A stretch of DNA of 64,000 nt from a virus, in the IMG/VR virus record IMGVR_UViG_3300011113_000491, positions 1-64,000 of that record. The stretch is one strand, 5' to 3'. Below, piece after piece: positions 1 to 64,000 of this stretch. How positions within the stretch are numbered: position 1 is the first letter of the stretch; the number at the start of each line of letters is the position of its first letter. The position numbers and the translations under genes are program-made. The notes beneath the pieces were generated by a model, which saw only the letters and a list, made by a program, of their open reading frames with translations, did no database searches and was not told the origin of the DNA.

Positions 1-922
1 TATCATATGTAATTTTGTTACGATATTTGTTCATCAAGCTAGAAATATATTGTTCTGCTTTTTGCTTTGGAAGATTACCTACATCCACATAGAAAATACG
101 ACGTTCTGGTGCTCTTGACATTCTATAAATTACAACAGCATCTTCAATTTGTCGCAACATGTTTACTGGACGAATTGCCTTATGGACATAACCAACTACT
201 CGTTTTGTTCCACTATCTACTATTCCACTATGAACATATGAAATAGAATCCTTTGCAATTTTAATACCTTGAGAAGTTGTTGGGGTTAGTGAATCTGTGT
301 CGAGATCCGTGTAAATAAAATATTCATCTACACTTTTTACAACTGCAACACTTCCAGTCTTTCCTGCTTGAATTTCTTTGTTTACTTTTCTTATCTTTTT
401 AATTTTAGTTGGATCAATTCCCCTCAGTTCCATTATTCCTTTTTGGGGTTGTTCCATGTCAATAACAATATGATAATATAATTTAGAATCAATATACCAT
501 CTTCTAAAGATATCATCGCCTTTGTTATGAAAATCTAAAAGTTTTTTGATATATTTAAATTCTGTTTGCAACTTTCCTTTTATATTATCGGAAAGAGATG
601 TAACATTGTCTAAATTCATTTTTACTATTTCATTTTCATCATCATAGACAACACAATCATTTATGATATCTTGAATTGCATTATCTACTTCAGGATAAAG
701 TGCCATAGATCTATATTGTTGAATTAAGGTGTTTTCTTCGATTAAAGAACCACCGAAATCAAAATAACTACTTAGAACACCACCTGTCTCAATGACATAT
801 GTGCCGTCATAATCTTCAGGTGAAATAAAGGAGGGTTGGGCCTTAGGTGCCTCAACCCCCTCTACTTCATTTGAAGCTTTTCTTTTACCAAAAGAAAAAC
901 CAAAATAATCGCTTATTGCCAT
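1..922 (-). CDS. gp20: Portal vertex protein, N-terminal part (runs off window start)
   Basis: Manual translation from ATG at 922: MAISDYFGFSFGKRK...LIQQYRSMALYPEVDNAIQDIIND...RRWYIDS...RGIDPTKIKKIRKV...LHKAIRPVNMLRQIEDAVVIYRMSRAPERRIFYVDVGNLPKQKAEQY, which are T4-like gp20 motifs; follows gp19. Confidence 0.96.
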   Translation of the reverse strand, partial: MAISDYFGFSFGKRKASNEVEGVEAPKAQPSFISPEDYDGTYVIETGGVLSSYFDFGGSLIEENTLIQQYRSMALYPEVDNAIQDIINDCVVYDDENEIVKMNLDNVTSLSDNIKGKLQTEFKYIKKLLDFHNKGDDIFRRWYIDSKLYYHIVIDMEQPQKGIMELRGIDPTKIKKIRKVNKEIQAGKTGSVAVVKSVDEYFIYTDLDTDSLTPTTSQGIKIAKDSISYVHSGIVDSGTKRVVGYVHKAIRPVNMLRQIEDAVVIYRMSRAPERRIFYVDVGNLPKQKAEQYISSLMNKYRNKITYD

Positions 923-943
923 AATTTAAAATCCTATTATCAA

Positions 944-1504
944 TTACTCAGTTGTTGGATCAATTGGACCTGGAGAAACATAATCCCAGTAATCATATGC
1001 AAAGGTAACAGCAAATTCGCTGAAAGTATCTTGCAAGTCATAACTTAATTCTAGAGGTCCAACATCAATTGGGAACAAATTGTACAGTGCAATAGATCTA
1101 CTCCAATTTTGTTGATCAGCATGAACCCCAACTTGACCACCACCAAAATCGTTCCATGCAACTATTGCGGTGCTTGTAACATTATATGAAACATCGTGTG
1201 TTTTAACGGTGTCCATATAATTTAACCATTCCATCATTTGATATCTAACATCATTGGAATTGTCATTTGCATCGTATAACTGCACGGTCCAGTCTGAGAA
1301 TGTTCTTTCTCCTGAAAACTTAATTACTCTACCCATCCAAGGAACAGGAATTACACCCATCGATGCGGTTGGAACCTGTGTTGCTTTTCCATAAAGATCT
1401 AGTTTATCAATTTGAGCTCCGGTTGGGAGATCGATACTGATTCTAAATCTATTTGGTCTTGTACCTTGAAAGTTATTTCTAAAATTGTTAATACTTGTTG
1501 CCAT
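944..1504 (-). CDS. gp19: Tail tube protein
   Basis: RPNRF, VPWMGRVIKFSGERTFSDWTV, FPIDVGPLELSYD, EFAVTFAYDYW; lies between sheath and portal. Confidence 0.95.
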   Translation of the reverse strand: MATSINNFRNNFQGTRPNRFRISIDLPTGAQIDKLDLYGKATQVPTASMGVIPVPWMGRVIKFSGERTFSDWTVQLYDANDNSNDVRYQMMEWLNYMDTVKTHDVSYNVTSTAIVAWNDFGGGQVGVHADQQNWSRSIALYNLFPIDVGPLELSYDLQDTFSEFAVTFAYDYWDYVSPGPIDPTTE

Positions 1505-1541
1505 TTTAACCCCTTCTTTCTATTAATATATATCTATTTTC

Positions 1542-2786
1542 TTATAGACTTGCTGAAAGATTATCGTTTAGATTCTTGTTAGTGAAGGTAATTCTGACAT
1601 AGTTGATTGCAATTGTTGGTTTAACTAAAATATCAGCAACAAAGATTCTTGCTTGTACTAGTTCAGGTGGATTATTAGTTTCATCACAGATGATTCTATA
1701 GTCAGTAATTCCTCTCTTACCTCTAACCTGTTCAAGAACAGTTGTTGCGGCAAGAGTAAATCTGGCTCTAGTTGATGCATCGTTAATTTCGAAGAGAATG
1801 CTTCTCGCAATTGGATTGATTACTTTTCTTAGATATATGAAAAGTCTAGAAACATTGATTCTCGAAAGAGTTGATGTATCTGCCGCGCCAGTTTTATCAC
1901 CGAAAAGAATAGTTCCTTCTCCGGGGAAAGTCACCACTGGATTAATTCCAGTATCGAATAGAGTATCTTGTTGTGAAATTGTTGGATTATCTAGCAATCT
2001 TACAACATTAAGAATTCTTCCTCTAACTCTACCAGCAGGTGAGAACCAAGGGAATGAGTCTCTATCGCAACGAGTAATGCATCCTGCAACATCTGGAGTT
2101 AGATTTGTAAGAATAAGTTTACTTGCATCAAGATCACCTTGACCAACACCGTTTAAGTGATATTTTGATCCTGCAACATTTACATAAAATTCTGTGTTTG
2201 CGCCTTCAGCCTTTTGAGTATCTGTAACTGATCTAGCCACCACACCTAAGACTGGAACATCGCTTACAGCTTTGGCATCTACTACAGTTTTTAAACTGGT
2301 AAGATCTATATCTGCGGTATCTCCCATGAAAATAACATCAAACCCTACAGTTGGATCTGACAGAGATGTTGTTCTAGAAACCACGTTTGAAACTGTTCCG
2401 GTTTGACCTACTAAACATCTAGATCCGTATTGTAAGAAGTTGTGCAATGCCCACCATTCTTTCATCCAGGCCTTTGTTGCTCCTTGTCCTTCCGCAGCAC
2501 CAACATTAATATAACCGGCAGCAGTGATACCAATTTGTGCCTGAAGAGTAACACCTGTTATTCCTGCTACAATTAATTGTTTCTCTGCATAATATTTTAA
2601 TCTACCAAAAAGATCATTTATTCCTTCTACGGTCATTAAACCGGATTGCTTTTCACCTGTATTTCCTAAATCCGATACTAAACCCTTAACAGAAACCATA
2701 GCTCCTATTCCGGGACTAGTATTTTCTCCAATAGGTGCTACCAATGATTCATCTATTACTTTAATTGTTACATTTGGTCGTGCCAT
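1542..2786 (-). CDS. gp18: Contractile tail sheath protein (short, 414 aa)
   Basis: NFLQYG, PWFSPAGRVRG, INPVVTFPGEGTILFGDKT, SRINVSRLF, ICDETNNPPE, KPTIAINYVRITF. Confidence 0.95.
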   Translation of the reverse strand: MARPNVTIKVIDESLVAPIGENTSPGIGAMVSVKGLVSDLGNTGEKQSGLMTVEGINDLFGRLKYYAEKQLIVAGITGVTLQAQIGITAAGYINVGAAEGQGATKAWMKEWWALHNFLQYGSRCLVGQTGTVSNVVSRTTSLSDPTVGFDVIFMGDTADIDLTSLKTVVDAKAVSDVPVLGVVARSVTDTQKAEGANTEFYVNVAGSKYHLNGVGQGDLDASKLILTNLTPDVAGCITRCDRDSFPWFSPAGRVRGRILNVVRLLDNPTISQQDTLFDTGINPVVTFPGEGTILFGDKTGAADTSTLSRINVSRLFIYLRKVINPIARSILFEINDASTRARFTLAATTVLEQVRGKRGITDYRIICDETNNPPELVQARIFVADILVKPTIAINYVRITFTNKNLNDNLSASL

Positions 2787-2819
2787 TTATATCTCCTTTA
2801 AATAGTCTTGATTTAAAAG

Positions 2820-2827
2820 TATGTATA
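2820..2827 (-). promoter_or_regulatory. Variant late promoter TATACATA upstream of gp18
   Basis: One mismatch to TATAAATA, in the intergenic gap before the GGAG SD of gp18. Confidence 0.5.
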
Positions 2828-2840
2828 TTTTTGATAATCT

Positions 2841-5054
<2,214 letters not shown>

Positions 5055-5058
<4 letters not shown>

Positions 5059-5783
5059 GGTACATATGTAACACTTCCTGTGTCAGCATCTCCTGTATAT
5101 CCTGTATCTGTAATAAATTCTTCTGTAACATAATTTTTAAAATTAACATCAACTTCTTCAATCGGACCACTAGTGACTGTCTTAATTTTTCCAAACATAT
5201 AAGTTTTTGCAGTAAATGCCAAAGTGGAGATTACACTTCTTCTAGTAGCATATGTTCCTTCAAAATCTTCTGTGGTTTGAACCCCATTTAATTGAAATGG
5301 AACATCTACTTTTGTGTTGAGATCATTAAAATTTATGGTAACAGTAAAATCTGGAGTAAAATTAGGAACTATTTGTTCTATTATTTGAAAATTATCATCT
5401 ATAGTTCTAGTAAAAATATAAACACCAAAATCAACATTATATGGAACTTCAGACCACATTGATGACATTGTATTATTTTCATACTTTATAACTTTATTTA
5501 ACTTATTGAGTTTTCTTGTTGGATCATATAAAATATTTGATATTTGAAATCCTATTACTGGAAGAGTAATCCCTAATTTAGTTCCAGAACTAATACTACT
5601 TGCTTCTGTTAATCTCCTTACAAACTTTTCTTTTGGTCCATATGTAAGAGGAACTCTAATTTTTTCAACTAAAGAATTAGAAGAATCAAATCTAGAGATG
5701 TATATCTCATTTAAAATAGATCCAAATGCAACCACTAATTTTTTGAGTGAACGATTATAATAACTGTCGTTTATTCCAAACAT
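5055..5783 (-). CDS. gp15: Tail terminator / sheath stabilizer
   Basis: VVAFGSILN, IRVPLTYGPKEKF, YDPTRKLN, VPYNVDF, QIIEQIVPNFTPDF. Confidence 0.93.
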
Positions 5784-6727
5784 TAGTATGCTCCTTCAGA
5801 GAATGGATCCTTTTCAGTAAAATCAAATATAGAGTCCTTCTCTTGTTTAAATGCAATTGCATCATTATCTCTGTCAGGATCATCTGTCTCAGGATTTCTT
5901 GCAACTACTATGGTGGATGTAGTAATTCCTGATAAGTAATATTCAACTCCAGATGTTAGTCCCTTAACACTCTGTCCAGTTGTGCTGTTAAATGTTCCTG
6001 TTATGTCTGCAACATAAACATAATTATATGTTGTTCCATTATAGTAATTGAACTCTATTATAGTTCCATAAGCGGTTGCATTTGCAAAAGTTGCAGTTGC
6101 GCCGGTGACACCATAAACTTGAAATATTTTTTCTCCGGTGTAAAAATCGTAACTTGCTCCAAATGCCGTTGCACCTAGAGTCAACAGTTTTAAATATTCT
6201 TTTCTTTCTGTTTGTGTAGAATCTATATCTAAATTTCCAGTATTGATTGCTTCGTGTGAGTAGTTGAAAACTTCACATGTTAAATTGTAGGTGGTTAGTT
6301 TTCCAAATTGGAAGAATGGTTGTTTGTCCTCAACAAAATTAATTTCAAACAAATATTCCATCATTGGAAAATAAATAAGATCCCCTTCTCGTGGTCTTGT
6401 TATGTTTGTTTCTTTTGAACAAACTTCCTGTTCAAATCTAGTTTTTGATAATACTAAATTTACTCTGTCTGTTAATTGAATACCAAACTTAGTAACAATA
6501 TCTCTCTCTCCTCCAAACTGCTGAACATCACTCAAATACATTTCAATCGGATACCCTTTGCTAAATTTGCTACCATGAGTATCCTCTCCAAGAGTTTGAT
6601 CTAAATTGATATACTGTCTTGGTATATAAACAACATCTCTACCCATTGCTTTGATTGTTTCAATAACAAGGTCATTTAGGAGAGTTTGTTCTCCGACATA
6701 TTCTTTAAAATATGGATTTACTGCCAT
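5783..6727 (-). CDS. gp14: Neck protein
   Basis: EQTLLNDLVIETIKAMGRDVVYIPR, KFGIQLTD, RPREGDLIYFP, LFEINFVE, C-terminal DFTEKDPFSE. Confidence 0.93.
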   Translation of the reverse strand: MAVNPYFKEYVGEQTLLNDLVIETIKAMGRDVVYIPRQYINLDQTLGEDTHGSKFSKGYPIEMYLSDVQQFGGERDIVTKFGIQLTDRVNLVLSKTRFEQEVCSKETNITRPREGDLIYFPMMEYLFEINFVEDKQPFFQFGKLTTYNLTCEVFNYSHEAINTGNLDIDSTQTERKEYLKLLTLGATAFGASYDFYTGEKIFQVYGVTGATATFANATAYGTIIEFNYYNGTTYNYVYVADITGTFNSTTGQSVKGLTSGVEYYLSGITTSTIVVARNPETDDPDRDNDAIAFKQEKDSIFDFTEKDPFSEGAY

Positions 6728-6730
6728 GTT

Positions 6731-7534
6731 TTAACCCATCATGAAATCAACAGGCAATTCATAACTTCTAAGGAATTCATTTTCTATTTCTGCAATTTCC
6801 TGAATCGCTTCTGCATATATTTGAGAACCCTTCATTACTATACCACCAGGCAAAGCAACCCCATCATACTTTGCCATGTTTGCTCCCCATTGTCTCTTTA
6901 TGAGTGCTGTGCTATATTTTTGCAACCATCTATCGTTGTAAATTTCTATAAACTTTTCTGGATCTAAAGTAGCATATGCTTCTACAATTAAATAAGATCC
7001 GGGAGTAACATCGGAGAGAGTGCCGTCGATATATAAACGATTTGTTACTTTACTAAATCTTATTGCTTTTTCTGGTTGAAAGAAATCTTGAATTAATTTA
7101 ATGTATCTTTTTGTAGAGTCATATGTTGCAAGTCCCAATGCAGGAGAACCTGCAAGACCTCTGTTGATACCAAAGTAGTCAGTTAATGCTAATTGATATC
7201 GTATATCAAACATGTCTATAGAAGTAAAGTTTCCAAACTGAAATACTTTTACTACTGAAACTATATCTTTTCCATCTGGACTATCTCCAGTTATACCGTT
7301 AATTGGTCCAATGGAATCAGTTTCGATGTATTTACGATCAATATCAGTTTGTGTTAATTGATATTTAAAATAACCCTTTTCCACTCCATCAAAATGTCTT
7401 TCGGAGAAAAATAACATGGCTTCGTCAATACGGTCTTCACATTGACGATAATCCACATTTATTTGTATTACTGGTTTACCGAGTTTGCGAAGACAGTATT
7501 CTATTAATTCGTCTCTTGAATTTATTGTTGCCAT
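6731..7534 (-). CDS. gp13: Neck protein
   Basis: LIEYCLRKLGKPVIQINV, HFDGVEK, WLQKYSTALIKRQWGANMAKYDGVALPGG. Confidence 0.94.
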   Translation of the reverse strand: MATINSRDELIEYCLRKLGKPVIQINVDYRQCEDRIDEAMLFFSERHFDGVEKGYFKYQLTQTDIDRKYIETDSIGPINGITGDSPDGKDIVSVVKVFQFGNFTSIDMFDIRYQLALTDYFGINRGLAGSPALGLATYDSTKRYIKLIQDFFQPEKAIRFSKVTNRLYIDGTLSDVTPGSYLIVEAYATLDPEKFIEIYNDRWLQKYSTALIKRQWGANMAKYDGVALPGGIVMKGSQIYAEAIQEIAEIENEFLRSYELPVDFMMG

Positions 7535-7539
7535 TAAAA

Positions 7540-7566
7540 AATCTCCGTAGTATTTATACGGAGATT
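7540..7566 (-). terminator. Hairpin/terminator that contains the gp13 late promoter and SD
   Basis: Minus strand AATCTCCGTA-TAAATAC-TACGGAGATT then TTTT; perfect 10-bp stem; T-rich tails on both strands. Confidence 0.7.
7551..7558 (-). promoter_or_regulatory. T4-type late promoter TATAAATA for gp13
   Basis: Exact consensus, 16 nt upstream of the gp13 ATG. Confidence 0.8.
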
Positions 7567-7589
7567 CTTTTTTATTTTTAAGTATTTAA

Positions 7590-8129
7590 TTATGCTTCAG
7601 TTGATTTGTTTTCAGCATTTTCACTTCCACTGTTTTCTTTCTTTGGTGGAGGAGCATTGTGAATAGTTACCTGAACCATATCAATATCCTTATAGTTCAT
7701 GTTTTCAATATAGTATCTACGAGTTATTGGAGAAACTGCTTCATCCGGTGTAGATTGCTTATAATTAGTAAAACCAGGCATTTGTAGAGGACATGCTAGT
7801 TTTGGATAATCTAACTTACTATATTCATCTCCTTCTGCAATCAACCATGTTCCCTTTCGATCTCCACAACCACAACCCCCACAGTAGTGTTTTCCTTCTG
7901 TTGCTGAAGTCTTGAGGTGTTCGCATGGTGGAAGAACTCCACCAGAAGATTGATTACCAAAACAACTTAAAACTCGTAATTGCTTTACTGGTTTTGTTGT
8001 CTTTTCGTTTTTAAGTCCTCTAGACGTTAACGCGGTAGCAAAATTTTGAACCATAGTTAATTTGTTTGCAATTCCACTCTTTTGTTCTATTGTTTCTTTT
8101 CTAAATTCTGGTTGATTTTCATTGTCCAT
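7590..8129 (-). CDS. Hypothetical Cys-motif protein
   Basis: 179-aa ORF with SD; RVLSCFG, PPCEHL, HYCGGCGCGD, KLDYPKLACPLQMPGF. Confidence 0.8.
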   Translation of the reverse strand: MDNENQPEFRKETIEQKSGIANKLTMVQNFATALTSRGLKNEKTTKPVKQLRVLSCFGNQSSGGVLPPCEHLKTSATEGKHYCGGCGCGDRKGTWLIAEGDEYSKLDYPKLACPLQMPGFTNYKQSTPDEAVSPITRRYYIENMNYKDIDMVQVTIHNAPPPKKENSGSENAENKSTEA

Positions 8130-8174
8130 GTTTAAAATACTCCTAAATCAAATCAATTATACTACTTAAAAATA

Positions 8175-11100
8175 TTACGTCAACTTAATTCTTCTCATAA
8201 ATCTAACATTCCATCGCTTACTACCATATGCAGGAACTGGTATTACTCTACCAAAGTTTGTACCATCAATAGTATCGAAATATATGCTATTTATTAGTTC
8301 ATTACTAAATGCCGTTGATGTTAAGAATACTGAATTTTCTATATCATCTCTATGCATCTTATTTATGTAAGTAAAATAATTAGTAGAATCATCATATATT
8401 TTAGAAGCAAAGAATTTCATTTCTTCCACAGATGGAATATAAAAATCCATAAATCCAAATTTATTTTTGTATTTTACTTTTTCATACAAACGTGAAGAAT
8501 CTGTTTGGATATTGTATGTGTTATAGAAACCATCGTGTAATGAATTTATACTTAATTTCTTATCATCTTCTGTATCCAAATCAAAATATCTTACTTTATT
8601 TGATGTTTCAGAAACTATTAAAACCCATCCCTTATCAAAATCTTTGCTACCTTTTGTAGAAATTTTTGATTTCTTAAAACCTACAGAGTTCAACTCAATT
8701 GGATCTGAACCATATACTAAACTTTGATTTGGTTTATAAACTCCTATGAAATATCCACCCATGAAACGATCACCAAAGGACAGATTAAATGATTTAAATT
8801 TTTGTTCTGTCATTGTTTGAGGAACTAATATGTTATTAGAATCTAAAACTGGATTTGATGGAGCATATTCGCTATCGCACATTCTGTTATCTGAATCATA
8901 TAGAGTTACAAAATGACCATTTCTTTGTTCACATATTCCCTTTAATGTTGGATAGCATTTATAATCGTAACCAGAGTCTGTTTCTATTAATTCAAAACAA
9001 GTTCCAACATTTTCTACTCTCTTCTTGCGCGTGGCAAATCCTATATTACCACCTAGAAGCATCATTGCACTTTCAACTCCGCAATCATGAGGACTTGAAT
9101 TTTGCAATAAAGATTTATTACATAGTGCTCCACTAGTATAAACAGTTTGGTATTTAACTAAAGACGGATCATATGCTAAACCATCACTAGTGTTAACTAT
9201 GTAAATTTGATTTGATACGGCCGTTGACTTAAGTTCACAGTCTCTCTGGGTACACACGTTAGTACATGTAATTCCTAGAGGAATGTTAGATTCGTCATAT
9301 TCCATATAGCAACATGCTCTTGGAATTCTTTTATCAACAAAACATTCTTTTGATGAAGAACCAAGTATTCTCAAACTACTTCCTACTATTTCTCTATTTG
9401 CAACACTTTCATGAATACAATCACCTATATTGGAACAAGATCTATTTGAATAAACAGGAGAACCATCATCATACCACACGCACTGAGGAATTTCTAAAGA
9501 GGTGTCACAATAACTTCCATATGCAGTGTTTGCATTACATACTCCCTTATATGAGGTGTCATTAATTTGTGAAGAACAAACTTGAGCTCCATTTTCATCT
9601 GTTCTATAACAACAATCACGAACTACGCCATCTATGCACCCGCAACAATAATTACAAGATCCCTCTAAATCTGATGCAAATCCAGTTGGACACGTTATAG
9701 TACTACAATTTTGTAAAGGATATGGGGTTCCTCCTGCATATATGCATTCATATGCAATTAAAGAATCTTGACATACTCCACCAATACAACAAGCTCCTTG
9801 ACCACAATTTGTTGTTTGTGGATATGACAAACCAAACGCTTCTTGACAGGTAACACATAATCCTAAATTTGAAGTACCACCTGCTGCTCCACCCTGACAA
9901 CTCCCCTCACCTGGTGCATTTACTGACCAATATTCATAAATTGGAGCTCCATTACAAGTTCCTATTTGTTTTCTCCAATTTGTACCAGATCCTCCAAAAT
10001 CTTCTGCATCTGGAGGTATTCCCAAATCATCAAGAGTTGGTGTTGAACTAGGTACATCCACACACAATAATGTACTAGTTGATGTTGGATTTCCTGAAGT
10101 GCCAGGACACGTTTCTCTAACATTCAATATACATGCAAAATAAGTAGCTTGATAACATGGCTGATCATCACACGATTTTCCTCCATTAAAAATTGCCGTA
10201 GGATCTATATCACATATGCTTTTTGTTGTCATTTGACAAGATCCATCTTCTTTGCAACATGCGCCAAAATTTGCATTGCAATTTACGGATGTACATAAGG
10301 TTCCACACCCATTCCAATATCTGTATGCGAGTGAATCAGTTACACAATCACTTTGTTTTACATTGTTGGTACAAGTAGCTACAGCCGGAATACTAGTTCT
10401 TGAAATACTACAACATGCTCCCAATGCTCCAGGACACGGTGAATTAGTACAATTGTTTGGGGATGTAGTAGATGTTATATTTCCATAGTATCTAAATATT
10501 TTATTTCCACATACACCAGTACCTGTGCAATTAGACTGTAAAACATTATCAGTACAAGTTCCATTTGCATCTCCTTGACAACAAGATCCTGAACAATTGT
10601 TACAAGTTGTAACTTCTTGACCGTTATTTGCAGTACATTCTGACTTCTTCTTTGTAGAACAAGATTGTGTTGTAGGATCACAACACAGAACATTAGGATC
10701 ACAAGTTACTTGACTACAAGTTTTTCCTACATTAAAGGTTCCTGTACAATTTCCTGGCAACACATAAGAACATCCGCCAGTAGATAGACAACATGCTCCT
10801 GCTGCACCTTCACATGCATCTGCTACACCATCCGCATCGAGATCGGTGCATTTTGAACCATAACCTTGAAAAGTTCCTGAACACGAGTTCTTTTGTATTA
10901 CAGTACATGTTGTTGTACTACAACATGCACCACGACAAGGATATGCTGCTTGACCTGTTGTGGGACATGCAGCGGCTGAGGTAAGATAAATTCCACCCCA
11001 AAAATTTGTGCCATTATCACATGTTCCATTCGCACAACAATCTTGTTTATTTTCATAAACACAACCAGTGGGTTTACAGCATCTTCCAGAACAAGTTGAT

Positions 11101-14100
11101 TCAGTACAAGTAGTATTATCATTATATGAGTTATTGGAGCCAGCTGCAGCGGCTGAACAATTTTGTGAAGCAGATTTTCCGTCCGATGTATTGTATACTT
11201 GTAGACAATTTTGTTGTGCTTGAATGCAGCAAGCACCCTTACAAACTCCAACTCCATTAACTATGCATGGAACTAAATTTCCTGAATATCGCCCAGAGCA
11301 GGTTTGATTGTATGCAACTTGAGTGCATGCTCCTGTCGAGCTACAACACGCACCTTTGCAATTATTTGCACATGTACCAAGACTCCAAACACCGTTTGGA
11401 ATTTGAGAACACGCCGAGGCCGTAATATTATCGGTACAACTTCCAGCACCCGACGATCCGGAAACACAACATGATCCTGTTGGTTCTGGACATCCAGCAG
11501 AAGTACAAGTAGTAAATCCTTGTTTAAATCTAGACAAGGGACATGTATTTCCTAAGTCTTGTTTTACTACAAAATTATCAGAACAACCAAGTTGATTACC
11601 ATTATTGCATACAGTAGGAGTAGAACAGCAACAATACCCTCCTTTGCAATATGGAACTCCATCTGGATTTGTACATGGAGTGTTGTAATGGAAAACATCG
11701 CCTGGTAACAGTGCCCCTCTTTGTTTTTGAGAACAATTTCCAGAGTTACATGCGGCACCGAGATCACATGGAGAATCTACTCCAGACTGACCGCAAACTT
11801 GATTGTAGAAGAATGTTCCGTCAGTACAATCTATTCTTCTAACTCTTTCGCAGGTTCCATCAAATTTACAACATGCACCCCAATCACATTTTGAATTTGC
11901 CTCGGCCGGAGAATAGTACTGTTCTAAATATGCTGCTCCTTTACACTCTGATAATTCATCAGTAGTTCCTACTCCTGGATTATTAAATTCAGTATTAGTA
12001 CAACATAATCCTATTCCACATCTATCGGGATAAACATTACCAGATATAGTAATACTACAATCAGAAACATTTGGTATTGTTCTTTTTCCAGAAATTTCTG
12101 CACAACTTGCATTGGAAGTTATACCTCTACAAATTAAATCATTAGGAGATGGCGTTGTATCATCTAATGCACAGCACAATCTATTTACACACGGTTGAGC
12201 TCCAGATTGGGTGTAAATATTATTATTTGATGCGTTCCATACAAACTCTAGAGTTTGACATGTGGCATCTTTTTTCCATATAGAACTTTGAATTACCTCT
12301 CCACTATATTGTGTATTTACATACCCATCACACTGTGCTTTGGTTATATTGCTTAAACAGAATGGTCCGCTTGAAATACCAGATCTTAAGTCGTTTACTG
12401 GATCTGTAGTATTATATAAACAACATCTACCTCTTTCTTCTTCCCCGCAAGGATGTGGGTTATCACTGCATCGATTTTCTGGGTATGATCTCCAAGTTCC
12501 AGCATCACACTCTTGTTCTAATTTTAAATCTCCGGGTAGGCAATCTCCTCCAGATCCAGTGCAAGGACACTGACCAAGAGCAGCACAGCAGAATCCTTTT
12601 TTACATTGATTTGGTAAGCACTCTGCTTGACCATCTCCTATATTTTCATACCATTTAGAATTGGGTTGTAAAGAACATTGATATTGTGTCAAAATACCAT
12701 AACACTCTTCACTTTGATCATTACAACAAAGTCGTTTTGGGAAGTCGTCTGGGCAATATTGCTCAGATATATCTGGTTCACAATCATAATTGCAAACACA
12801 ATCTGGATTTCTAAATCCGTTACAACCACACGATCCTACTTGTCTAACCTCATTCCATCCCTGTTGAATTGTAGTTTTCCACGATATATTATCATCTTCA
12901 TAAATGTTTCCGGGCAATTGACAACATCTATTTTGCGAGGCCGTGGGCGTGGCCGTGGGAGTTTTAACATATACGGTTCCTACATTTTTGACTAAATTAT
13001 AGTTGAATGGTAAATTTGCATCATCATTGAACGTAAAAAGATCTCTATATCTAATGTCTGTTTGACTGCTCGCCGTGGATGGATTTGCTACTTTACAGCT
13101 TTGACAGTATGATATTTTTGTATTTTTAGGAAGAGTTCCTGGATTTGTATTTAATTCTATTCCGGGATATAGGTAAGAATTATTCGCCACTTCAGCACAA
13201 ATATCACAATCATATTTTTGTAATCTTAATTGGCTTGTAGATGTACCACTATCAGCATTATAAACTAGAATATCTTTACATTCAAAATTAGATTTTATAA
13301 ATCTAGCATAAAGTCCGCTCCCCGAAGTATAGGTTCCATCTTTATTTTGACAATATTTTTTAGTAACCTTTGATCCATTACATGAAGAATTGCATGTTTG
13401 TGGACCATCTGGTGATAAACAGTTTAATCCGTTAAATGTGCAGCATACCCCATATCCTGCTTTTTCCTCACTTACATTAGTTGCTGAAGAATAGTACGGA
13501 TTACCTCCGGCCCAGGAGGCGAGCGCAGCGCCGGCGCACCCACCTTCTGGGTAGAAAAACAGTAAAACATCACCATCGTCTGGATTATAATATTGAGAAG
13601 ATCCAGAATTTACAGTATAAGTTCCATCAGTGGTGTTCCAATCCAAGAACACTAAATTACATCCACTTCCATCTCCTTTACATGATACTGCTTGAGAGCA
13701 TATACACTCGTTTGCAGCTGCCCCTGACAAAGTTGAACATGGAGTTCCATCTGGTTTAGTAGTCGTTGCTTTATCGAATGTTTGCCATAATGTATCGCAA
13801 TTTGGATCTATTACATCAAAATTACAATTCGGACATTCATTTGAAGGCTGACCAGAACTATCCTTCGCAACTTGTAAAAATGGTCCAACACATTCATCTA
13901 ATGGAATATTATTTTGACAACTGTTGGTAAAATGATCACAACATGCATACAATGGTTCACATATATTTGGATTTGTTCCTGATCCTTCATCTGTACATGG
14001 AAGAGTATTAAATGTTCGATTGCATGTAGTATATTCATTATCTGGTATGTTTGTATAGGTATCAGTAGATAAATCATAATCATAAAGACCAGTGTTCTTT

Positions 14101-16061
14101 TGATATACTGTGGTGCATGTGGAATTTCTACAACAAGAACCTTCAACATATGGATCTTGTGGCTGACAATTTACAGAAGAACAATTCGTTGCATTGGGTA
14201 AGAAAGTATCATTTCCACAGAACGCTTGATTTACTTGAGCTCCATTGTCTCCATAGCATTGTCCTACTGTTGTATCACAACACAATCCCAACAATTCAGG
14301 TTCACTTCCATCACATCCTATTCCACTATAAATTGGATTTGTTTGTGCAGAACCTTCACATGTGATATCAAATGGACCATACCATCTCTTACAGCATCTA
14401 TTTCCTGCTTCATTTTGAATTGCACAATTAGTACATCCAGTTGGACATTCTTGTTGCTCATATACTGCATAAGTCATTTGAAGACACTGACAAGTTCCAG
14501 CGTCATTAATCTCAGAATCAGTACCACAAGGAGATATACATGCATTTCCTATAAAATTACAAACATTATCACACGCTTCGCATGTTGCATTAACTTGTGA
14601 ATTGCCACAATACTTATTATTAAAATAATTGCTAACTTTATTAAGTTGATCTTGTAATGTATCGTTTTCTAAATTAGGTATAGCAGTTCTTGATAATTTT
14701 TCAACAACTTCGTCCCATCGTCTAAAAGTACAATCAGGACAACAATAACTTTCGTCCACAACAAATCTACAATCTTTGAAACTTGGACTACAGCACACAC
14801 CAAATGGAACTTCTGTGTATGGACATGATGTACTAGTAGAATCACTTGGTTTTATTACATATTTTTTAAATGCAGTATTTTGAGTAGTAGTAGTACAATT
14901 AATCGAATCACTAGGAACATCTGTGCATGTAAAAGTACCAGAACCATCTGTATAAGATGTTATTGATAAAGTTATGCTTGTGCTGTCTTGTTGTATTTCA
15001 AAAATACATCCTTCACCTTGACACAAAGAAGAATCAGCAGCACATGTTTTATTTGCAAAAACTGGTCCTGCCTGCGTTACATCTCCGTCGTAATTTGCTT
15101 GATATTGAGAAATACCATATCGTGTTCCAGTGCAATTTTGTTGTGTGGTTACACTGAAATTTCCTTGGTCATTGCATATTACAGGAAATCCTACAATGGC
15201 AGCAGCTGCACAGTTTCCATATAATTTAAATGTTTCTCCAGTTCTACACAACTGTGAACCTATAGTTTGCTCTGTATCATTTGGATTTAACCCATCCGTA
15301 TATACGCTGTAACAAGCACCAGTAGAATCTGTACATGTACCATAAACATCCGAATTAACACAAGTTACACAATTTCCTCCTTCTTGCCAAGTAGAATCTG
15401 GATCTAATTGTGTGCATTGAGATTGAGTTAAATCTGTTCTACAACAAGTACAGTCACCACTTTCATTGCAATTATAGCAACATCTACCAATTGGATCTTC
15501 TGGTTCATTACATTCTGGTAAAGTAGGATTATCTTTGCAAGGATCTGGTTCTTCTGTTACATTTGTAGTGTCTAATCCATAACAATAATTTCTTATTGTT
15601 TGTGAGTCTCCAGTTGTAGGACACGATCCCTGTGTCCAAATTCCACCAATTCTAGAACACTCACATTGTTCTACATTATCTTTTAACCCTACATTGAAAT
15701 ATAGAGGTATTGTTGTGTCCGATGATGTTTTTTCGCATCTATCTCCAGAATCAATTGGTGTTAAATTTTGATCGTTTATGAAATCTTGATAATTTTGACT
15801 TTCCTGAGCATACTTACATGCACAGCAACACCCTCTTTCGGTTGCCTGTTCACATGTAAAATTATCAATATCTGCTCCGGGGTAAAAAGTTCTAGTTACA
15901 ACGCTCAAAATCCCTTGATTTGAATAGCATTCATTCGCGGTAGTTTCGTATTTAGAATATTCTTGGGTGTTTGAATTATATTGGCAGCAAACACCCATTG
16001 ATTTTAATTCATCTTTAAAGTCAATTGCGGATTGTAGTCTAGATCTAAATTGTATTGTCAT
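8175..16061 (-). CDS. Giant Cys-rich GACC-repeat fibre/adhesin with C-terminal DUF1566-like domain
   Basis: 2628-aa ORF; many G(A/S/R/L/V)CC...C...C...C units; C-terminus FGDRFMGGYFIGVY...WVLIVS...DGFYNT...DFYIPSVEEM...FLTST...VRFMRRI. Confidence 0.8.
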   Translation of the reverse strand: MTIQFRSRLQSAIDFKDELKSMGVCCQYNSNTQEYSKYETTANECYSNQGILSVVTRTFYPGADIDNFTCEQATERGCCCACKYAQESQNYQDFINDQNLTPIDSGDRCEKTSSDTTIPLYFNVGLKDNVEQCECSRIGGIWTQGSCPTTGDSQTIRNYCYGLDTTNVTEEPDPCKDNPTLPECNEPEDPIGRCCYNCNESGDCTCCRTDLTQSQCTQLDPDSTWQEGGNCVTCVNSDVYGTCTDSTGACYSVYTDGLNPNDTEQTIGSQLCRTGETFKLYGNCAAAAIVGFPVICNDQGNFSVTTQQNCTGTRYGISQYQANYDGDVTQAGPVFANKTCAADSSLCQGEGCIFEIQQDSTSITLSITSYTDGSGTFTCTDVPSDSINCTTTTQNTAFKKYVIKPSDSTSTSCPYTEVPFGVCCSPSFKDCRFVVDESYCCPDCTFRRWDEVVEKLSRTAIPNLENDTLQDQLNKVSNYFNNKYCGNSQVNATCEACDNVCNFIGNACISPCGTDSEINDAGTCQCLQMTYAVYEQQECPTGCTNCAIQNEAGNRCCKRWYGPFDITCEGSAQTNPIYSGIGCDGSEPELLGLCCDTTVGQCYGDNGAQVNQAFCGNDTFLPNATNCSSVNCQPQDPYVEGSCCRNSTCTTVYQKNTGLYDYDLSTDTYTNIPDNEYTTCNRTFNTLPCTDEGSGTNPNICEPLYACCDHFTNSCQNNIPLDECVGPFLQVAKDSSGQPSNECPNCNFDVIDPNCDTLWQTFDKATTTKPDGTPCSTLSGAAANECICSQAVSCKGDGSGCNLVFLDWNTTDGTYTVNSGSSQYYNPDDGDVLLFFYPEGGCAGAALASWAGGNPYYSSATNVSEEKAGYGVCCTFNGLNCLSPDGPQTCNSSCNGSKVTKKYCQNKDGTYTSGSGLYARFIKSNFECKDILVYNADSGTSTSQLRLQKYDCDICAEVANNSYLYPGIELNTNPGTLPKNTKISYCQSCKVANPSTASSQTDIRYRDLFTFNDDANLPFNYNLVKNVGTVYVKTPTATPTASQNRCCQLPGNIYEDDNISWKTTIQQGWNEVRQVGSCGCNGFRNPDCVCNYDCEPDISEQYCPDDFPKRLCCNDQSEECYGILTQYQCSLQPNSKWYENIGDGQAECLPNQCKKGFCCAALGQCPCTGSGGDCLPGDLKLEQECDAGTWRSYPENRCSDNPHPCGEEERGRCCLYNTTDPVNDLRSGISSGPFCLSNITKAQCDGYVNTQYSGEVIQSSIWKKDATCQTLEFVWNASNNNIYTQSGAQPCVNRLCCALDDTTPSPNDLICRGITSNASCAEISGKRTIPNVSDCSITISGNVYPDRCGIGLCCTNTEFNNPGVGTTDELSECKGAAYLEQYYSPAEANSKCDWGACCKFDGTCERVRRIDCTDGTFFYNQVCGQSGVDSPCDLGAACNSGNCSQKQRGALLPGDVFHYNTPCTNPDGVPYCKGGYCCCSTPTVCNNGNQLGCSDNFVVKQDLGNTCPLSRFKQGFTTCTSAGCPEPTGSCCVSGSSGAGSCTDNITASACSQIPNGVWSLGTCANNCKGACCSSTGACTQVAYNQTCSGRYSGNLVPCIVNGVGVCKGACCIQAQQNCLQVYNTSDGKSASQNCSAAAAGSNNSYNDNTTCTESTCSGRCCKPTGCVYENKQDCCANGTCDNGTNFWGGIYLTSAAACPTTGQAAYPCRGACCSTTTCTVIQKNSCSGTFQGYGSKCTDLDADGVADACEGAAGACCLSTGGCSYVLPGNCTGTFNVGKTCSQVTCDPNVLCCDPTTQSCSTKKKSECTANNGQEVTTCNNCSGSCCQGDANGTCTDNVLQSNCTGTGVCGNKIFRYYGNITSTTSPNNCTNSPCPGALGACCSISRTSIPAVATCTNNVKQSDCVTDSLAYRYWNGCGTLCTSVNCNANFGACCKEDGSCQMTTKSICDIDPTAIFNGGKSCDDQPCYQATYFACILNVRETCPGTSGNPTSTSTLLCVDVPSSTPTLDDLGIPPDAEDFGGSGTNWRKQIGTCNGAPIYEYWSVNAPGEGSCQGGAAGGTSNLGLCVTCQEAFGLSYPQTTNCGQGACCIGGVCQDSLIAYECIYAGGTPYPLQNCSTITCPTGFASDLEGSCNYCCGCIDGVVRDCCYRTDENGAQVCSSQINDTSYKGVCNANTAYGSYCDTSLEIPQCVWYDDGSPVYSNRSCSNIGDCIHESVANREIVGSSLRILGSSSKECFVDKRIPRACCYMEYDESNIPLGITCTNVCTQRDCELKSTAVSNQIYIVNTSDGLAYDPSLVKYQTVYTSGALCNKSLLQNSSPHDCGVESAMMLLGGNIGFATRKKRVENVGTCFELIETDSGYDYKCYPTLKGICEQRNGHFVTLYDSDNRMCDSEYAPSNPVLDSNNILVPQTMTEQKFKSFNLSFGDRFMGGYFIGVYKPNQSLVYGSDPIELNSVGFKKSKISTKGSKDFDKGWVLIVSETSNKVRYFDLDTEDDKKLSINSLHDGFYNTYNIQTDSSRLYEKVKYKNKFGFMDFYIPSVEEMKFFASKIYDDSTNYFTYINKMHRDDIENSVFLTSTAFSNELINSIYFDTIDGTNFGRVIPVPAYGSKRWNVRFMRRIKLT

Positions 16062-16099
16062 AATGTCCTCATGCTATTTATAATAAAAAATATGATTAA

Positions 16100-19000
16100 T
16101 TATGCATTGGATTTTATGGGTTTTGGTTTTGCATTTACACCTAAAAGTTCACAATCACAGTTTTCATTAGTACCACAATTATAACAATTTTTCCAAATGC
16201 CGTTTTTGTTTCTACATTCACCACAAGTATATTTGCTGCAAGTATATTTTCCTGAACTATTCTTAATGCAGCAACATCCTGGAACTTTCATATCTTTAGT
16301 ACATGCAGAACAATCTGTACTGGAAGAACAATCTTGACCTCTACTCCATTTTATACCTGCTTTTACCTTCATGCATGTATTTTCATCGGTTACATCACAT
16401 GCTATACAATTTGAATAACCAGTAACTGTGTCATATTTTCTATAACAGCATCTTCCTAACTCTTCGTTACTTGAAACGTATGAATTTATTTCTCCATTTG
16501 GTCCGGTGCAATCTTCTAATTTATTTACTGAGTATGAATTTAAATCATCATTTATAATTGGAACACAATCTGAAACAAACATTCCGGTGTCTGTTTTTAT
16601 TGTAATCTTTTTATAAACTATATTATGATTTAATTTTAAAGTATCTACCACATTTGCTGCACCGCGTGAACTGCTACCAATTGGCGAACTTCTAGGTGGT
16701 AAGAAATATACACCAGGAGGTGCAGGATTCAATGGATCTTGATCTGACTGATTTGTTCTTTTATCACTCCAGCAATCTCCGCCGTCCCAGTTGTATTTTG
16801 GACAGTTCCATGCTGGCGTACAAGCACCACCACCTAGCTCGCCCGGCAAAGGATTACACACACCTAAGCAATTTAAAACTTCCCCATAAATACACACGCA
16901 ATCAGGAGCAGGTTGTTGTGGCGCATTGGGTCCACAACATTGACCAAATCCATAGTTAAATTGTTCACAATTAAAATTACCACAGCTAGAACCAGTCTTA
17001 GCATTTTTTATACTTCCATTCAAACAAGGAAATGGTGGCTGACCGTAACCAAAATCGGCGGGATCTCCATCTGTATTCTTCCAACAGTCATAAGAATCCT
17101 CTTCCCTTACACATAAACCATCACAATCCCTGATGAATCCCTGGCTAGGACAACCCTCTGGACTGGTTCTAACACAAGTATCACATTTTTCTGGAACAGA
17201 TGCATTTTCAAATCTAGGTGGCAAAACAGATGGACACAAACATGTTGGAGCAGTCGGACAATCACCAGCCTTAAAATTAACAGGAACAAAAGGTTCCTTT
17301 GTAGATGGTATCCAAGGTGCCCCTGGTGTTTTAGGATTTGTTCTATATCCTCCATCATTTTCTCTATCTGCTGGAATTCTCCAATCTTGTTGTTTACCTG
17401 TAGTTGGATTAATATAGTTAGGATCAGAAATCCATATAGACATACATCTGGTATTGCAGTTATTTGCAAAGTAAACAAGTCTATTAAAACACTCTGGTTT
17501 ACAGGAGTCTGAACAAGGCGGTTGCGAGTACTTTCCAGATGCAAGGGCTTTACCTTGAGGAGAAGTCGGAGGAGCACATGGTGCTATTTTTTCTATAGCT
17601 TGTCTATCTAAAACTAATTTATAAGGTGGATCCACCACATCTCCGTCTACCCAATTTCCAGATTTGTCTTTACATTTGCAACTAGCATTTCTACAACATT
17701 CGCTTCCAGAACTACAATCAGATAAAGAACAAATTCTTATTACAACTGGAGGACAACCATTACAGGGACAAGTAGCAGCATAATCCTCTTCGTTGCTTAA
17801 ATTAGGATTTGTACTTGGACTGAATAATTCATAACCCCCAGTGCACTTTTCCAAACAACATGCCTTGGGATCAAATTTACAGAAGTCTCCTCCTCCTCCG
17901 CTTCCGCCTCCTCCGCCTCCTCCGCCTCCTCCTCCTGACGGTGGTCCAGAAGGTGGTCCAGAAGGTGGTCCAGAGGGTGGTCCAGAAGGTGGTCCAGAGG
18001 GTGGTCCAGAAGGTGGTCCTGGCGGCCCCGGAGGTGGCCCCGGAGGTCCTGGCGGCCGCGGCGGCGGCCCAGGTGGCCGCGGTGGCGGCGGTGGTGGACA
18101 ATCATCATCCGGATCGCATGGTGGTGGCGGCCCCGGAGGTGGCCCCGGAGGTGGCCCCGGAGGTGGCCCCGGAGGTGGCCCCGGAGGTGGCCCCGGAGGT
18201 GGCCCCGGAGGTGGTCCTGGTGGTGGCCCGGGAGGTGGTCCTGGTGGTGGTGGTTGACAGTCTTCTCCTGGCGGACAGTCAGGACTACCAACACAGTTGC
18301 AATTCACATCATCACATGTGGTATCTTCGCCCATGAAAACACCACCTAAAGTTTCACACGAAACTGTTACATCATCTGAAAGATTTCCAAAAAGATATGG
18401 TGGATAAATTCCTTTACAGACACCATTAACGCAACATGCACCAGGTTTGACATTTGCGTTACAACAAACTTCTTGTGGAGAGATTATTGTATCTACAACT
18501 GCTCCTGATGCATCTTTATATTCTCTATTTCTTGCTTTACTGGGTAAAGCAACACCTTTTAGAATTTCCTCGCACTGTATTCTAGTAGTTCCTGAAATAT
18601 AAACTCCATTAACACAGCAAATAGTATATGGAGAAACTTGATCTGTTTCATCATCAATTATAACAGGACCTTCTATATTTTCATCTAATGATTTGTTCAA
18701 TGCACCTTTATAACGATTACATGGATCAGTGCAAAATCTTCCAGTTTCTCTTGGTTGTGCCCAATTTGCTCCGTCTGGATTGTTTGGATATGTTTGACAT
18801 GTTATCCCCGGAAAGAAAACTCCACCAAAGTAAAAACATTCATCTACTGTTGAATTTTCTAAACATTTACCAGCAGAACAACAAGCACCAATCTGGTTAC
18901 ATGTTTCGTTACAAGATAGATGGGGATTGAATTGACCAGATAATTTTGTACAAAACTCTCTAGAAACATAATCCACACATCTAGGTAAACTTTGATCTAG

Positions 19001-20089
19001 ATTTACACCTGAATTTGGAACAAGGTTACCGAGATTTTCATACGGAACACCATTTGGATATAGTTCTTTAATTCTATCAAAATCTAGAGTATTTGCAAAA
19101 TTATACGTCACATAGTTTGTATTAATTTGTATTCCTGTGTTAGTTTGTTCAAAACAACAAGATCCAAGTAATGATGTGACCTGACACTGGTTTGGATCAT
19201 TTAAATCTAATCCTCGCGCAGTTACTCTGGCTAACCAACTTTCTCCTGCATCATATGAAAACAAATTAACTACAGATTTGCCACATGTTAAATAATTTTC
19301 ATTACCTTCAAAATATACATTAGAGGGAAATTTCCAAACATCATCGGATGTAAATATAAAAGTTACAGATATTATTTGATTATTTTTAAAATCTCCAGTT
19401 ATTTCTGAAATACCAATAGGAGTTTTTAGTACATATACTCCACCAGCATCTACATTTATCTGTATACCTCCGGTTGTTCCTACACTGAATCCTTCTAATT
19501 CTCCATTAAGTCCTACTAGTTGATTTCTTTCTACAGGACCAATATATTTAATTTTTGCCTTTTCGCTCAAATAAGTATTACTAAAATTAAGCAATCCAGA
19601 GTAAGAAGAATCTGTTGCAACTTTAGTGCTACTTCCTACTCCCGGTTCTGAAATATACATTATGGTATCGTTGTATACCGTTCCTAAAGTACCAACACCC
19701 TCTTCGTATGTTGAATATAATGTTATATTATTAGAATCTTGTTTAACTTCTAAAGAACCAGTTGCAGTTAATCCTCTAAAGAACAATTCACCATTTACTA
19801 ACTCTTTAAAGAATTCTTGTCCAGTTCCAACATTTTTTGCAGATGTTACATTTTCCTGAACCGAATTACCTTTGAAGTTTCCTGTCACTCTTCTGGTACT
19901 TCCGTCAGTTAATGTAAAGGTTATTCCAGTTCCATCTGAAACGGCAGAAACAACATAAACTCCTCGCTCACCAGTTGCACCAGTTGAACCACTGATACCA
20001 GTGTTTCCTGTGTTTCCAGTTGCACCAGTTGGTCCGGTTGGACCTGTTATACCTGCTATTATAATTTGTGTGATTGAACTACTACCCAT
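16100..20089 (-). CDS. Collagen-like, Cys-rich GACC-repeat fibre protein with poly-Pro stalk
   Basis: 1329 aa; N-terminal GSSSI plus GXT repeats; GSCC/GACC units; (GPPP)n(GPPS)n tract; LNR-like WNCPKYNWDGGDC. Confidence 0.8.
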   Translation of the reverse strand: MGSSSITQIIIAGITGPTGPTGATGNTGNTGISGSTGATGERGVYVVSAVSDGTGITFTLTDGSTRRVTGNFKGNSVQENVTSAKNVGTGQEFFKELVNGELFFRGLTATGSLEVKQDSNNITLYSTYEEGVGTLGTVYNDTIMYISEPGVGSSTKVATDSSYSGLLNFSNTYLSEKAKIKYIGPVERNQLVGLNGELEGFSVGTTGGIQINVDAGGVYVLKTPIGISEITGDFKNNQIISVTFIFTSDDVWKFPSNVYFEGNENYLTCGKSVVNLFSYDAGESWLARVTARGLDLNDPNQCQVTSLLGSCCFEQTNTGIQINTNYVTYNFANTLDFDRIKELYPNGVPYENLGNLVPNSGVNLDQSLPRCVDYVSREFCTKLSGQFNPHLSCNETCNQIGACCSAGKCLENSTVDECFYFGGVFFPGITCQTYPNNPDGANWAQPRETGRFCTDPCNRYKGALNKSLDENIEGPVIIDDETDQVSPYTICCVNGVYISGTTRIQCEEILKGVALPSKARNREYKDASGAVVDTIISPQEVCCNANVKPGACCVNGVCKGIYPPYLFGNLSDDVTVSCETLGGVFMGEDTTCDDVNCNCVGSPDCPPGEDCQPPPPGPPPGPPPGPPPGPPPGPPPGPPPGPPPGPPPGPPPGPPPPCDPDDDCPPPPPPRPPGPPPRPPGPPGPPPGPPGPPSGPPSGPPSGPPSGPPSGPPSGPPSGGGGGGGGGGGSGGGGDFCKFDPKACCLEKCTGGYELFSPSTNPNLSNEEDYAATCPCNGCPPVVIRICSLSDCSSGSECCRNASCKCKDKSGNWVDGDVVDPPYKLVLDRQAIEKIAPCAPPTSPQGKALASGKYSQPPCSDSCKPECFNRLVYFANNCNTRCMSIWISDPNYINPTTGKQQDWRIPADRENDGGYRTNPKTPGAPWIPSTKEPFVPVNFKAGDCPTAPTCLCPSVLPPRFENASVPEKCDTCVRTSPEGCPSQGFIRDCDGLCVREEDSYDCWKNTDGDPADFGYGQPPFPCLNGSIKNAKTGSSCGNFNCEQFNYGFGQCCGPNAPQQPAPDCVCIYGEVLNCLGVCNPLPGELGGGACTPAWNCPKYNWDGGDCWSDKRTNQSDQDPLNPAPPGVYFLPPRSSPIGSSSRGAANVVDTLKLNHNIVYKKITIKTDTGMFVSDCVPIINDDLNSYSVNKLEDCTGPNGEINSYVSSNEELGRCCYRKYDTVTGYSNCIACDVTDENTCMKVKAGIKWSRGQDCSSSTDCSACTKDMKVPGCCCIKNSSGKYTCSKYTCGECRNKNGIWKNCYNCGTNENCDCELLGVNAKPKPIKSNA
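17890..18253 (-). repeat. GC-rich 12-bp tandem repeats encoding (GPPP)n, (GPPS)n and poly-Gly
   Basis: Plus-strand units ggccccggaggt and ggtggtccagaa repeated in tandem. Confidence 0.95.
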
Positions 20090-20091
20090 AA

Positions 20092-23000
20092 TTAATTTCC
20101 ATTAAAACCAAGACAAGACTTACATTTATCAAATTCGTAATCATTGTATATCGTATCTGTATTTATATCCCAAGAGTTGTATACCAATGGTATTCTTCTA
20201 ACTGGTCTAAATCTTGCCGCTTTTGAGTCTCTTCTCACAGTATATTGTTTTCCTGCTGCGCCAGAACTAAAATCTTGAATCGTCATCCCTACTCCATTAC
20301 AAATTTGTAAGGATAAATCTAGTGCTTCATCTTCTGTGAGTCCCATTTGATCCTTGTAATATCTACTTCTTTCATTTATTAATTCTTGTGAATCCTCTGG
20401 GTTTCTGTTTGGTTCTATTTTTTGAACAACATATAAATCTTTTTCTTTATGATTATTTGTATTCCAATCTACGATTCTACAGACAGAAGTTGAAGTCCAA
20501 TAAGGATTTGTTGATATTACTTGACCTCCAGTTCCCTCTATTGAACTATTAATTTTTTCCAAATTTCTAGCAATATGATTCATTTCTACTATACTTGGAA
20601 TGTACCAATCACTATATCCTAAATAATTTTGTTCATTTAATGACGATACTTTTCTTATTACGGTTCCCTCTGGGTTTCTATTTTCCCACATCTGACTGTA
20701 ATAATACTTAAACGTATTGATGTCTGTTTCTATTTCATTTTTATTTGCACCACCAGGCCATTGATTTATATTTTGTGAGACAAATCTTCTATAAGCATTG
20801 ATGTCTTTTCCGTCTCCATCGTCATCTCTAAACCAATACTCTGGGTTATTTTTTGATGTCGCATCGTGTAGTCTTGTATTCATTAAACCATCTATAGAAG
20901 AAGTTGATATTGGTTCTAAGAAATACTTACCATTAAAGTTTTCGCTTCCTGGCTCGACTCTAGACTCAAACATTTCAGACCACTTAAACATATATTCTGA
21001 ACTAGATCCTATTTCATAATATGCATCTTCTGGTGCAACAATTAACGCCCATAGAACTTGAACTCTGTTTTGTTCATAAAATTTACTATAAAGATATTTT
21101 GCTAATACCGCGCCAGGAGTCGGCGCTCCCATGATTTCTGTTACTATATTAGATCTGGTAGTATCAAATGCGTATGGACCATATTCTTTATTAAATTCGT
21201 CAGTAAAAGAGAAAAATGCAGGATCTGGCCATGTTATGGTTCTAATCGTTCCATTTAAATTTGCAGTAATTGATGTATAAAGTTGTTGTATTACAGGAAC
21301 ACCAACTTTGAACAAGCATTTTGCTCCAAAAGATACATCAGTTATTTGTAGAGGATATGTTCTAGAAATATAAACTAAAGAACCTGATGTATTTGGCACA
21401 CCATATTCATCCGATGTATATTTTTTACATCTTTTGAATTTCCATAATTTAAAATCTGCTCCTTGCTGATCTCCTCTGGGTCTACACATACAATCAACTG
21501 GTTCTCCATATGCAGTTGCTGGCTCCTGAAAAGTATCACAATTGTTTGGATTACCTATTATTGCTACTAAATGTCCACCCTGTATTTTTTTACCGGGAGT
21601 AAAACATGGATCATTGAAATTTGCTCTACACAAATTAGATTCTAAAGAATCTCCAAAGTATGGATTATTAAAACTAATACCACAACAAGAAACTTCAAAA
21701 CACTTTTTACCAATACCCATGAATGTTCCTTGATTTCTTGCACAAGTTTCTGGTAATTGTTCATCTACACAATATGTCCCGTCTTGTTGTGTATAATAAC
21801 AACATGGTCCAGAAAGAGCCCTAATTTCCCCCAACCCAACAGCAGCAGTACAACAATTTTCGTTTCCCCATTCAGCACAAGACAAACGAGCAGAAAACTC
21901 AGCATCTGGTATCAGGTTACATTCCACATCAGTAAGATCTAAACATTTTCCTTTTACACAACATGAACCATAACTAGGACATGCTCGTTCTTTTCCAACA
22001 CAAGAAAAAACTTCTTCTCCTGCAACTATACTATTACCACATCTTTGATTTGGATAAAACACTCCATTATATTTTAAACACAAATCATATGTTGTATTTC
22101 TACATAGATTGTTTAAATTTGAACTAGTAAAAAATGTATTCAGTGAGTTTATATTTCCAAGACAGCAAGCACCTTCAGGAAAACAATCACCATTGCCCAC
22201 TCTTGCTAAACATGAACTATTAGAAAATTGACCACCTATTGCAATACAATAACTCTTATGCATATAGTCTATACATTTTCTGTCTTCTGGATTTTCACTT
22301 GAACATAAACAACAAGATCCTATATCTAATGAATCAACAGTGGTTGCTAAATTGGTTGATGTTATTCCTGCCTCCGCAGCGTCTAACATTTGATCATTAG
22401 AAATTTTATTCCACGTTAATTGTGGAAATGTGTAATTTAGAGAGACAGCACCAGTTACTCCAAAATATAAACGATCTTGTATTTTTATATCTGTTTGATA
22501 TTCTGTTTGTGATCCTGCTAAATTTGTATATGTTCTTGGAGTATACTGTAAGATATAATTTCCTGAAACTGTAGTTGTATTTATTTTTGTTTGATATGAT
22601 CCAGTTCCTCCTGTAGCACTTAAAATATTAGAAGTAAATGGGGCAGTTACAAAAGAATTAAATACATAATTGAAATTATTAGGATTGAGCCAACTTCTTT
22701 GAGCATTTATTGGAGCAATTATAATTTTTGTAGAGGGATCGTAATAGGTTTCTCTCGCACCTCTACCCTTTCCAGATTCGTATTGATAAATTATTTCTCC
22801 AACATTTCCAATTGGTCTAAATTCTGTTACTTCATCAAAAACCTTTCCAACAATTGAAACATAATTTGAATTAGTAGTAACAGAATCAAATGCAGCAGTA
22901 TTGCTAACAAAGTTAATTTTCTTAAATTTTATAACTTCATCACTATCTGTTATCAATACTTGATTTGCATTACGTTCTCCAGAATTATCACTATATAAAA

Positions 23001-23313
23001 TACTAAAGGTATCATCTGTTGTTTGTTGACCTTTTAATAAAACTATAGTATTGGATTCTGGATCAAATGCTCCATCTGAACCAGTAAATCCTAAATTGAA
23101 AGTAGTTCCATCGGTTAGTGTAAATCTGGCAACACCATTAGATACAAAGGTTATTGTGGATATGCTAGTTCCTGTGTTTCCTTTGTTGCCAGGAGCACTA
23201 TTTCCTGTAGCACCAGTGGAACCAGTAGATCCAGTGGGACCGGTATTTCCAGTCATACCTCCAGTTGATCCAATTATATCTTTGATTATTATTCTTGAAC
23301 TACCGATAATCAT
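20092..23313 (-). CDS. Collagen-like, GACC-repeat fibre protein with C-terminal DUF1566-like domain
   Basis: 1073 aa; GSSRI plus GXT repeats; GSCC/GACC/GPCC; PGKKIQGGH...WALIVAP...DGLMNT...DWYIPSIVEM...YWTSTS...FRPVRRI. Confidence 0.8.
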   Translation of the reverse strand: MIIGSSRIIIKDIIGSTGGMTGNTGPTGSTGSTGATGNSAPGNKGNTGTSISTITFVSNGVARFTLTDGTTFNLGFTGSDGAFDPESNTIVLLKGQQTTDDTFSILYSDNSGERNANQVLITDSDEVIKFKKINFVSNTAAFDSVTTNSNYVSIVGKVFDEVTEFRPIGNVGEIIYQYESGKGRGARETYYDPSTKIIIAPINAQRSWLNPNNFNYVFNSFVTAPFTSNILSATGGTGSYQTKINTTTVSGNYILQYTPRTYTNLAGSQTEYQTDIKIQDRLYFGVTGAVSLNYTFPQLTWNKISNDQMLDAAEAGITSTNLATTVDSLDIGSCCLCSSENPEDRKCIDYMHKSYCIAIGGQFSNSSCLARVGNGDCFPEGACCLGNINSLNTFFTSSNLNNLCRNTTYDLCLKYNGVFYPNQRCGNSIVAGEEVFSCVGKERACPSYGSCCVKGKCLDLTDVECNLIPDAEFSARLSCAEWGNENCCTAAVGLGEIRALSGPCCYYTQQDGTYCVDEQLPETCARNQGTFMGIGKKCFEVSCCGISFNNPYFGDSLESNLCRANFNDPCFTPGKKIQGGHLVAIIGNPNNCDTFQEPATAYGEPVDCMCRPRGDQQGADFKLWKFKRCKKYTSDEYGVPNTSGSLVYISRTYPLQITDVSFGAKCLFKVGVPVIQQLYTSITANLNGTIRTITWPDPAFFSFTDEFNKEYGPYAFDTTRSNIVTEIMGAPTPGAVLAKYLYSKFYEQNRVQVLWALIVAPEDAYYEIGSSSEYMFKWSEMFESRVEPGSENFNGKYFLEPISTSSIDGLMNTRLHDATSKNNPEYWFRDDDGDGKDINAYRRFVSQNINQWPGGANKNEIETDINTFKYYYSQMWENRNPEGTVIRKVSSLNEQNYLGYSDWYIPSIVEMNHIARNLEKINSSIEGTGGQVISTNPYWTSTSVCRIVDWNTNNHKEKDLYVVQKIEPNRNPEDSQELINERSRYYKDQMGLTEDEALDLSLQICNGVGMTIQDFSSGAAGKQYTVRRDSKAARFRPVRRIPLVYNSWDINTDTIYNDYEFDKCKSCLGFNGN

Positions 23314-26108
23314 TAGTTAACCATCTTTCTTTCTATCTTTAACAACCTCCAATATTTATTTAAATTATCAATAGAAGAATAATATCTTCCATCGCATCTT
23401 ATCATTTTAATTGGTCTTATTTTGTAATTATTTTCTGTTCTCTTTTTCTTTCCGGTTTCAAAATTTTCATTAATAATATTATTATCAAAATTAATAGTCC
23501 ACGCAGAAGTACCGTGTGTAAGACCGGAGGGATGATTTAAAACATATTCGTTTGTACCGTCTGTGAATGTTCCGGTAGAAGACCAGTGCCAACCTTCCAA
23601 CATGGTTCCACCATTTGAAAGTATTACTGTGTTTAAATTATTTGTATCATCTTCAGAACACCGAGAGGCAATGAAAGCCAATTCATCATAACTTGGCAAA
23701 TACCAATCAGAAATAAAATCGTTTGTTTCAGGAAATGCTTCATTGAAAGCAGAAATTGCTCTAGCAACAGTGATATTTTCGCTACTCAAAACTGGAGTAT
23801 AAGAACCAGAATTTAATCCAGTAGCACCAATGTCGTAGTAATGAACAAATTCAGAATTTATAAGTCTCGCAGTATTGAGGAGTCCATAATTTCTAGACCA
23901 TTTTCCGTTAAACGAAGTATTTGGTTTATTTGTTATCCACTCTTCTGGATCATTTGTTGAACGAATTAAGTTGCAACTAGCAAATGAGTATATTGATAAA
24001 TTATCTTTTGAACTTGGTAAACTGTAGTTATACAAATAACCTTCAAACAGTCCCATATCCGAAAAATCAGGATCTTCTATTTTAGTTGTTCCTACTTTGA
24101 ACAAAGGACCCCAACAATTAGATCCATTACTCCAAACAAAATCAGTAGTGTCAGTTGAAGATCCACTATATTCTACAGCCTCACCATTTTCATTTATTGT
24201 TAGTGGATGCTTAGAGATAATCATTATATAAGAATCACCAGAAGTGTTACATAAATCTCCACTTGTAGTAAATCCATATCCACTAAAATCATATCTTGAA
24301 GAATAATATTCGCAAGAAGTAACTCCTCCTAAAGTTGTACTAGCAGTAAACCCATAAGGAGTTCCAAATAGTTCGGAACCAAAGCATTGCGATCCATCAG
24401 GATTAAATATACCCACAACATAACCGTCTGCATATTCGTCACCAACTGATAATGTCTTATTGGGTATAATTGAAAAACATGGAATTGAAGCAGAAGAACA
24501 TGTAACTACATCGCAAGTTGAAGAATCTCCAAAATATGTTTTATTATTTTCAAAGCATTCTTCTCCATTTATATTATTTGTACAGGTTACACCTGAATCA
24601 CAGCAGGCACCATAACCAGAAAAGCAAACATTAAAATTTTTACTATTAGAACAATTTACTCCTGCACCCTGCCAATAACCAGAACAATTTTCTTGTTCGG
24701 TTTCTATGCACACCCCAGATCCATCACAACATGCACCTACATTTATTTTTGCATTTTCGCAACTAAAATCTTCACATGTTTGTTTTAGTCCAGTAAATTT
24801 ATTCCAATAAAAACTATAATTGCTTTCCTCTGCGCTCTTTGCACAGTCACAATATTTTAATTCATCACACGAAACAAAAGATTGCTCCTTGAAGAAACAA
24901 CAAGCACCCAATGCATCACAATAGGTTAATCCTTCAGAATATGTAACTCCCGCAATGAAATGTCCGGGACAAGATATATTTGTAGAAAGTGTATATCCAC
25001 ACTCTGAATCACAACACAAACCAAAAGTAATTCCATTTATTGTACTAGACAGTAAAGTAAATGAACTATTATTACAATTGTATAAATTTGGATTATTTTT
25101 GATAGGCGATCCTGCCGCGGGTGTTTGTTGACTATAGGAATTTAAATAACCATACCAAACATTTCCTATAGAAAAGAATGAAAATAAATCGTATCTTCCA
25201 CTAAAGCAAGGGGAATAACCTAATGGCCACACCACAGGATTTAAACTTGATATTGGAATAGAACCTACCGCAGCGTTGCTAGATGTATAAAAGAATCTAA
25301 GAGGTTTTTGATATGTTTTCATCGGTGGAGAAATCACACTTATTGATTGAGAGTAGAGTGGATTCTCTGGACTTTTTATTATTATCCAAGATTCTTTGTC
25401 TAAGGAAGGTAACTGATTACCTAAGTAAAAATTAGCAAATCCATCGTTAGGATCCAATAACCACGCCTTTACACTATTATTCACTATTGCGGTGGCATTA
25501 CTTACTGTAAGTTTTTCATATACATCACTATTTACTTGATATACTGTTCTTTGATCTGCATCATATGAAGTACCAGTATAACCAGTTTGAAAATCTCCTA
25601 CATTATTTTTAACTAGAGCTCCAACAGGACCTCCAGTTAGTCCTAGAGCAGAAACATCAACCAAATCGTATGTAACGGTTATCGTTTCTCCATCATCACT
25701 AATTGTTATTTCTGGACTTCCAGAAGTTAAATTTCTAAAATTTAAAACATCTGCACTGTAACCTATATTGTCATATGCAGTTACAGATACTTCTTCCTGA
25801 TTAAATTTTATAAAATTTGCTACACTATTATCTAAAGAAGTACCTTCAGCGTGTAAATGAAATGTTCCGGTTGGACCTATTATTGAATTTGATGATCTCT
25901 GGGAACCATCATTGAATGTAAAAATAACAATATTATCTTGTTTGACTACGTTGGATATACTAGGTCCAGTATTACCTGTTGCACCGAATCCTGTATTTCC
26001 TGTAGGGCCAACATTACCCGTATTTCCTCTAGGACCAGTAGGACCAGTATATCCTACTAATCTTTCAATTACGGTTTTTCTTATCGAGCTACTACCATAT
26101 ATTGGCAT
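23313..26108 (-). CDS. Collagen-like, GACC-repeat fibre protein with C-terminal DUF1566-like domain
   Basis: 931 aa; GSSSI plus GXT repeats; GLCC and three GACC; VGDEYADGYVVGIF...YGLLNT...DWYLPSYDEL...WHWSST...IRPIKMI. Confidence 0.8.
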   Translation of the reverse strand: MPIYGSSSIRKTVIERLVGYTGPTGPRGNTGNVGPTGNTGFGATGNTGPSISNVVKQDNIVIFTFNDGSQRSSNSIIGPTGTFHLHAEGTSLDNSVANFIKFNQEEVSVTAYDNIGYSADVLNFRNLTSGSPEITISDDGETITVTYDLVDVSALGLTGGPVGALVKNNVGDFQTGYTGTSYDADQRTVYQVNSDVYEKLTVSNATAIVNNSVKAWLLDPNDGFANFYLGNQLPSLDKESWIIIKSPENPLYSQSISVISPPMKTYQKPLRFFYTSSNAAVGSIPISSLNPVVWPLGYSPCFSGRYDLFSFFSIGNVWYGYLNSYSQQTPAAGSPIKNNPNLYNCNNSSFTLLSSTINGITFGLCCDSECGYTLSTNISCPGHFIAGVTYSEGLTYCDALGACCFFKEQSFVSCDELKYCDCAKSAEESNYSFYWNKFTGLKQTCEDFSCENAKINVGACCDGSGVCIETEQENCSGYWQGAGVNCSNSKNFNVCFSGYGACCDSGVTCTNNINGEECFENNKTYFGDSSTCDVVTCSSASIPCFSIIPNKTLSVGDEYADGYVVGIFNPDGSQCFGSELFGTPYGFTASTTLGGVTSCEYYSSRYDFSGYGFTTSGDLCNTSGDSYIMIISKHPLTINENGEAVEYSGSSTDTTDFVWSNGSNCWGPLFKVGTTKIEDPDFSDMGLFEGYLYNYSLPSSKDNLSIYSFASCNLIRSTNDPEEWITNKPNTSFNGKWSRNYGLLNTARLINSEFVHYYDIGATGLNSGSYTPVLSSENITVARAISAFNEAFPETNDFISDWYLPSYDELAFIASRCSEDDTNNLNTVILSNGGTMLEGWHWSSTGTFTDGTNEYVLNHPSGLTHGTSAWTINFDNNIINENFETGKKKRTENNYKIRPIKMIRCDGRYYSSIDNLNKYWRLLKIERKMVN

Positions 26109-26115
26109 GATTAAC

Positions 26116-27603
26116 TCACACTATGTTAAGTCTGCTCTCAACAGCAGCGAGTCTTGTTCTCAAATCGGTAATTACTGTGTCTAAATCCTCTTCTTGATTA
26201 TTTGCCTTATCTCCAATTGTTATGGTATTTCCGTGCAAAGAATCTATTTCAACTGCATTTGGTATAAAAGACTTTATATTTCCAGAGTCTTTTATTTTCA
26301 TGTATGCTTTCAATGAAACTAAAGAATTTGATTTTTGAGATGTGATTGCTGTTTCTTTTTTAGATCCATCTAAAACTGTTGTTGGGGCAGATTGATATAA
26401 ATTAGTTATAATATCAATCTTTGGTGGTAAGACTCCAATTATTGTAGCTTCTTCAGCTAAAACGCATTCAACATTTCCTGCATCAGTTTTTACTGTAAAT
26501 GTATATGGATTACCCGAAACATTAGTTAATCCATTGTTAATATTTGAATTTACACTAGGAGTTCCAAGTGATCTACTTGTTTTGTTTGCGGAAACAAATC
26601 TATCTCCACTTATTGAATAAAACACAATATCTCCAGCAGTGGGAGATGCTAGTCCAGTTATGTTTTCAAATCCAAGTAAAACGGATTGTCTAGAAGAACT
26701 AGATGTTAAAAAAGTATTGTTCCATGAAAAATTTAAATTAGATGATGGATCTTTTACTGTAGTCGTTTTTCCAAAAATACTAATCTTTGCTCTACTATCA
26801 TTTTCATCAGGAGTATAAGTTTCATTATTTAACTTATAATACACTGAAGTTATTCTAGTGCCTCCGCTGCTAAGAGAAGCAAGATTCGAAGAAGTTAGAA
26901 CAGTATTTGTTCCTTTTGATTTTAATTTAATCTTATAAACAAGACCATAAGATGTTCCAAATTTGTTTATAATATCTTGATTTTCGTCTGTCCAAGGAAT
27001 GTAAGAAGTTCCATCTAAAGGAATATAATCGCCATCGGTAATCTCACCAAAAGTAAATACTATACTTCCAACTCCACTAGCAAATCCACCAACTAAAGTT
27101 TCTATATCTGGTGTTACACTATAACCAATATAATTTGTTACAATTCCAGTATATGCACCACTAGAATGTGGTGCTACTTGATAAATTGGTTTTATTATTT
27201 TTCCAGTATCCGATGGTGCAACTGGTTGAATTAATCCAGCTTCTCTATCGCTTAAAAAGTAAACATCTAGGCCGCCGGCTCCTCCAGTTTCGCCTGCTAA
27301 GTAAGTAATTCCTCTAGATGGTAGGTTAATAGATCCCTGTGTAACTACTGTTAGTGCTCCAGTAGACGAATCTCTTGATTCAACAATACCAACTACTTCT
27401 GATTTTGCTGCGCTATTTGCGTCCGCTTTAAGATATGAAACTCCGGGAATGTCATAGTATATAACATCACCGCCAGTTATACCTGATTGATAATCAGTAG
27501 AAGGTATGCTTATGACAAATCTACTTCCAGTGAAAGCTTCTGGATTTATTGTTACAAATGTTTTTGATACATTTATGTTAGAGGTTGAATTTCCGCAGGG
27601 CAT
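26116..27603 (-). CDS. Virion structural/fibre protein
   Basis: 495 aa; KADANSAAKSEVVGIV...VVTQGSI...VYFLSD domain shared with the 779-aa gene; C-terminal short coiled coil. Confidence 0.65.
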   Translation of the reverse strand: MPCGNSTSNINVSKTFVTINPEAFTGSRFVISIPSTDYQSGITGGDVIYYDIPGVSYLKADANSAAKSEVVGIVESRDSSTGALTVVTQGSINLPSRGITYLAGETGGAGGLDVYFLSDREAGLIQPVAPSDTGKIIKPIYQVAPHSSGAYTGIVTNYIGYSVTPDIETLVGGFASGVGSIVFTFGEITDGDYIPLDGTSYIPWTDENQDIINKFGTSYGLVYKIKLKSKGTNTVLTSSNLASLSSGGTRITSVYYKLNNETYTPDENDSRAKISIFGKTTTVKDPSSNLNFSWNNTFLTSSSSRQSVLLGFENITGLASPTAGDIVFYSISGDRFVSANKTSRSLGTPSVNSNINNGLTNVSGNPYTFTVKTDAGNVECVLAEEATIIGVLPPKIDIITNLYQSAPTTVLDGSKKETAITSQKSNSLVSLKAYMKIKDSGNIKSFIPNAVEIDSLHGNTITIGDKANNQEEDLDTVITDLRTRLAAVESRLNIV

Positions 27604-27614
27604 TTAATTCTCCG

Positions 27615-29954
27615 TTAAGTTGGTAGTGGATAGTCTGCATCTGCTATGATGTGGTAGAAAACTCTATCGTAGTTTACAGTACCAGGTCCAACACAAATTT
27701 TTAAACCACTTGAAGATGGATATGTTGTAACTGTTTCTTGACCAATTCTTACAACTCTAGACGTACCAGAGTAACCAAATGTCCCACTAGACAATCTACA
27801 GTCTCTATTACTCATTAAGTTGAACGCATCGCTTGCGCCTGTAACTGGTGAGTAGATAGAAATTGTAGGTGTATCACGCATTTCAAATGGCCATTTGATG
27901 TAGTTACAAGTATTAAGTGGTAGAACTATATGATTTGGAACATTGTGTGTTGGTGAATTGTCGCTTTGTACAGTCAATTGACCAGGATATTCATTTAAGT
28001 TGTAGGTACTGTAATAATATTTTTTACATTCATTCAATCTTGTGCTTATAGGCAAATGTGAATGTGGTGCAAAAATTTGTTCACCTAAGAAAAGACATAC
28101 AGATGCAATATCAACATATATGTTTTCGGATACTGTAAGCGCGTTTTCTAATGCATTTTCAATTAGAGGAACAAAGTCAAATCCAATTTCTGTATAGTCA
28201 TCAACTAAACTACCACCGAGATCACTTAGATTGTTTATGTTAAATGTCACATCAAATCTTTGCCAAGTGGTTGATAGAGTAACGGTATCAATATAAACTT
28301 TATCTGCTTGAACTTGATTGTTGTATCTTGAGTAGAATAAATCTATAGGATATCCATTGTGTGAACATTTTGCATAAAAACTAAAGACTACATCCTGTGA
28401 ATTGTGTGCTTTTGCAGAAGGAATGACATGTGCAATATGATGATATTCATTTGCTGCTAAAGTTGCAGCCATTGCTTTTACTTGTAAATAATATTCTGGA
28501 TTTCCTTCTATTGAAGTTTGATAATCTGTAAATTGTTTTCTTTCAATTCTATATTCTTTGGTAACTCCAGTTATTCCGTCTGTTCTTCTCCACATGTCTG
28601 CAAATATCACATCAGAAGTACCAGTATATCCTGTAATTTTTCCAGTTTCTCTTTGCCAGATTGAATAATCACCATTTAAAAGCACATTTTCTGTGACGAC
28701 AGCAGCGGTGTTTCCAACCCCACCACTTACTCCAATTAGTAACGATCTATATTCAGAACCAGCGAATGAAGAAGAACCAGATGATTTAAATTGTTTGTTT
28801 ACTATTGTATGAGTGGATGCATCATACTGTATTGCATATAATTTTCCATTATATGTAGATTCTCCTGGATTTAATTTTCTTAGTTGATTTGTATTAGACC
28901 AAGAATCTGCATTGTTTCTTAAAACATATAATCCCACTCCGCCTAAAGTATTAGAAAAGGAACCGAATGTTGTTATTTTGTATAGATAACTACCAGAAAC
29001 TAATTGTTTATCTGTTATAGTTCCAACAACAAAATCTTCTTCATTTCCATTTTCAAATGGAGTTTCTTGTCTGCCAACAGATTGACTTAAAAACCATCCA
29101 TTATAGGATTTTCTTTTTGGACTTCCTGTAGTCAAATAAGTCTGTAAACCTTGATTTTGTGTAAAATAGGATATTATTGTTCCTATGTCAAACCCGCCAG
29201 CACCAGTAGATGTATTATATGCCCCACCGGATTCTGCTGGTAAAGTTACAAAAATATAATTTGAACCAGTTATTCCTATGCCAGATAATGCACCAGAATC
29301 TATTTGGTATCCTCTATATGGAAAAATCACACCAGAGGTTGCACCAATACCAACAATTAGTGGTTTAGAAATATATCCATCTGTTGTGGGCTCCACTGTA
29401 GTGATCTCACCCAATACATCGGAAAGAAAATAAATACACCCACCATTTAGATTATTACCAACACCAGAAGGTCTATTTACTCCGGTAAAATCTCCATCGA
29501 CTTTACCACAAACAGTCACTACAGAAAAGTCAGTATTTCTTTCTGTAATTATACCAACAATTTCAGAGGAAGTTGAAGAAGTACATATTCCAGCAGAATA
29601 TCCAGAGATTGTATCATCATAAAATATTGGAGTTCCAAAGGTAAATCCTACAGTTCCAAGAGTAATTCCTGTAACTTTAAAGGAAACATTTGGTAAAATA
29701 GTTCTACCATCAAAATTAACTTTTCCAGAAAAGGTTAAACCATTTGTTATAGGTAGAGATCCTGTTCCACCCAGATTCAAGGTATATTGACCGTTTATAT
29801 TGCTAGTTACACCAATTCCTTGACCGTGAGTTATACCAAAAACGGTCATTAAATTTAATTTTTCTATAATTTCATCGTTCTCTTTCTCCCACCATTGGTA
29901 GAAAGTAGTTGTCGGTGATAAATCTGAAATTATTGTATCTCTGTTAATTGGCAT
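27615..29954 (-). CDS. Tail fibre-like protein with carbohydrate-binding-type C-terminal domain
   Basis: 779 aa; N-terminal TTFYQWWEKEN fibre-type start; EIVGII...IYFLSD domain; ENVLLNGDYSIWQR...VFSFYAK...TLSTTWQRF...LNECKKYY. Confidence 0.65.
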   Translation of the reverse strand: MPINRDTIISDLSPTTTFYQWWEKENDEIIEKLNLMTVFGITHGQGIGVTSNINGQYTLNLGGTGSLPITNGLTFSGKVNFDGRTILPNVSFKVTGITLGTVGFTFGTPIFYDDTISGYSAGICTSSTSSEIVGIITERNTDFSVVTVCGKVDGDFTGVNRPSGVGNNLNGGCIYFLSDVLGEITTVEPTTDGYISKPLIVGIGATSGVIFPYRGYQIDSGALSGIGITGSNYIFVTLPAESGGAYNTSTGAGGFDIGTIISYFTQNQGLQTYLTTGSPKRKSYNGWFLSQSVGRQETPFENGNEEDFVVGTITDKQLVSGSYLYKITTFGSFSNTLGGVGLYVLRNNADSWSNTNQLRKLNPGESTYNGKLYAIQYDASTHTIVNKQFKSSGSSSFAGSEYRSLLIGVSGGVGNTAAVVTENVLLNGDYSIWQRETGKITGYTGTSDVIFADMWRRTDGITGVTKEYRIERKQFTDYQTSIEGNPEYYLQVKAMAATLAANEYHHIAHVIPSAKAHNSQDVVFSFYAKCSHNGYPIDLFYSRYNNQVQADKVYIDTVTLSTTWQRFDVTFNINNLSDLGGSLVDDYTEIGFDFVPLIENALENALTVSENIYVDIASVCLFLGEQIFAPHSHLPISTRLNECKKYYYSTYNLNEYPGQLTVQSDNSPTHNVPNHIVLPLNTCNYIKWPFEMRDTPTISIYSPVTGASDAFNLMSNRDCRLSSGTFGYSGTSRVVRIGQETVTTYPSSSGLKICVGPGTVNYDRVFYHIIADADYPLPT

Positions 29955-29964
29955 GGTTTAATCT

Positions 29965-32025
29965 CTAGATATTTATATCAAATATTTTATAGTTGTTTAA
30001 AGTTTGAATTAAAATTCTGTTTACTGGTATTTCGTCGCTTACACCTTTTCTTACTCTAAAAATAGGAGTTGATGATTCTTTAAATTCTGTACTGAAAGAG
30101 ATAATAGTGGACTTATATCTATCTGCTCCATCAGTTGATGGATTTACAAAACCATAATTAGATCTATCGTTAAAAATATATCCAGGATCATTTTCGGATT
30201 GTGATGACAATACAAAATTTTCTTGTGTTTCTATAAAAAATTGTATATCAACATTATTTTGTATTTCTGTTAAATTTATTTTGTGTTCTATTGGAAAATC
30301 AACATAGTACCACTTATTTCCTGTTTCAAATGGTATGTTATACCATCCGACATTTAAAATAATTGTTAATTCCTCATTTTCATATGAGTAGTTAATTATA
30401 GAAGGAGTTAGTGGGTATGCGTAATTTGGATTTGGAAACGGAATGGAATAGATATCGTCTATAGATCCAGACAATTGTATTATTGTTGCATCTCCTAAAT
30501 TTGCTTTTGCTTTACAACCAACAATTGGCCAATTAAGCAAACACTCCAACTGTAAATTTGTTTGCAACAACATACTTTCTTGTAATTCGTTCAATTCTGC
30601 AGCTTGCAAAAGAACTCCTGGCTTAAATCCAATAAATGAATAGTTTTGTTTTAAAGTATCCTTTTTCTTTGAATAATATGGTCTAATACTTAATACAAAC
30701 TTTTCACTAGAGGGTGTATTTTTTGATATAGGAACAAATGTTATATTAGAAGAAGCAGTTTTAAATGGAATCTCGGGTAATGTATCTACTACATCACTTA
30801 GCTTAAGAATATTGCTGAAATCAGTAACCAACGAAACGGGTGGTTGATTTAATGAAGCTAAAACTCTATTAATTTTTTGAATTCCTGATTCTCCGTCTGA
30901 AAATATACATTCCCATGCCCTCGCAGAATCTGCAAACGTGTCAAATCCAACTATAGTTTCATTTGTACTTTTATCATATACTAGTCTAGGAGTTCCACTT
31001 TGTCCGGATGCAGTAAAAAAGTCTCTTGGTTGATTTATATTTTTTATAATACTACTTCTAGGAACAAAGAAATTATATACACCAGAATAGTTTCTTGATG
31101 TGAATGTAGACGGAACTGATAATATCTCCAATGCAACACCAGAAGATATGACGGTATTTGTCAATTTAATAACATCAAATGGAATTTCAGATAGAAAAAA
31201 AAGACCTTGTGAATTTACTGTAAACCCAAGAAATGCATCTCTTTCATCATGATCAGAATTTTGTAACCAATTTTTTGCATTTTTGGTATTTGCAAATTTA
31301 TTATAAAATGTTGTAAATTGTCTGGGATCATTGTCTGGTATTTTAAACATTACAGTATCGCTTAGATCATTGCTGCCAGGTCCAAAATTCATTGGTGAAT
31401 CCGCACTAGTTCCTACTAAATAATTAGTATCTGGACTAGAAAATATTTTTTCTAAAGTAAAATCCTCAAAGGTATTTGTATTTCTATTATACATTCTCAC
31501 AGTTTGAGTAGTATCATTATTAAGTGTATGAAATGTTGCTATTGCTACTCTAGGAGATATTGCGATAAATAATGGAGTTGCACCAGTATATAATCCAAAT
31601 TTCCATTTCATTTCTTCGGCAGGTCTACATCCAGCTTGTATATAATACGGTGCATGCTTATCCGGTCCGAAAGAACCCCAAGGACCCCATGTGAAATATC
31701 CAGCACCATAAGATCGTTTACCAACAGAAATACCATGCATATTAATTCTTTGAGAAGGATTAGGAAAAATATTTTTAATCCAACAATTAGAATTAATTTT
31801 TACTGGCAGAATAGAAAAATTTTGATGATTTTTACCATCAGAATTTAAATTTGGAGAGTTCTGCCCATAATCAAAAAAATCCCAAATAGGATCAACGTGG
31901 TTTAATCCATATTCAAATTGATTTTGTGCATGTATGGTGTTACATATACCAGAAATAGGGACAATCTGGCCACCCGATCCAGTTTGTAATCCATAATTTA
32001 TTTTATCTTTGATTAAAAGTGGCAT
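29965..32025 (-). CDS. Trypsin-like domain fused to DUF4815-like baseplate attachment domain
   Basis: AISPRVAIATFH...NDLSD...SGQSGTP; C-terminal FKPGVLLQAAELNELQ...DGADRYK. Confidence 0.6.
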   Translation of the reverse strand: MPLLIKDKINYGLQTGSGGQIVPISGICNTIHAQNQFEYGLNHVDPIWDFFDYGQNSPNLNSDGKNHQNFSILPVKINSNCWIKNIFPNPSQRINMHGISVGKRSYGAGYFTWGPWGSFGPDKHAPYYIQAGCRPAEEMKWKFGLYTGATPLFIAISPRVAIATFHTLNNDTTQTVRMYNRNTNTFEDFTLEKIFSSPDTNYLVGTSADSPMNFGPGSNDLSDTVMFKIPDNDPRQFTTFYNKFANTKNAKNWLQNSDHDERDAFLGFTVNSQGLFFLSEIPFDVIKLTNTVISSGVALEILSVPSTFTSRNYSGVYNFFVPRSSIIKNINQPRDFFTASGQSGTPRLVYDKSTNETIVGFDTFADSARAWECIFSDGESGIQKINRVLASLNQPPVSLVTDFSNILKLSDVVDTLPEIPFKTASSNITFVPISKNTPSSEKFVLSIRPYYSKKKDTLKQNYSFIGFKPGVLLQAAELNELQESMLLQTNLQLECLLNWPIVGCKAKANLGDATIIQLSGSIDDIYSIPFPNPNYAYPLTPSIINYSYENEELTIILNVGWYNIPFETGNKWYYVDFPIEHKINLTEIQNNVDIQFFIETQENFVLSSQSENDPGYIFNDRSNYGFVNPSTDGADRYKSTIISFSTEFKESSTPIFRVRKGVSDEIPVNRILIQTLNNYKIFDINI

Positions 32026-32034
32026 TGTTAATTT

Positions 32035-32703
32035 TTAAAAACTTATTGTTCTTTTTCTTCCAATTGTATCTTCAATTTCAAATACTTTAGGCGATACACC
32101 AATTTCACTTAATCTTGTAACTTTAAATAAGAAAGATCCAAGTTCCTGTGTGTTTACAATTGATGCATCAGTATTTTTTATTTTAAATCTGTCAGCACCA
32201 TTACTTGAAGATGAAAATACAACGCCGGAATTGTCATTAAATATAAATCCTTCATCGGAAGAATTAGAGGAACAAAGAACAAAAGAAGTTTCATATTGTA
32301 TATAATAGCTTCTTGATTGTCCTTTTGCAAAATTAGATCCTAAAGTGTCTAGTATTGATCCATCTATAACAGCCCAAATTCTATAATATTCGCTAACTTT
32401 AAAATTTGCTATAACAATGTCTAATCTTAATCGATTTAGTGTTCCAGATATTACAATATCATTCAAAGAAGGTAAAAAAACTTTATCACCGGATATAGAT
32501 GATAAATTTATAGTATTGCTAGATGCAACGTCATAGAAAAAAATATTGTTATAGGTATTTTGAAATAATATATTCTCTTGAATTTCATTTAGTTCTGAAG
32601 CCTGTAAAGAATATCCTGGTTTAAACGCAACCAAAGAATATTTGTGGTTTTCAAAAACTTCATTTCTACTTTTATATGGCGATGAACCTAATGGTGAACT
32701 CAT
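32035..32703 (-). CDS. DUF4815-like baseplate-associated protein
   Basis: SPYKSR...VAFKPGYSLQASELNEIQ...FNDNS...NGADRFK; follows gp8. Confidence 0.65.
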   Translation of the reverse strand: MSSPLGSSPYKSRNEVFENHKYSLVAFKPGYSLQASELNEIQENILFQNTYNNIFFYDVASSNTINLSSISGDKVFLPSLNDIVISGTLNRLRLDIVIANFKVSEYYRIWAVIDGSILDTLGSNFAKGQSRSYYIQYETSFVLCSSNSSDEGFIFNDNSGVVFSSSSNGADRFKIKNTDASIVNTQELGSFLFKVTRLSEIGVSPKVFEIEDTIGRKRTISF

Positions 32704-32704
32704 A

Positions 32705-34450
32705 TTAAATCCTTGTTACTGTTATTATATTAATTGACGTATTTTCTAAATTTCCAGTTGTTCTGGGACTTACAATTTGACTAGATCTTGGTGTTCCGGT
32801 GAATTGAGTAACATGTGTCGGAATTGATACATCTTCAGGAGTTACTGTTGTAGATTCACCATCCGGTAAAATAATTGAGCTAATTCTAGAATATTGAGAT
32901 TTAATATCACCACTAACTCTTACATATTCATACGAAGCATCTTCAGAAACATTTTTAATATCTATTGTTGATATTGGTGAATAATTTTCTACAACCTCTA
33001 CTCCTGTCCAATTTGTAGGGTTTTCTAATTTCTCTTTATCACTTCCAGAGAAACCACTTTTTACAAATTTTAAAGTAGTTAAAAATGATTGAATTTCTTT
33101 TGTATATTTTGAAGATGTGGATTTACCAGCAACAGATGAAACTTCTCCTTCTTTTATTGGATTTTCAACCAATGAAAAGAAATTTATCTCTCTCGGTAAA
33201 ATTAAACTTTCATCTGCTAATTCTTGTTTTCCTAAACTAATAGAAGTCATTACGCTATTTGAATTTAATGTTTTTGCAGGATCTAAACCTAGTTTATCAA
33301 CAGGATCTAAATTTATTTGAATTTTTGAATTTATAAAGTCCTGATGATCATTCATTCCGGGTAAAAGAGATGTATCTATTGATAAACTTATGTCTTTATA
33401 ATTCTCACCCCTAGAAACAACTTTAATACCGTTTACTTGATGATTTCCGTTTGAATTTATAAATGTAGTCAATTCAATTACTGCACCATAACCTGTGAGT
33501 GATTTTATTTGTAATCTTGGATTTGCTTGTGTTGCAATCAATTCTGCTACAGTTTCTGATGATAAATCTACAAACGCTGAAACTATACATCCATCTTCAA
33601 ATCCATTATTATACCAAGTCGAATATAGTTTATAATAAACAGAATTAGGAGACAATTGACCAGTTTGAATTTGTTTTTCAATTAAATCAAATTTTGATAA
33701 TATTTCTATAGATTCTTCAACCTCTTGATTTCCATAAAAGACAGAAACAAAATCATCATCTTCATCTTCAAACAAGAAATAACACTCTCTGCACGTTAAT
33801 TCTGGTATTGATGTGTATAAATCACCTAAAGCGTATGATTCATAGCTGTTACCAGAAGTTGGTATTTCTTTTTCTTTATTTACATATACTGCACAGTTAC
33901 CAGTTGCTCCAACCACTCCATTACAAAAAGATGTACATCTATCCCAAGGAGTAGTTCCACCCAATCCCACTTCGTATTCGTCTAAACTTGGAACTGGAAT
34001 CCAGTCACTAGTTACAAATTTTTCAAGAGATGGAGTGATCTTAAAGAGGGCCAACCAACTATAACCATCGGAAAAGGAAACTTCTCCCGTCGTATGGGAT
34101 GGTTTAAATCTAGAAACAGTATCGTAACCATCTAGTCTATTGTTTGAATTATCAGATGTACAAAGATAAACGTAACCATTGTCTCGATTATAGATGTAAT
34201 AATTTTGTACGCTTGAAGAAATATTTGGCTTCCAAGGAGTATACTGAGATCCTCTATTCCATGAAATTCTAGGAACAACTGCTGAAACATCATTTCTAGA
34301 AACTTTATATGTTATTTCTGCATCTTTCCAAGCTTGCCTGAATAATTCTGAAGAATTTGGTTGCAATGAAGTTTGAGTAGTTTTTCCAAGTAAAAAATAA
34401 TTTTGATATTTTCTACCAACTTCTAGTTTGTAATCTATTGCTTTATTCAT
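32705..34450 (-). CDS. gp8: Baseplate wedge subunit
   Basis: VVPRISWNRG, YYIYNRDNGYVYLC, KPSHT, DGYSWLALFKI, KFVTSDWIPVP; synteny with gp7 and gp6. Confidence 0.85.
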   Translation of the reverse strand: MNKAIDYKLEVGRKYQNYFLLGKTTQTSLQPNSSELFRQAWKDAEITYKVSRNDVSAVVPRISWNRGSQYTPWKPNISSSVQNYYIYNRDNGYVYLCTSDNSNNRLDGYDTVSRFKPSHTTGEVSFSDGYSWLALFKITPSLEKFVTSDWIPVPSLDEYEVGLGGTTPWDRCTSFCNGVVGATGNCAVYVNKEKEIPTSGNSYESYALGDLYTSIPELTCRECYFLFEDEDDDFVSVFYGNQEVEESIEILSKFDLIEKQIQTGQLSPNSVYYKLYSTWYNNGFEDGCIVSAFVDLSSETVAELIATQANPRLQIKSLTGYGAVIELTTFINSNGNHQVNGIKVVSRGENYKDISLSIDTSLLPGMNDHQDFINSKIQINLDPVDKLGLDPAKTLNSNSVMTSISLGKQELADESLILPREINFFSLVENPIKEGEVSSVAGKSTSSKYTKEIQSFLTTLKFVKSGFSGSDKEKLENPTNWTGVEVVENYSPISTIDIKNVSEDASYEYVRVSGDIKSQYSRISSIILPDGESTTVTPEDVSIPTHVTQFTGTPRSSQIVSPRTTGNLENTSINIITVTRI

Positions 34451-34462
34451 TTTTACACCAAA

Positions 34463-35608
34463 TTAACTTGCACATGCCGCTCCGCATGTTAGTCCTGCGT
34501 TTGGACTTGTAAACCCAGAAACATAACACATGTTTATGAAGTTATCAATATTTATATCGTTAAACTTAAATCCAACTATATTCTCCGACCAATTTGGGAA
34601 AACATGAGTTGGTTTATTCCAAGGACTCGCTTCAGCACATCCCTCACAATAAGTCAATCCATACAGAGAAAAAGTAGATCCACCAAAGCTACCAACACCT
34701 ATTTGTGTGTTATATGTTGTTCCAAGTTGATATGAATGATAATTTCCGAGTATAGGAGTTTCACAAATTAATAAATCAGTATCTCCCGGTACTCCTGCTC
34801 CTGGATAATCTTCTATGTTAGTTTCTAAAAGTGCTCTTAATCCTGCTGGATGTAGAGTATTCATGAAACTAGTTTTGTATAAGTCTTGATTTATTCCAGT
34901 TTTAAGAATATATGAAAAGTCTTGAAACCAATCAGAATCTTGTATTCTGGAATCGTTTAAAGAACTTCCCCCTAAGTCTAGAGTTTCATCATACTCACCA
35001 ACTCCACCTCTAAATGTGAAATTTTCAGAGTAGAACTTACCACCATTTAATCTTAATAGATTAACTTTTGGGTAGTAAATTGAAAAGTCTTCTTCAGAAA
35101 ATTCAGGAAATAGTGTTAGAAAAAAATACTTGATAGAATCAATCGTTGTTTTCTTTTGATTAAAATTTTTGGATATACCTTTTAATAATTTTATGAATTT
35201 TTCATTAGAAATAGAACCACCATTAAATTCAAATTTAGAAGGATCTAGTCCATTTCCATAAATTTGTAAAAATCTATTCAAATATGAAGTTCTTGTTTTT
35301 TCTATATCAACAAGATCTAAAAGATTTTGAGATAAGGTGTATTGAGCACCCGATGGATTATCACAATACAACCAATCATAGTATTTTTGAAGGAAATCAA
35401 AAACCGAAACTTGTTTTGTTCCATATTCATTTTCTAATTTAACTTTTTCCTCAACTATCCAAAAAGGAACATACCGACTAATATCAAAATTGGTAGGACA
35501 TTCGAATGAAGTATCCTCAAAAAAATCTTGAGAGGATAGCAAATCAAAGAAGTTTTGTAATTCACTTCTTAAACTAGATGATTGATTTGCTAGATATGAA
35601 TAATTCAA
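34463..35608 (-). CDS. gp7: Baseplate wedge initiator-like protein (short gp7-like)
   Basis: FLQKYYDWL, KKTTIDSIKYFFLTLF, IYYPK, SRIQDSDWFQDFSY, TLHPAG. Confidence 0.7.
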   Translation of the reverse strand: MNYSYLANQSSSLRSELQNFFDLLSSQDFFEDTSFECPTNFDISRYVPFWIVEEKVKLENEYGTKQVSVFDFLQKYYDWLYCDNPSGAQYTLSQNLLDLVDIEKTRTSYLNRFLQIYGNGLDPSKFEFNGGSISNEKFIKLLKGISKNFNQKKTTIDSIKYFFLTLFPEFSEEDFSIYYPKVNLLRLNGGKFYSENFTFRGGVGEYDETLDLGGSSLNDSRIQDSDWFQDFSYILKTGINQDLYKTSFMNTLHPAGLRALLETNIEDYPGAGVPGDTDLLICETPILGNYHSYQLGTTYNTQIGVGSFGGSTFSLYGLTYCEGCAEASPWNKPTHVFPNWSENIVGFKFNDINIDNFINMCYVSGFTSPNAGLTCGAACAS

Positions 35609-37344
35609 AGTATTTTTACCTCTGAGATATAAAAGTTATTAACATTGTTATATTTTGATTGTAGTATTTTTTCATTCATTGGAATATTAATTGTGAATGA
35701 AACACTAGAAATATCTGCAAGATATATTATTCCTTGATTTATCAATATTCTACCATAATCTAAAGAAGTATCTTCTATTCCGGTTAGTGAATTAAAGCCT
35801 CTAATTTTTACAAAATTATCGAAGGAAGTGGTTGGTCCGGTTACTACTTTCAATATAATTGGTGTTCCATAAATATTTGAAAATTCAGTGCTTATGGTTG
35901 TAGAACCAATAAATGGGAATTTAAAAGGACTTCCTAAATTTATATTAGTTTCGCTACTCCTATTTAAGTCCATATTTGTTATAATATTTTTTCTATATTT
36001 TATATCAAATCTATCAGCAGATATTGAAATATCATCATATTGTTCCATTATAGAATTTGATAATTCAAATGAATCAAAGGTATAATTGAATGAATTATAT
36101 GTTATAGATTCTTGTATTTTATTTTTAACTTTTTTGATCGCTTCTAATTTTTGAGTTGGAGTCGGAGATACATTTTTATATGTGAATTTTACGTCTAGTA
36201 AAAATTCATTGTAAACGGGCGAAACATATTCCGGTAACACAGTAATTACTGAGTATTCCTTCAGATATGATATAATAGTGTTTGGATTTAAGGAATTATC
36301 TGCTATTGATACAAAGACTCTACCATACCTTGGGGGCTGTAGTTCATCGCCTCCAAAAATTGAAATTTGGTCAACGGAATCTATTAGTTTAGAATCCAGT
36401 AATAATCCCATATAATCAGATTTCGTAACGGCTCTACCTTGTGAAGAAAACCATTTTGGTGCTAAAAATTTAATTAAATTAATGTTTGGTTGATCTAGTC
36501 CGCCCCTAGACTCATTGCACTCATCACAAGACACCCCTACATTTAAGTTTCCGGGAGTATATGCTACAGGTGTTCCTGCTCTAAACTGATATATGTTATT
36601 TCCCTTAACTCCAGATGAAACCATATATCTTATCTCTAGCGCATCTCCATCCTCAATGGAAACACCCAAACTATTTTCAATTCCAAATTGAACTATAAAT
36701 CCACCAGTGCTTAGTCTTTCTACAAAATATATTTTATCATCTACTCTGAATGGAGTTCCTATGTTTCCAGATAAAGACCAAATTTCTGAATTTACCTTTA
36801 CTTGAATTGTAGATATATCAATATTTTCGTTTACTATTAAATATCTTTGTTTTTCAAAATCAAAGGAACTTATCGCAGATGTATCGTTTACTAACTGTCC
36901 TTCTGTTACTTCTATGACAACATCGCTGTCGTTCACTACTCCAGAATTTAAATTTCTAAAAACATATTCTATGCCATCTTCGTTTATTCCATAAAAATAT
37001 TCAAGTTCTGGAAATGAAGAATTATCTGCTTGATTTATACCTGTTACTTGTATAGTTGCCCTAGCAGATCTTTTGCCAGGAACGGTATATCCTAATGGTT
37101 TTGCTAAAGATATTATAGAATCTAATCTTTGTGCAGAATCTAAAAACATTTCACTTGATACCATGTTCATGTAATATGCATAGTAAAAAGTATTATATGC
37201 TAGTAAATCCACCAAAGCTCTAATAGCAGAGCCCTCGTAGTTGTAATCTTTAATTATGCTTTGATTTCGTAAATATTCAATTAAACTGCTTTTAATATCT
37301 TCAAAGTCTAGATTCCCAAGTACATTTGTTGGCGTATTTGCCAT
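35605..37344 (-). CDS. gp6: Baseplate wedge subunit
   Basis: LDFEDIKSSL, DYNYEGS, DLLAYNT, EMFLDSA, APKWFSSQGRAVTKSDY, PPRYGRVFVS. Confidence 0.93.
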   Translation of the reverse strand: MANTPTNVLGNLDFEDIKSSLIEYLRNQSIIKDYNYEGSAIRALVDLLAYNTFYYAYYMNMVSSEMFLDSAQRLDSIISLAKPLGYTVPGKRSARATIQVTGINQADNSSFPELEYFYGINEDGIEYVFRNLNSGVVNDSDVVIEVTEGQLVNDTSAISSFDFEKQRYLIVNENIDISTIQVKVNSEIWSLSGNIGTPFRVDDKIYFVERLSTGGFIVQFGIENSLGVSIEDGDALEIRYMVSSGVKGNNIYQFRAGTPVAYTPGNLNVGVSCDECNESRGGLDQPNINLIKFLAPKWFSSQGRAVTKSDYMGLLLDSKLIDSVDQISIFGGDELQPPRYGRVFVSIADNSLNPNTIISYLKEYSVITVLPEYVSPVYNEFLLDVKFTYKNVSPTPTQKLEAIKKVKNKIQESITYNSFNYTFDSFELSNSIMEQYDDISISADRFDIKYRKNIITNMDLNRSSETNINLGSPFKFPFIGSTTISTEFSNIYGTPIILKVVTGPTTSFDNFVKIRGFNSLTGIEDTSLDYGRILINQGIIYLADISSVSFTINIPMNEKILQSKYNNVNNFYISEVKIL

Positions 37345-37745
37345 TATCTGTTCCTCTCTACGCTAATTGTTACGGTTTGAATTGCTCTGGTATTTACATT
37401 TTGATATGTTAAATCTATTAGTAAAATTCTAGGATTGTTTGTATCTAGATTGAAATCAACTTCCATCACCTGTATTCTGGGTTCAAATCTATTAACTGCT
37501 GCTTGTAGATCTATTTTATACGGTGTCAATCTAACATCTTCATTGTTTATATTTTCAAATAACAAATCGTAAAAAACAGTACCAAAATCAAATTTAAAAG
37601 GTTTTTCTCCAAGTCTAGTCAATACTATATTGATTATAGACTGTCTAATTGCATTACCGTCTTTCTTTAAACTCAAATCGTTGGTAAATGAGTTTTTTGA
37701 AAAGAAAAATGGTATGTCGGAGAAAATATTCTTAGTTATTTGCAT
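37344..37745 (-). CDS. gp25: Baseplate wedge subunit / sheath initiator
   Basis: AIRQSIINIVLTRLGEKPF..DFG...LLFEN, RFEPRI; start moved to MQITK just after a TATAAATA. Confidence 0.9.
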   Translation of the reverse strand: MQITKNIFSDIPFFFSKNSFTNDLSLKKDGNAIRQSIINIVLTRLGEKPFKFDFGTVFYDLLFENINNEDVRLTPYKIDLQAAVNRFEPRIQVMEVDFNLDTNNPRILLIDLTYQNVNTRAIQTVTISVERNR

Positions 37746-37750
37746 GGCTT

Positions 37751-37758
37751 TATTTATA
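37751..37758 (-). promoter_or_regulatory. Late promoter TATAAATA for gp25
   Basis: Exact consensus, 5 nt upstream of ATG. Confidence 0.75.
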
Positions 37759-37759
37759 G

Positions 37760-40700
37760 TTAAAATAAGTAAGATAATAATTTTTCTAAAGCAGTTGTAG
37801 TATAATCTGGTGACACCGGCAACGTATCTCGTATCAAAGTTAAATCTTGAGTGCAATTTGAATCTTTATAGAAACTCATATTGATTTCAGATATCAACCA
37901 CCTTCCGTGGAGATTCTTTTCAGATACTGCCATATTTGGGTCAGGATTTAGTTGTTTTATCTTTATAATATCTCCTACCTTTACTACACTTGTTGGTGGA
38001 ATTGATATTGTTATTTGCTGTGCTCCTATTTGTGATATTAGTGCTTTTCTAATCAACGGAGTGGCATCTGGAGTATCCCAGAAAGTAGCGTATGTTCTGC
38101 TATATTCTAGATATTCTTTAAATTTTTCTCCTTGATTTGGACAATCGCAACTACATGGATTTGTTGGGTCGCTCCAAAGACAACCAATATACTCTTCTCC
38201 CAATACACTTTCAATTAAATCACATTCTTTAATATCTAAATATTTTTTAAACAACTCTAGGTAACTTGGTTCTGGTTCATCTGGTATATGCTCTTGTGCT
38301 GGACAATTGCAATATGGATTTTCTGGACCACACTCATCATTTGAAATATAACCATCTGGATTTGCACATTTTAGTTTTCCACAGATATTTGGAATTTGTC
38401 TAGAGAATACCACAAATTGTGCAGAAAAATTGTCATCAAACACATCATGATTTGGTGACATTGTTTTTGGAGAAACCAAACCATAATCAGTTTCTCCAGT
38501 CAAATCATACTTCCAAACATCTTCAGGAATCAGACTTGGACGATATAACATAAAGTCCCCAAACATCCAATGCATTGTTGTTTTATGAAAGTAAGCATTT
38601 AATGCACCAAGTGAATTTGGAGAATGAACCTCTGCATGATTTGCTAGTGGTAAATTATTAGTATTTGAAAGAACACTAAGAAGCTTCAATCCAAAACTTT
38701 CTACAAACGACTTTCCTGCTGGAGTTAGACGCAACCATCTATCCACTTCATCCCCATACCACCAGTAGTAATCTTTATATTTGTGTGCAAAAATATCACC
38801 CAACACTCCACTACTTTCTCCATCAATTTCCGCAAACTTAGTAGAAAGCATATGGAACAACTTTTGTGGTATGAAGATGTTCTTTGGAATATGGAAAGAC
38901 CACCAAGATCTATGTGGTTTTACTTTTCTATGCGAGTATTGTAAATATCCACTAGCGTGGGCACTTTCTTTATATTCTGGATCAACATCCGCAGATCTTG
39001 TATACCAATCGTAATTATTATTACCTTTTTGTAATAGATCTACATCCGCATCTCCATGATACCATGATGATTTCCACCACCATCCCTTTGGATCTGCTGC
39101 ATAATATGGGAAAGTGGTTTCAAAACCAACTTCTGGCCACAATTCCATTCCATTATTTGTTAATGATGTATCATTTAGATTTCTATATTCATCCCACCAT
39201 CCATATTGCTTTTCCGTTTCCTCATCATCGACTTTTGATTTCTTAACTGCCACATCGAATCCATAAGGATCCATTCCTATTACTGCTACATTATTTCTAA
39301 TGGTTTGTCTGCCAGTTGGACCCGGTGTCAACGATACCAAGTAAGGTAGGAAATATTCAGTTCCTGCGTCTCTAATAAATCCATCGGGGAAATCTACAAT
39401 TCTATCTAACCCAATTGGTTTAGTAAATTCAATTCTAACGTAAGAACTTAATTGCTCTTTCTTTAAATTTGGTGGTATAGATTGTGGATTTATATTGAAC
39501 AAATTAAAAGTATTTTGGAAAGATTGACTCGTGACTGATGCCGGTATGTCCGTTTGAGTATTGCTAATTTCTAAAAATGAACTACTAAACCCGCTACCGA
39601 TCATTTGTTGATGTGGTATACTGAGATAACCACTCAATTCGATATTTGAGTTTTCCCCGCAAGTTGGAGCAAACTCTGAAACAAATGGGAAGTTATTTAA
39701 TTTGTTAACATCTTCGTTGTAATTATATGTCTTGAATAATTGTCTTTGAGATACAAATCTAGTTTGATATTTCTGTGAATAGTATGGATGGTTTGTTCCT
39801 TGAGTTTCATTGGTTGTATTATTCCAGAAGAAGTTATATAACCACTCTCCTATCTCACCCCCGGTTATTCCTTTGTTCTTTGCTAATAATTCGTATCTAC
39901 TACCTCTTATTTGTTTTTTCTTTATCGATTTAATATTAAATAAAGATTTTTTAGAAGCAGTTATAGGTTGAGCTCTTCCTCCATCTATACTTCCTTCAAT
40001 TTCTGTGCTGATATCAGTAAATACATTTTTTCCGGGGATCTTGGAATAGAAGAATGCCTTTCTGTTCCACCACTCTTGGTAGTTTTCGTTGAATTTTGTT
40101 ATAAATTCACTAGCAAAAATATCTCTTGCATATATGAGTAAAGATTTTTCTGCATTTAGAATTTTCAATTCTTCTATTGCTCTTCTTTTTTCTACTTCAA
40201 GATATAAAGGATTAAAGCATAAGGTGTTATAGCAATCTCCATTTTCTAAGCATCTTCTTGTAGTTTCTGGATCTCCATTCGGACCTATGTAATCATCTAT
40301 ATCTGTAAATGCAGAAGATCCACCCGGTTCGAATCTATATTCGTTATACCACCTACCTTCAGTACCAATATACTGAACTAAAGTTTTCATAAACTTATTT
40401 TTAGAACACAAAGAAGCCCATTGTGGCAATGGAGAATATGTAGTTGCCTGTTCTAATGTACAATTGCAGCAATTAGAATCGTCAAATTCTATATCCAATG
40501 CACTAGTAGAAAAGTTATTACACTTTATACATTTACCTTGAGGCAAAGTGATAAGCGGAACTCTTCCCAATCCATCAACATAATTAAATCCAATACAAGA
40601 CGCAGGCTCTCTATTAAATACACTACCAGTTAATGTATCTGTGCATCCTTGTCTTAGACATGCAGTAGTCCCCTCTTGACATAGATTGTAATTTCCTGTG

Positions 40701-43492
40701 GGCCCAGTTATTGAGCAATTGTTTATAGCATCACAAGAAAGACCTCTAAACCAAGTGGTTCTATTTGGTTCTCCAAATATTTCTATTGCATAAGAGTAGC
40801 AGTCATCAAAGGTTGAATTGTCTGTACATGAACAATTATCGCCACTTAATTGATTCAAAATTCCACAGTCTTTACAACAAGCACCAGTTGTAGTTGTACT
40901 TCCAAAGCATATTGCATAATAATTAGCAATTTGTTCTGGTGTTGGATTAGATCCTAAAGATACTAGTGAATTTGAGGGAGCGGAAGAAGATTGTTCCAAT
41001 AATGGACAAACTTTACAAGTATCTCCCTGTGAACCTATTGAGGGATTGTCGTTGCATCCACAGAGTTCTAGTCCATTCCACAAAGTTGGTTCGTTGTTTG
41101 TATTACAGGGCGGAACTTCCTCTCCACCCCCGCCACCGCCACCACCTCCTGCTCCTCCACCACTACCACAAGGACCATTTCCAGCATCACTCCAAACATT
41201 ACCAACATTTTCACATGATTGTTCATACAATTCAGAAAGAGTAGAACATGGTGGATAATTAGGATTTGCATCGTAGCAACATGCATTGATGCACCCATTT
41301 TGACCTCCACTGCATGTTCCCATGAATGTATATTCTGGAGGACACGGTCCGCCGTCACCACCGGAACTACCAGCAAGCAACATAGATCTAAATGCCACTT
41401 CTGCTTGAGATCCTATTGGAGTTGTTTCGTTTTCAAGTGGTTCACAACAGTCTAAAATTCTGCTGTTAATCCAATTATCAGCTTCTGTAATATATGAATC
41501 AACTGCACTTAAGAAAGCATTTGCTTCAAGTATTTTACCGTCAATTTTTGAAATTTCTTTATCGTATTGATTTGTTCCTCTGGTCAAAACTCCAGAAACA
41601 TAGTCTGGAATTTCGTTTTTCATATTGTAAAATTGACCAATAGTAGAAGCATACCAATCGTTTGGAGTATAGTCGTTGGGAGAAACGCCCTCTGGAATTT
41701 GATAATTCAAATTATCTAAATTTACAGATAGTGTTAGGCCGTGTTGTATTTCTTCATCTTTAGAATCATAGTCTATTACATCAGTAAAGGATCCAGCTGC
41801 TACTATTTTATATTCTTGCTGAGAGTCAGAGAATATACCTTCCTTACCAAATAGGAATGCATATTCTACAGCAGTTTCTGCAAGATTTGCAATTAAGGCT
41901 AGAGGATTAAAAAATGTAAGAATGTCTTCTACATTACCAAATGTATTTTCTGCACAACAGACCACACATCTATAAACTTCCCATTGTCTCTTTAAATTCT
42001 TAAGTCTTACAAATTCTTTTCTTTTTTCCTTTAGAGGTATTCTGATTTTTTTGTAAATATTATATAGTGTTTTGATTTCTAATTCTGTACTGTCAAATTG
42101 GGGTTGCCATGTGTTGTTTGTCCATCGAGAATCTTTTTCTCTATCTAAGTAATCCCACCAAACCACTTCTTGATCTTGCTGAGTATCTTTTGATAATGGA
42201 GGATTACTTGCAAAAGGAGTATTATATGTTTTTGTTTCATAAAATCCATATATGTTATCTTTTAGTAAAGTAGCAGGCTTTGGTACTTTTTCTTGATTTA
42301 ACAATGAAACTTTAATGGGATCAGTATCAACAGTATCAGATATTAGTTTATATTCTTCGACATGTGATATATCGGAAAAATCACGGTGATAGTTGTAATC
42401 AACAACACTATATGTAAATCCTGATTTACTGCTTAAGAAGTCGGAATATACATTTGAATAATCTGGTTTTATTCTCACATAGTGAGACATGAATGCATTA
42501 TCTTGAAACAAAGATAATTGATCATTTTGTTTTATAACTCGAATAGAAATGATTCTCTTCTTATCGGCAAGGTCGTCGCTATTTAAATCTAATTCAATCT
42601 TTTCTGAACCATTTGATTTTAAAATACTCTCTAATGATTTAAAGTGCCACCCATCACGATCTTTCCAGAAGAAAAAGTTTGGTGCTCTTGTATTATCCTT
42701 TGGTAAAGCATAATTCGTTATGTATGTCATCAACTTAGGAACACTAATTTGACCTTGTGCAACACCGGATGGAAATGATATTTCTGAACTTTTTAACCAT
42801 ATCCCATTTTTAGTTCCTTCAATTTCAATCGGAGATAGATTTAATTTTTCTGCTATTACATTTACTAGTCCGGGAATTTCGTCTCTTTGCTCAAAGGCTA
42901 CATTTGCAGCGAAAGATGCAATTCCACCTCCACCTTGTTGTAATAATCCAATAGCAGAATCAAAAATGGATGTTTCTTTTGCAATGTAACCAACAAAATC
43001 TTCATCAAATTCTAATAAAGATTTATTGAAAACATTATTAAATATCTCTTCAGATATAAACTCTAGTCTATAGACTATGACCTTTTCTTCAGTTGTATCT
43101 TTTATAGAAGCATATGATGCAAAATTGTTTATTATTTTTTGTGAGCAAACAAAGAATTGTAGAGTTACAGTTTCTTCTGTATCATAGAATCCAAATTCTA
43201 TTGTTAATAATTCACTTCCGTTTAAATTTAGTTGACCTATCCAATTGTCTTTATCGATTACATCAATATGACCATACATGAATGGAGAAAATATATTTTC
43301 ATGTATTGATATGCTTAGTAGTTTACTTTCCCCACTCCCTACTGTATCTGGACTTACAATTTCAAAGGAATTATTAATAATCCAATTACTTTTATCCTCC
43401 ATATAGTTAAGAAGTTTATCAATCTTAACGGATACTAGGAACGAAGTTAAAGGTGATGGAGAACTATCTGCTTTTTGATTTATATCAGTCAT
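37760..43492 (-). CDS. Baseplate hub (gp27/GpD-like) protein with large Cys-rich insertion
   Basis: 1910 aa; N-terminal ISIHENIFSPFMYGHIDVID, NFFFWKDRDGWHFKSLESI; C-terminal VKVGDIIKI...GRWLISEI...LTLIRD; lies between gp53 and gp25. Confidence 0.7.
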   Translation of the reverse strand: MTDINQKADSSPSPLTSFLVSVKIDKLLNYMEDKSNWIINNSFEIVSPDTVGSGESKLLSISIHENIFSPFMYGHIDVIDKDNWIGQLNLNGSELLTIEFGFYDTEETVTLQFFVCSQKIINNFASYASIKDTTEEKVIVYRLEFISEEIFNNVFNKSLLEFDEDFVGYIAKETSIFDSAIGLLQQGGGGIASFAANVAFEQRDEIPGLVNVIAEKLNLSPIEIEGTKNGIWLKSSEISFPSGVAQGQISVPKLMTYITNYALPKDNTRAPNFFFWKDRDGWHFKSLESILKSNGSEKIELDLNSDDLADKKRIISIRVIKQNDQLSLFQDNAFMSHYVRIKPDYSNVYSDFLSSKSGFTYSVVDYNYHRDFSDISHVEEYKLISDTVDTDPIKVSLLNQEKVPKPATLLKDNIYGFYETKTYNTPFASNPPLSKDTQQDQEVVWWDYLDREKDSRWTNNTWQPQFDSTELEIKTLYNIYKKIRIPLKEKRKEFVRLKNLKRQWEVYRCVVCCAENTFGNVEDILTFFNPLALIANLAETAVEYAFLFGKEGIFSDSQQEYKIVAAGSFTDVIDYDSKDEEIQHGLTLSVNLDNLNYQIPEGVSPNDYTPNDWYASTIGQFYNMKNEIPDYVSGVLTRGTNQYDKEISKIDGKILEANAFLSAVDSYITEADNWINSRILDCCEPLENETTPIGSQAEVAFRSMLLAGSSGGDGGPCPPEYTFMGTCSGGQNGCINACCYDANPNYPPCSTLSELYEQSCENVGNVWSDAGNGPCGSGGGAGGGGGGGGGEEVPPCNTNNEPTLWNGLELCGCNDNPSIGSQGDTCKVCPLLEQSSSAPSNSLVSLGSNPTPEQIANYYAICFGSTTTTGACCKDCGILNQLSGDNCSCTDNSTFDDCYSYAIEIFGEPNRTTWFRGLSCDAINNCSITGPTGNYNLCQEGTTACLRQGCTDTLTGSVFNREPASCIGFNYVDGLGRVPLITLPQGKCIKCNNFSTSALDIEFDDSNCCNCTLEQATTYSPLPQWASLCSKNKFMKTLVQYIGTEGRWYNEYRFEPGGSSAFTDIDDYIGPNGDPETTRRCLENGDCYNTLCFNPLYLEVEKRRAIEELKILNAEKSLLIYARDIFASEFITKFNENYQEWWNRKAFFYSKIPGKNVFTDISTEIEGSIDGGRAQPITASKKSLFNIKSIKKKQIRGSRYELLAKNKGITGGEIGEWLYNFFWNNTTNETQGTNHPYYSQKYQTRFVSQRQLFKTYNYNEDVNKLNNFPFVSEFAPTCGENSNIELSGYLSIPHQQMIGSGFSSSFLEISNTQTDIPASVTSQSFQNTFNLFNINPQSIPPNLKKEQLSSYVRIEFTKPIGLDRIVDFPDGFIRDAGTEYFLPYLVSLTPGPTGRQTIRNNVAVIGMDPYGFDVAVKKSKVDDEETEKQYGWWDEYRNLNDTSLTNNGMELWPEVGFETTFPYYAADPKGWWWKSSWYHGDADVDLLQKGNNNYDWYTRSADVDPEYKESAHASGYLQYSHRKVKPHRSWWSFHIPKNIFIPQKLFHMLSTKFAEIDGESSGVLGDIFAHKYKDYYWWYGDEVDRWLRLTPAGKSFVESFGLKLLSVLSNTNNLPLANHAEVHSPNSLGALNAYFHKTTMHWMFGDFMLYRPSLIPEDVWKYDLTGETDYGLVSPKTMSPNHDVFDDNFSAQFVVFSRQIPNICGKLKCANPDGYISNDECGPENPYCNCPAQEHIPDEPEPSYLELFKKYLDIKECDLIESVLGEEYIGCLWSDPTNPCSCDCPNQGEKFKEYLEYSRTYATFWDTPDATPLIRKALISQIGAQQITISIPPTSVVKVGDIIKIKQLNPDPNMAVSEKNLHGRWLISEINMSFYKDSNCTQDLTLIRDTLPVSPDYTTTALEKLLSYLF

Positions 43493-43493
43493 T

Positions 43494-44402
43494 TTAAATA
43501 TTTATGTCTATTTGAACACTTCTTCCAATCGTGTCACTCTTTGCTGCTCTCTTATACAATTCAAATAATGTTGATATTATTTCTTGTCTAGGAACTTTTA
43601 TAGAATATTTTTCATACTCCAAATCATTTTCATATTGTCTTACAGTTTTTACTAACGCAGGTATTGTTTGATTGTTGATATACCGATAAAGTAACGTATA
43701 CCGTATAGTGCTAGTATCTTCATAATCACCAGTGTCTTCTATGCTGGTAGAAGTTGAATCTGCGGTGACACTCGTTAATACACCAGATGCATTTACAATT
43801 CTATATGGACTAATAATTTCAGATCCTTGATAAAAGTATTTAACTACGTCAAGGTTTTGTGTTACTTTATTTTTTAATGTTATTAAATTAGAAACTTGCT
43901 CAAAACTGTCTCCAATATTTCTTACAAATATTACTGTGTCGTTAGAAGAAAATGTCCCTTGTCCACCAAAAACTACTATATTTCTTACAGTAGAATCCCA
44001 TTTAGTCACTGTAGCATATTTTGATTGATCTATAGTAGAACCGTTAGACGCAACCATAATATCACCGGGTCTCAGATCTGGTAAATCGTAAGTAAAAAAG
44101 GAAGAACCCTTGTACTTATTTTCAAGATATGTATTAAAGGTGGTATAATCCATAGGCCAATCCGTGTGAGGATTGACTATTTGATTCGACAAAAATAAAA
44201 ACCAAGAATAATTAGGATTGAAATAATACTTGTATGCTACTCTCTCAGGAGAGGACCCATCAGTTATAAGATAATTGTCAAATAGTCTTTCATCTAATAA
44301 AGTCTTTTGTGTTATGGAAACTCTTCTAAAGATATCACTTAATTGAATTGTTTTTCCGTTTTGGAATGTATAATTTATTTTAGGAAAAGTTCTAAAAAAC
44401 AC
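43494..44402 (-). CDS. gp53: Baseplate wedge component
   Basis: FFRTFPKINY, DIFRRV, DGSSPERVAYKYY, WFLFLSNQIVNPHTDWP; GTG start. Confidence 0.88.
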   Translation of the reverse strand: MFFRTFPKINYTFQNGKTIQLSDIFRRVSITQKTLLDERLFDNYLITDGSSPERVAYKYYFNPNYSWFLFLSNQIVNPHTDWPMDYTTFNTYLENKYKGSSFFTYDLPDLRPGDIMVASNGSTIDQSKYATVTKWDSTVRNIVVFGGQGTFSSNDTVIFVRNIGDSFEQVSNLITLKNKVTQNLDVVKYFYQGSEIISPYRIVNASGVLTSVTADSTSTSIEDTGDYEDTSTIRYTLLYRYINNQTIPALVKTVRQYENDLEYEKYSIKVPRQEIISTLFELYKRAAKSDTIGRSVQIDINI

Positions 44403-44403
44403 G

Positions 44404-45303
44404 TTATCCCCCTATTATACTACCGGCTGCTCTGGCTGCTCCAGCACCAATTCCACCTAAAGAGTAAAATGATGTAGATCTGCTAACTATTGTTGTGCTA
44501 AAGGCTGCAGATAAAACTGGTTCTAATTCTACAAAGGATAGACTTATTGATTGTGCAAGTGGCTTTAGTCTTCCACCATCTGAAACTGCAAACATATTTT
44601 TGAACCCTGCTTTATTTACCGTGCAGTTATTCAATAAAGAAAACTGAGGTTGTCCGCACCAATCGCTGTCAAAATTTGGATTGTTTCCTGGACCTATTCC
44701 AAAATACCATAAAGATGGATGTCTTACTATTTTACTAAAGACACCGGGGACTGCTGTTGGTAATTGAAAAGCTTGAAAGAATTCAGAAATCTGAGAAGCT
44801 ACTGCTGCATCTTGTTCTGTGATTGATGCTAGTAGTATCTTGAACTGATACATTCGTTTGTTCATTCCTTGAAATGTCGTATCACTCATGTCCATGTTGA
44901 CCAGATTACCAAGTCCAAATGGTCCATTATTAAACTTCATAGCAATACCTTCAATCATGTCCAATAGTCCATCTTCGTTTGCATCCATTCTTGCACCGAA
45001 TAAATTTCCAACCGAAGATGCCATGTTTGACAGTGTTTGTCTGGGATCTGCTTTTGTCTTTGTCTTAGGTGAGTTTATTGCAGTAGCATATGAAGCATTC
45101 GCATAAGTAGAAAACTCAGTAGGAGCTGGAATCATCACAGAACCAAGCATTGGTAATCCTGCGGGTGGTATACCAGACGAAGCAAGAGCGTTAGATCTAT
45201 ACAAACTGTTAGAGGAATACTCGTAGCAAAAGAATTTTAACCAAAGTGGAACCTTTTGTTGAAGTTCTGGAGTAGCGGGATAAATGTAATTAAATATAGG
45301 CAT
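44404..45303 (-). CDS. gp48: Baseplate tail tube cap
   Basis: TFQGMNKRMYQFKILL, IVRHPSLW, ISLSFVELEP; conserved position between gp53 and gp4. Confidence 0.7.
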   Translation of the reverse strand: MPIFNYIYPATPELQQKVPLWLKFFCYEYSSNSLYRSNALASSGIPPAGLPMLGSVMIPAPTEFSTYANASYATAINSPKTKTKADPRQTLSNMASSVGNLFGARMDANEDGLLDMIEGIAMKFNNGPFGLGNLVNMDMSDTTFQGMNKRMYQFKILLASITEQDAAVASQISEFFQAFQLPTAVPGVFSKIVRHPSLWYFGIGPGNNPNFDSDWCGQPQFSLLNNCTVNKAGFKNMFAVSDGGRLKPLAQSISLSFVELEPVLSAAFSTTIVSRSTSFYSLGGIGAGAARAAGSIIGG

Positions 45304-45329
45304 TACTTTGGTTTTTCCTTATAGATATT

Positions 45330-45764
45330 ATGATGCCATACAAAACAAAATACATTCCAGAGAATCCCACAAAATATATAGGTGACTCAAAATCTATTTT
45401 GTGTAGATCTCTTTGGGAAAGAAAATTTTGCAAGTATTTAGACAACAACAAAAATGTTGTAAGATGGGCATTCGAGGCGGTAAAAATACCTTACCTGTCA
45501 CCAGTAGATAACAAGATACACAATTACATACCAGACTTCATAGTAGAAACTAAGGATAAGGACGGTAACGTAAACACCACACTGGTAGAAATAAAACCAA
45601 AAAAACAAACAACCAGCCCCGAAAAAGGTAAAAAGAAAAAAAGAACACTGATAAACGAAAGCATCACCTTTGCAATAAATACTGCAAAATGGAATTCTGC
45701 AAAAGAATTTTGCAACAAACATAATATACAGTTCAAAATTCTAACCGAGGAGGAATTGTTTTGA
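45330..45764 (+). CDS. gp4: Head completion protein (TnsA-like nuclease fold)
   Basis: YIPENPTKYIGD, RSLWERKFC, IPYLSPVDNKIHNYIPDF, LVEIKPKKQT, NTAKW, FKILTE. Confidence 0.93.
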   Translation: MMPYKTKYIPENPTKYIGDSKSILCRSLWERKFCKYLDNNKNVVRWAFEAVKIPYLSPVDNKIHNYIPDFIVETKDKDGNVNTTLVEIKPKKQTTSPEKGKKKKRTLINESITFAINTAKWNSAKEFCNKHNIQFKILTEEELF

Positions 45765-46426
45765 GTTACGATAGAACCGGAAGATCCATATCAAAAATGA
45801 GAGAAGCAATGCTAGTAGCAGGTGGCATTCAGAGCCCTGCTAGATATGAAGCATTGTTCACCGCGCCTGGTTTGCCATCGTTTACTTGTTATCCTGAAAA
45901 TATAACTTTACCTCCTAGATCATTTCAAACAACCCCATTTACAAACTGGGGACCCGATTATAATATACCAACCAAAAGAGAGTATGGAGAATGTGCAATG
46001 TCCTTCATATTACTTCAAGATTGGTTCGAAAGAAGATATTTTGAGTCTTGGATGAACAAGGTAATACCAACGAGTGCTGCACAAGAACCACCACAAGCAG
46101 GTTTAGGATTTGTGCAGAGCACACTTAATACTTTGATTCCAGGCGCATCTACCGTTTATAGTGGTTTATCTGATAGAGTTGCTTTGACTGAAAATTATTC
46201 AGACTATACAACTGGTTACAATAACTTTGGTGGAATTATTCAAGTTAATTGTTTACGGACTGACGGTAACGGCAGAGGGGGAAACTCATCTTCAAGAATA
46301 ACCGCAAGTATACTTATGAAAGATGCATATCCCTTATCAATAACCCCAACAACTTTAAGTGCAGAAGCATCTGGTTACGGAACATGTGTAGTAGTATTTA
46401 CCTTTAGAGAATATGTTTTCTATTAA
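45761..46426 (+). CDS. Baseplate tail tube initiator (gp54/gp19-like)
   Basis: ARYEALF, ITLPPRSF, ERRYFESWMNKV, KDAYPLSI, VVFTFREY; TTG start. Confidence 0.7.
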   Translation: MSYDRTGRSISKMREAMLVAGGIQSPARYEALFTAPGLPSFTCYPENITLPPRSFQTTPFTNWGPDYNIPTKREYGECAMSFILLQDWFERRYFESWMNKVIPTSAAQEPPQAGLGFVQSTLNTLIPGASTVYSGLSDRVALTENYSDYTTGYNNFGGIIQVNCLRTDGNGRGGNSSSRITASILMKDAYPLSITPTTLSAEASGYGTCVVVFTFREYVFY

Positions 46427-46436
46427 TGGAGTTTAA

Positions 46437-47168
46437 ATGAATCTTTCTGAAATTATAAAATCAACATCACCAAAGTTTAGCGATATTGTTCCTTCTACAA
46501 ATAAAAAAATATGGTTTAGACCATTTTTAGTTAAAGAGGAAAAATTATTATTAATTGCACAGGAAATGGGATCAGAGCAAGAAATATTGAAATGTATATC
46601 ACAAGTAATACAGTCATGTTTTGATGATATAGGAGATGTTTCTAAAATTCCACTATTTGATCTTGAATATCTTTTTATAAAACTAAGATGTAAATCAGTT
46701 CAAGAACTAGCCAGTCCAATCTTAATTTGTCCAGTTACTGGTGAAGAAGTAACATTAAAACTTAATTTAGAAGAAATAGAAGTTATTAAAGATCCAAAAC
46801 ATTCTAAAACTTTAAAAATCTCTGATAATTTAATAATCGGTATGAAATACCCATCTATATCTTTATTCTTAAATTCCAATATAGATTCAATGGAACTTTC
46901 AGATTTTTATGATTTGGCTGTTAATTGTGTTGAGTATGTGGAAACTAGAGATGAAAAAATATTAGCAGATAGTGTGAGTAAAGAAGAAATTAAAGATTTT
47001 ATCGATAATATGACAAAGCAACAATTTGATATGATTATTAATTTTTTCAGCACCATGCCAAGAATAGAAAAAACAGTAAAATATATAACTTCTGATAAAG
47101 AAATAAGATCTATAACTTTAAGGGGAATTAAAGATTTTTTCGGGTTGGCCTCAGTCACACAAACTTAA
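46437..47168 (+). CDS. gp26: Baseplate hub assembly protein
   Basis: FRPFLVKEEKLLLIA, FDLEYLFIKLRCKSV, MKYPS, FFSTMPRI, LRGIKDFF. Confidence 0.9.
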   Translation: MNLSEIIKSTSPKFSDIVPSTNKKIWFRPFLVKEEKLLLIAQEMGSEQEILKCISQVIQSCFDDIGDVSKIPLFDLEYLFIKLRCKSVQELASPILICPVTGEEVTLKLNLEEIEVIKDPKHSKTLKISDNLIIGMKYPSISLFLNSNIDSMELSDFYDLAVNCVEYVETRDEKILADSVSKEEIKDFIDNMTKQQFDMIINFFSTMPRIEKTVKYITSDKEIRSITLRGIKDFFGLASVTQT

Positions 47169-47359
47169 ATAGTGTTTTTGATATAATTTTTAAGTTATCA
47201 TATCATTACAAATATAGTATAACTGAATTAGAATCATTAATACCTTGGGAAAGAGACATTTATGTTGAGTTACTGAGGCGATTAGTAGAAGAGGAAAATA
47301 ATAGATTAAAGAACGAACAAAATATGCACGCAGCACTAAGATCTAGGAGACATAGATGA
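47135..47359 (+). CDS. gp51: gp51-like hub assembly catalyst, in -1 frame of gp26, no ATG start before the conserved part
   Basis: Manual translation FFRVGLSHTNLNSVFDIIFKLSYHYKYSITELESLIPWERDIYVELLRRLVEEEN...; PWERDIY is a gp51 hallmark; not in ORF track. Confidence 0.8.
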   Translation, partial: FFRVGLSHTNLNSVFDIIFKLSYHYKYSITELESLIPWERDIYVELLRRLVEEENNRLKNEQNMHAALRSRRHR

Positions 47360-49137
47360 ATGAAGAAAAAAACATAGAAGAACTTAAAAATCAACTATTA
47401 AATATTTTTTCTAGTTCTGTACAAATTATACCAAAACCCCAAATAGAATCAAAATCTTTGGGCGTAGAAACTCCTCTTCCAGATTTCAATTCAAATCAAA
47501 GAACAGAAACATCAAAAGATGCTCCGATTAATATCAATGTTAATGTAAATGGATCCGAAAAGGAAACCAAAGAATATAAAAAGCAAGTAAAATTTGATCC
47601 ATCTAGTAGAACATATAACATAGAGCTAAAAAAAAATCATAAACCATTAGATTTAATACTAAACTCTAATACTGAATTGCTTAATAAAATAAGTCCAATA
47701 TCAGTAACTAGTATATTTAATTCCAATAGCAATTACTTTAAATCTAGTAATTCTTTAACAAAAACAAGTAATTTTAAAAAAAATAATAAAACAAAAGTCA
47801 AAAACACAGCTTATATGTCATTCTTAAAAAATGAACCATATAATTTTATGACTGGTATTGGTAATTACTTTGTAACAAATATAAACAAAGATGTAAAATA
47901 TAAAAATAAAAGATTAGAACCAAATATCAGCAATCTTAGTAAAAATGGTTTAACTAATAATTCTTCTACAATACAATTTAATACGACATCAAACACATTT
48001 AATCCTGTGTCAAATGTTAACAACACTTCAAACACATTTAACGCCGCGTCAAATGTTAACAACACTTCAAACACATTTAATCCTGTGTCAAATGTTAACA
48101 ACACTTCAAACACATTTAATCCTGTGTCAAATGTTAACAACACTTCAAACACATTTAACGCCGCGTCAAATGTTAACACAACCGATTTATCACCAATTAA
48201 TATAGAAAATATAGCAAATTCAAAAGATATAAGTCTAACTAATAACAATTTAAATCAAGTAAATAAAATAATTAGAAATGAAGATGGTTCTTTGAGTGTT
48301 ATAAAAACACAAAATGATCAAAAAATGTACAGCAAAACCGTTCAGTTAAATTCAAACACAAATGAATTAAATATCAAGACTGATAACTCATCTTTTAGTT
48401 CATCTAAACATAACGAAATTTATCAAAATAGTAATAATGTAAATAACATTACTAGGTCGTCTACAAACTATAATGATATTTCAAACAATAATGTTAATAA
48501 TATTGTAGAACACAATAAACAACAACTAGACTCTAGAAATGTTAAATTTTTAACAACAGAAAAGTACATTACAATAAATCCACAACTGGGTGAAACATTT
48601 AATACGGTAAATAAATTATCATTTCATGATATAAAATCTAGAACTATTAATAGAATGCAGGCAAGAACGATAGTATCTAATAAAGAAAATAAATTAATAG
48701 TTCCTGCTTTCGCGGGTGGTGGTATTGTCGATAGTCAAAAGATATATGTTGCCCGAGAAGCCGGAGCAGAAGCTATAATACCATCAAAATTTCCAAACGA
48801 AACAAAAAGCATAGTTTCACAGGTAAACCAAGCAGGAAATAATATAACAAAATTAGAACCAAAAATTTCAAATGAAGCTTCAAAAACAATAGAACAAAAT
48901 TTACAGATGAAAGAACAAATTCAATCTGAAAAATCAATACAAGATATGGAAAAAATACAAGATAATGAAAACATGAATTCTATAAGGAACCAAAATTATA
49001 TAACAGAAGATGTTTCAAAGGGAGAACTACCCACCAAACCGCAAGCCGATATAAACTTAGATCAAGGTGGATCTACTGTCGAAAAATTTAGAAGAATGAT
49101 TTCTATGGTTCCAGATTGGAGAATTAAGTATATTTAA
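47356..49137 (+). CDS. Asn-rich protein, possible tape measure/hub component
   Basis: 593 aa after gp26/gp51; VPAFAGGGIV...AREAGAEAIIP resembles motifs in tape-measure C-termini. Confidence 0.5.
   Translation: MNEEKNIEELKNQLLNIFSSSVQIIPKPQIESKSLGVETPLPDFNSNQRTETSKDAPININVNVNGSEKETKEYKKQVKFDPSSRTYNIELKKNHKPLDLILNSNTELLNKISPISVTSIFNSNSNYFKSSNSLTKTSNFKKNNKTKVKNTAYMSFLKNEPYNFMTGIGNYFVTNINKDVKYKNKRLEPNISNLSKNGLTNNSSTIQFNTTSNTFNPVSNVNNTSNTFNAASNVNNTSNTFNPVSNVNNTSNTFNPVSNVNNTSNTFNAASNVNTTDLSPINIENIANSKDISLTNNNLNQVNKIIRNEDGSLSVIKTQNDQKMYSKTVQLNSNTNELNIKTDNSSFSSSKHNEIYQNSNNVNNITRSSTNYNDISNNNVNNIVEHNKQQLDSRNVKFLTTEKYITINPQLGETFNTVNKLSFHDIKSRTINRMQARTIVSNKENKLIVPAFAGGGIVDSQKIYVAREAGAEAIIPSKFPNETKSIVSQVNQAGNNITKLEPKISNEASKTIEQNLQMKEQIQSEKSIQDMEKIQDNENMNSIRNQNYITEDVSKGELPTKPQADINLDQGGSTVEKFRRMISMVPDWRIKYI
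47986..48177 (+). repeat. Five 39-bp tandem repeats encoding TSNTFN(PV/AA)SNVNN
   Basis: Near-identical units in order PV, AA, PV, PV, AA. Confidence 0.95.
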
Positions 49138-49143
49138 AAAGAA

Positions 49144-49179
49144 ACACCCCCGTAATCCAGCTGCAGCTGGCGGGGGTGT
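49144..49179. terminator. Intrinsic terminator between convergent genes
   Basis: ACACCCCCG..CCAGC-TGCA-GCTGG-CGGGGGTGT hairpin; TTCTTTTT tail on minus strand after gp32. Confidence 0.75.
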
Positions 49180-49207
49180 CGGACGAGAGATTCTATCTCC
49201 CGTGGGG

Positions 49208-50119
49208 TTAGTCGTCGGCTAGCTTCTTGAAGTATTCAAGAGCGTCCGTGGAATCATCTACCTCATCTTCAACGGGAGCCTTCTTGGTCTTAGAAGTGCC
49301 ACCCCACTGCTTTTCGGCGAGTTCTTCCTCATCAACATCCTCCGCAGTACGCTGACCCATAGGCGCCTTACCACGGATGTCACCCTTTAGAACGCTCTCA
49401 AGCTTCGTCTTCAGTTCCTCATAGGTCTTGAAGTTAGAAGGAGCAATAAGTTCCTTCAGTGAGTGCTGAGAACGCCATACCTTCTCCAACTGTGCATCGT
49501 CACCACCGAGAAGTGGGGAGGATGAATCAAACTCAGACTTGTCATAGTTGACATAACCGCCAACATTACGAACCTTGAGTTTGAAGTTTGCTCCAGTCCA
49601 GAAGTTGAACGGATCAATTGGTTCTTCGTCATTGAATTCAGGCTGCATTGCCTCCTGAACCTTCTCAAAGATCTTTTGACCGTACTTGAACAGGAACACC
49701 TTTCCCTCGTTCTGAGGATTAGCAGGATCGCTAACCACCAGAATATTGGAGATGTAGTTTAGCTTTCGCTTACGCTGCCGTGCAAGATCCTTGTCGCTGT
49801 CTAGACCACTCTTCCAGAGTAGACTGTTCATTTCTGAAACCGGATCCTGCTTTCCAAGAGTGGTCAGTGAGTTTTCGATGTACCAACCACCTGGACCTTG
49901 GAATGCGTGGGAGTAGAGCTTGACCCACGGAACATCCTCACCATCAATAGTGGGGAGGAATCGGATAACAGCAAAACCGTTCTTTGCCTTATCCAGAGTA
50001 GGACGCCAGAAACGCTCGTCCTTGTAATCCTTCTTGCCGCCTTCTTCTTCTGCAAACTTCTTGACTAGAACATCGATGCTAGTCTTTGACTTCTTCTTAA
50101 AATCGCTAAATGAACTCAT
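49208..50119 (-). CDS. gp32: Single-stranded DNA-binding protein
   Basis: DERFWRP, NGFAVIRFLP, HAFQGPGGWYIENSLTTLG, RKRKLNYISNILVVSDP, NYDKSEF, acidic tail DALEYFKKLADD. Confidence 0.97.
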   Translation of the reverse strand: MSSFSDFKKKSKTSIDVLVKKFAEEEGGKKDYKDERFWRPTLDKAKNGFAVIRFLPTIDGEDVPWVKLYSHAFQGPGGWYIENSLTTLGKQDPVSEMNSLLWKSGLDSDKDLARQRKRKLNYISNILVVSDPANPQNEGKVFLFKYGQKIFEKVQEAMQPEFNDEEPIDPFNFWTGANFKLKVRNVGGYVNYDKSEFDSSSPLLGGDDAQLEKVWRSQHSLKELIAPSNFKTYEELKTKLESVLKGDIRGKAPMGQRTAEDVDEEELAEKQWGGTSKTKKAPVEDEVDDSTDALEYFKKLADD

Positions 50120-50189
50120 AAAATCTCCTTCCCGAAGATCTCCTTCGGACTAAACTAAACGGTGGGAACTCCCCACCACCAACAAGACA

Positions 50190-50218
50190 AGTATACCACA
50201 CTACCATTCGCCGTTCAA
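50190..50218 (-). promoter_or_regulatory. Sigma70-like promoter for gp32
   Basis: TTGAAC-17 nt-TATACT with extended -10 TG. Confidence 0.7.
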
Positions 50219-50442
50219 GCAAAAGGTAGTGAGTTCTTTTTTCTTGGCAAAAGATTTAACTTCTGACCCTCTTCCTGTAATTTTTCAATTATTGGTTGGG
50301 ACAAAAGTTTAGGGGACACAGTAATATCAATGGAGTTTTCCTCCAAAATATAAATTATTGCGTCCATGTAGGAACATTCTTTTTCTTTTACTCTATTTTC
50401 GACTTTCTTAGAAAAGTCTTCTTTGGTTAATTCAATAAACAT
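50215..50442 (-). CDS. gp33: Late transcription co-activator
   Basis: FSKKVE...SYMDAII...KLLSQPIIEKLQEEGQKLNLL...LPF; upstream of gp32. Confidence 0.8.
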   Translation of the reverse strand: MFIELTKEDFSKKVENRVKEKECSYMDAIIYILEENSIDITVSPKLLSQPIIEKLQEEGQKLNLLPRKKNSLPFA

Positions 50443-50497
50443 ATGTTATCCTTCTATTTATATTACCATTATACATAGCTTCTAGAAGGAATCAAGG

Positions 50498-51760
50498 ATG
50501 CCATACACATTCGATAATATTTTAATTACAACAGCAACGGGTGACGCATATCTAGCAACAGACTGGGGAACTAGTGGTACTGGATTTACACAATCACATG
50601 TCCCTATTTCAAAAATAGCATATGGTGATGATGCAACGACATCCCGAGTAACTACTGCAACCCCCCTACCAATTTATATGTACGGTTCGACTGGTTCTGT
50701 TACAGTCACTGGTACTGTTTCTGGCAGCGGCACCTTCTTGGTGGATAATATCAATTCTAGTTCATTCCTTAAAGTGGGTGGAACTACATTTGCCACCACA
50801 CTGATCGGAGTAACAGGAACCGTCCAGGGAATTTCTGGTGGAACTCCAATAGGAGTCACTGGAACCGTATCAATTTCCAATAATCAATTTGGTGTATATG
50901 GAATTTCTGGTGCAACAGCAATTGGTATTACTGGTGGTAGAAGGTCTAATTATCTAACAGACTCAGTATCTGTATATGGTAATGTTGGCATCAGTGGATC
51001 TTTAAATCTTGCGGCCGCAACCAATAGTATTTCTGTTTTTGGATCAGACGCAGGAGCTAAAGTACTCACAAGATTGTACTCGTCAGATGGAACCACTCTT
51101 GGAGTTTCGGGAGACGCACTTAAGGTTGCTATAACAAATTCGGGAGTTACCTTTAGTGTTACTATTGGAGCAGAGATAGGAATAACAAATTCTGGTCCAA
51201 GCGGAATCATGGTAAGAGGAACTGGGGTAACAAGTGATCATCCGGTTCTAGTTCAAGGAATTGCCGCTGATGGGTCAATAGAAGTTTCTGCAACATCAAA
51301 TCTCCCCGTTACTGTTCAAAATGCATCTTTAGTAATAGATGATGCAGATTTACTTAGCGCACTGGGAACAAGTGGAACTTTACATACTGATTTGGTTTCA
51401 ATTAGAACAAACACATCCTCAGTTAGTTCTATAAATGACAAACTGACAAATGGAACACTACAAGTAAAAATTGTAGAATCTAACAAACCAAGCACACTAA
51501 GAAGTGGAAAGAAGATTGCAACTGTTACTTCTTCACAATTAGTGTCAAATTCTACTAGATTAAATTCTGGAGTACATATCAAGGCATCAGTCGATAACAC
51601 TTCAATTTGTTATGTGGGTTCTACTGCGTTAAACTCTGATACCACTGGAGGATTCCCACTTTCGCCAGGAGAGTCTATCTTCATAGAAATAGGAACTCTT
51701 TCTAGTGTTTATGTTAGAAGTGTTTCGGGAAGTCAAACACTACATTACATAGCATCGTAA
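50498..51760 (+). CDS. Gly/Thr-rich putative virion protein
   Basis: 420 aa with many GxTG motifs; TATACATA at 50470-50477 upstream. Confidence 0.65.
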   Translation: MPYTFDNILITTATGDAYLATDWGTSGTGFTQSHVPISKIAYGDDATTSRVTTATPLPIYMYGSTGSVTVTGTVSGSGTFLVDNINSSSFLKVGGTTFATTLIGVTGTVQGISGGTPIGVTGTVSISNNQFGVYGISGATAIGITGGRRSNYLTDSVSVYGNVGISGSLNLAAATNSISVFGSDAGAKVLTRLYSSDGTTLGVSGDALKVAITNSGVTFSVTIGAEIGITNSGPSGIMVRGTGVTSDHPVLVQGIAADGSIEVSATSNLPVTVQNASLVIDDADLLSALGTSGTLHTDLVSIRTNTSSVSSINDKLTNGTLQVKIVESNKPSTLRSGKKIATVTSSQLVSNSTRLNSGVHIKASVDNTSICYVGSTALNSDTTGGFPLSPGESIFIEIGTLSSVYVRSVSGSQTLHYIAS

Positions 51761-51761
51761 A

Positions 51762-52823
51762 ATGAATCCAAATAATGTCAAATCTACAAAGGTTCAAACA
51801 AAAAAGAACTTTGAAAAAAAGTCCACAAGTTCGTTTGTAACATGTAGATCTGGCATATTTTATGGACTTATTTACGAAGACATAGTATCTAATGAATTAA
51901 ATACATCCTCTGGGTTGGTTGCCACACCGAATTTTATTTTTATGGACAATCAAACTAAAGTTTTCATAGATTTTTCTGACTATAAAAATTCAGAAGAAAC
52001 TCCACAGGAATTCAAAAAATTTTGGGATTTGGCTGAAAAGGGTTCTACATTTTCGGTATCTAGTGCAGAACTATATGACAGCAATACAAATAAAAAATAT
52101 GATGTTTCTGGAACCTATGAAATTTTAGAAATAAGAAAAGAAATGATATATGCGTCGGTAATTTCAGTTGCTAAAATTGACACAAATTTAGACACATATT
52201 CAAAACAAAATTTTAAATATACTCCAGTATTTCAAATCAACACAAATTTATCAATAACATCAGAACCAAATACAACGATGATAGTAAATAAGTTTGGAAT
52301 CGATAGCAAAAACTCATTTTCTTTTTTGGGAATTGTTATTGGAGATAAAATAAAAATCCAAAACAACGATACTGCATATGATGTTTTGGATTATAAAATA
52401 GATTCTATCGGTAGAGAAATTTTAAAAATAAAAGGTGAGATTGCAGACGAAGACCGCAATCTCACCAAAACACTAGTTCAAGTTCTAGTGCGTGTTAATC
52501 CTAATGTAGAATATCCTGAAATAATTTTAGAGGATGAAGTTATTGGTTCTTGCAAATACACCGACGGCGATGGAACAATAAAATGTTACGATAAACAAAC
52601 CGCATCTCAATGTAATTGTAGAAAACAAAAAGTAAATTCCTTTATAGAGTTTTCGGCAAATACAAATTGTGAAGGTGAATTTTTGTATAACAAAAAAACA
52701 AATACTATAATTTCTACAACAGAATCCACTCAATCATCAGAAGTTGTCTTGAGTAGATTGGTAAAGGACATAAGTAAAAAAATAAGCACTTTACCAAACA
52801 TGACTACTGGTAAGATTTTTTAA
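51762..52823 (+). CDS. Hypothetical protein
   Basis: 353-aa ORF directly after the previous gene; one C-terminal GSC...C...C Cys unit. Confidence 0.7.
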   Translation: MNPNNVKSTKVQTKKNFEKKSTSSFVTCRSGIFYGLIYEDIVSNELNTSSGLVATPNFIFMDNQTKVFIDFSDYKNSEETPQEFKKFWDLAEKGSTFSVSSAELYDSNTNKKYDVSGTYEILEIRKEMIYASVISVAKIDTNLDTYSKQNFKYTPVFQINTNLSITSEPNTTMIVNKFGIDSKNSFSFLGIVIGDKIKIQNNDTAYDVLDYKIDSIGREILKIKGEIADEDRNLTKTLVQVLVRVNPNVEYPEIILEDEVIGSCKYTDGDGTIKCYDKQTASQCNCRKQKVNSFIEFSANTNCEGEFLYNKKTNTIISTTESTQSSEVVLSRLVKDISKKISTLPNMTTGKIF

Positions 52824-53152
52824 ACCCTACGAACTGACTTTACCTTATTGCTCTTTGGCATATCAACAGAAATCTTGTTTATCTTGTGGTTCACATTTTC
52901 AAGTTGATCTTGCATTTCGTAGTAACGATTAAAAAGAGTATCGTTCTCCCTCTTATAAACAGTTATCTGATCCATAATTTCATTCTTCATCACATATTGT
53001 TCATATGGTAGAAGAATGAAAGACCATACATTAGCAAGACAAGAGAACATAAGGCAAACAGCAACAGCAACGCGGTCGCCACCAAGAAATGCTCCAGCAC
53101 CAATACCAATTGCAAGACACGACAGAAGATTCAAAATCCTAATTTTACTCAT
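52820..53152 (-). CDS. Small membrane protein with coiled coil
   Basis: Start MSKIRIL after AAGGA SD; two hydrophobic segments then a charged helix. Confidence 0.65.
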   Translation of the reverse strand: MSKIRILNLLSCLAIGIGAGAFLGGDRVAVAVCLMFSCLANVWSFILLPYEQYVMKNEIMDQITVYKRENDTLFNRYYEMQDQLENVNHKINKISVDMPKSNKVKSVRRV

Positions 53153-53546
53153 AGAGTTTCCTTTCATCATCAGAGAGTAGTTCAAAACCAGTATCCGTAG
53201 TATACCAAATCTCATCAAACATTTCAATACACCAAGGTAAGCAGTGTTTGCATGGTTTGGAGTTGCGAAGTTGCTCAAATCGATTCATACGGATATTGAC
53301 CAGTTTGAGTTTACGAAGATCCTTCTTGTACTTCTTTGGAAGTTTGTTAAAGGCATCTAGTTCAGAGTGAACACAACCAATGACATAACCATACTTGTTT
53401 GCCAGTGGATGAGTCTTAAAAACATTTGTACCAACAGAAACAAGTTTGCTCTTGTGATAAATTAAACTTACATGCTTCTTTTGTCGCTGAAGTCCTAGAC
53501 AAATTGGCTTCACATCACGAAGAATGTCGTTGAAGTCGAGAATCAT
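53145..53546 (-). CDS. Zn-dependent nucleotide/nucleic-acid deaminase-like protein
   Basis: VSVGTN, HSELDA, SKPCKHC (HxE...PCxxC); start at MILDF because the longer ORF start lies inside the tRNA. Confidence 0.8.
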   Translation of the reverse strand: MILDFNDILRDVKPICLGLQRQKKHVSLIYHKSKLVSVGTNVFKTHPLANKYGYVIGCVHSELDAFNKLPKKYKKDLRKLKLVNIRMNRFEQLRNSKPCKHCLPWCIEMFDEIWYTTDTGFELLSDDERKLYE

Positions 53547-53552
53547 ATCAAA

Positions 53553-53627
53553 CACGGGTGACAGGAATCGAACCTGCATCATCCAGTTACGGTAAATCTG
53601 TTTAGAAGACAGAGCCGATACACCCGT
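53553..53627 (-). tRNA. Atypical tRNA-Arg(UCU) lacking a D arm
   Basis: ACGGGTG/CACCCGT acceptor stem; TCTGT-CTTCTAA-ACAGA anticodon arm; GCAGG-TTCGATT-CCTGT T arm. Confidence 0.75.
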
Positions 53628-53676
53628 AAATAGAACATTCGTTCTTTACATATATATTATACTAGGAGTTCGATTC

Positions 53677-54146
53677 ATGTCAATTCATAAATGTAAACTT
53701 TGCAATAAACAAACAAAAAATCCTAAATTTTGTAGTAGTAGTTGTTCTGCAACATTTAATAACAAAATGAATCCAAAAAGAAAACCAGAAGGCAAATGTA
53801 AAACTTGTAATATAGCAATAAATAAAAGTAGAAAATATTGTAAAAAATGTTATGATAAATTTTGTTCTACTGAAGACTATACATTAGAGCAAGCGATTTA
53901 TGATAAACATCATAGATCCTCGGCATATGCACTAGTGCGTTCTCGCGCCAGATCAACAGAAAAAGCAAAAATACAAAAAGATGTGAAATCTGTAATTACT
54001 CAAAGCACATAGAGGTATGTCATATTAAACCAATATCGTCGTTTCCGTTGAATTCTCTATTAAGTGAGATCAACAAAAACGACAATATAATTTGTCTTTG
54101 CCCCAATTGTCATTGGGAATTTGACAATGGTTTAATTAAACTGTAA
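53677..54146 (+). pseudogene. HNH endonuclease with Zn-finger N-terminus, split by a 1-nt frameshift
   Basis: ORF 53677-54012 (CKLC, FCSSSC, CKTC, YCKKC) continues in the -1 frame as RCEICNYSKHIEVCHIKPISSF...NIICLCPNCHWEFDNG to TAA at 54144-54146. Confidence 0.8.
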
Positions 54147-54450
54147 GTTTCAGATCTGCCGGATTAATCACGCTCTTGGTGGGTGGCACAAAAAGACCAC
54201 CAACAATCACGGTCGTATAGTGATCTTCAAGTTCCTTCTGTGCAGGGACGGTGAAAAGAACATGCTTGCTATCTAGTGTAATACCGCCCTCAATATCGGC
54301 ATATGGTAGCCACTTTGCGAACATGAGCTTGCCTTCAGGGGTTGGCAGAAGAACTGCCGGATCCTTTAGAGTGAGAGTGCCTTCACCCTCAGTAACATTT
54401 GCAATAATTTCTTCACCACTAACAAGACGAGTAATCAAAATATTAGCCAT
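54136..54450 (-). CDS. Sm-like fold phage protein
   Basis: ITRLVSGEEIIA...LTLKDPAVL...FAKWLPY, a pattern typical of T4-like Sm-fold proteins; GGAG SD. Confidence 0.65.
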   Translation of the reverse strand: MANILITRLVSGEEIIANVTEGEGTLTLKDPAVLLPTPEGKLMFAKWLPYADIEGGITLDSKHVLFTVPAQKELEDHYTTVIVGGLFVPPTKSVINPADLKLTV

Positions 54451-54459
54451 AATATCTCC

Positions 54460-54681
54460 TTAATTTTCACACTGGCAACAACGACCCATAATACGATCCC
54501 AAAGCGAACACTTTGGTGGTTTATCTACCGGCCAACATTGACCGGTTACATCTTCTAAGCAATTTGAGTTTTTGACATCAATTGCACGGGATGATGCTTC
54601 AATGAATTCATCTTCTGTGAATAGAAGATCAATGCATCTACCATCAATCACTTTCTTTACATGAATATATTCATTGCTCAT
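54460..54681 (-). CDS. Hypothetical protein
   Basis: 73-aa ORF with AGGA SD; Cys-rich C-terminus. Confidence 0.6.
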   Translation of the reverse strand: MSNEYIHVKKVIDGRCIDLLFTEDEFIEASSRAIDVKNSNCLEDVTGQCWPVDKPPKCSLWDRIMGRCCQCEN

Positions 54682-54698
54682 AAAAACATCCTTTATAA

Positions 54699-55062
54699 TG
54701 GAGGCCGGGGGAGTCGAACCCCCGTGTACCCTATACTTATGTATAAGCCCTACATGATTAGTTTCTTTTCATAAACAATTTCGTAAGGTAAGAAACAAAC
54801 TTACGAATTGCTTTGACTGTTAATTTCGAATCGTTTACCAGTCACTCACGATTCTATCAGATTTGAGAAGTCAGGAATTATCTGAGTCACTTCCTGTACC
54901 CTCTTGACGGTCCTAGTGAATTAAGGATCGACTGTTTCTCAAGCAGCCATTGCAAATGCTCTAGTGTTGGCATTTGTGGTTTGGTTGTTTTTAACGAAGC
55001 CATCAACCATCTTCGTCATGCTCTTCTACATTTGTCTAGAATATCGAATCCGATTGGCCCCC
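54699..55062 (-). ncRNA. ssrA: tmRNA
   Basis: 5' GGGGGCCAATCGGATTCGA; 3' GGGGG-TTCGACT-CCCCC-GGCCTCC-A; G3.U70 and A73; tag ORF ANTRAFAMAA* at 54971-54939; 364 nt. Confidence 0.93.
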
Positions 55063-55665
55063 TTAGTCTTGCTTGTGGATCTTAATCTTACCACCACTCA
55101 TGGTATAATTCAAGTCCCTTTTAATAATTCCGCCTTGTTTTCCTGCTTCAATTTGGGCAATGACTCTAGCATTTCCTTTGCCCTTTGGCACATTGGTTAC
55201 ATTGATTGCACCCTTTGCTACGCCGCCAAAGTTTCCTGAAATTTGTCTAGTGTTGCCCTTTGGTCCTACCAAAAAGAAAGAACCCTGATGACGAACAACA
55301 TGGTGTTCTTCACCGGGTTGACCTTCTTGGGTTCTAACTACTACTGAAGCAACTTGTCCGTCCTTTAGACCCTTGAGAGTTTCTACTTCTCCCTCGTATC
55401 GTTTGGCGTGTTGTTCTTGCTTCTTTGCCGCAACTTTACCAGCAGCAGTTCTTTCTTCTGCCGCTTTTCTATCTGCTGCTCGTTTTCTGGCAGCAGCACC
55501 TTGTCTCATTTTTTCACCAACGGCAATAGACATTCTTTTATTTTCTGCCTCCATGCCCTTTGCGTGCATTTTTGCTTGTCTGAAAGTTTTTGCAGAGCTT
55601 TCTTGTAAAGATCCCCATGCGCCTGACTTGACTAACGATTCTAAAAGTCCTCTGAGTGTTTTCAT
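55063..55665 (-). CDS. Basic protein, putative internal head protein
   Basis: MKTLRGLLES leader; late promoter TATAAATA at 55682-55689; GAGG SD. Confidence 0.65.
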   Translation of the reverse strand: MKTLRGLLESLVKSGAWGSLQESSAKTFRQAKMHAKGMEAENKRMSIAVGEKMRQGAAARKRAADRKAAEERTAAGKVAAKKQEQHAKRYEGEVETLKGLKDGQVASVVVRTQEGQPGEEHHVVRHQGSFFLVGPKGNTRQISGNFGGVAKGAINVTNVPKGKGNARVIAQIEAGKQGGIIKRDLNYTMSGGKIKIHKQD

Positions 55666-55681
55666 ATAGTACCTCAAAGGA

Positions 55682-55689
55682 TATTTATA
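55682..55689 (-). promoter_or_regulatory. Late promoter TATAAATA
   Basis: Exact consensus in the intergenic gap. Confidence 0.75.
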
Positions 55690-55696
55690 ATGGAAA

Positions 55697-55789
55697 TCAC
55701 TTCATCCGAGCGAGTTTCATTGCACGACGCTTCTTTGAACCCATCTTACGACGGCGCCCAAACTTTGTATGTGTTCCTTTGCGACTCAT
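55697..55789 (-). CDS. 30-aa Lys/Arg-rich peptide
   Basis: MSRKGTHTKFGRRRKMGSKKRRAMKLARMK*, preceded by AAGGAGGT SD; below ORF-track cutoff. Confidence 0.7.
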   Translation of the reverse strand: MSRKGTHTKFGRRRKMGSKKRRAMKLARMK

Positions 55790-55815
55790 ATTACCTCCTT
55801 AATATTTGTTGATTA

Positions 55816-56904
55816 TTACTTTGCTCCCAAAACATCTCTTCCGAGTATACCATTGGTTGTCAGCATATGGAAGGATGTATCTGCCAAAATGTCGAAAGAA
55901 AGTTGCTCGTAAAATCCGTTTGCTCCCCAAGGTGTTCCTTCGTGCCACAAACCTCTCTGCTGTGGTGGTGGAGTTGAGGATCCATTCCACCCTGCCCGGG
56001 CACGACGATCAGCGTCCATGACTTCAGAGACTGCAACGCCACTCACATGACCGTCAAAGAACAGGGCATTTGGTGTACTACTATTTCCTTGATTAAAGAA
56101 CCAAGGAGTGTATCCTCCAGCAAATCCCGGATTGAGTGGGCCACCGTCTTGATTCTGTAGCCAATAGAACTCAATCATGCGAGTCTTTAGTTCAGAATAC
56201 TTTGCTTGCCCCTGTGTGGGACACTTGTATCCTGCGGGAAGAGTGTTAGGGTTTCTGAATCCCTTGTCCGAAAGCACATCTGGATTCCACAATGCCGCAG
56301 GACTCCACACATATGTTGAAAACACTACTTGTCCCGGTTGATTGGGAAGCAAAGTAAATTCGCCCGGACTACCTAGACCTTCCTCTGCTCGTTCCATTGT
56401 CAGTTTGTCCTTTGGAGCAACAAAGGTGCGGTCATAGAAACGACCATTGATGTAACTATTGAACGCCTTCACATTAGGCAATCGGTAATAGCCGAATCCG
56501 CCGTTGGTGAAAGTCCACTCGTTTGGATGGTACACAATCCAATTGTTACACCCTCCCGGTTGTGTAGGCGGACACAAGCCACCGCCCAACCAGTACCCAT
56601 ACAAGTTTCCCTGACTATCCCATCCCAAAATTTGTTGACCGGGACATCCAATAGTATTCAGATACGTTTGGCAACCTCCGTTAGCAAGACCAAAATCGTC
56701 TGCTGCCTGTGTAAACTGACGGTCAGCATAATCAGCCCCGTAAGTAGCATTAGCAGCAGCTAGATTTCGTAGATTACCAAGACTCTGAGTCACTAGAGCA
56801 GCATCTCTTGCTCGTCCCAGTGCAGGAAGCAAAATTGCAATCAGTAGTGAGATAATAGCAACAACAACCAACAACTCAACAATAGTAAATGCCTTCTTTT
56901 TCAT
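55816..56904 (-). CDS. Prepilin-type N-terminal cleavage/methylation protein (DUF1559 / H-X9-DG-like)
   Basis: MKKKAFTIVELLVVVAIISLLIAILLPALGRARDAA...SLGNLRNL; NALFFDGHV; AAGGAG SD. Confidence 0.9.
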   Translation of the reverse strand: MKKKAFTIVELLVVVAIISLLIAILLPALGRARDAALVTQSLGNLRNLAAANATYGADYADRQFTQAADDFGLANGGCQTYLNTIGCPGQQILGWDSQGNLYGYWLGGGLCPPTQPGGCNNWIVYHPNEWTFTNGGFGYYRLPNVKAFNSYINGRFYDRTFVAPKDKLTMERAEEGLGSPGEFTLLPNQPGQVVFSTYVWSPAALWNPDVLSDKGFRNPNTLPAGYKCPTQGQAKYSELKTRMIEFYWLQNQDGGPLNPGFAGGYTPWFFNQGNSSTPNALFFDGHVSGVAVSEVMDADRRARAGWNGSSTPPPQQRGLWHEGTPWGANGFYEQLSFDILADTSFHMLTTNGILGRDVLGAK

Positions 56905-56917
56905 ATATTCTCCTTAA

Positions 56918-57436
56918 TTAAAGTAGTCCCATCTCTTCATCCAGTCTAGTCATCTTTTCTAGTGCTTGCTTAGAAAACAGCTTACGAATAGCCTCTAGGT
57001 GGCCGTTGCTGTCTGCACCATGTTCGATACGACAGTCGATCTCGTTCATGATGCGACCCTTTTCTAACCAAGCCTCGTCGCGTTCCTTACGCAATTCCTC
57101 ATTCTCTTTACGAAGTCGATCATTCATTTCAAGAAAACTCTTATCTTGTCCCTTAAGGAATTTGTCAAAGTCACTTACCGATTGTGGAAATCCTGGCCAC
57201 TTTCTCTCATCATTGAAATAATTCCAACCACGGGAGTTGGCGTAATCTCCTGCAAGGAATCCAGTCAGGTGATGAAAGCCACAGACTTCCCACCTTGCTT
57301 CATCACGCTCCTGCACCAACTTGTTTATCTCAGCAATAGCACGACCAATCAAGATCTGATGAAATGTATCTCGGCTACCGCTGTTGATGTAGTTGTTCAG
57401 AACATCAACGATTTCGCCTTCTGTTGGTTCAATCAT
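56918..57436 (-). CDS. Hypothetical protein
   Basis: 172 aa; two ERDEA coiled-coil motifs; part of a run of overlapping genes. Confidence 0.65.
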   Translation of the reverse strand: MIEPTEGEIVDVLNNYINSGSRDTFHQILIGRAIAEINKLVQERDEARWEVCGFHHLTGFLAGDYANSRGWNYFNDERKWPGFPQSVSDFDKFLKGQDKSFLEMNDRLRKENEELRKERDEAWLEKGRIMNEIDCRIEHGADSNGHLEAIRKLFSKQALEKMTRLDEEMGLL

Positions 57437-57624
57437 TGTAGAAGATCCTTATCAATTGCACATCCGTGCAGTGCTTCAAGTTCACTAATCCTCAGATTCA
57501 TTGCGTCACACACATTGAGAATGCCAAAAAGAATAACACAATTGACCAGCATCATAAAAAGCAAAATACTAATTAAAATGAAAACAAGATTGAATTGCTT
57601 ACCAGTTGAATTATTGTAACTCAT
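57433..57624 (-). CDS. Small membrane protein
   Basis: 63 aa; one long hydrophobic helix; ATGA overlaps on both sides. Confidence 0.55.
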   Translation of the reverse strand: MSYNNSTGKQFNLVFILISILLFMMLVNCVILFGILNVCDAMNLRISELEALHGCAIDKDLLQ

Positions 57625-57887
57625 TCGTAGTTTCCTCTGTCAGTCCACTTATCTTCGTAGAGATCGTGAATTTCTTGTTCAAGTTTTGCTATATCTTTCC
57701 TATAGCACTCGGCCTTGAATTGCCAGTATGCCCGTTCACGGGCCATTGATTGCATTGATTGAATCGTCTTGTCAATGAGAGTATGCACCTCTTTTTCTCC
57801 AAGAGTCAATTCAGTCATAGACCTTTTATATAAAGCATCCATGAGAATTTGCTCTTCGTTTGTAAACTCACGATTGTCAATGCTCAT
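57621..57887 (-). CDS. Hypothetical protein
   Basis: 88 aa; GGAG SD; ATGA overlap. Confidence 0.65.
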   Translation of the reverse strand: MSIDNREFTNEEQILMDALYKRSMTELTLGEKEVHTLIDKTIQSMQSMARERAYWQFKAECYRKDIAKLEQEIHDLYEDKWTDRGNYE

Positions 57888-58081
57888 ACGAAACTCCTTT
57901 GGTATCGTTCCTTGATCGTCTTACATTCGATTCTAGCGGCGCCGTCCTTGTGCATCTTACGCTGCTTGGTAATGACTTTTCCCATACCAACAGGACGGCA
58001 TGCCAGTTGACGATGACGAGCAATAGCATTTGCCTGTTGCTCCATCATCAGATCAATTTCATCAATCTTACGCTTTGCCAT
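57884..58081 (-). CDS. Hypothetical basic protein
   Basis: MAKRKIDEID start; TAATG overlap with the upstream stop. Confidence 0.6.
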   Translation of the reverse strand: MAKRKIDEIDLMMEQQANAIARHRQLACRPVGMGKVITKQRKMHKDGAARIECKTIKERYQRSFV

Positions 58082-58260
58082 TAGATGGCCTTTCCAACAT
58101 ACCAATTCTTGACTGCATCTTCTGCCAGACGATATGAGTTGTATGTCTTGGCATTTACGATAACTTCATCTTCGTAAAAGTTAACAACATAAACAGGCAT
58201 ACTAGTCTCGCCATTAAGCATTGTTTCAATTTCTGCTGACTTCAAAGGTTTGGTTTCCAT
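58081..58260 (-). CDS. Hypothetical 59-aa protein
   Basis: Manual translation METKPLKSAEIETML...YRLAEDAVKNWYVGKAI*; fills the gap after tRNA-Ile. Confidence 0.55.
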   Translation of the reverse strand: METKPLKSAEIETMLNGETSMPVYVVNFYEDEVIVNAKTYNSYRLAEDAVKNWYVGKAI

Positions 58261-58262
58261 AA

Positions 58263-58333
58263 TGCGCCGACCTGGTGCTGCCCCAGTTTTAGACCGTTAT
58301 AAGCGGCCCTGCGAAGCTGTCCGCCCTCGGCGC
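58263..58333 (-). tRNA. tRNA-Ile(UAU), non-canonical T loop
   Basis: GCGCCGA/TCGGCGC acceptor stem, A73; D arm GCGG/TCGC; GGCCG-CTTATAA-CGGTC; T arm CTGG-GGCAGCA-CCAG. Confidence 0.75.
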
Positions 58334-58341
58334 GTGTGAGT

Positions 58342-58369
58342 ATTGTAAACTATTCTGACGGATTGTCAA
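58342..58369 (-). promoter_or_regulatory. Sigma70-like promoter upstream of tRNA-Ile
   Basis: TTGACA-16 nt-TACAAT. Confidence 0.7.
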
Positions 58370-58592
58370 TAGGTGTTTCAAAAGAAAGTTTACATTTCTT
58401 TTGAGTCACATGACCGTTAACGGTCTTGACAAGGTAATTGGACTTTTGCCGGTCATCGTCGTGACCTAGGCGATATCCAAGTTCAGGAACGCTATCCTTG
58501 AATGTCTGAAGCAAAGAGATTAGCTCCTGGCACTTCGTAATGGCATCCTGTTCCGTCATATTCAGGGGAATGTCAATGTAGAATCGAAACAT
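58350..58592 (-). CDS. Hypothetical protein
   Basis: 80-aa ORF co-oriented with its neighbours. Confidence 0.6.
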   Translation of the reverse strand: MFRFYIDIPLNMTEQDAITKCQELISLLQTFKDSVPELGYRLGHDDDRQKSNYLVKTVNGHVTQKKCKLSFETPIDNPSE

Positions 58593-58726
58593 TATTCTTC
58601 GTCCATTTTTCTAAATAATACAATCAAACCAACTATAACAAAGGTGTAGAAAAACATAACACCAATGAACTGTGGCCACGATATGTAATCTTTTAAAGTT
58701 TCTTCCATATGAACTCCCTGAAGGAA

Positions 58727-58758
58727 ACGGGGCCAGACCCTTTCGAATCTGGCCCCGT
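58727..58758. terminator. GC-rich hairpin, possible terminator
   Basis: ACGGGGCCAGA-10 nt-TCTGGCCCCGT perfect 11-bp stem downstream of 58780-59046; short T tail on minus strand. Confidence 0.6.
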
Positions 58759-58779
58759 CGAATCACTCAGTTGTTAGTA

Positions 58780-59046
58780 TCAGGCGATCTGATAACGCGA
58801 ACCGTCACGGCGGAAACCGTAGGTGCGCTCACCCGGATGGGTGTCCCGCATGAAGTACCGGCCACGGGAGTCGGTCACGATTTCCCAGTTACCGTACTTC
58901 TCGACCATTTCGCGGATGTCGCTGATGGTAGCACGGAGGTTGCCCACACCGTACTTTTCTGCCGCTTCACGGGGGCAAAGACCCCATCCACGGGCGAGAT
59001 GATTAATGACCTGACGCTTCTTGCTGAGATTGCTGTTGTTACGCAT
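58780..59046 (-). CDS. Small putative winged-helix DNA-binding protein
   Basis: SKKRQVINHLARG...EAAEKYGVGNLRATISDIR; AGGA SD and its own promoter. Confidence 0.65.
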   Translation of the reverse strand: MRNNSNLSKKRQVINHLARGWGLCPREAAEKYGVGNLRATISDIREMVEKYGNWEIVTDSRGRYFMRDTHPGERTYGFRRDGSRYQIA

Positions 59047-59129
59047 AACGATAAATTCACTTTCCTAAATTACACTCTTCAATCTAAACCGGGGATTCCG
59101 AGTGTCTGAGTCCCGATTACTATGCAAGT

Positions 59130-59158
59130 ATTGTAGCAGACTGTTTCCATTCTGTCAA
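59130..59158 (-). promoter_or_regulatory. Sigma70-like promoter
   Basis: TTGACA-17 nt-TACAAT with extended -10 TG. Confidence 0.75.
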
Positions 59159-59196
59159 TACCCTGAGAAGAACTTTCTTAAGATTGTTCTTCTCAA

Positions 59197-59271
<75 letters not shown>

Positions 59272-59273
59272 AA

Positions 59274-59373
59274 TGCGGTTGGCGATGCCGCTTACGCCAA
59301 GGTTTATTTTTATGATCTGCTCAACCTTAAACACAGATGCACATCACATGTTAGGGACACCGTGACAACCCCT
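59274..59373 (-). ncRNA. Candidate structured RNA with three tandem pseudoknots
   Basis: Three consecutive pairs of crossing stems just 5' of tRNA-Lys; see findings. Confidence 0.45.
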
Positions 59374-59467
59374 TATAATATACACATTGATAGGTTCAAT
59401 GCAGACCAAAATAATAACTTATGTTAAAGATGATACATGTTTAACTCCGTTACTTTCTTACGCTTTA

Positions 59468-59495
59468 ATTATAGCACAGTTGCGGTGTTTGTCAA
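59468..59495 (-). promoter_or_regulatory. Sigma70-like promoter for the structured RNA/tRNA-Lys unit
   Basis: TTGACA-16 nt-TATAAT with TG; same GGGTATTGACA context as the 59130-59158 promoter. Confidence 0.75.
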
Positions 59496-60029
59496 TACCC
59501 ACCACTCTGGAATCTTATTATTCTTCCACTTGGCAAACCGTGCCTTTGCGCCGATATAATACGCACGATATGCCATTACAGCATCTTCGTTCTTGTAAAT
59601 ATCTGGCATTGCTTGAGCAAACGGCGTAAGAGGACCATTTGTGATATTTGCGGGTCTGTTCTTCTGTAACCATACAAGCAAATTGTTTGATGTATGAACC
59701 TTACCATAACGAGATGTGTATTCATTGCACATCTCTACGGCATGAGATGCCAACCAATCATAGTTTGTATTCGTTTCCCTAGTCCAAATTGTACAGGGAT
59801 GATTAATCATTGTTGATTGATATAGAAATCCATCAATGATTGGGTTATGGTGACGATAAGTAGTGTACTTTCTACCAGACTTTGTAAGTTTGACAGAATA
59901 GTATCCATCAAGATAACGGTGTGCTGTTGAGAGTAATTGAGCACTCTCAAGAATCATCTTGACTACATGCTTGTCACATAGTGATTGTGCTGCAACTGTT
60001 GGATTGTTGTCAAGTACAAAGATATTCAT
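59469..60029 (-). CDS. Pyrimidine dimer DNA glycosylase / DenV-like family protein
   Basis: MNIFVLD...CDKHVVKMILESAQLLST, NHPCTIW, EYTSRYGKVH, FAQAMPD, AYRAYY. Confidence 0.85.
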   Translation of the reverse strand: MNIFVLDNNPTVAAQSLCDKHVVKMILESAQLLSTAHRYLDGYYSVKLTKSGRKYTTYRHHNPIIDGFLYQSTMINHPCTIWTRETNTNYDWLASHAVEMCNEYTSRYGKVHTSNNLLVWLQKNRPANITNGPLTPFAQAMPDIYKNEDAVMAYRAYYIGAKARFAKWKNNKIPEWWVLTNTATVL

Positions 60030-60175
60030 AGAATGGCGGGTGGGATCAGACCAGTCTTTTCCCACATTTCCCTGGTCTTCTTCTTTGCGTCCTTACGCAT
60101 TTCAATTGCCTTGTTACGGTTCTTGATAATCTTCTTACGGTGCTTACGCTTTACAACTCTTCCTGATTTATTCAT
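60026..60175 (-). CDS. Small basic protein
   Basis: MNKSGRVVKRKHRKKIIKNRNK...PPAIL; GGAG SD; fills the gap between guaC and the glycosylase gene. Confidence 0.55.
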   Translation of the reverse strand: MNKSGRVVKRKHRKKIIKNRNKAIEMRKDAKKKTREMWEKTGLIPPAIL

Positions 60176-60176
60176 T

Positions 60177-61184
60177 TCATGCTCCAAAAATATTATTAAT
60201 CTGATTATTAACTCTGACAAATGTAGTACACTTTGGTAGATGCTTTAGTCTACTTGCACCAACATAGGTACAAGCAGATCGCAACCCACCTAGAATTTCG
60301 TTCAGGACATTGTTGACACTTCCCTTGTATTCTACCTGAACAAGTTTTCCTTCGCTAGCCCGGTGGGATGCTACCCCACCGAAATGCTTCTTCATGGCAA
60401 ACTCCGACGACATGCCATAAAAAGTTTTGTGTGTTAGAACACCATTTGAATATACTGGTGTTCCTTCAGACTCATCGGTGCCGGAAAACATCCCACCGAG
60501 CATAACGAAGTCAGCGCCCCCTCCGAAGGACTTTGCGATATCACCGGGACAGGTGCACCCACCATCCGCCATGATATGACCTCCCAGACCGTGTGCTGCA
60601 TCGGCGCACTCCATCACTGCTGAGAGTTGAGGATATCCCACCCCGGTCATCTTGCGTGTTGTGCATACGCTTCCGGGGCCGATTCCAACCTTGACTATAT
60701 CCGCGCCTGACAGGAGTAGTGCTTCTGTCATTTCCGCTGTTACTACATTCCCTGCTATGATTATTGCATTCTTCCATTTTTGTCTTGTTTCCTTTACTAG
60801 ATCAACAAATACTTCCGTATATCCATTTGCTACATCCAAACAGATAAACGGAACATCTTCATTATAAAACTCTTGTAGATTTTCCCTACTTGCCTCGTCA
60901 AGTCCGCAAGTCAACGCGATATATTCTTTATTTAGAATTTGATCATATTCGCCCTTGCTGATAAACTTGTGCATACAAGTAACACACCTGTAAGGACTTA
61001 GGGCATTTGCCATTTTTGATACGCCAATAGTATCCATGTTGGCAGCCACGATTGGAATACCAGTCCAAGTTCTTTTACTGTGCAAAAAGGTAAAGGTTCT
61101 AGTTAGATCTACTTCTGCTCGGGATGTCAACTTAGAACGCTTTGGACGAATCAATACATCAGAATAATCAAGTTTCATTTCCAT
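60177..61184 (-). CDS. guaC: GMP reductase
   Basis: KLDYSDVLIRPKRS.L.SR.EVDL.R.F, IPIVAANMD, CLDVANGY, KVGIGPGSVCTTR..TGVGYPQLSAV.EC, YGMSS, RASEGK, GGLRSACTYVGA. Confidence 0.95.
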   Translation of the reverse strand: MEMKLDYSDVLIRPKRSKLTSRAEVDLTRTFTFLHSKRTWTGIPIVAANMDTIGVSKMANALSPYRCVTCMHKFISKGEYDQILNKEYIALTCGLDEASRENLQEFYNEDVPFICLDVANGYTEVFVDLVKETRQKWKNAIIIAGNVVTAEMTEALLLSGADIVKVGIGPGSVCTTRKMTGVGYPQLSAVMECADAAHGLGGHIMADGGCTCPGDIAKSFGGGADFVMLGGMFSGTDESEGTPVYSNGVLTHKTFYGMSSEFAMKKHFGGVASHRASEGKLVQVEYKGSVNNVLNEILGGLRSACTYVGASRLKHLPKCTTFVRVNNQINNIFGA

Positions 61185-61398
61185 TAGATTTCTTTCCACT
61201 ATTCTTTCCACCCATATGTGTTTCAATATGGAGTTGGAGAGACTTCATCTTCTTTGCAAGAGTTTTTCTATCTGCCTTGTCAAGAAGATACTGCTCATAA
61301 GTATACACTGCCTGCGTTGCAAGTTCAATCAGTTCGATGACATATTCATCATCATGTGCGTTTTGTTTAGTTCTCCCGAACAACTTCAATTTCCTCAA
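61168..61398 (-). CDS. Hypothetical protein
   Basis: 76-aa ORF filling the gap; start uncertain. Confidence 0.5.
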   Translation of the reverse strand: MRKLKLFGRTKQNAHDDEYVIELIELATQAVYTYEQYLLDKADRKTLAKKMKSLQLHIETHMGGKNSGKKSNGNET

Positions 61399-61675
61399 AA
61401 AGATTCAACTGATTATCATTTAGTTCTTGATTGTAATTCTTTAAAAAATTCAGAGCCTGAAGAACACATTCGGCAAGTTCACTCGATGCGTTTGAATCAT
61501 ACACATCAATACTTTCATTAGAATTCCAATTACTAAAATGAAGACCAATTACTCCATTTTCATTTTTTCTTAGAGTTATGAATGGATTTTTAGATTCTTC
61601 TGGAAAAATTTCACAAATGAATTGAATATCTCCATTGAGATAATTATCAGAGTTTGAGTCTACCTTTATGTTCAT
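61367..61675 (-). CDS. Hypothetical protein
   Basis: 102 aa; AGGA SD; ATGA overlap. Confidence 0.6.
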   Translation of the reverse strand: MNIKVDSNSDNYLNGDIQFICEIFPEESKNPFITLRKNENGVIGLHFSNWNSNESIDVYDSNASSELAECVLQALNFLKNYNQELNDNQLNLFEEIEVVREN

Positions 61676-62001
61676 AATAATTCCTTTATTTTTAAACTTT
61701 CTGTTTTGGATTGCATTAGATCTTGAGTTGTATAGAAATATATTACGCTACTCAATCTAAAACTTTTCCACTCCTTATCAATTATATCATAAACTGGAAC
61801 GAGATCAACATCTTTCTGAAAAGGAGAGAATATTTCTTGCAAAGATCTTCTCGCATTTCTATTAAGCATACCATAATTCAATGAGCAATACAAACTTCTA
61901 TATTTTCCATTTGTCACTTTTTGAAAATAAACCTTACACACTCCGGCAGATAGATATTTAAGAACCAAATCTCTTTGTAATTGATTTTCCTTTAACATCA
62001 C
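61672..62001 (-). CDS. WYL-like / SH3-fold phage protein
   Basis: VYFQKVTNGKYRSLYCSL...VPVYDIIDKEWKSFR pattern of WYL_2/DUF2693-like proteins. Confidence 0.65.
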   Translation of the reverse strand: MMLKENQLQRDLVLKYLSAGVCKVYFQKVTNGKYRSLYCSLNYGMLNRNARRSLQEIFSPFQKDVDLVPVYDIIDKEWKSFRLSSVIYFYTTQDLMQSKTESLKIKELL

Positions 62002-63593
62002 TCATCTCCAGGCATTGTTTCCGGTAGTTTAAAGTGTTTTCTCAGTTTCTTTAGTACTTCTTTTGCTGCTTTTCTGTTTTCACCAAAACGCCAATTATAT
62101 TCTTGCCAACCATGAGATTCTTTTATTGGTGTTTGTGATTCCATATGAGCCTTTAGATCATCTTTAAGTTTATCTGAGTACTTAGTGCCTTTTGTACCAA
62201 ATGCATCACTACCCACAGCACCAGTCTCCAACCATTTCTTTCCGCCGCCGGCGCCCTGATTATGACTGTATGCTAATACTTCTAGTTGTTTATGTTTTGG
62301 AAGATTTCTATATTGAGGACTTAGTTTTGTTAAAACTCTGTGATTGGCAATAGTAAATCCTGCTAACATATCTTCTTGCATTTGTGGATTTGCTCTAAAT
62401 TGTTCTCTCGCAGAAGTATGATGTCCTGGGTCATCAATACCTAAAACCCTTGCAGCATCCGTCTTTGCATCACGACCTAATTGATATCTACCATCGTAGT
62501 GTTTTCCAGCACCACCTGCAACGCTATAATCTCCACCAGATTCAATGTGTGATAATGATCCACGAAAGACATTCCATGTATCAGCATCAATTCCTAAATG
62601 CTGTGTGATAAGCTCATGAGGAACTTTGACACCAGAGTGTTGTGCTGTTTGCGTTGGTTTTGCTTCTGGTGTATGTGTCACTTTAGTCTGTACTTGACCT
62701 AGTGGATTTGCATTTCTTGGATGTACAGTAGGAGTTTTAGAAACTTGTGTTTCTAATGGTTTTTGTGGAAACAGTGTTCTATTCAAAGAAGTCCCTACTG
62801 CTTTCCCACCTAACATAGCTCCACCGGCGGCTGCCAAACCTAGTCCAACTGCTGCTACCTTTTTCATTAATTTTGATTCATTTAAAGACAATGATGCGTC
62901 TCTCATCTGTTCCATATGATCATTCATTTTATCAAGATAACCAGAATTACGCAACTCCTTGAATACTAAATTTTCATAAGAGAACTCGCCTGACTTTTTA
63001 AGTCCTGCCACTCTCATGTTTTTAATTTTATCTTTGAGTGTCTTAAAAGAGAACTCATTTGCTCCACCAGAAACTAAATCATCAATTCTATTTTTAAGAT
63101 GATCTATTTTGTGAAGAAGATGTGGGTTATCATAATCAACACGGACATGGTGAGGGTGTACCAACCAGTCATCGTTCTTTAGACTATACACCCCTTGATC
63201 TTTTTGATATGGGTCATTGACATCTTGAGCATATAGTTCAACATCATGACCTTTTACTTTGACATCGTGAATCTTTGACCAAAGTTCTTTTTTATCTTTT
63301 AGATATTCATCAACAAACTCGGGAGCAGCATCCATTTGATCTTTGTGAATGACAAAGTGTATATCAAGATCAGAATGTTCGGTATAATTGTAATTTGCAT
63401 TACCACCAACTAGAATAATATCTTCTATTATGCTATTTGGTATTTTTGCAAACTCTTGCCAAAACTTTGCAACATACAAAAGATGATTTCTGATTTCTGG
63501 TTTTAATTTATCATTTTCCCAGAAAACAGGATTCAACTCATCATGATACTGAAGAGTTAGTGATTCTTTGATGTATGATGAAAAAGTTTTCAT
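61998..63593 (-). CDS. Nucleotidyltransferase-like domain plus lysozyme/transglycosylase-like domain, putative head-packaged protein
   Basis: MKTFSSYIKES leader; ILVGGNANYNYTEHSDLDIHFV...VELYAQ; hydrophobic helix; SHIESGGDYS...GRYQLG. Confidence 0.75.
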   Translation of the reverse strand: MKTFSSYIKESLTLQYHDELNPVFWENDKLKPEIRNHLLYVAKFWQEFAKIPNSIIEDIILVGGNANYNYTEHSDLDIHFVIHKDQMDAAPEFVDEYLKDKKELWSKIHDVKVKGHDVELYAQDVNDPYQKDQGVYSLKNDDWLVHPHHVRVDYDNPHLLHKIDHLKNRIDDLVSGGANEFSFKTLKDKIKNMRVAGLKKSGEFSYENLVFKELRNSGYLDKMNDHMEQMRDASLSLNESKLMKKVAAVGLGLAAAGGAMLGGKAVGTSLNRTLFPQKPLETQVSKTPTVHPRNANPLGQVQTKVTHTPEAKPTQTAQHSGVKVPHELITQHLGIDADTWNVFRGSLSHIESGGDYSVAGGAGKHYDGRYQLGRDAKTDAARVLGIDDPGHHTSAREQFRANPQMQEDMLAGFTIANHRVLTKLSPQYRNLPKHKQLEVLAYSHNQGAGGGKKWLETGAVGSDAFGTKGTKYSDKLKDDLKAHMESQTPIKESHGWQEYNWRFGENRKAAKEVLKKLRKHFKLPETMPGDE

Positions 63594-63799
63594 TTTTTAA
63601 TTGTCTTTGGTTTTGGTGTAGGGTTTGATATAGGTTTTGGTGTAGGCTTCCGACCATATATATCGTCTATATTAAATCTCATATCATCTAGTGCTTCAGC
63701 AGAATATGCTGTTCCACGATATACTGGTTCTTTTGGTTTATCAAAATCAAAAGTGAGTTGTTCCCCAACTTCTAGAAGATATTGTTTGAATGATTTCAT
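63590..63799 (-). CDS. Small putative internal head protein
   Basis: MKSFKQYLLE leader, 5 nt after TATAAATA. Confidence 0.6.
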   Translation of the reverse strand: MKSFKQYLLEVGEQLTFDFDKPKEPVYRGTAYSAEALDDMRFNIDDIYGRKPTPKPISNPTPKPKTIKK

Positions 63800-63804
63800 G
63801 CTAT

Positions 63805-63816
63805 TATTTATAAATA
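63805..63816. promoter_or_regulatory. Overlapping divergent late promoters
   Basis: Palindrome TATTTATAAATA gives TATAAATA on both strands between divergent genes. Confidence 0.75.
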
Positions 63817-63850
63817 ACAAAGTACATACATATATTTAAAGGAAACTATT

Positions 63851-64000
63851 ATGAACTTAAAAGAATACTATAAAGAATTACTTTCAGAGCAACTATTGAA
63901 TGAAATAGGTGCAGCAAAATTAGGAAGAATCGAAAAATCAATTAAAAGAAAAGAAGCACAAAAAGATAAAACAACAGCGGCAATTGATTCCAGTCGCGGA
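63851..64000 (+). CDS. Putative internal head protein, partial
   Basis: AAGGA SD; MNLKEYYKELLSEQLLNEIG..., open to window end. Confidence 0.55.
   Translation, partial: MNLKEYYKELLSEQLLNEIGAAKLGRIEKSIKRKEAQKDKTTAAIDSSRG

What the first reader, a model, noticed from the sequence alone, without database searches (positions are those of the whole stretch)
8175..26108. 18-kb cassette of four giant cysteine-rich 'GACC-repeat' virion fibre proteins
Seen: four tandem genes (931, 1073, 1329, 2628 aa) sit in the fibre position between baseplate and neck genes. They share G(A/S)CC-x-C-x-C-x-C modules; Cys looks like roughly a tenth of the 2628-aa protein by eye (not counted). Three start with a shared GSS-x-I motif plus GXT collagen-like repeats. 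Established: phage fibres fold in a reducing cytoplasm and are usually Cys-poor. From recall, similar GACC repeats occur in large secreted proteins of Phycisphaerae/planctomycetes. Inference: a disulfide- or metal-stapled fibre system built from host-like surface modules, possibly mimicking host adhesins.
Basis: partly seen in the sequence, partly recalled or inferred. Interest (0 to 1): 0.85.

Follow-up and report, generated by a model that had tools for sequence, protein, structure and literature searches.

The report
Cysteine-rich tail fibres of marine phage
Four neighbouring genes of an uncultured marine T4-like phage encode probable host-recognition fibres packed with a small six-cysteine module that has no family name or solved structure, yet also fills secreted proteins of some planctomycete and Eisenbacteria genomes.

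Summary
Four tandem minus-strand genes (931, 1073, 1329 and 2628 aa) lie between baseplate and neck genes of a T4-like myovirus. Their Cys content is 3.65, 3.63, 6.85 and 9.55%, against 1.1% in the other ORFs.

They share a ~39-aa module, GACCxxxGxCx8Cx4GxFx6Cx4C. A profile of 15 window modules finds 3376 proteins in 1.84 billion. The listed top 150 are mostly bacterial proteins with signal-peptide-like N-termini. Pfam-A and NCBIfam gave no family for it, and a confident model (pLDDT 87) matched no PDB fold.

The cassette is not unique. IMG/VR holds at least 79 syntenic loci from related uncultured phages, some with ORFs up to 15.8% Cys.

Three proteins start with collagen-like repeats. The P0004 model ends in a C-type-lectin-like domain resembling the Legionella Lcl C-terminal domain (Z 8.7).

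Best reading: trimeric receptor-binding fibres whose shafts are built from disulfide-stabilised mini-domains. The pairing chemistry is inferred.

Host mimicry is not supported. The module-bearing bacterial loci have 60-70% GC against 30-42% for the phage loci, and the module is patchy within the sampled phylum (2 of 41 genomes). The host is unknown.

This is a new variant of a known kind, of moderate to high interest.

The parts
23313..26108 (-). P0004, 931-aa fibre protein: N-terminal GSS motif plus collagen-like triplets, beta domain, four-module Cys-rich region, C-terminal lectin-like domain
25959..26108 (-). P0004 residues 1-50: conserved N-terminus and about 10 G-x-y triplets (probable trimerisation and attachment part)
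   Evidence: invariant G25/28/31/34/37/42/45/48 in 28 homologues; weak Pfam Collagen and tail-fibre PHROG hits
25077..25523 (-). P0004 residues 196-344: beta domain resembling N-terminal domains of phage tailspikes and capsid spikes
   Evidence: VIA-align Z 5.4-6.4 to 9ny6_C, 24qj_A, 7rfv_A, 9f4a
24465..25046 (-). P0004 residues 355-548: Cys-rich region of four modules
   Evidence: AF2 pLDDT 87.4, pTM 0.77 with 63 sequences; 21 Cys columns invariant or >=90% conserved; no PDB fold match
23394..24488 (-). P0004 residues 541-905: C-type-lectin-like / Lcl_C-like domain, probable receptor-binding tip
   Evidence: Z 11.4 to 4eps_A, Z 8.7 to Lcl C-terminal domain 8q4e_A with 127 of 131 residues aligned; weak PF07603
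20092..23313 (-). P0003, 1073-aa paralogous fibre protein with the same N-terminus, a Cys-rich region (residues about 330-620) and an Lcl_C-like C-terminus
20482..20664 (-). P0003 residues 884-944: best Pfam Lcl_C match in the window
   Evidence: PF07603 E 4.9e-6, 27.3 bits, below the 34.9 cut-off
16100..20089 (-). P0002, 1329-aa fibre protein: same N-terminus and shaft as P0004, Cys-rich to its C-terminal end, no lectin-like domain found
17887..18250 (-). Pro/Gly-rich linker of P0002, (PPPG)n, (PPSG)n and poly-G, encoded by 12-nt tandem repeats
8175..16061 (-). P0001, 2628-aa protein with 251 Cys: ortholog of ~320-850-aa proteins in related phages, with about 2000 aa of extra Cys-rich sequence between its conserved ends
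15732..16061 (-). P0001 residues 1-110: conserved N-terminal part (MSIQFRSR...CC...GCCCACS), different from the GSS/collagen start of the other three
   Evidence: alignment with 17 orthologues
9684..11477 (-). P0001 residues 1529-2126: densest run of canonical modules
8178..9344 (-). P0001 residues 2240-2628: conserved C-terminal core, largely Cys-free, probably Lcl_C-like
   Evidence: BLASTP to orthologues; shared DFYIPS..EM motif with P0003; hhalign to the P0004 family E 5e-4, probability only 31%
7590..8129 (-). orf179: small conserved Cys-bearing protein (CGGCGCGD motif), found between the cassette and the neck gene wherever the locus reaches that far
   Evidence: no Pfam or PHROG family
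26116..32025 (-). Three conserved upstream genes (495, 779, 686 aa) that precede the cassette in related phages; no family assigned

Best explanation
The four genes encode the host-recognition fibres of an uncultured marine T4-like myovirus.

P0004 and P0003 are self-contained fibres. Each has an N-terminal conserved peptide plus a short collagen-like triple helix (inferred to trimerise it and attach it to the baseplate). Next comes a beta domain of the phage-tailspike type, then a compact array of ~39-residue six-Cys modules. The C-terminus is a C-type-lectin-like (Lcl_C/DUF1566-type) domain, inferred to bind a host surface ligand.

P0002 has the same N-terminal half but ends in Cys-rich sequence with no lectin-like tip. 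P0001 has its own conserved N-terminus and a lectin-like C-terminal core. Between these it has gained about 2000 aa of Cys-rich modules.

The modules are homologous to a large unnamed family of repeats in bacterial proteins, most of which have signal-peptide-like N-termini. I infer that each module is held by three internal disulfides. These would form when the virion meets oxic seawater, or through an unidentified helper. They would give short, rigid, protease-resistant shaft units that can be added or lost to change fibre length and reach.

Shown: gene order, Cys conservation, homology to the bacterial modules, the confident fold prediction, and the lectin-like fold of the P0004 tip.

Inferred: virion location, trimer state, disulfide chemistry, and the role of the modules.
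For: Context: a T4-type structural module. TerL is 56% identical to cyanomyovirus TerL.

N-termini match tail-fibre PHROGs. 77 BFVD structures match the P0004 model at E<=0.001; the listed ones named are fibre, tail-fibre, collagen-repeat or virion structural proteins, and many are unnamed.

The C-terminal domain matches 4eps_A at Z 11.4 and the Lcl C-terminal domain 8q4e_A at Z 8.7 (rmsd 2.9, 127 of 131 residues aligned). Weaker matches follow to Mtd, TvpA, invasin, intimin and animal C-type lectin domains. 14 of 28 family members hit Pfam Lcl_C at E<0.01.

Cys are under strong constraint. 17 are invariant and 8 nearly invariant in 28 homologues down to 25% identity. 21 Cys columns are invariant or at least 90% conserved in 63 sequences.

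The module profile finds 3376 proteins at E<=1e-3 and 1258 at E<=1e-10. 98 of the 149 listed bacterial hits have a signal-peptide-like N-terminus by a crude rule. One has a T9SS sorting tail, and another has PKD and beta-helix domains.

In 1634 bacterial modules, five of the six Cys columns are kept in >99%; the sixth aligns in 79%, mostly lost where alignments end early. No other polar residue is conserved in the module.

The Cys-rich region of P0004 folds confidently: pLDDT 87.4, pTM 0.77.

The synteny orf686-orf779-orf495-P4-P3-P2-P1like-orf179-neck recurs across 79 IMG/VR loci. 67 of the 79 carry at least 2 Cys-rich ORFs of >=400 aa.

The size of the giant member differs by lineage, which fits modular growth.
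Against: There is no direct evidence that any of the four proteins is in the virion.

The disulfide pairing could not be measured, because the structure tool returns no coordinates.

Fibres are assembled in a reducing cytoplasm. No thioredoxin, DsbA or glutaredoxin gene was found in the 123-kb record. The Erv1 search was uninformative because its control matched nothing. The record is only about 55% complete.

Cys totals are odd in three of the four proteins (251, 91, 39).

The Pfam Lcl_C and Collagen hits are all below the curated cut-offs.

The link of P0001's C-terminus to the P0004 family is weak: hhalign probability 31%.

Only about a fifth of P0001's Cys lie in canonical modules (inferred from the 9 modules).

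For the idea that P0002 and P0001 join into one fibre, P0002's C-terminus in this window does not align with the conserved C-terminal motif of its relatives.
Confidence: 0.6

Rival explanations
1. The modules are metal-stapled (Zn or Fe bound by Cys) rather than disulfide-bonded. Metal binding would let them fold inside the reducing host cytoplasm, as other cytoplasmic Cys-rich mini-domains do.
For: Fibre assembly is cytoplasmic (established T4 biology). No thiol oxidase or isomerase was found in the record. AF2 gives a confident fold without saying what holds it together. Weak structural matches include metal-binding NikR C-terminal domains at Z 3.0-3.1.
Against: There are six Cys per module, not four or eight. 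No conserved His, Asp or Glu is present. Most bacterial homologues have signal-peptide-like N-termini, which points to export and disulfide bonding. The NikR matches are at chance level.
Confidence: 0.2
2. The Cys-rich modules are not shaft spacers but are themselves the ligand-binding units. They would form a multivalent array of small binding domains that widens or changes host range, with the lectin-like tip as only one of many binding sites.
For: In bacteria the modules occur in proteins with adhesin-type or enzyme-type partners such as PKD, beta-helix and a T9SS tail. Module number varies strongly between related phages. Loop sequences between the Cys are highly variable.
Against: No binding function is known for any member. 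Variable loops with a fixed Cys frame fit a pure scaffold equally well. The four modules of P0004 pack into one compact body (pTM 0.77) rather than forming independent beads.
Confidence: 0.25
3. The proteins are not baseplate fibres. They would be neck whiskers or collar fibres, or capsid decoration, taking the place of T4 wac (fibritin) next to gp13.
For: The cassette directly precedes the head-tail adaptor gene, where wac lies in T4 (recalled gene order). One structural match of the beta domain is a capsid spike, 9ny6_C at Z 6.4.
Against: The genes follow baseplate genes just as directly. The N-termini match tail-fibre PHROGs. A lectin-like tip fits receptor binding. Four large paralogues are more than a collar would need.
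Confidence: 0.12
4. One reading: the fibres are built from modules captured from the host's own surface proteins and mimic host adhesins.
For: The phage-derived module profile hits 58-140 places in each of four planctomycete or Eisenbacteria genomes. The nearest ESM-Atlas clusters are from Planctomycetota and Uroviricota, with scores under 0.9, so these are leads only.
Against: GC is 0.60-0.70 in the 76 bacterial loci against 0.30-0.42 in the 79 phage loci. The module is in only 2 of 41 genomes sampled from that phylum. Phage modules lack the bacterial CDPNPCP linker. No DNA-level repeat or recent-transfer signal was found. The host is unknown.
Confidence: 0.07

Closest known systems
Legionella pneumophila collagen-like adhesin Lcl (Pfam Lcl_C PF07603, PDB 8q4e)
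   Same: Collagen-like repeats combined with a C-terminal Lcl_C-type domain. The C-terminal domain of the P0004 model aligns to 8q4e_A at Z 8.7, rmsd 2.9, 127 of 131 residues. Weak PF07603 hits occur in P0003, P0004 and 14 of 28 relatives.
   Different: Sequence scores are below Pfam's cut-off. The phage proteins insert a tailspike-type beta domain and a Cys-rich module array between the collagen part and the tip. They have no signal peptide by a crude rule. They are encoded in a phage structural operon.
Bacteroides ovatus fimbrial protein BACOVA_04982 (PDB 4eps)
   Same: Best structural match of the C-terminal half: Z 11.4, 205 residues aligned, 18% identity (also Foldseek rank 2). Its deposited name suggests a surface adhesion role (inferred).
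   Different: It is a fimbrial protein of a bacterium. No collagen-like or Cys-rich part was matched.
Host recognition cluster of cyanomyoviruses and pelagimyophages (T4-like marine phages)
   Same: A variable block of fibre genes, some with collagen triple-helix repeats, lies between the baseplate/VrlC genes and the neck gene gp14 (passages of PMC7029224).
   Different: The paper's main text has no occurrence of 'cysteine'. The module profile found nothing in HTVC008M, S-SM2, P-TIM40 or S-PM2 (0 of 4). P0001 and P0003 gave no tblastn match in 50,697 phage records. The baseplate wedge protein is only 29-34% identical to cyanophage homologues.
Bordetella phage Mtd and other DGR variable proteins (C-type-lectin fold receptor binders)
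   Same: Weak to moderate fold similarity of the tip: TvpA 2y3c Z 6.1, TaqVP 5vf4 Z 4.8, Mtd 1yu0 Z 4.2.
   Different: No reverse transcriptase was found in the 123-kb record. No template/variable repeat pair was found in the window.
Unnamed multi-module secreted proteins of Candidatus Eisenbacteria, Phycisphaerae and other Planctomycetota MAGs
   Same: The same six-Cys module, shown by reciprocal profile hits.
   Different: The bacterial proteins have a regular ~40-aa period with a CDPNPCPQP linker, signal-peptide-like N-termini and 60-70% GC loci. Phage modules are irregular, lack the linker and sit between fibre domains.

Membership tests
Phage tail fibre / receptor-binding protein of T4-like myoviruses | Encoded in the virion structural module beside baseplate genes | tested here: met
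   Baseplate wedge PHROGs lie upstream and neck, sheath, tube and portal PHROGs lie downstream. The synteny is conserved across the 79 related loci where they reach far enough.
Phage tail fibre / receptor-binding protein of T4-like myoviruses | Sequence or fold similarity to known fibre proteins | tested here: met
   The N-termini hit tail-fibre PHROGs at E 1e-6 to 1e-2, over the collagen-like part only. 77 BFVD structures match at E<=0.001; the named ones listed are fibre, tail-fibre, collagen-repeat or virion structural proteins. The beta domain matches tailspike N-terminal domains at Z 5.4-6.4. There is no significant similarity to T4 gp34; Foldseek gives E 0.04.
Phage tail fibre / receptor-binding protein of T4-like myoviruses | Physical presence in the virion and a role in adsorption | not testable with these tools
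   This is an uncultured phage with no proteome or host.
Lcl_C / DUF1566 (PF07603) | Sequence score above Pfam's gathering cut-off (34.9 bits) | tested here: not met
   P0003 scores 27.3 bits and P0004 18.7 bits. 14 of 28 relatives match at E<0.01, best 6.2e-5.
Lcl_C / DUF1566 (PF07603) | Fold of the solved Lcl C-terminal domain | tested here: met
   8q4e_A at Z 8.7, rmsd 2.9, 127 of 131 residues aligned, 19% identity. This holds for the P0004 model only.
Collagen triple helix repeat (PF01391) | Uninterrupted G-x-y triplets scoring above the cut-off (27.2 bits) | tested here: not met
   P0004 scores 15.3 bits and 4 of 28 relatives match at E<0.01. About 10 triplets are present, with invariant Gly and one interruption. 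This may be enough for a short triple helix, but that is inferred.
Unnamed six-Cys 'GACC' module family (defined here) | Pattern G-A-C-C, C, C, G-x-F, C, C over about 39 residues, with reciprocal profile matches between phage and bacterial members | tested here: met
   The phage profile reaches 3376 proteins. The profile built from bacterial modules hits only the four genes among 216 window ORFs, and 0 of 200 shuffles.
Any curated family or solved fold for the Cys-rich module | A match in Pfam-A, NCBIfam, PHROGs, PDB sequences or PDB folds | tested here: inconclusive
   No Pfam, NCBIfam or PHROG family covers the modules in the four proteins or in six bacterial homologues. The PDB sequence profile search gave only collagen-like hits. 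Foldseek's best hit has E 2.9. VIA-align found 0 of 48,161 chains at Z>=5, best Z 3.9.
Diversity-generating retroelement target protein | A nearby reverse transcriptase and a template repeat matching the 3' end of the gene | tested here: not met
   No RVT_1 in the 123-kb record. No such direct repeat in the window. The record is about 55% complete.

The most novel reading that the evidence does not exclude
A previously undescribed six-Cys mini-domain with a fold of its own is shared between two groups. One is the secreted proteins of a few bacterial lineages (Eisenbacteria, some Planctomycetota). The other is the fibres of a large, uncultured clade of aquatic T4-like phages. These phages build virion fibres carrying tens to hundreds of disulfides per chain. 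That would imply an oxidative folding route in tailed-phage assembly, either after lysis or catalysed by an unrecognised factor such as the conserved neighbour orf179, which has not been described for tail fibres.
Probability: 0.35. Interest if true: 0.75.

Novelty: new variant of a known kind. Interest (0 to 1): 0.62.

Why it matters
Tail fibres decide which cells a phage can infect. This clade is widespread in IMG/VR viral contigs and was seen in a Tara Oceans viral-fraction sample, yet it has no cultured member and no known host.

Its fibres use a building block with no family name or solved structure. That block also occurs by the hundred in some bacterial genomes. A defined profile for it would annotate thousands of 'hypothetical' proteins.

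If the modules are disulfide-bonded, they raise a concrete and testable question: how does a cytoplasmically assembled virion part acquire so many disulfides? They would also be compact, stable scaffolds of possible use in protein engineering.

Tried and rejected
Searches that found nothing:
- tblastn of P0001 and P0003 against 50,697 GenBank phage records gave no match at E<=1e-3.
- A single-protein scan of IMG/VR with P0004 confirmed none of 13 candidate stretches. The alignment-based scan then worked.
- The module profile found nothing in HTVC008M, S-SM2, P-TIM40 or S-PM2 (0 of 4). The tool warns that an empty answer alone shows nothing, but the same profile did match in G000-G004.
- No psbA in the record, so there is no cyanophage hallmark.

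Oxidative-folding helpers: no thioredoxin, DsbA or glutaredoxin. The Erv1 search is uninformative because its control matched nowhere.

DGR idea, raised by the lectin fold: no reverse transcriptase and no template repeat. Rejected for the held record.

Cys pairing from co-loss patterns: the Cys are too invariant in 1634 bacterial and 410 unique phage modules to show any pairing.

Iterating the module profile on phage ORFs drifted and recognised fewer P0001 modules. Dropped.

Idea that P0002 and P0001 join end to end like the T4 proximal and distal half-fibres: the complementary ends and conserved gene order fit. But P0002's C-terminus here does not share the motif conserved in its relatives. 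I did not run complex prediction and keep this only as a weak hypothesis.

Other points:
- The phylum sample at E<=1e-7 was too strict to be useful. It was repeated at 1e-3.
- The ESM Atlas gave scores under 0.9 for the module array, so leads only.
- Literature searches (listings and abstract starts only; listing; passages of PMC7029224) found no description of these modules or of Cys-rich fibres in marine myoviruses. This library is incomplete and supplements were not seen, so the point stays open.
Full report
**What is there.** The window is the first 64 kb of a 123,465-bp IMG/VR virus record judged about 55% complete. All genes from 2 to 45303 run on the minus strand.

PHROG profiles identify the following:
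- portal (2-922)
- tail tube (944-1504)
- sheath (1542-2786)
- large terminase (2841-4607)
- small terminase (4567-5058)
- sheath stabiliser (5055-5783)
- head closure (5783-6727)
- head-tail adaptor (6731-7534)

Baseplate wedge subunits lie at 32705-34450, 35605-37344, 37344-37856 and 43494-44402. This is the T4-type order.

The large terminase is at best 56% identical to cyanomyovirus terminases. The main wedge protein is only 29-34% identical to its cyanophage homologues. No psbA is present. The phage is a distant, uncultured relative of the marine T4-like phages, and its host is unknown.

**The observation.** The four ORFs are exactly as described.

| Protein | Coordinates | Length | Cys | Cys % |
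|---|---|---|---|---|
| P0001 | 8175-16061 | 2628 aa | 251 | 9.55 |
| P0002 | 16100-20089 | 1329 aa | 91 | 6.85 |
| P0003 | 20092-23313 | 1073 aa | 39 | 3.63 |
| P0004 | 23313-26108 | 931 aa | 34 | 3.65 |

The other 31 ORFs of 150 aa or more average 1.12% Cys.

Cys are confined to internal regions. The first ~300 residues of P0002-P0004 and the last ~300 of P0001 have almost none.

P0002, P0003 and P0004 share an N-terminus of GSS-x-I followed by about ten G-x-y triplets. P0001 does not share it.

**The module.** Cutting the proteins at each CC dipeptide and aligning 15 clear units gives this consensus: GACCxxxGxCxxxxxxxxCxxxxGxFxxxxxxCxxxxC. It spans 39 positions.

In the whole 123-kb record this profile matches only inside the four genes: 14 places.

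Against 1.84 billion representative proteins it finds 3376 at E<=1e-3, 1258 at E<=1e-10 and 160 at E<=1e-30. The best hits have 10-35 matched stretches each.

The 149 best non-window hits look bacterial:
- They are rich in G, A, R and P.
- 98 of 149 have a signal-peptide-like N-terminus by a crude rule.
- The six printed show regular ~40-aa repeats of the type GACCxPDGSCxxxTxxxCxxxGGxxQGxGTxCDPNPCPQP.

One has a T9SS sorting tail, and another has PKD and beta-helix domains.

Neither Pfam-A nor NCBIfam has a family for the repeat, either in the window proteins or in six of the bacterial ones.

A profile built only from 1634 bacterial modules hits the four window ORFs and no other of the 216 ORFs:
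- P0004: E 5e-11
- P0001: E 9e-11
- P0002: E 2e-8
- P0003: E 0.003

It hits none of 200 shuffles. The repeat is real, and it is homologous between phage and bacteria.

The strict profile sees only 9-12 units in P0001 and 2-3 in each of the others. Most of P0001's Cys sit in degenerate versions.

There are no DNA-level repeats among the modules, so they are old and diverged. The only repeats are the 12-nt units of the Pro/Gly linker of P0002.

**Which bacteria.** A scan of one genome per species used a bacterial alignment (A4) with the pattern CDPNPCP[QP]. It confirmed 422 of 490 stretches. The best 80 lie in MAGs of Candidatus Eisenbacteria, Phycisphaerae/Phycisphaerales, Isosphaeraceae and other Planctomycetota, or in unclassified MAGs. 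This list is biased by the pattern and by the query.

The phage-derived profile itself hits 61, 140, 100 and 106 places in four such genomes.

The module is patchy. In an even sample of 41 genomes of the phylum of G001, only G001 and one other carry it.

The 76 bacterial loci have 60-70% GC. The 79 related phage loci have 30-42%. This argues against these bacteria being the hosts, and against host mimicry.

**A phage family, not a singleton.** P0004 has 35 homologues at E<=1e-3 (92% down to 25% identity) in the 5.8-billion-protein collection. All are unnamed or called hypothetical, and one cluster comes from a Tara Oceans sample.

An alignment-based scan of IMG/VR found 144 relatives. 79 distinct loci were kept.

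In these loci the order orf686-orf779-orf495-P4-P3-P2-P1like-orf179-adaptor-closure recurs wherever the contig reaches far enough. 67 of 79 loci carry at least two same-strand ORFs of 400 aa or more with at least 3% Cys. 31 of 231 such ORFs have at least 8% Cys, and the maximum is 15.8%.

Which member is giant differs by lineage. Elsewhere the P2-like gene reaches 2431 aa with 10-13% Cys, while the P1-like gene is only 321-854 aa.

P0001 shares its first ~110 residues with those short orthologues (MSIQFRSR...). It also shares its last ~390-540 residues with them. The roughly 2000 residues in between are therefore a lineage-specific expansion of Cys-rich sequence.

**Constraint on the Cys.**
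- In 28 P0004 homologues, 17 Cys are invariant and 8 nearly so, at a mean column identity of 33%.
- In 63 sequences of the Cys-rich region, 14 Cys columns are invariant and 7 are at least 90% conserved.
- In the bacterial modules, five of the six Cys columns are kept in over 99%; the sixth aligns in 79%, mostly lost where alignments end early.
- No other polar residue is conserved in the module.

**Structure.** The full-length P0004 model is mixed: mean pLDDT 66.6. It is disordered in the collagen-like part, as expected for a monomer model, but scores about 80-93 in the Cys-rich and C-terminal parts.

The Cys-rich region alone (residues 355-548, 63 sequences) gives pLDDT 87.4 and pTM 0.77. Each module forms a short beta hairpin plus a turn or short helix.

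This region matches nothing in the PDB. Foldseek's best hit has E 2.9. VIA-align against 48,161 chains found none at Z>=5; the best was Z 3.9, to a 37-residue designed mini-protein. Such misses do not prove a new fold.

The full model shows what the ends are:
- Residues 541-905 match a Bacteroides fimbrial protein (4eps_A) at Z 11.4, with 205 residues aligned.
- They match the Legionella Lcl C-terminal domain (8q4e_A) at Z 8.7, rmsd 2.9, with 127 of 131 residues aligned.
- Weaker matches follow to other C-type-lectin-like binders: TvpA, Mtd, invasin, intimin and animal C-type lectin domains.
- Residues 196-344 match N-terminal domains of phage tailspikes and a capsid spike at Z 5.4-6.4.

In BFVD, 77 viral structures match at E<=0.001.

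The Pfam Lcl_C hits are below the cut-off but recurrent: P0003 at E 5e-6, and 14 of 28 relatives.

P0001's C-terminus shares the motif starting the domain (hhalign E 5e-4, probability 31%). It also shares the DFYIPS..EM motif. It is probably the same kind of domain.

**How it most likely works.** These are receptor-binding fibres. A short collagen-like helix trimerises the chain and a conserved N-terminal peptide docks it (inferred). A tailspike-type domain and the Cys-rich modules form the shaft. A lectin-like tip binds the host surface (inferred from the fold).

The bacterial relatives look exported, each module has six invariant Cys, and no metal-type ligand other than Cys is conserved. On these grounds I favour three disulfides per module, at roughly 55%.

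How they would form is open. I found no thioredoxin, DsbA or glutaredoxin gene in the held half-genome, and the Erv1 search had no working control. Oxidation after lysis in oxic water, aided by the short local spacing of the Cys, is the simplest route.

The small conserved neighbour orf179 (CGGCGCGD motif) is a candidate helper, but nothing shows this.

Metal stapling remains a live rival.

A DGR was considered because of the lectin fold and was not found.

**Comparison and novelty.** The nearest described system is the host recognition cluster of cyano- and pelagimyophages, which includes collagen-repeat proteins (passages of PMC7029224). That paper's main text does not mention cysteine.

The module was not found in four reference genomes or in GenBank phages by tblastn.

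The pairing of collagen repeats with an Lcl_C-type tip parallels the Legionella adhesin Lcl.

What appears new is the six-Cys module family. It is unnamed, widespread and without a solved fold, and it is used heavily in phage fibres. My literature searches found no description of it. The library is partial and supplements were closed, so earlier mention cannot be excluded.

**Verdict.** This is a new variant of a known kind, and I score interest at about 0.6.

Noticed in passing
window 54696-55062 (-): A full-length one-piece tmRNA gene inside the phage record. Rfam RF00023 scores 119 bits against a 47-bit cut-off. ARAGORN reads the tag peptide as ANTRAFAMAA. It lies in a stretch of raised GC (0.42-0.44 against about 0.33). 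There was no blastn match in 50,697 phage records. It might help to find the host.
   Followed up: partly
window 59197-59269 (-) and 53553-53627 (-): Two tRNA genes. One is tRNA-Lys(UUU), found by both ARAGORN and Rfam. The other is a weaker Rfam tRNA match (36.9 bits) that ARAGORN did not report.
   Followed up: no
window 7590-8129 (-): orf179 is a small protein with 6 Cys and a conserved block, KQLRVLSCFG...PPCE...CGGCGCGD...YSKLDYP.L.CP..MPGF. It lies between the fibre cassette and the neck gene in the window and in related phages. It has no Pfam or PHROG family. The Atlas places it among viral hypothetical clusters, with a weak lead to DUF6171.
   Followed up: partly
window 37760-43492 (-): A 1910-aa ORF among the baseplate genes with 53 Cys (2.8%). 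Its only match is phrog_350 'tail protein', over residues 250-392. It may be the large VrlC-like or hub-associated protein of marine T4-like phages.
   Followed up: no
window 47939-48178 (+), inside ORF 47356-49137: Five tandem copies of a 39-nt unit (13 aa) in a plus-strand 593-aa ORF of unknown function.
   Followed up: no
window 17887-18250 (-), P0002 residues about 605-735: A long (PPPG)n, (PPSG)n and poly-Gly linker encoded by 12-nt tandem repeats with 91-94% matches. It is likely to vary in length between strains.
   Followed up: partly
L048 17061-20705 and L061 17059-20811 (+): Related IMG/VR phage contigs carry ORFs of 1215 and 1251 aa with 15.8% and 15.7% Cys downstream of the fibre cassette. 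The module profile does not recognise them, so they may hold a second kind of Cys-rich repeat.
   Followed up: no
L072, L073, L078, L080, L081, L084: In some related phages the P4-like gene appears split or shortened. A ~560-600-aa ORF carries the Cys-rich and lectin-like half, next to a separate collagen-bearing ORF. This suggests domain shuffling within the cassette.
   Followed up: no
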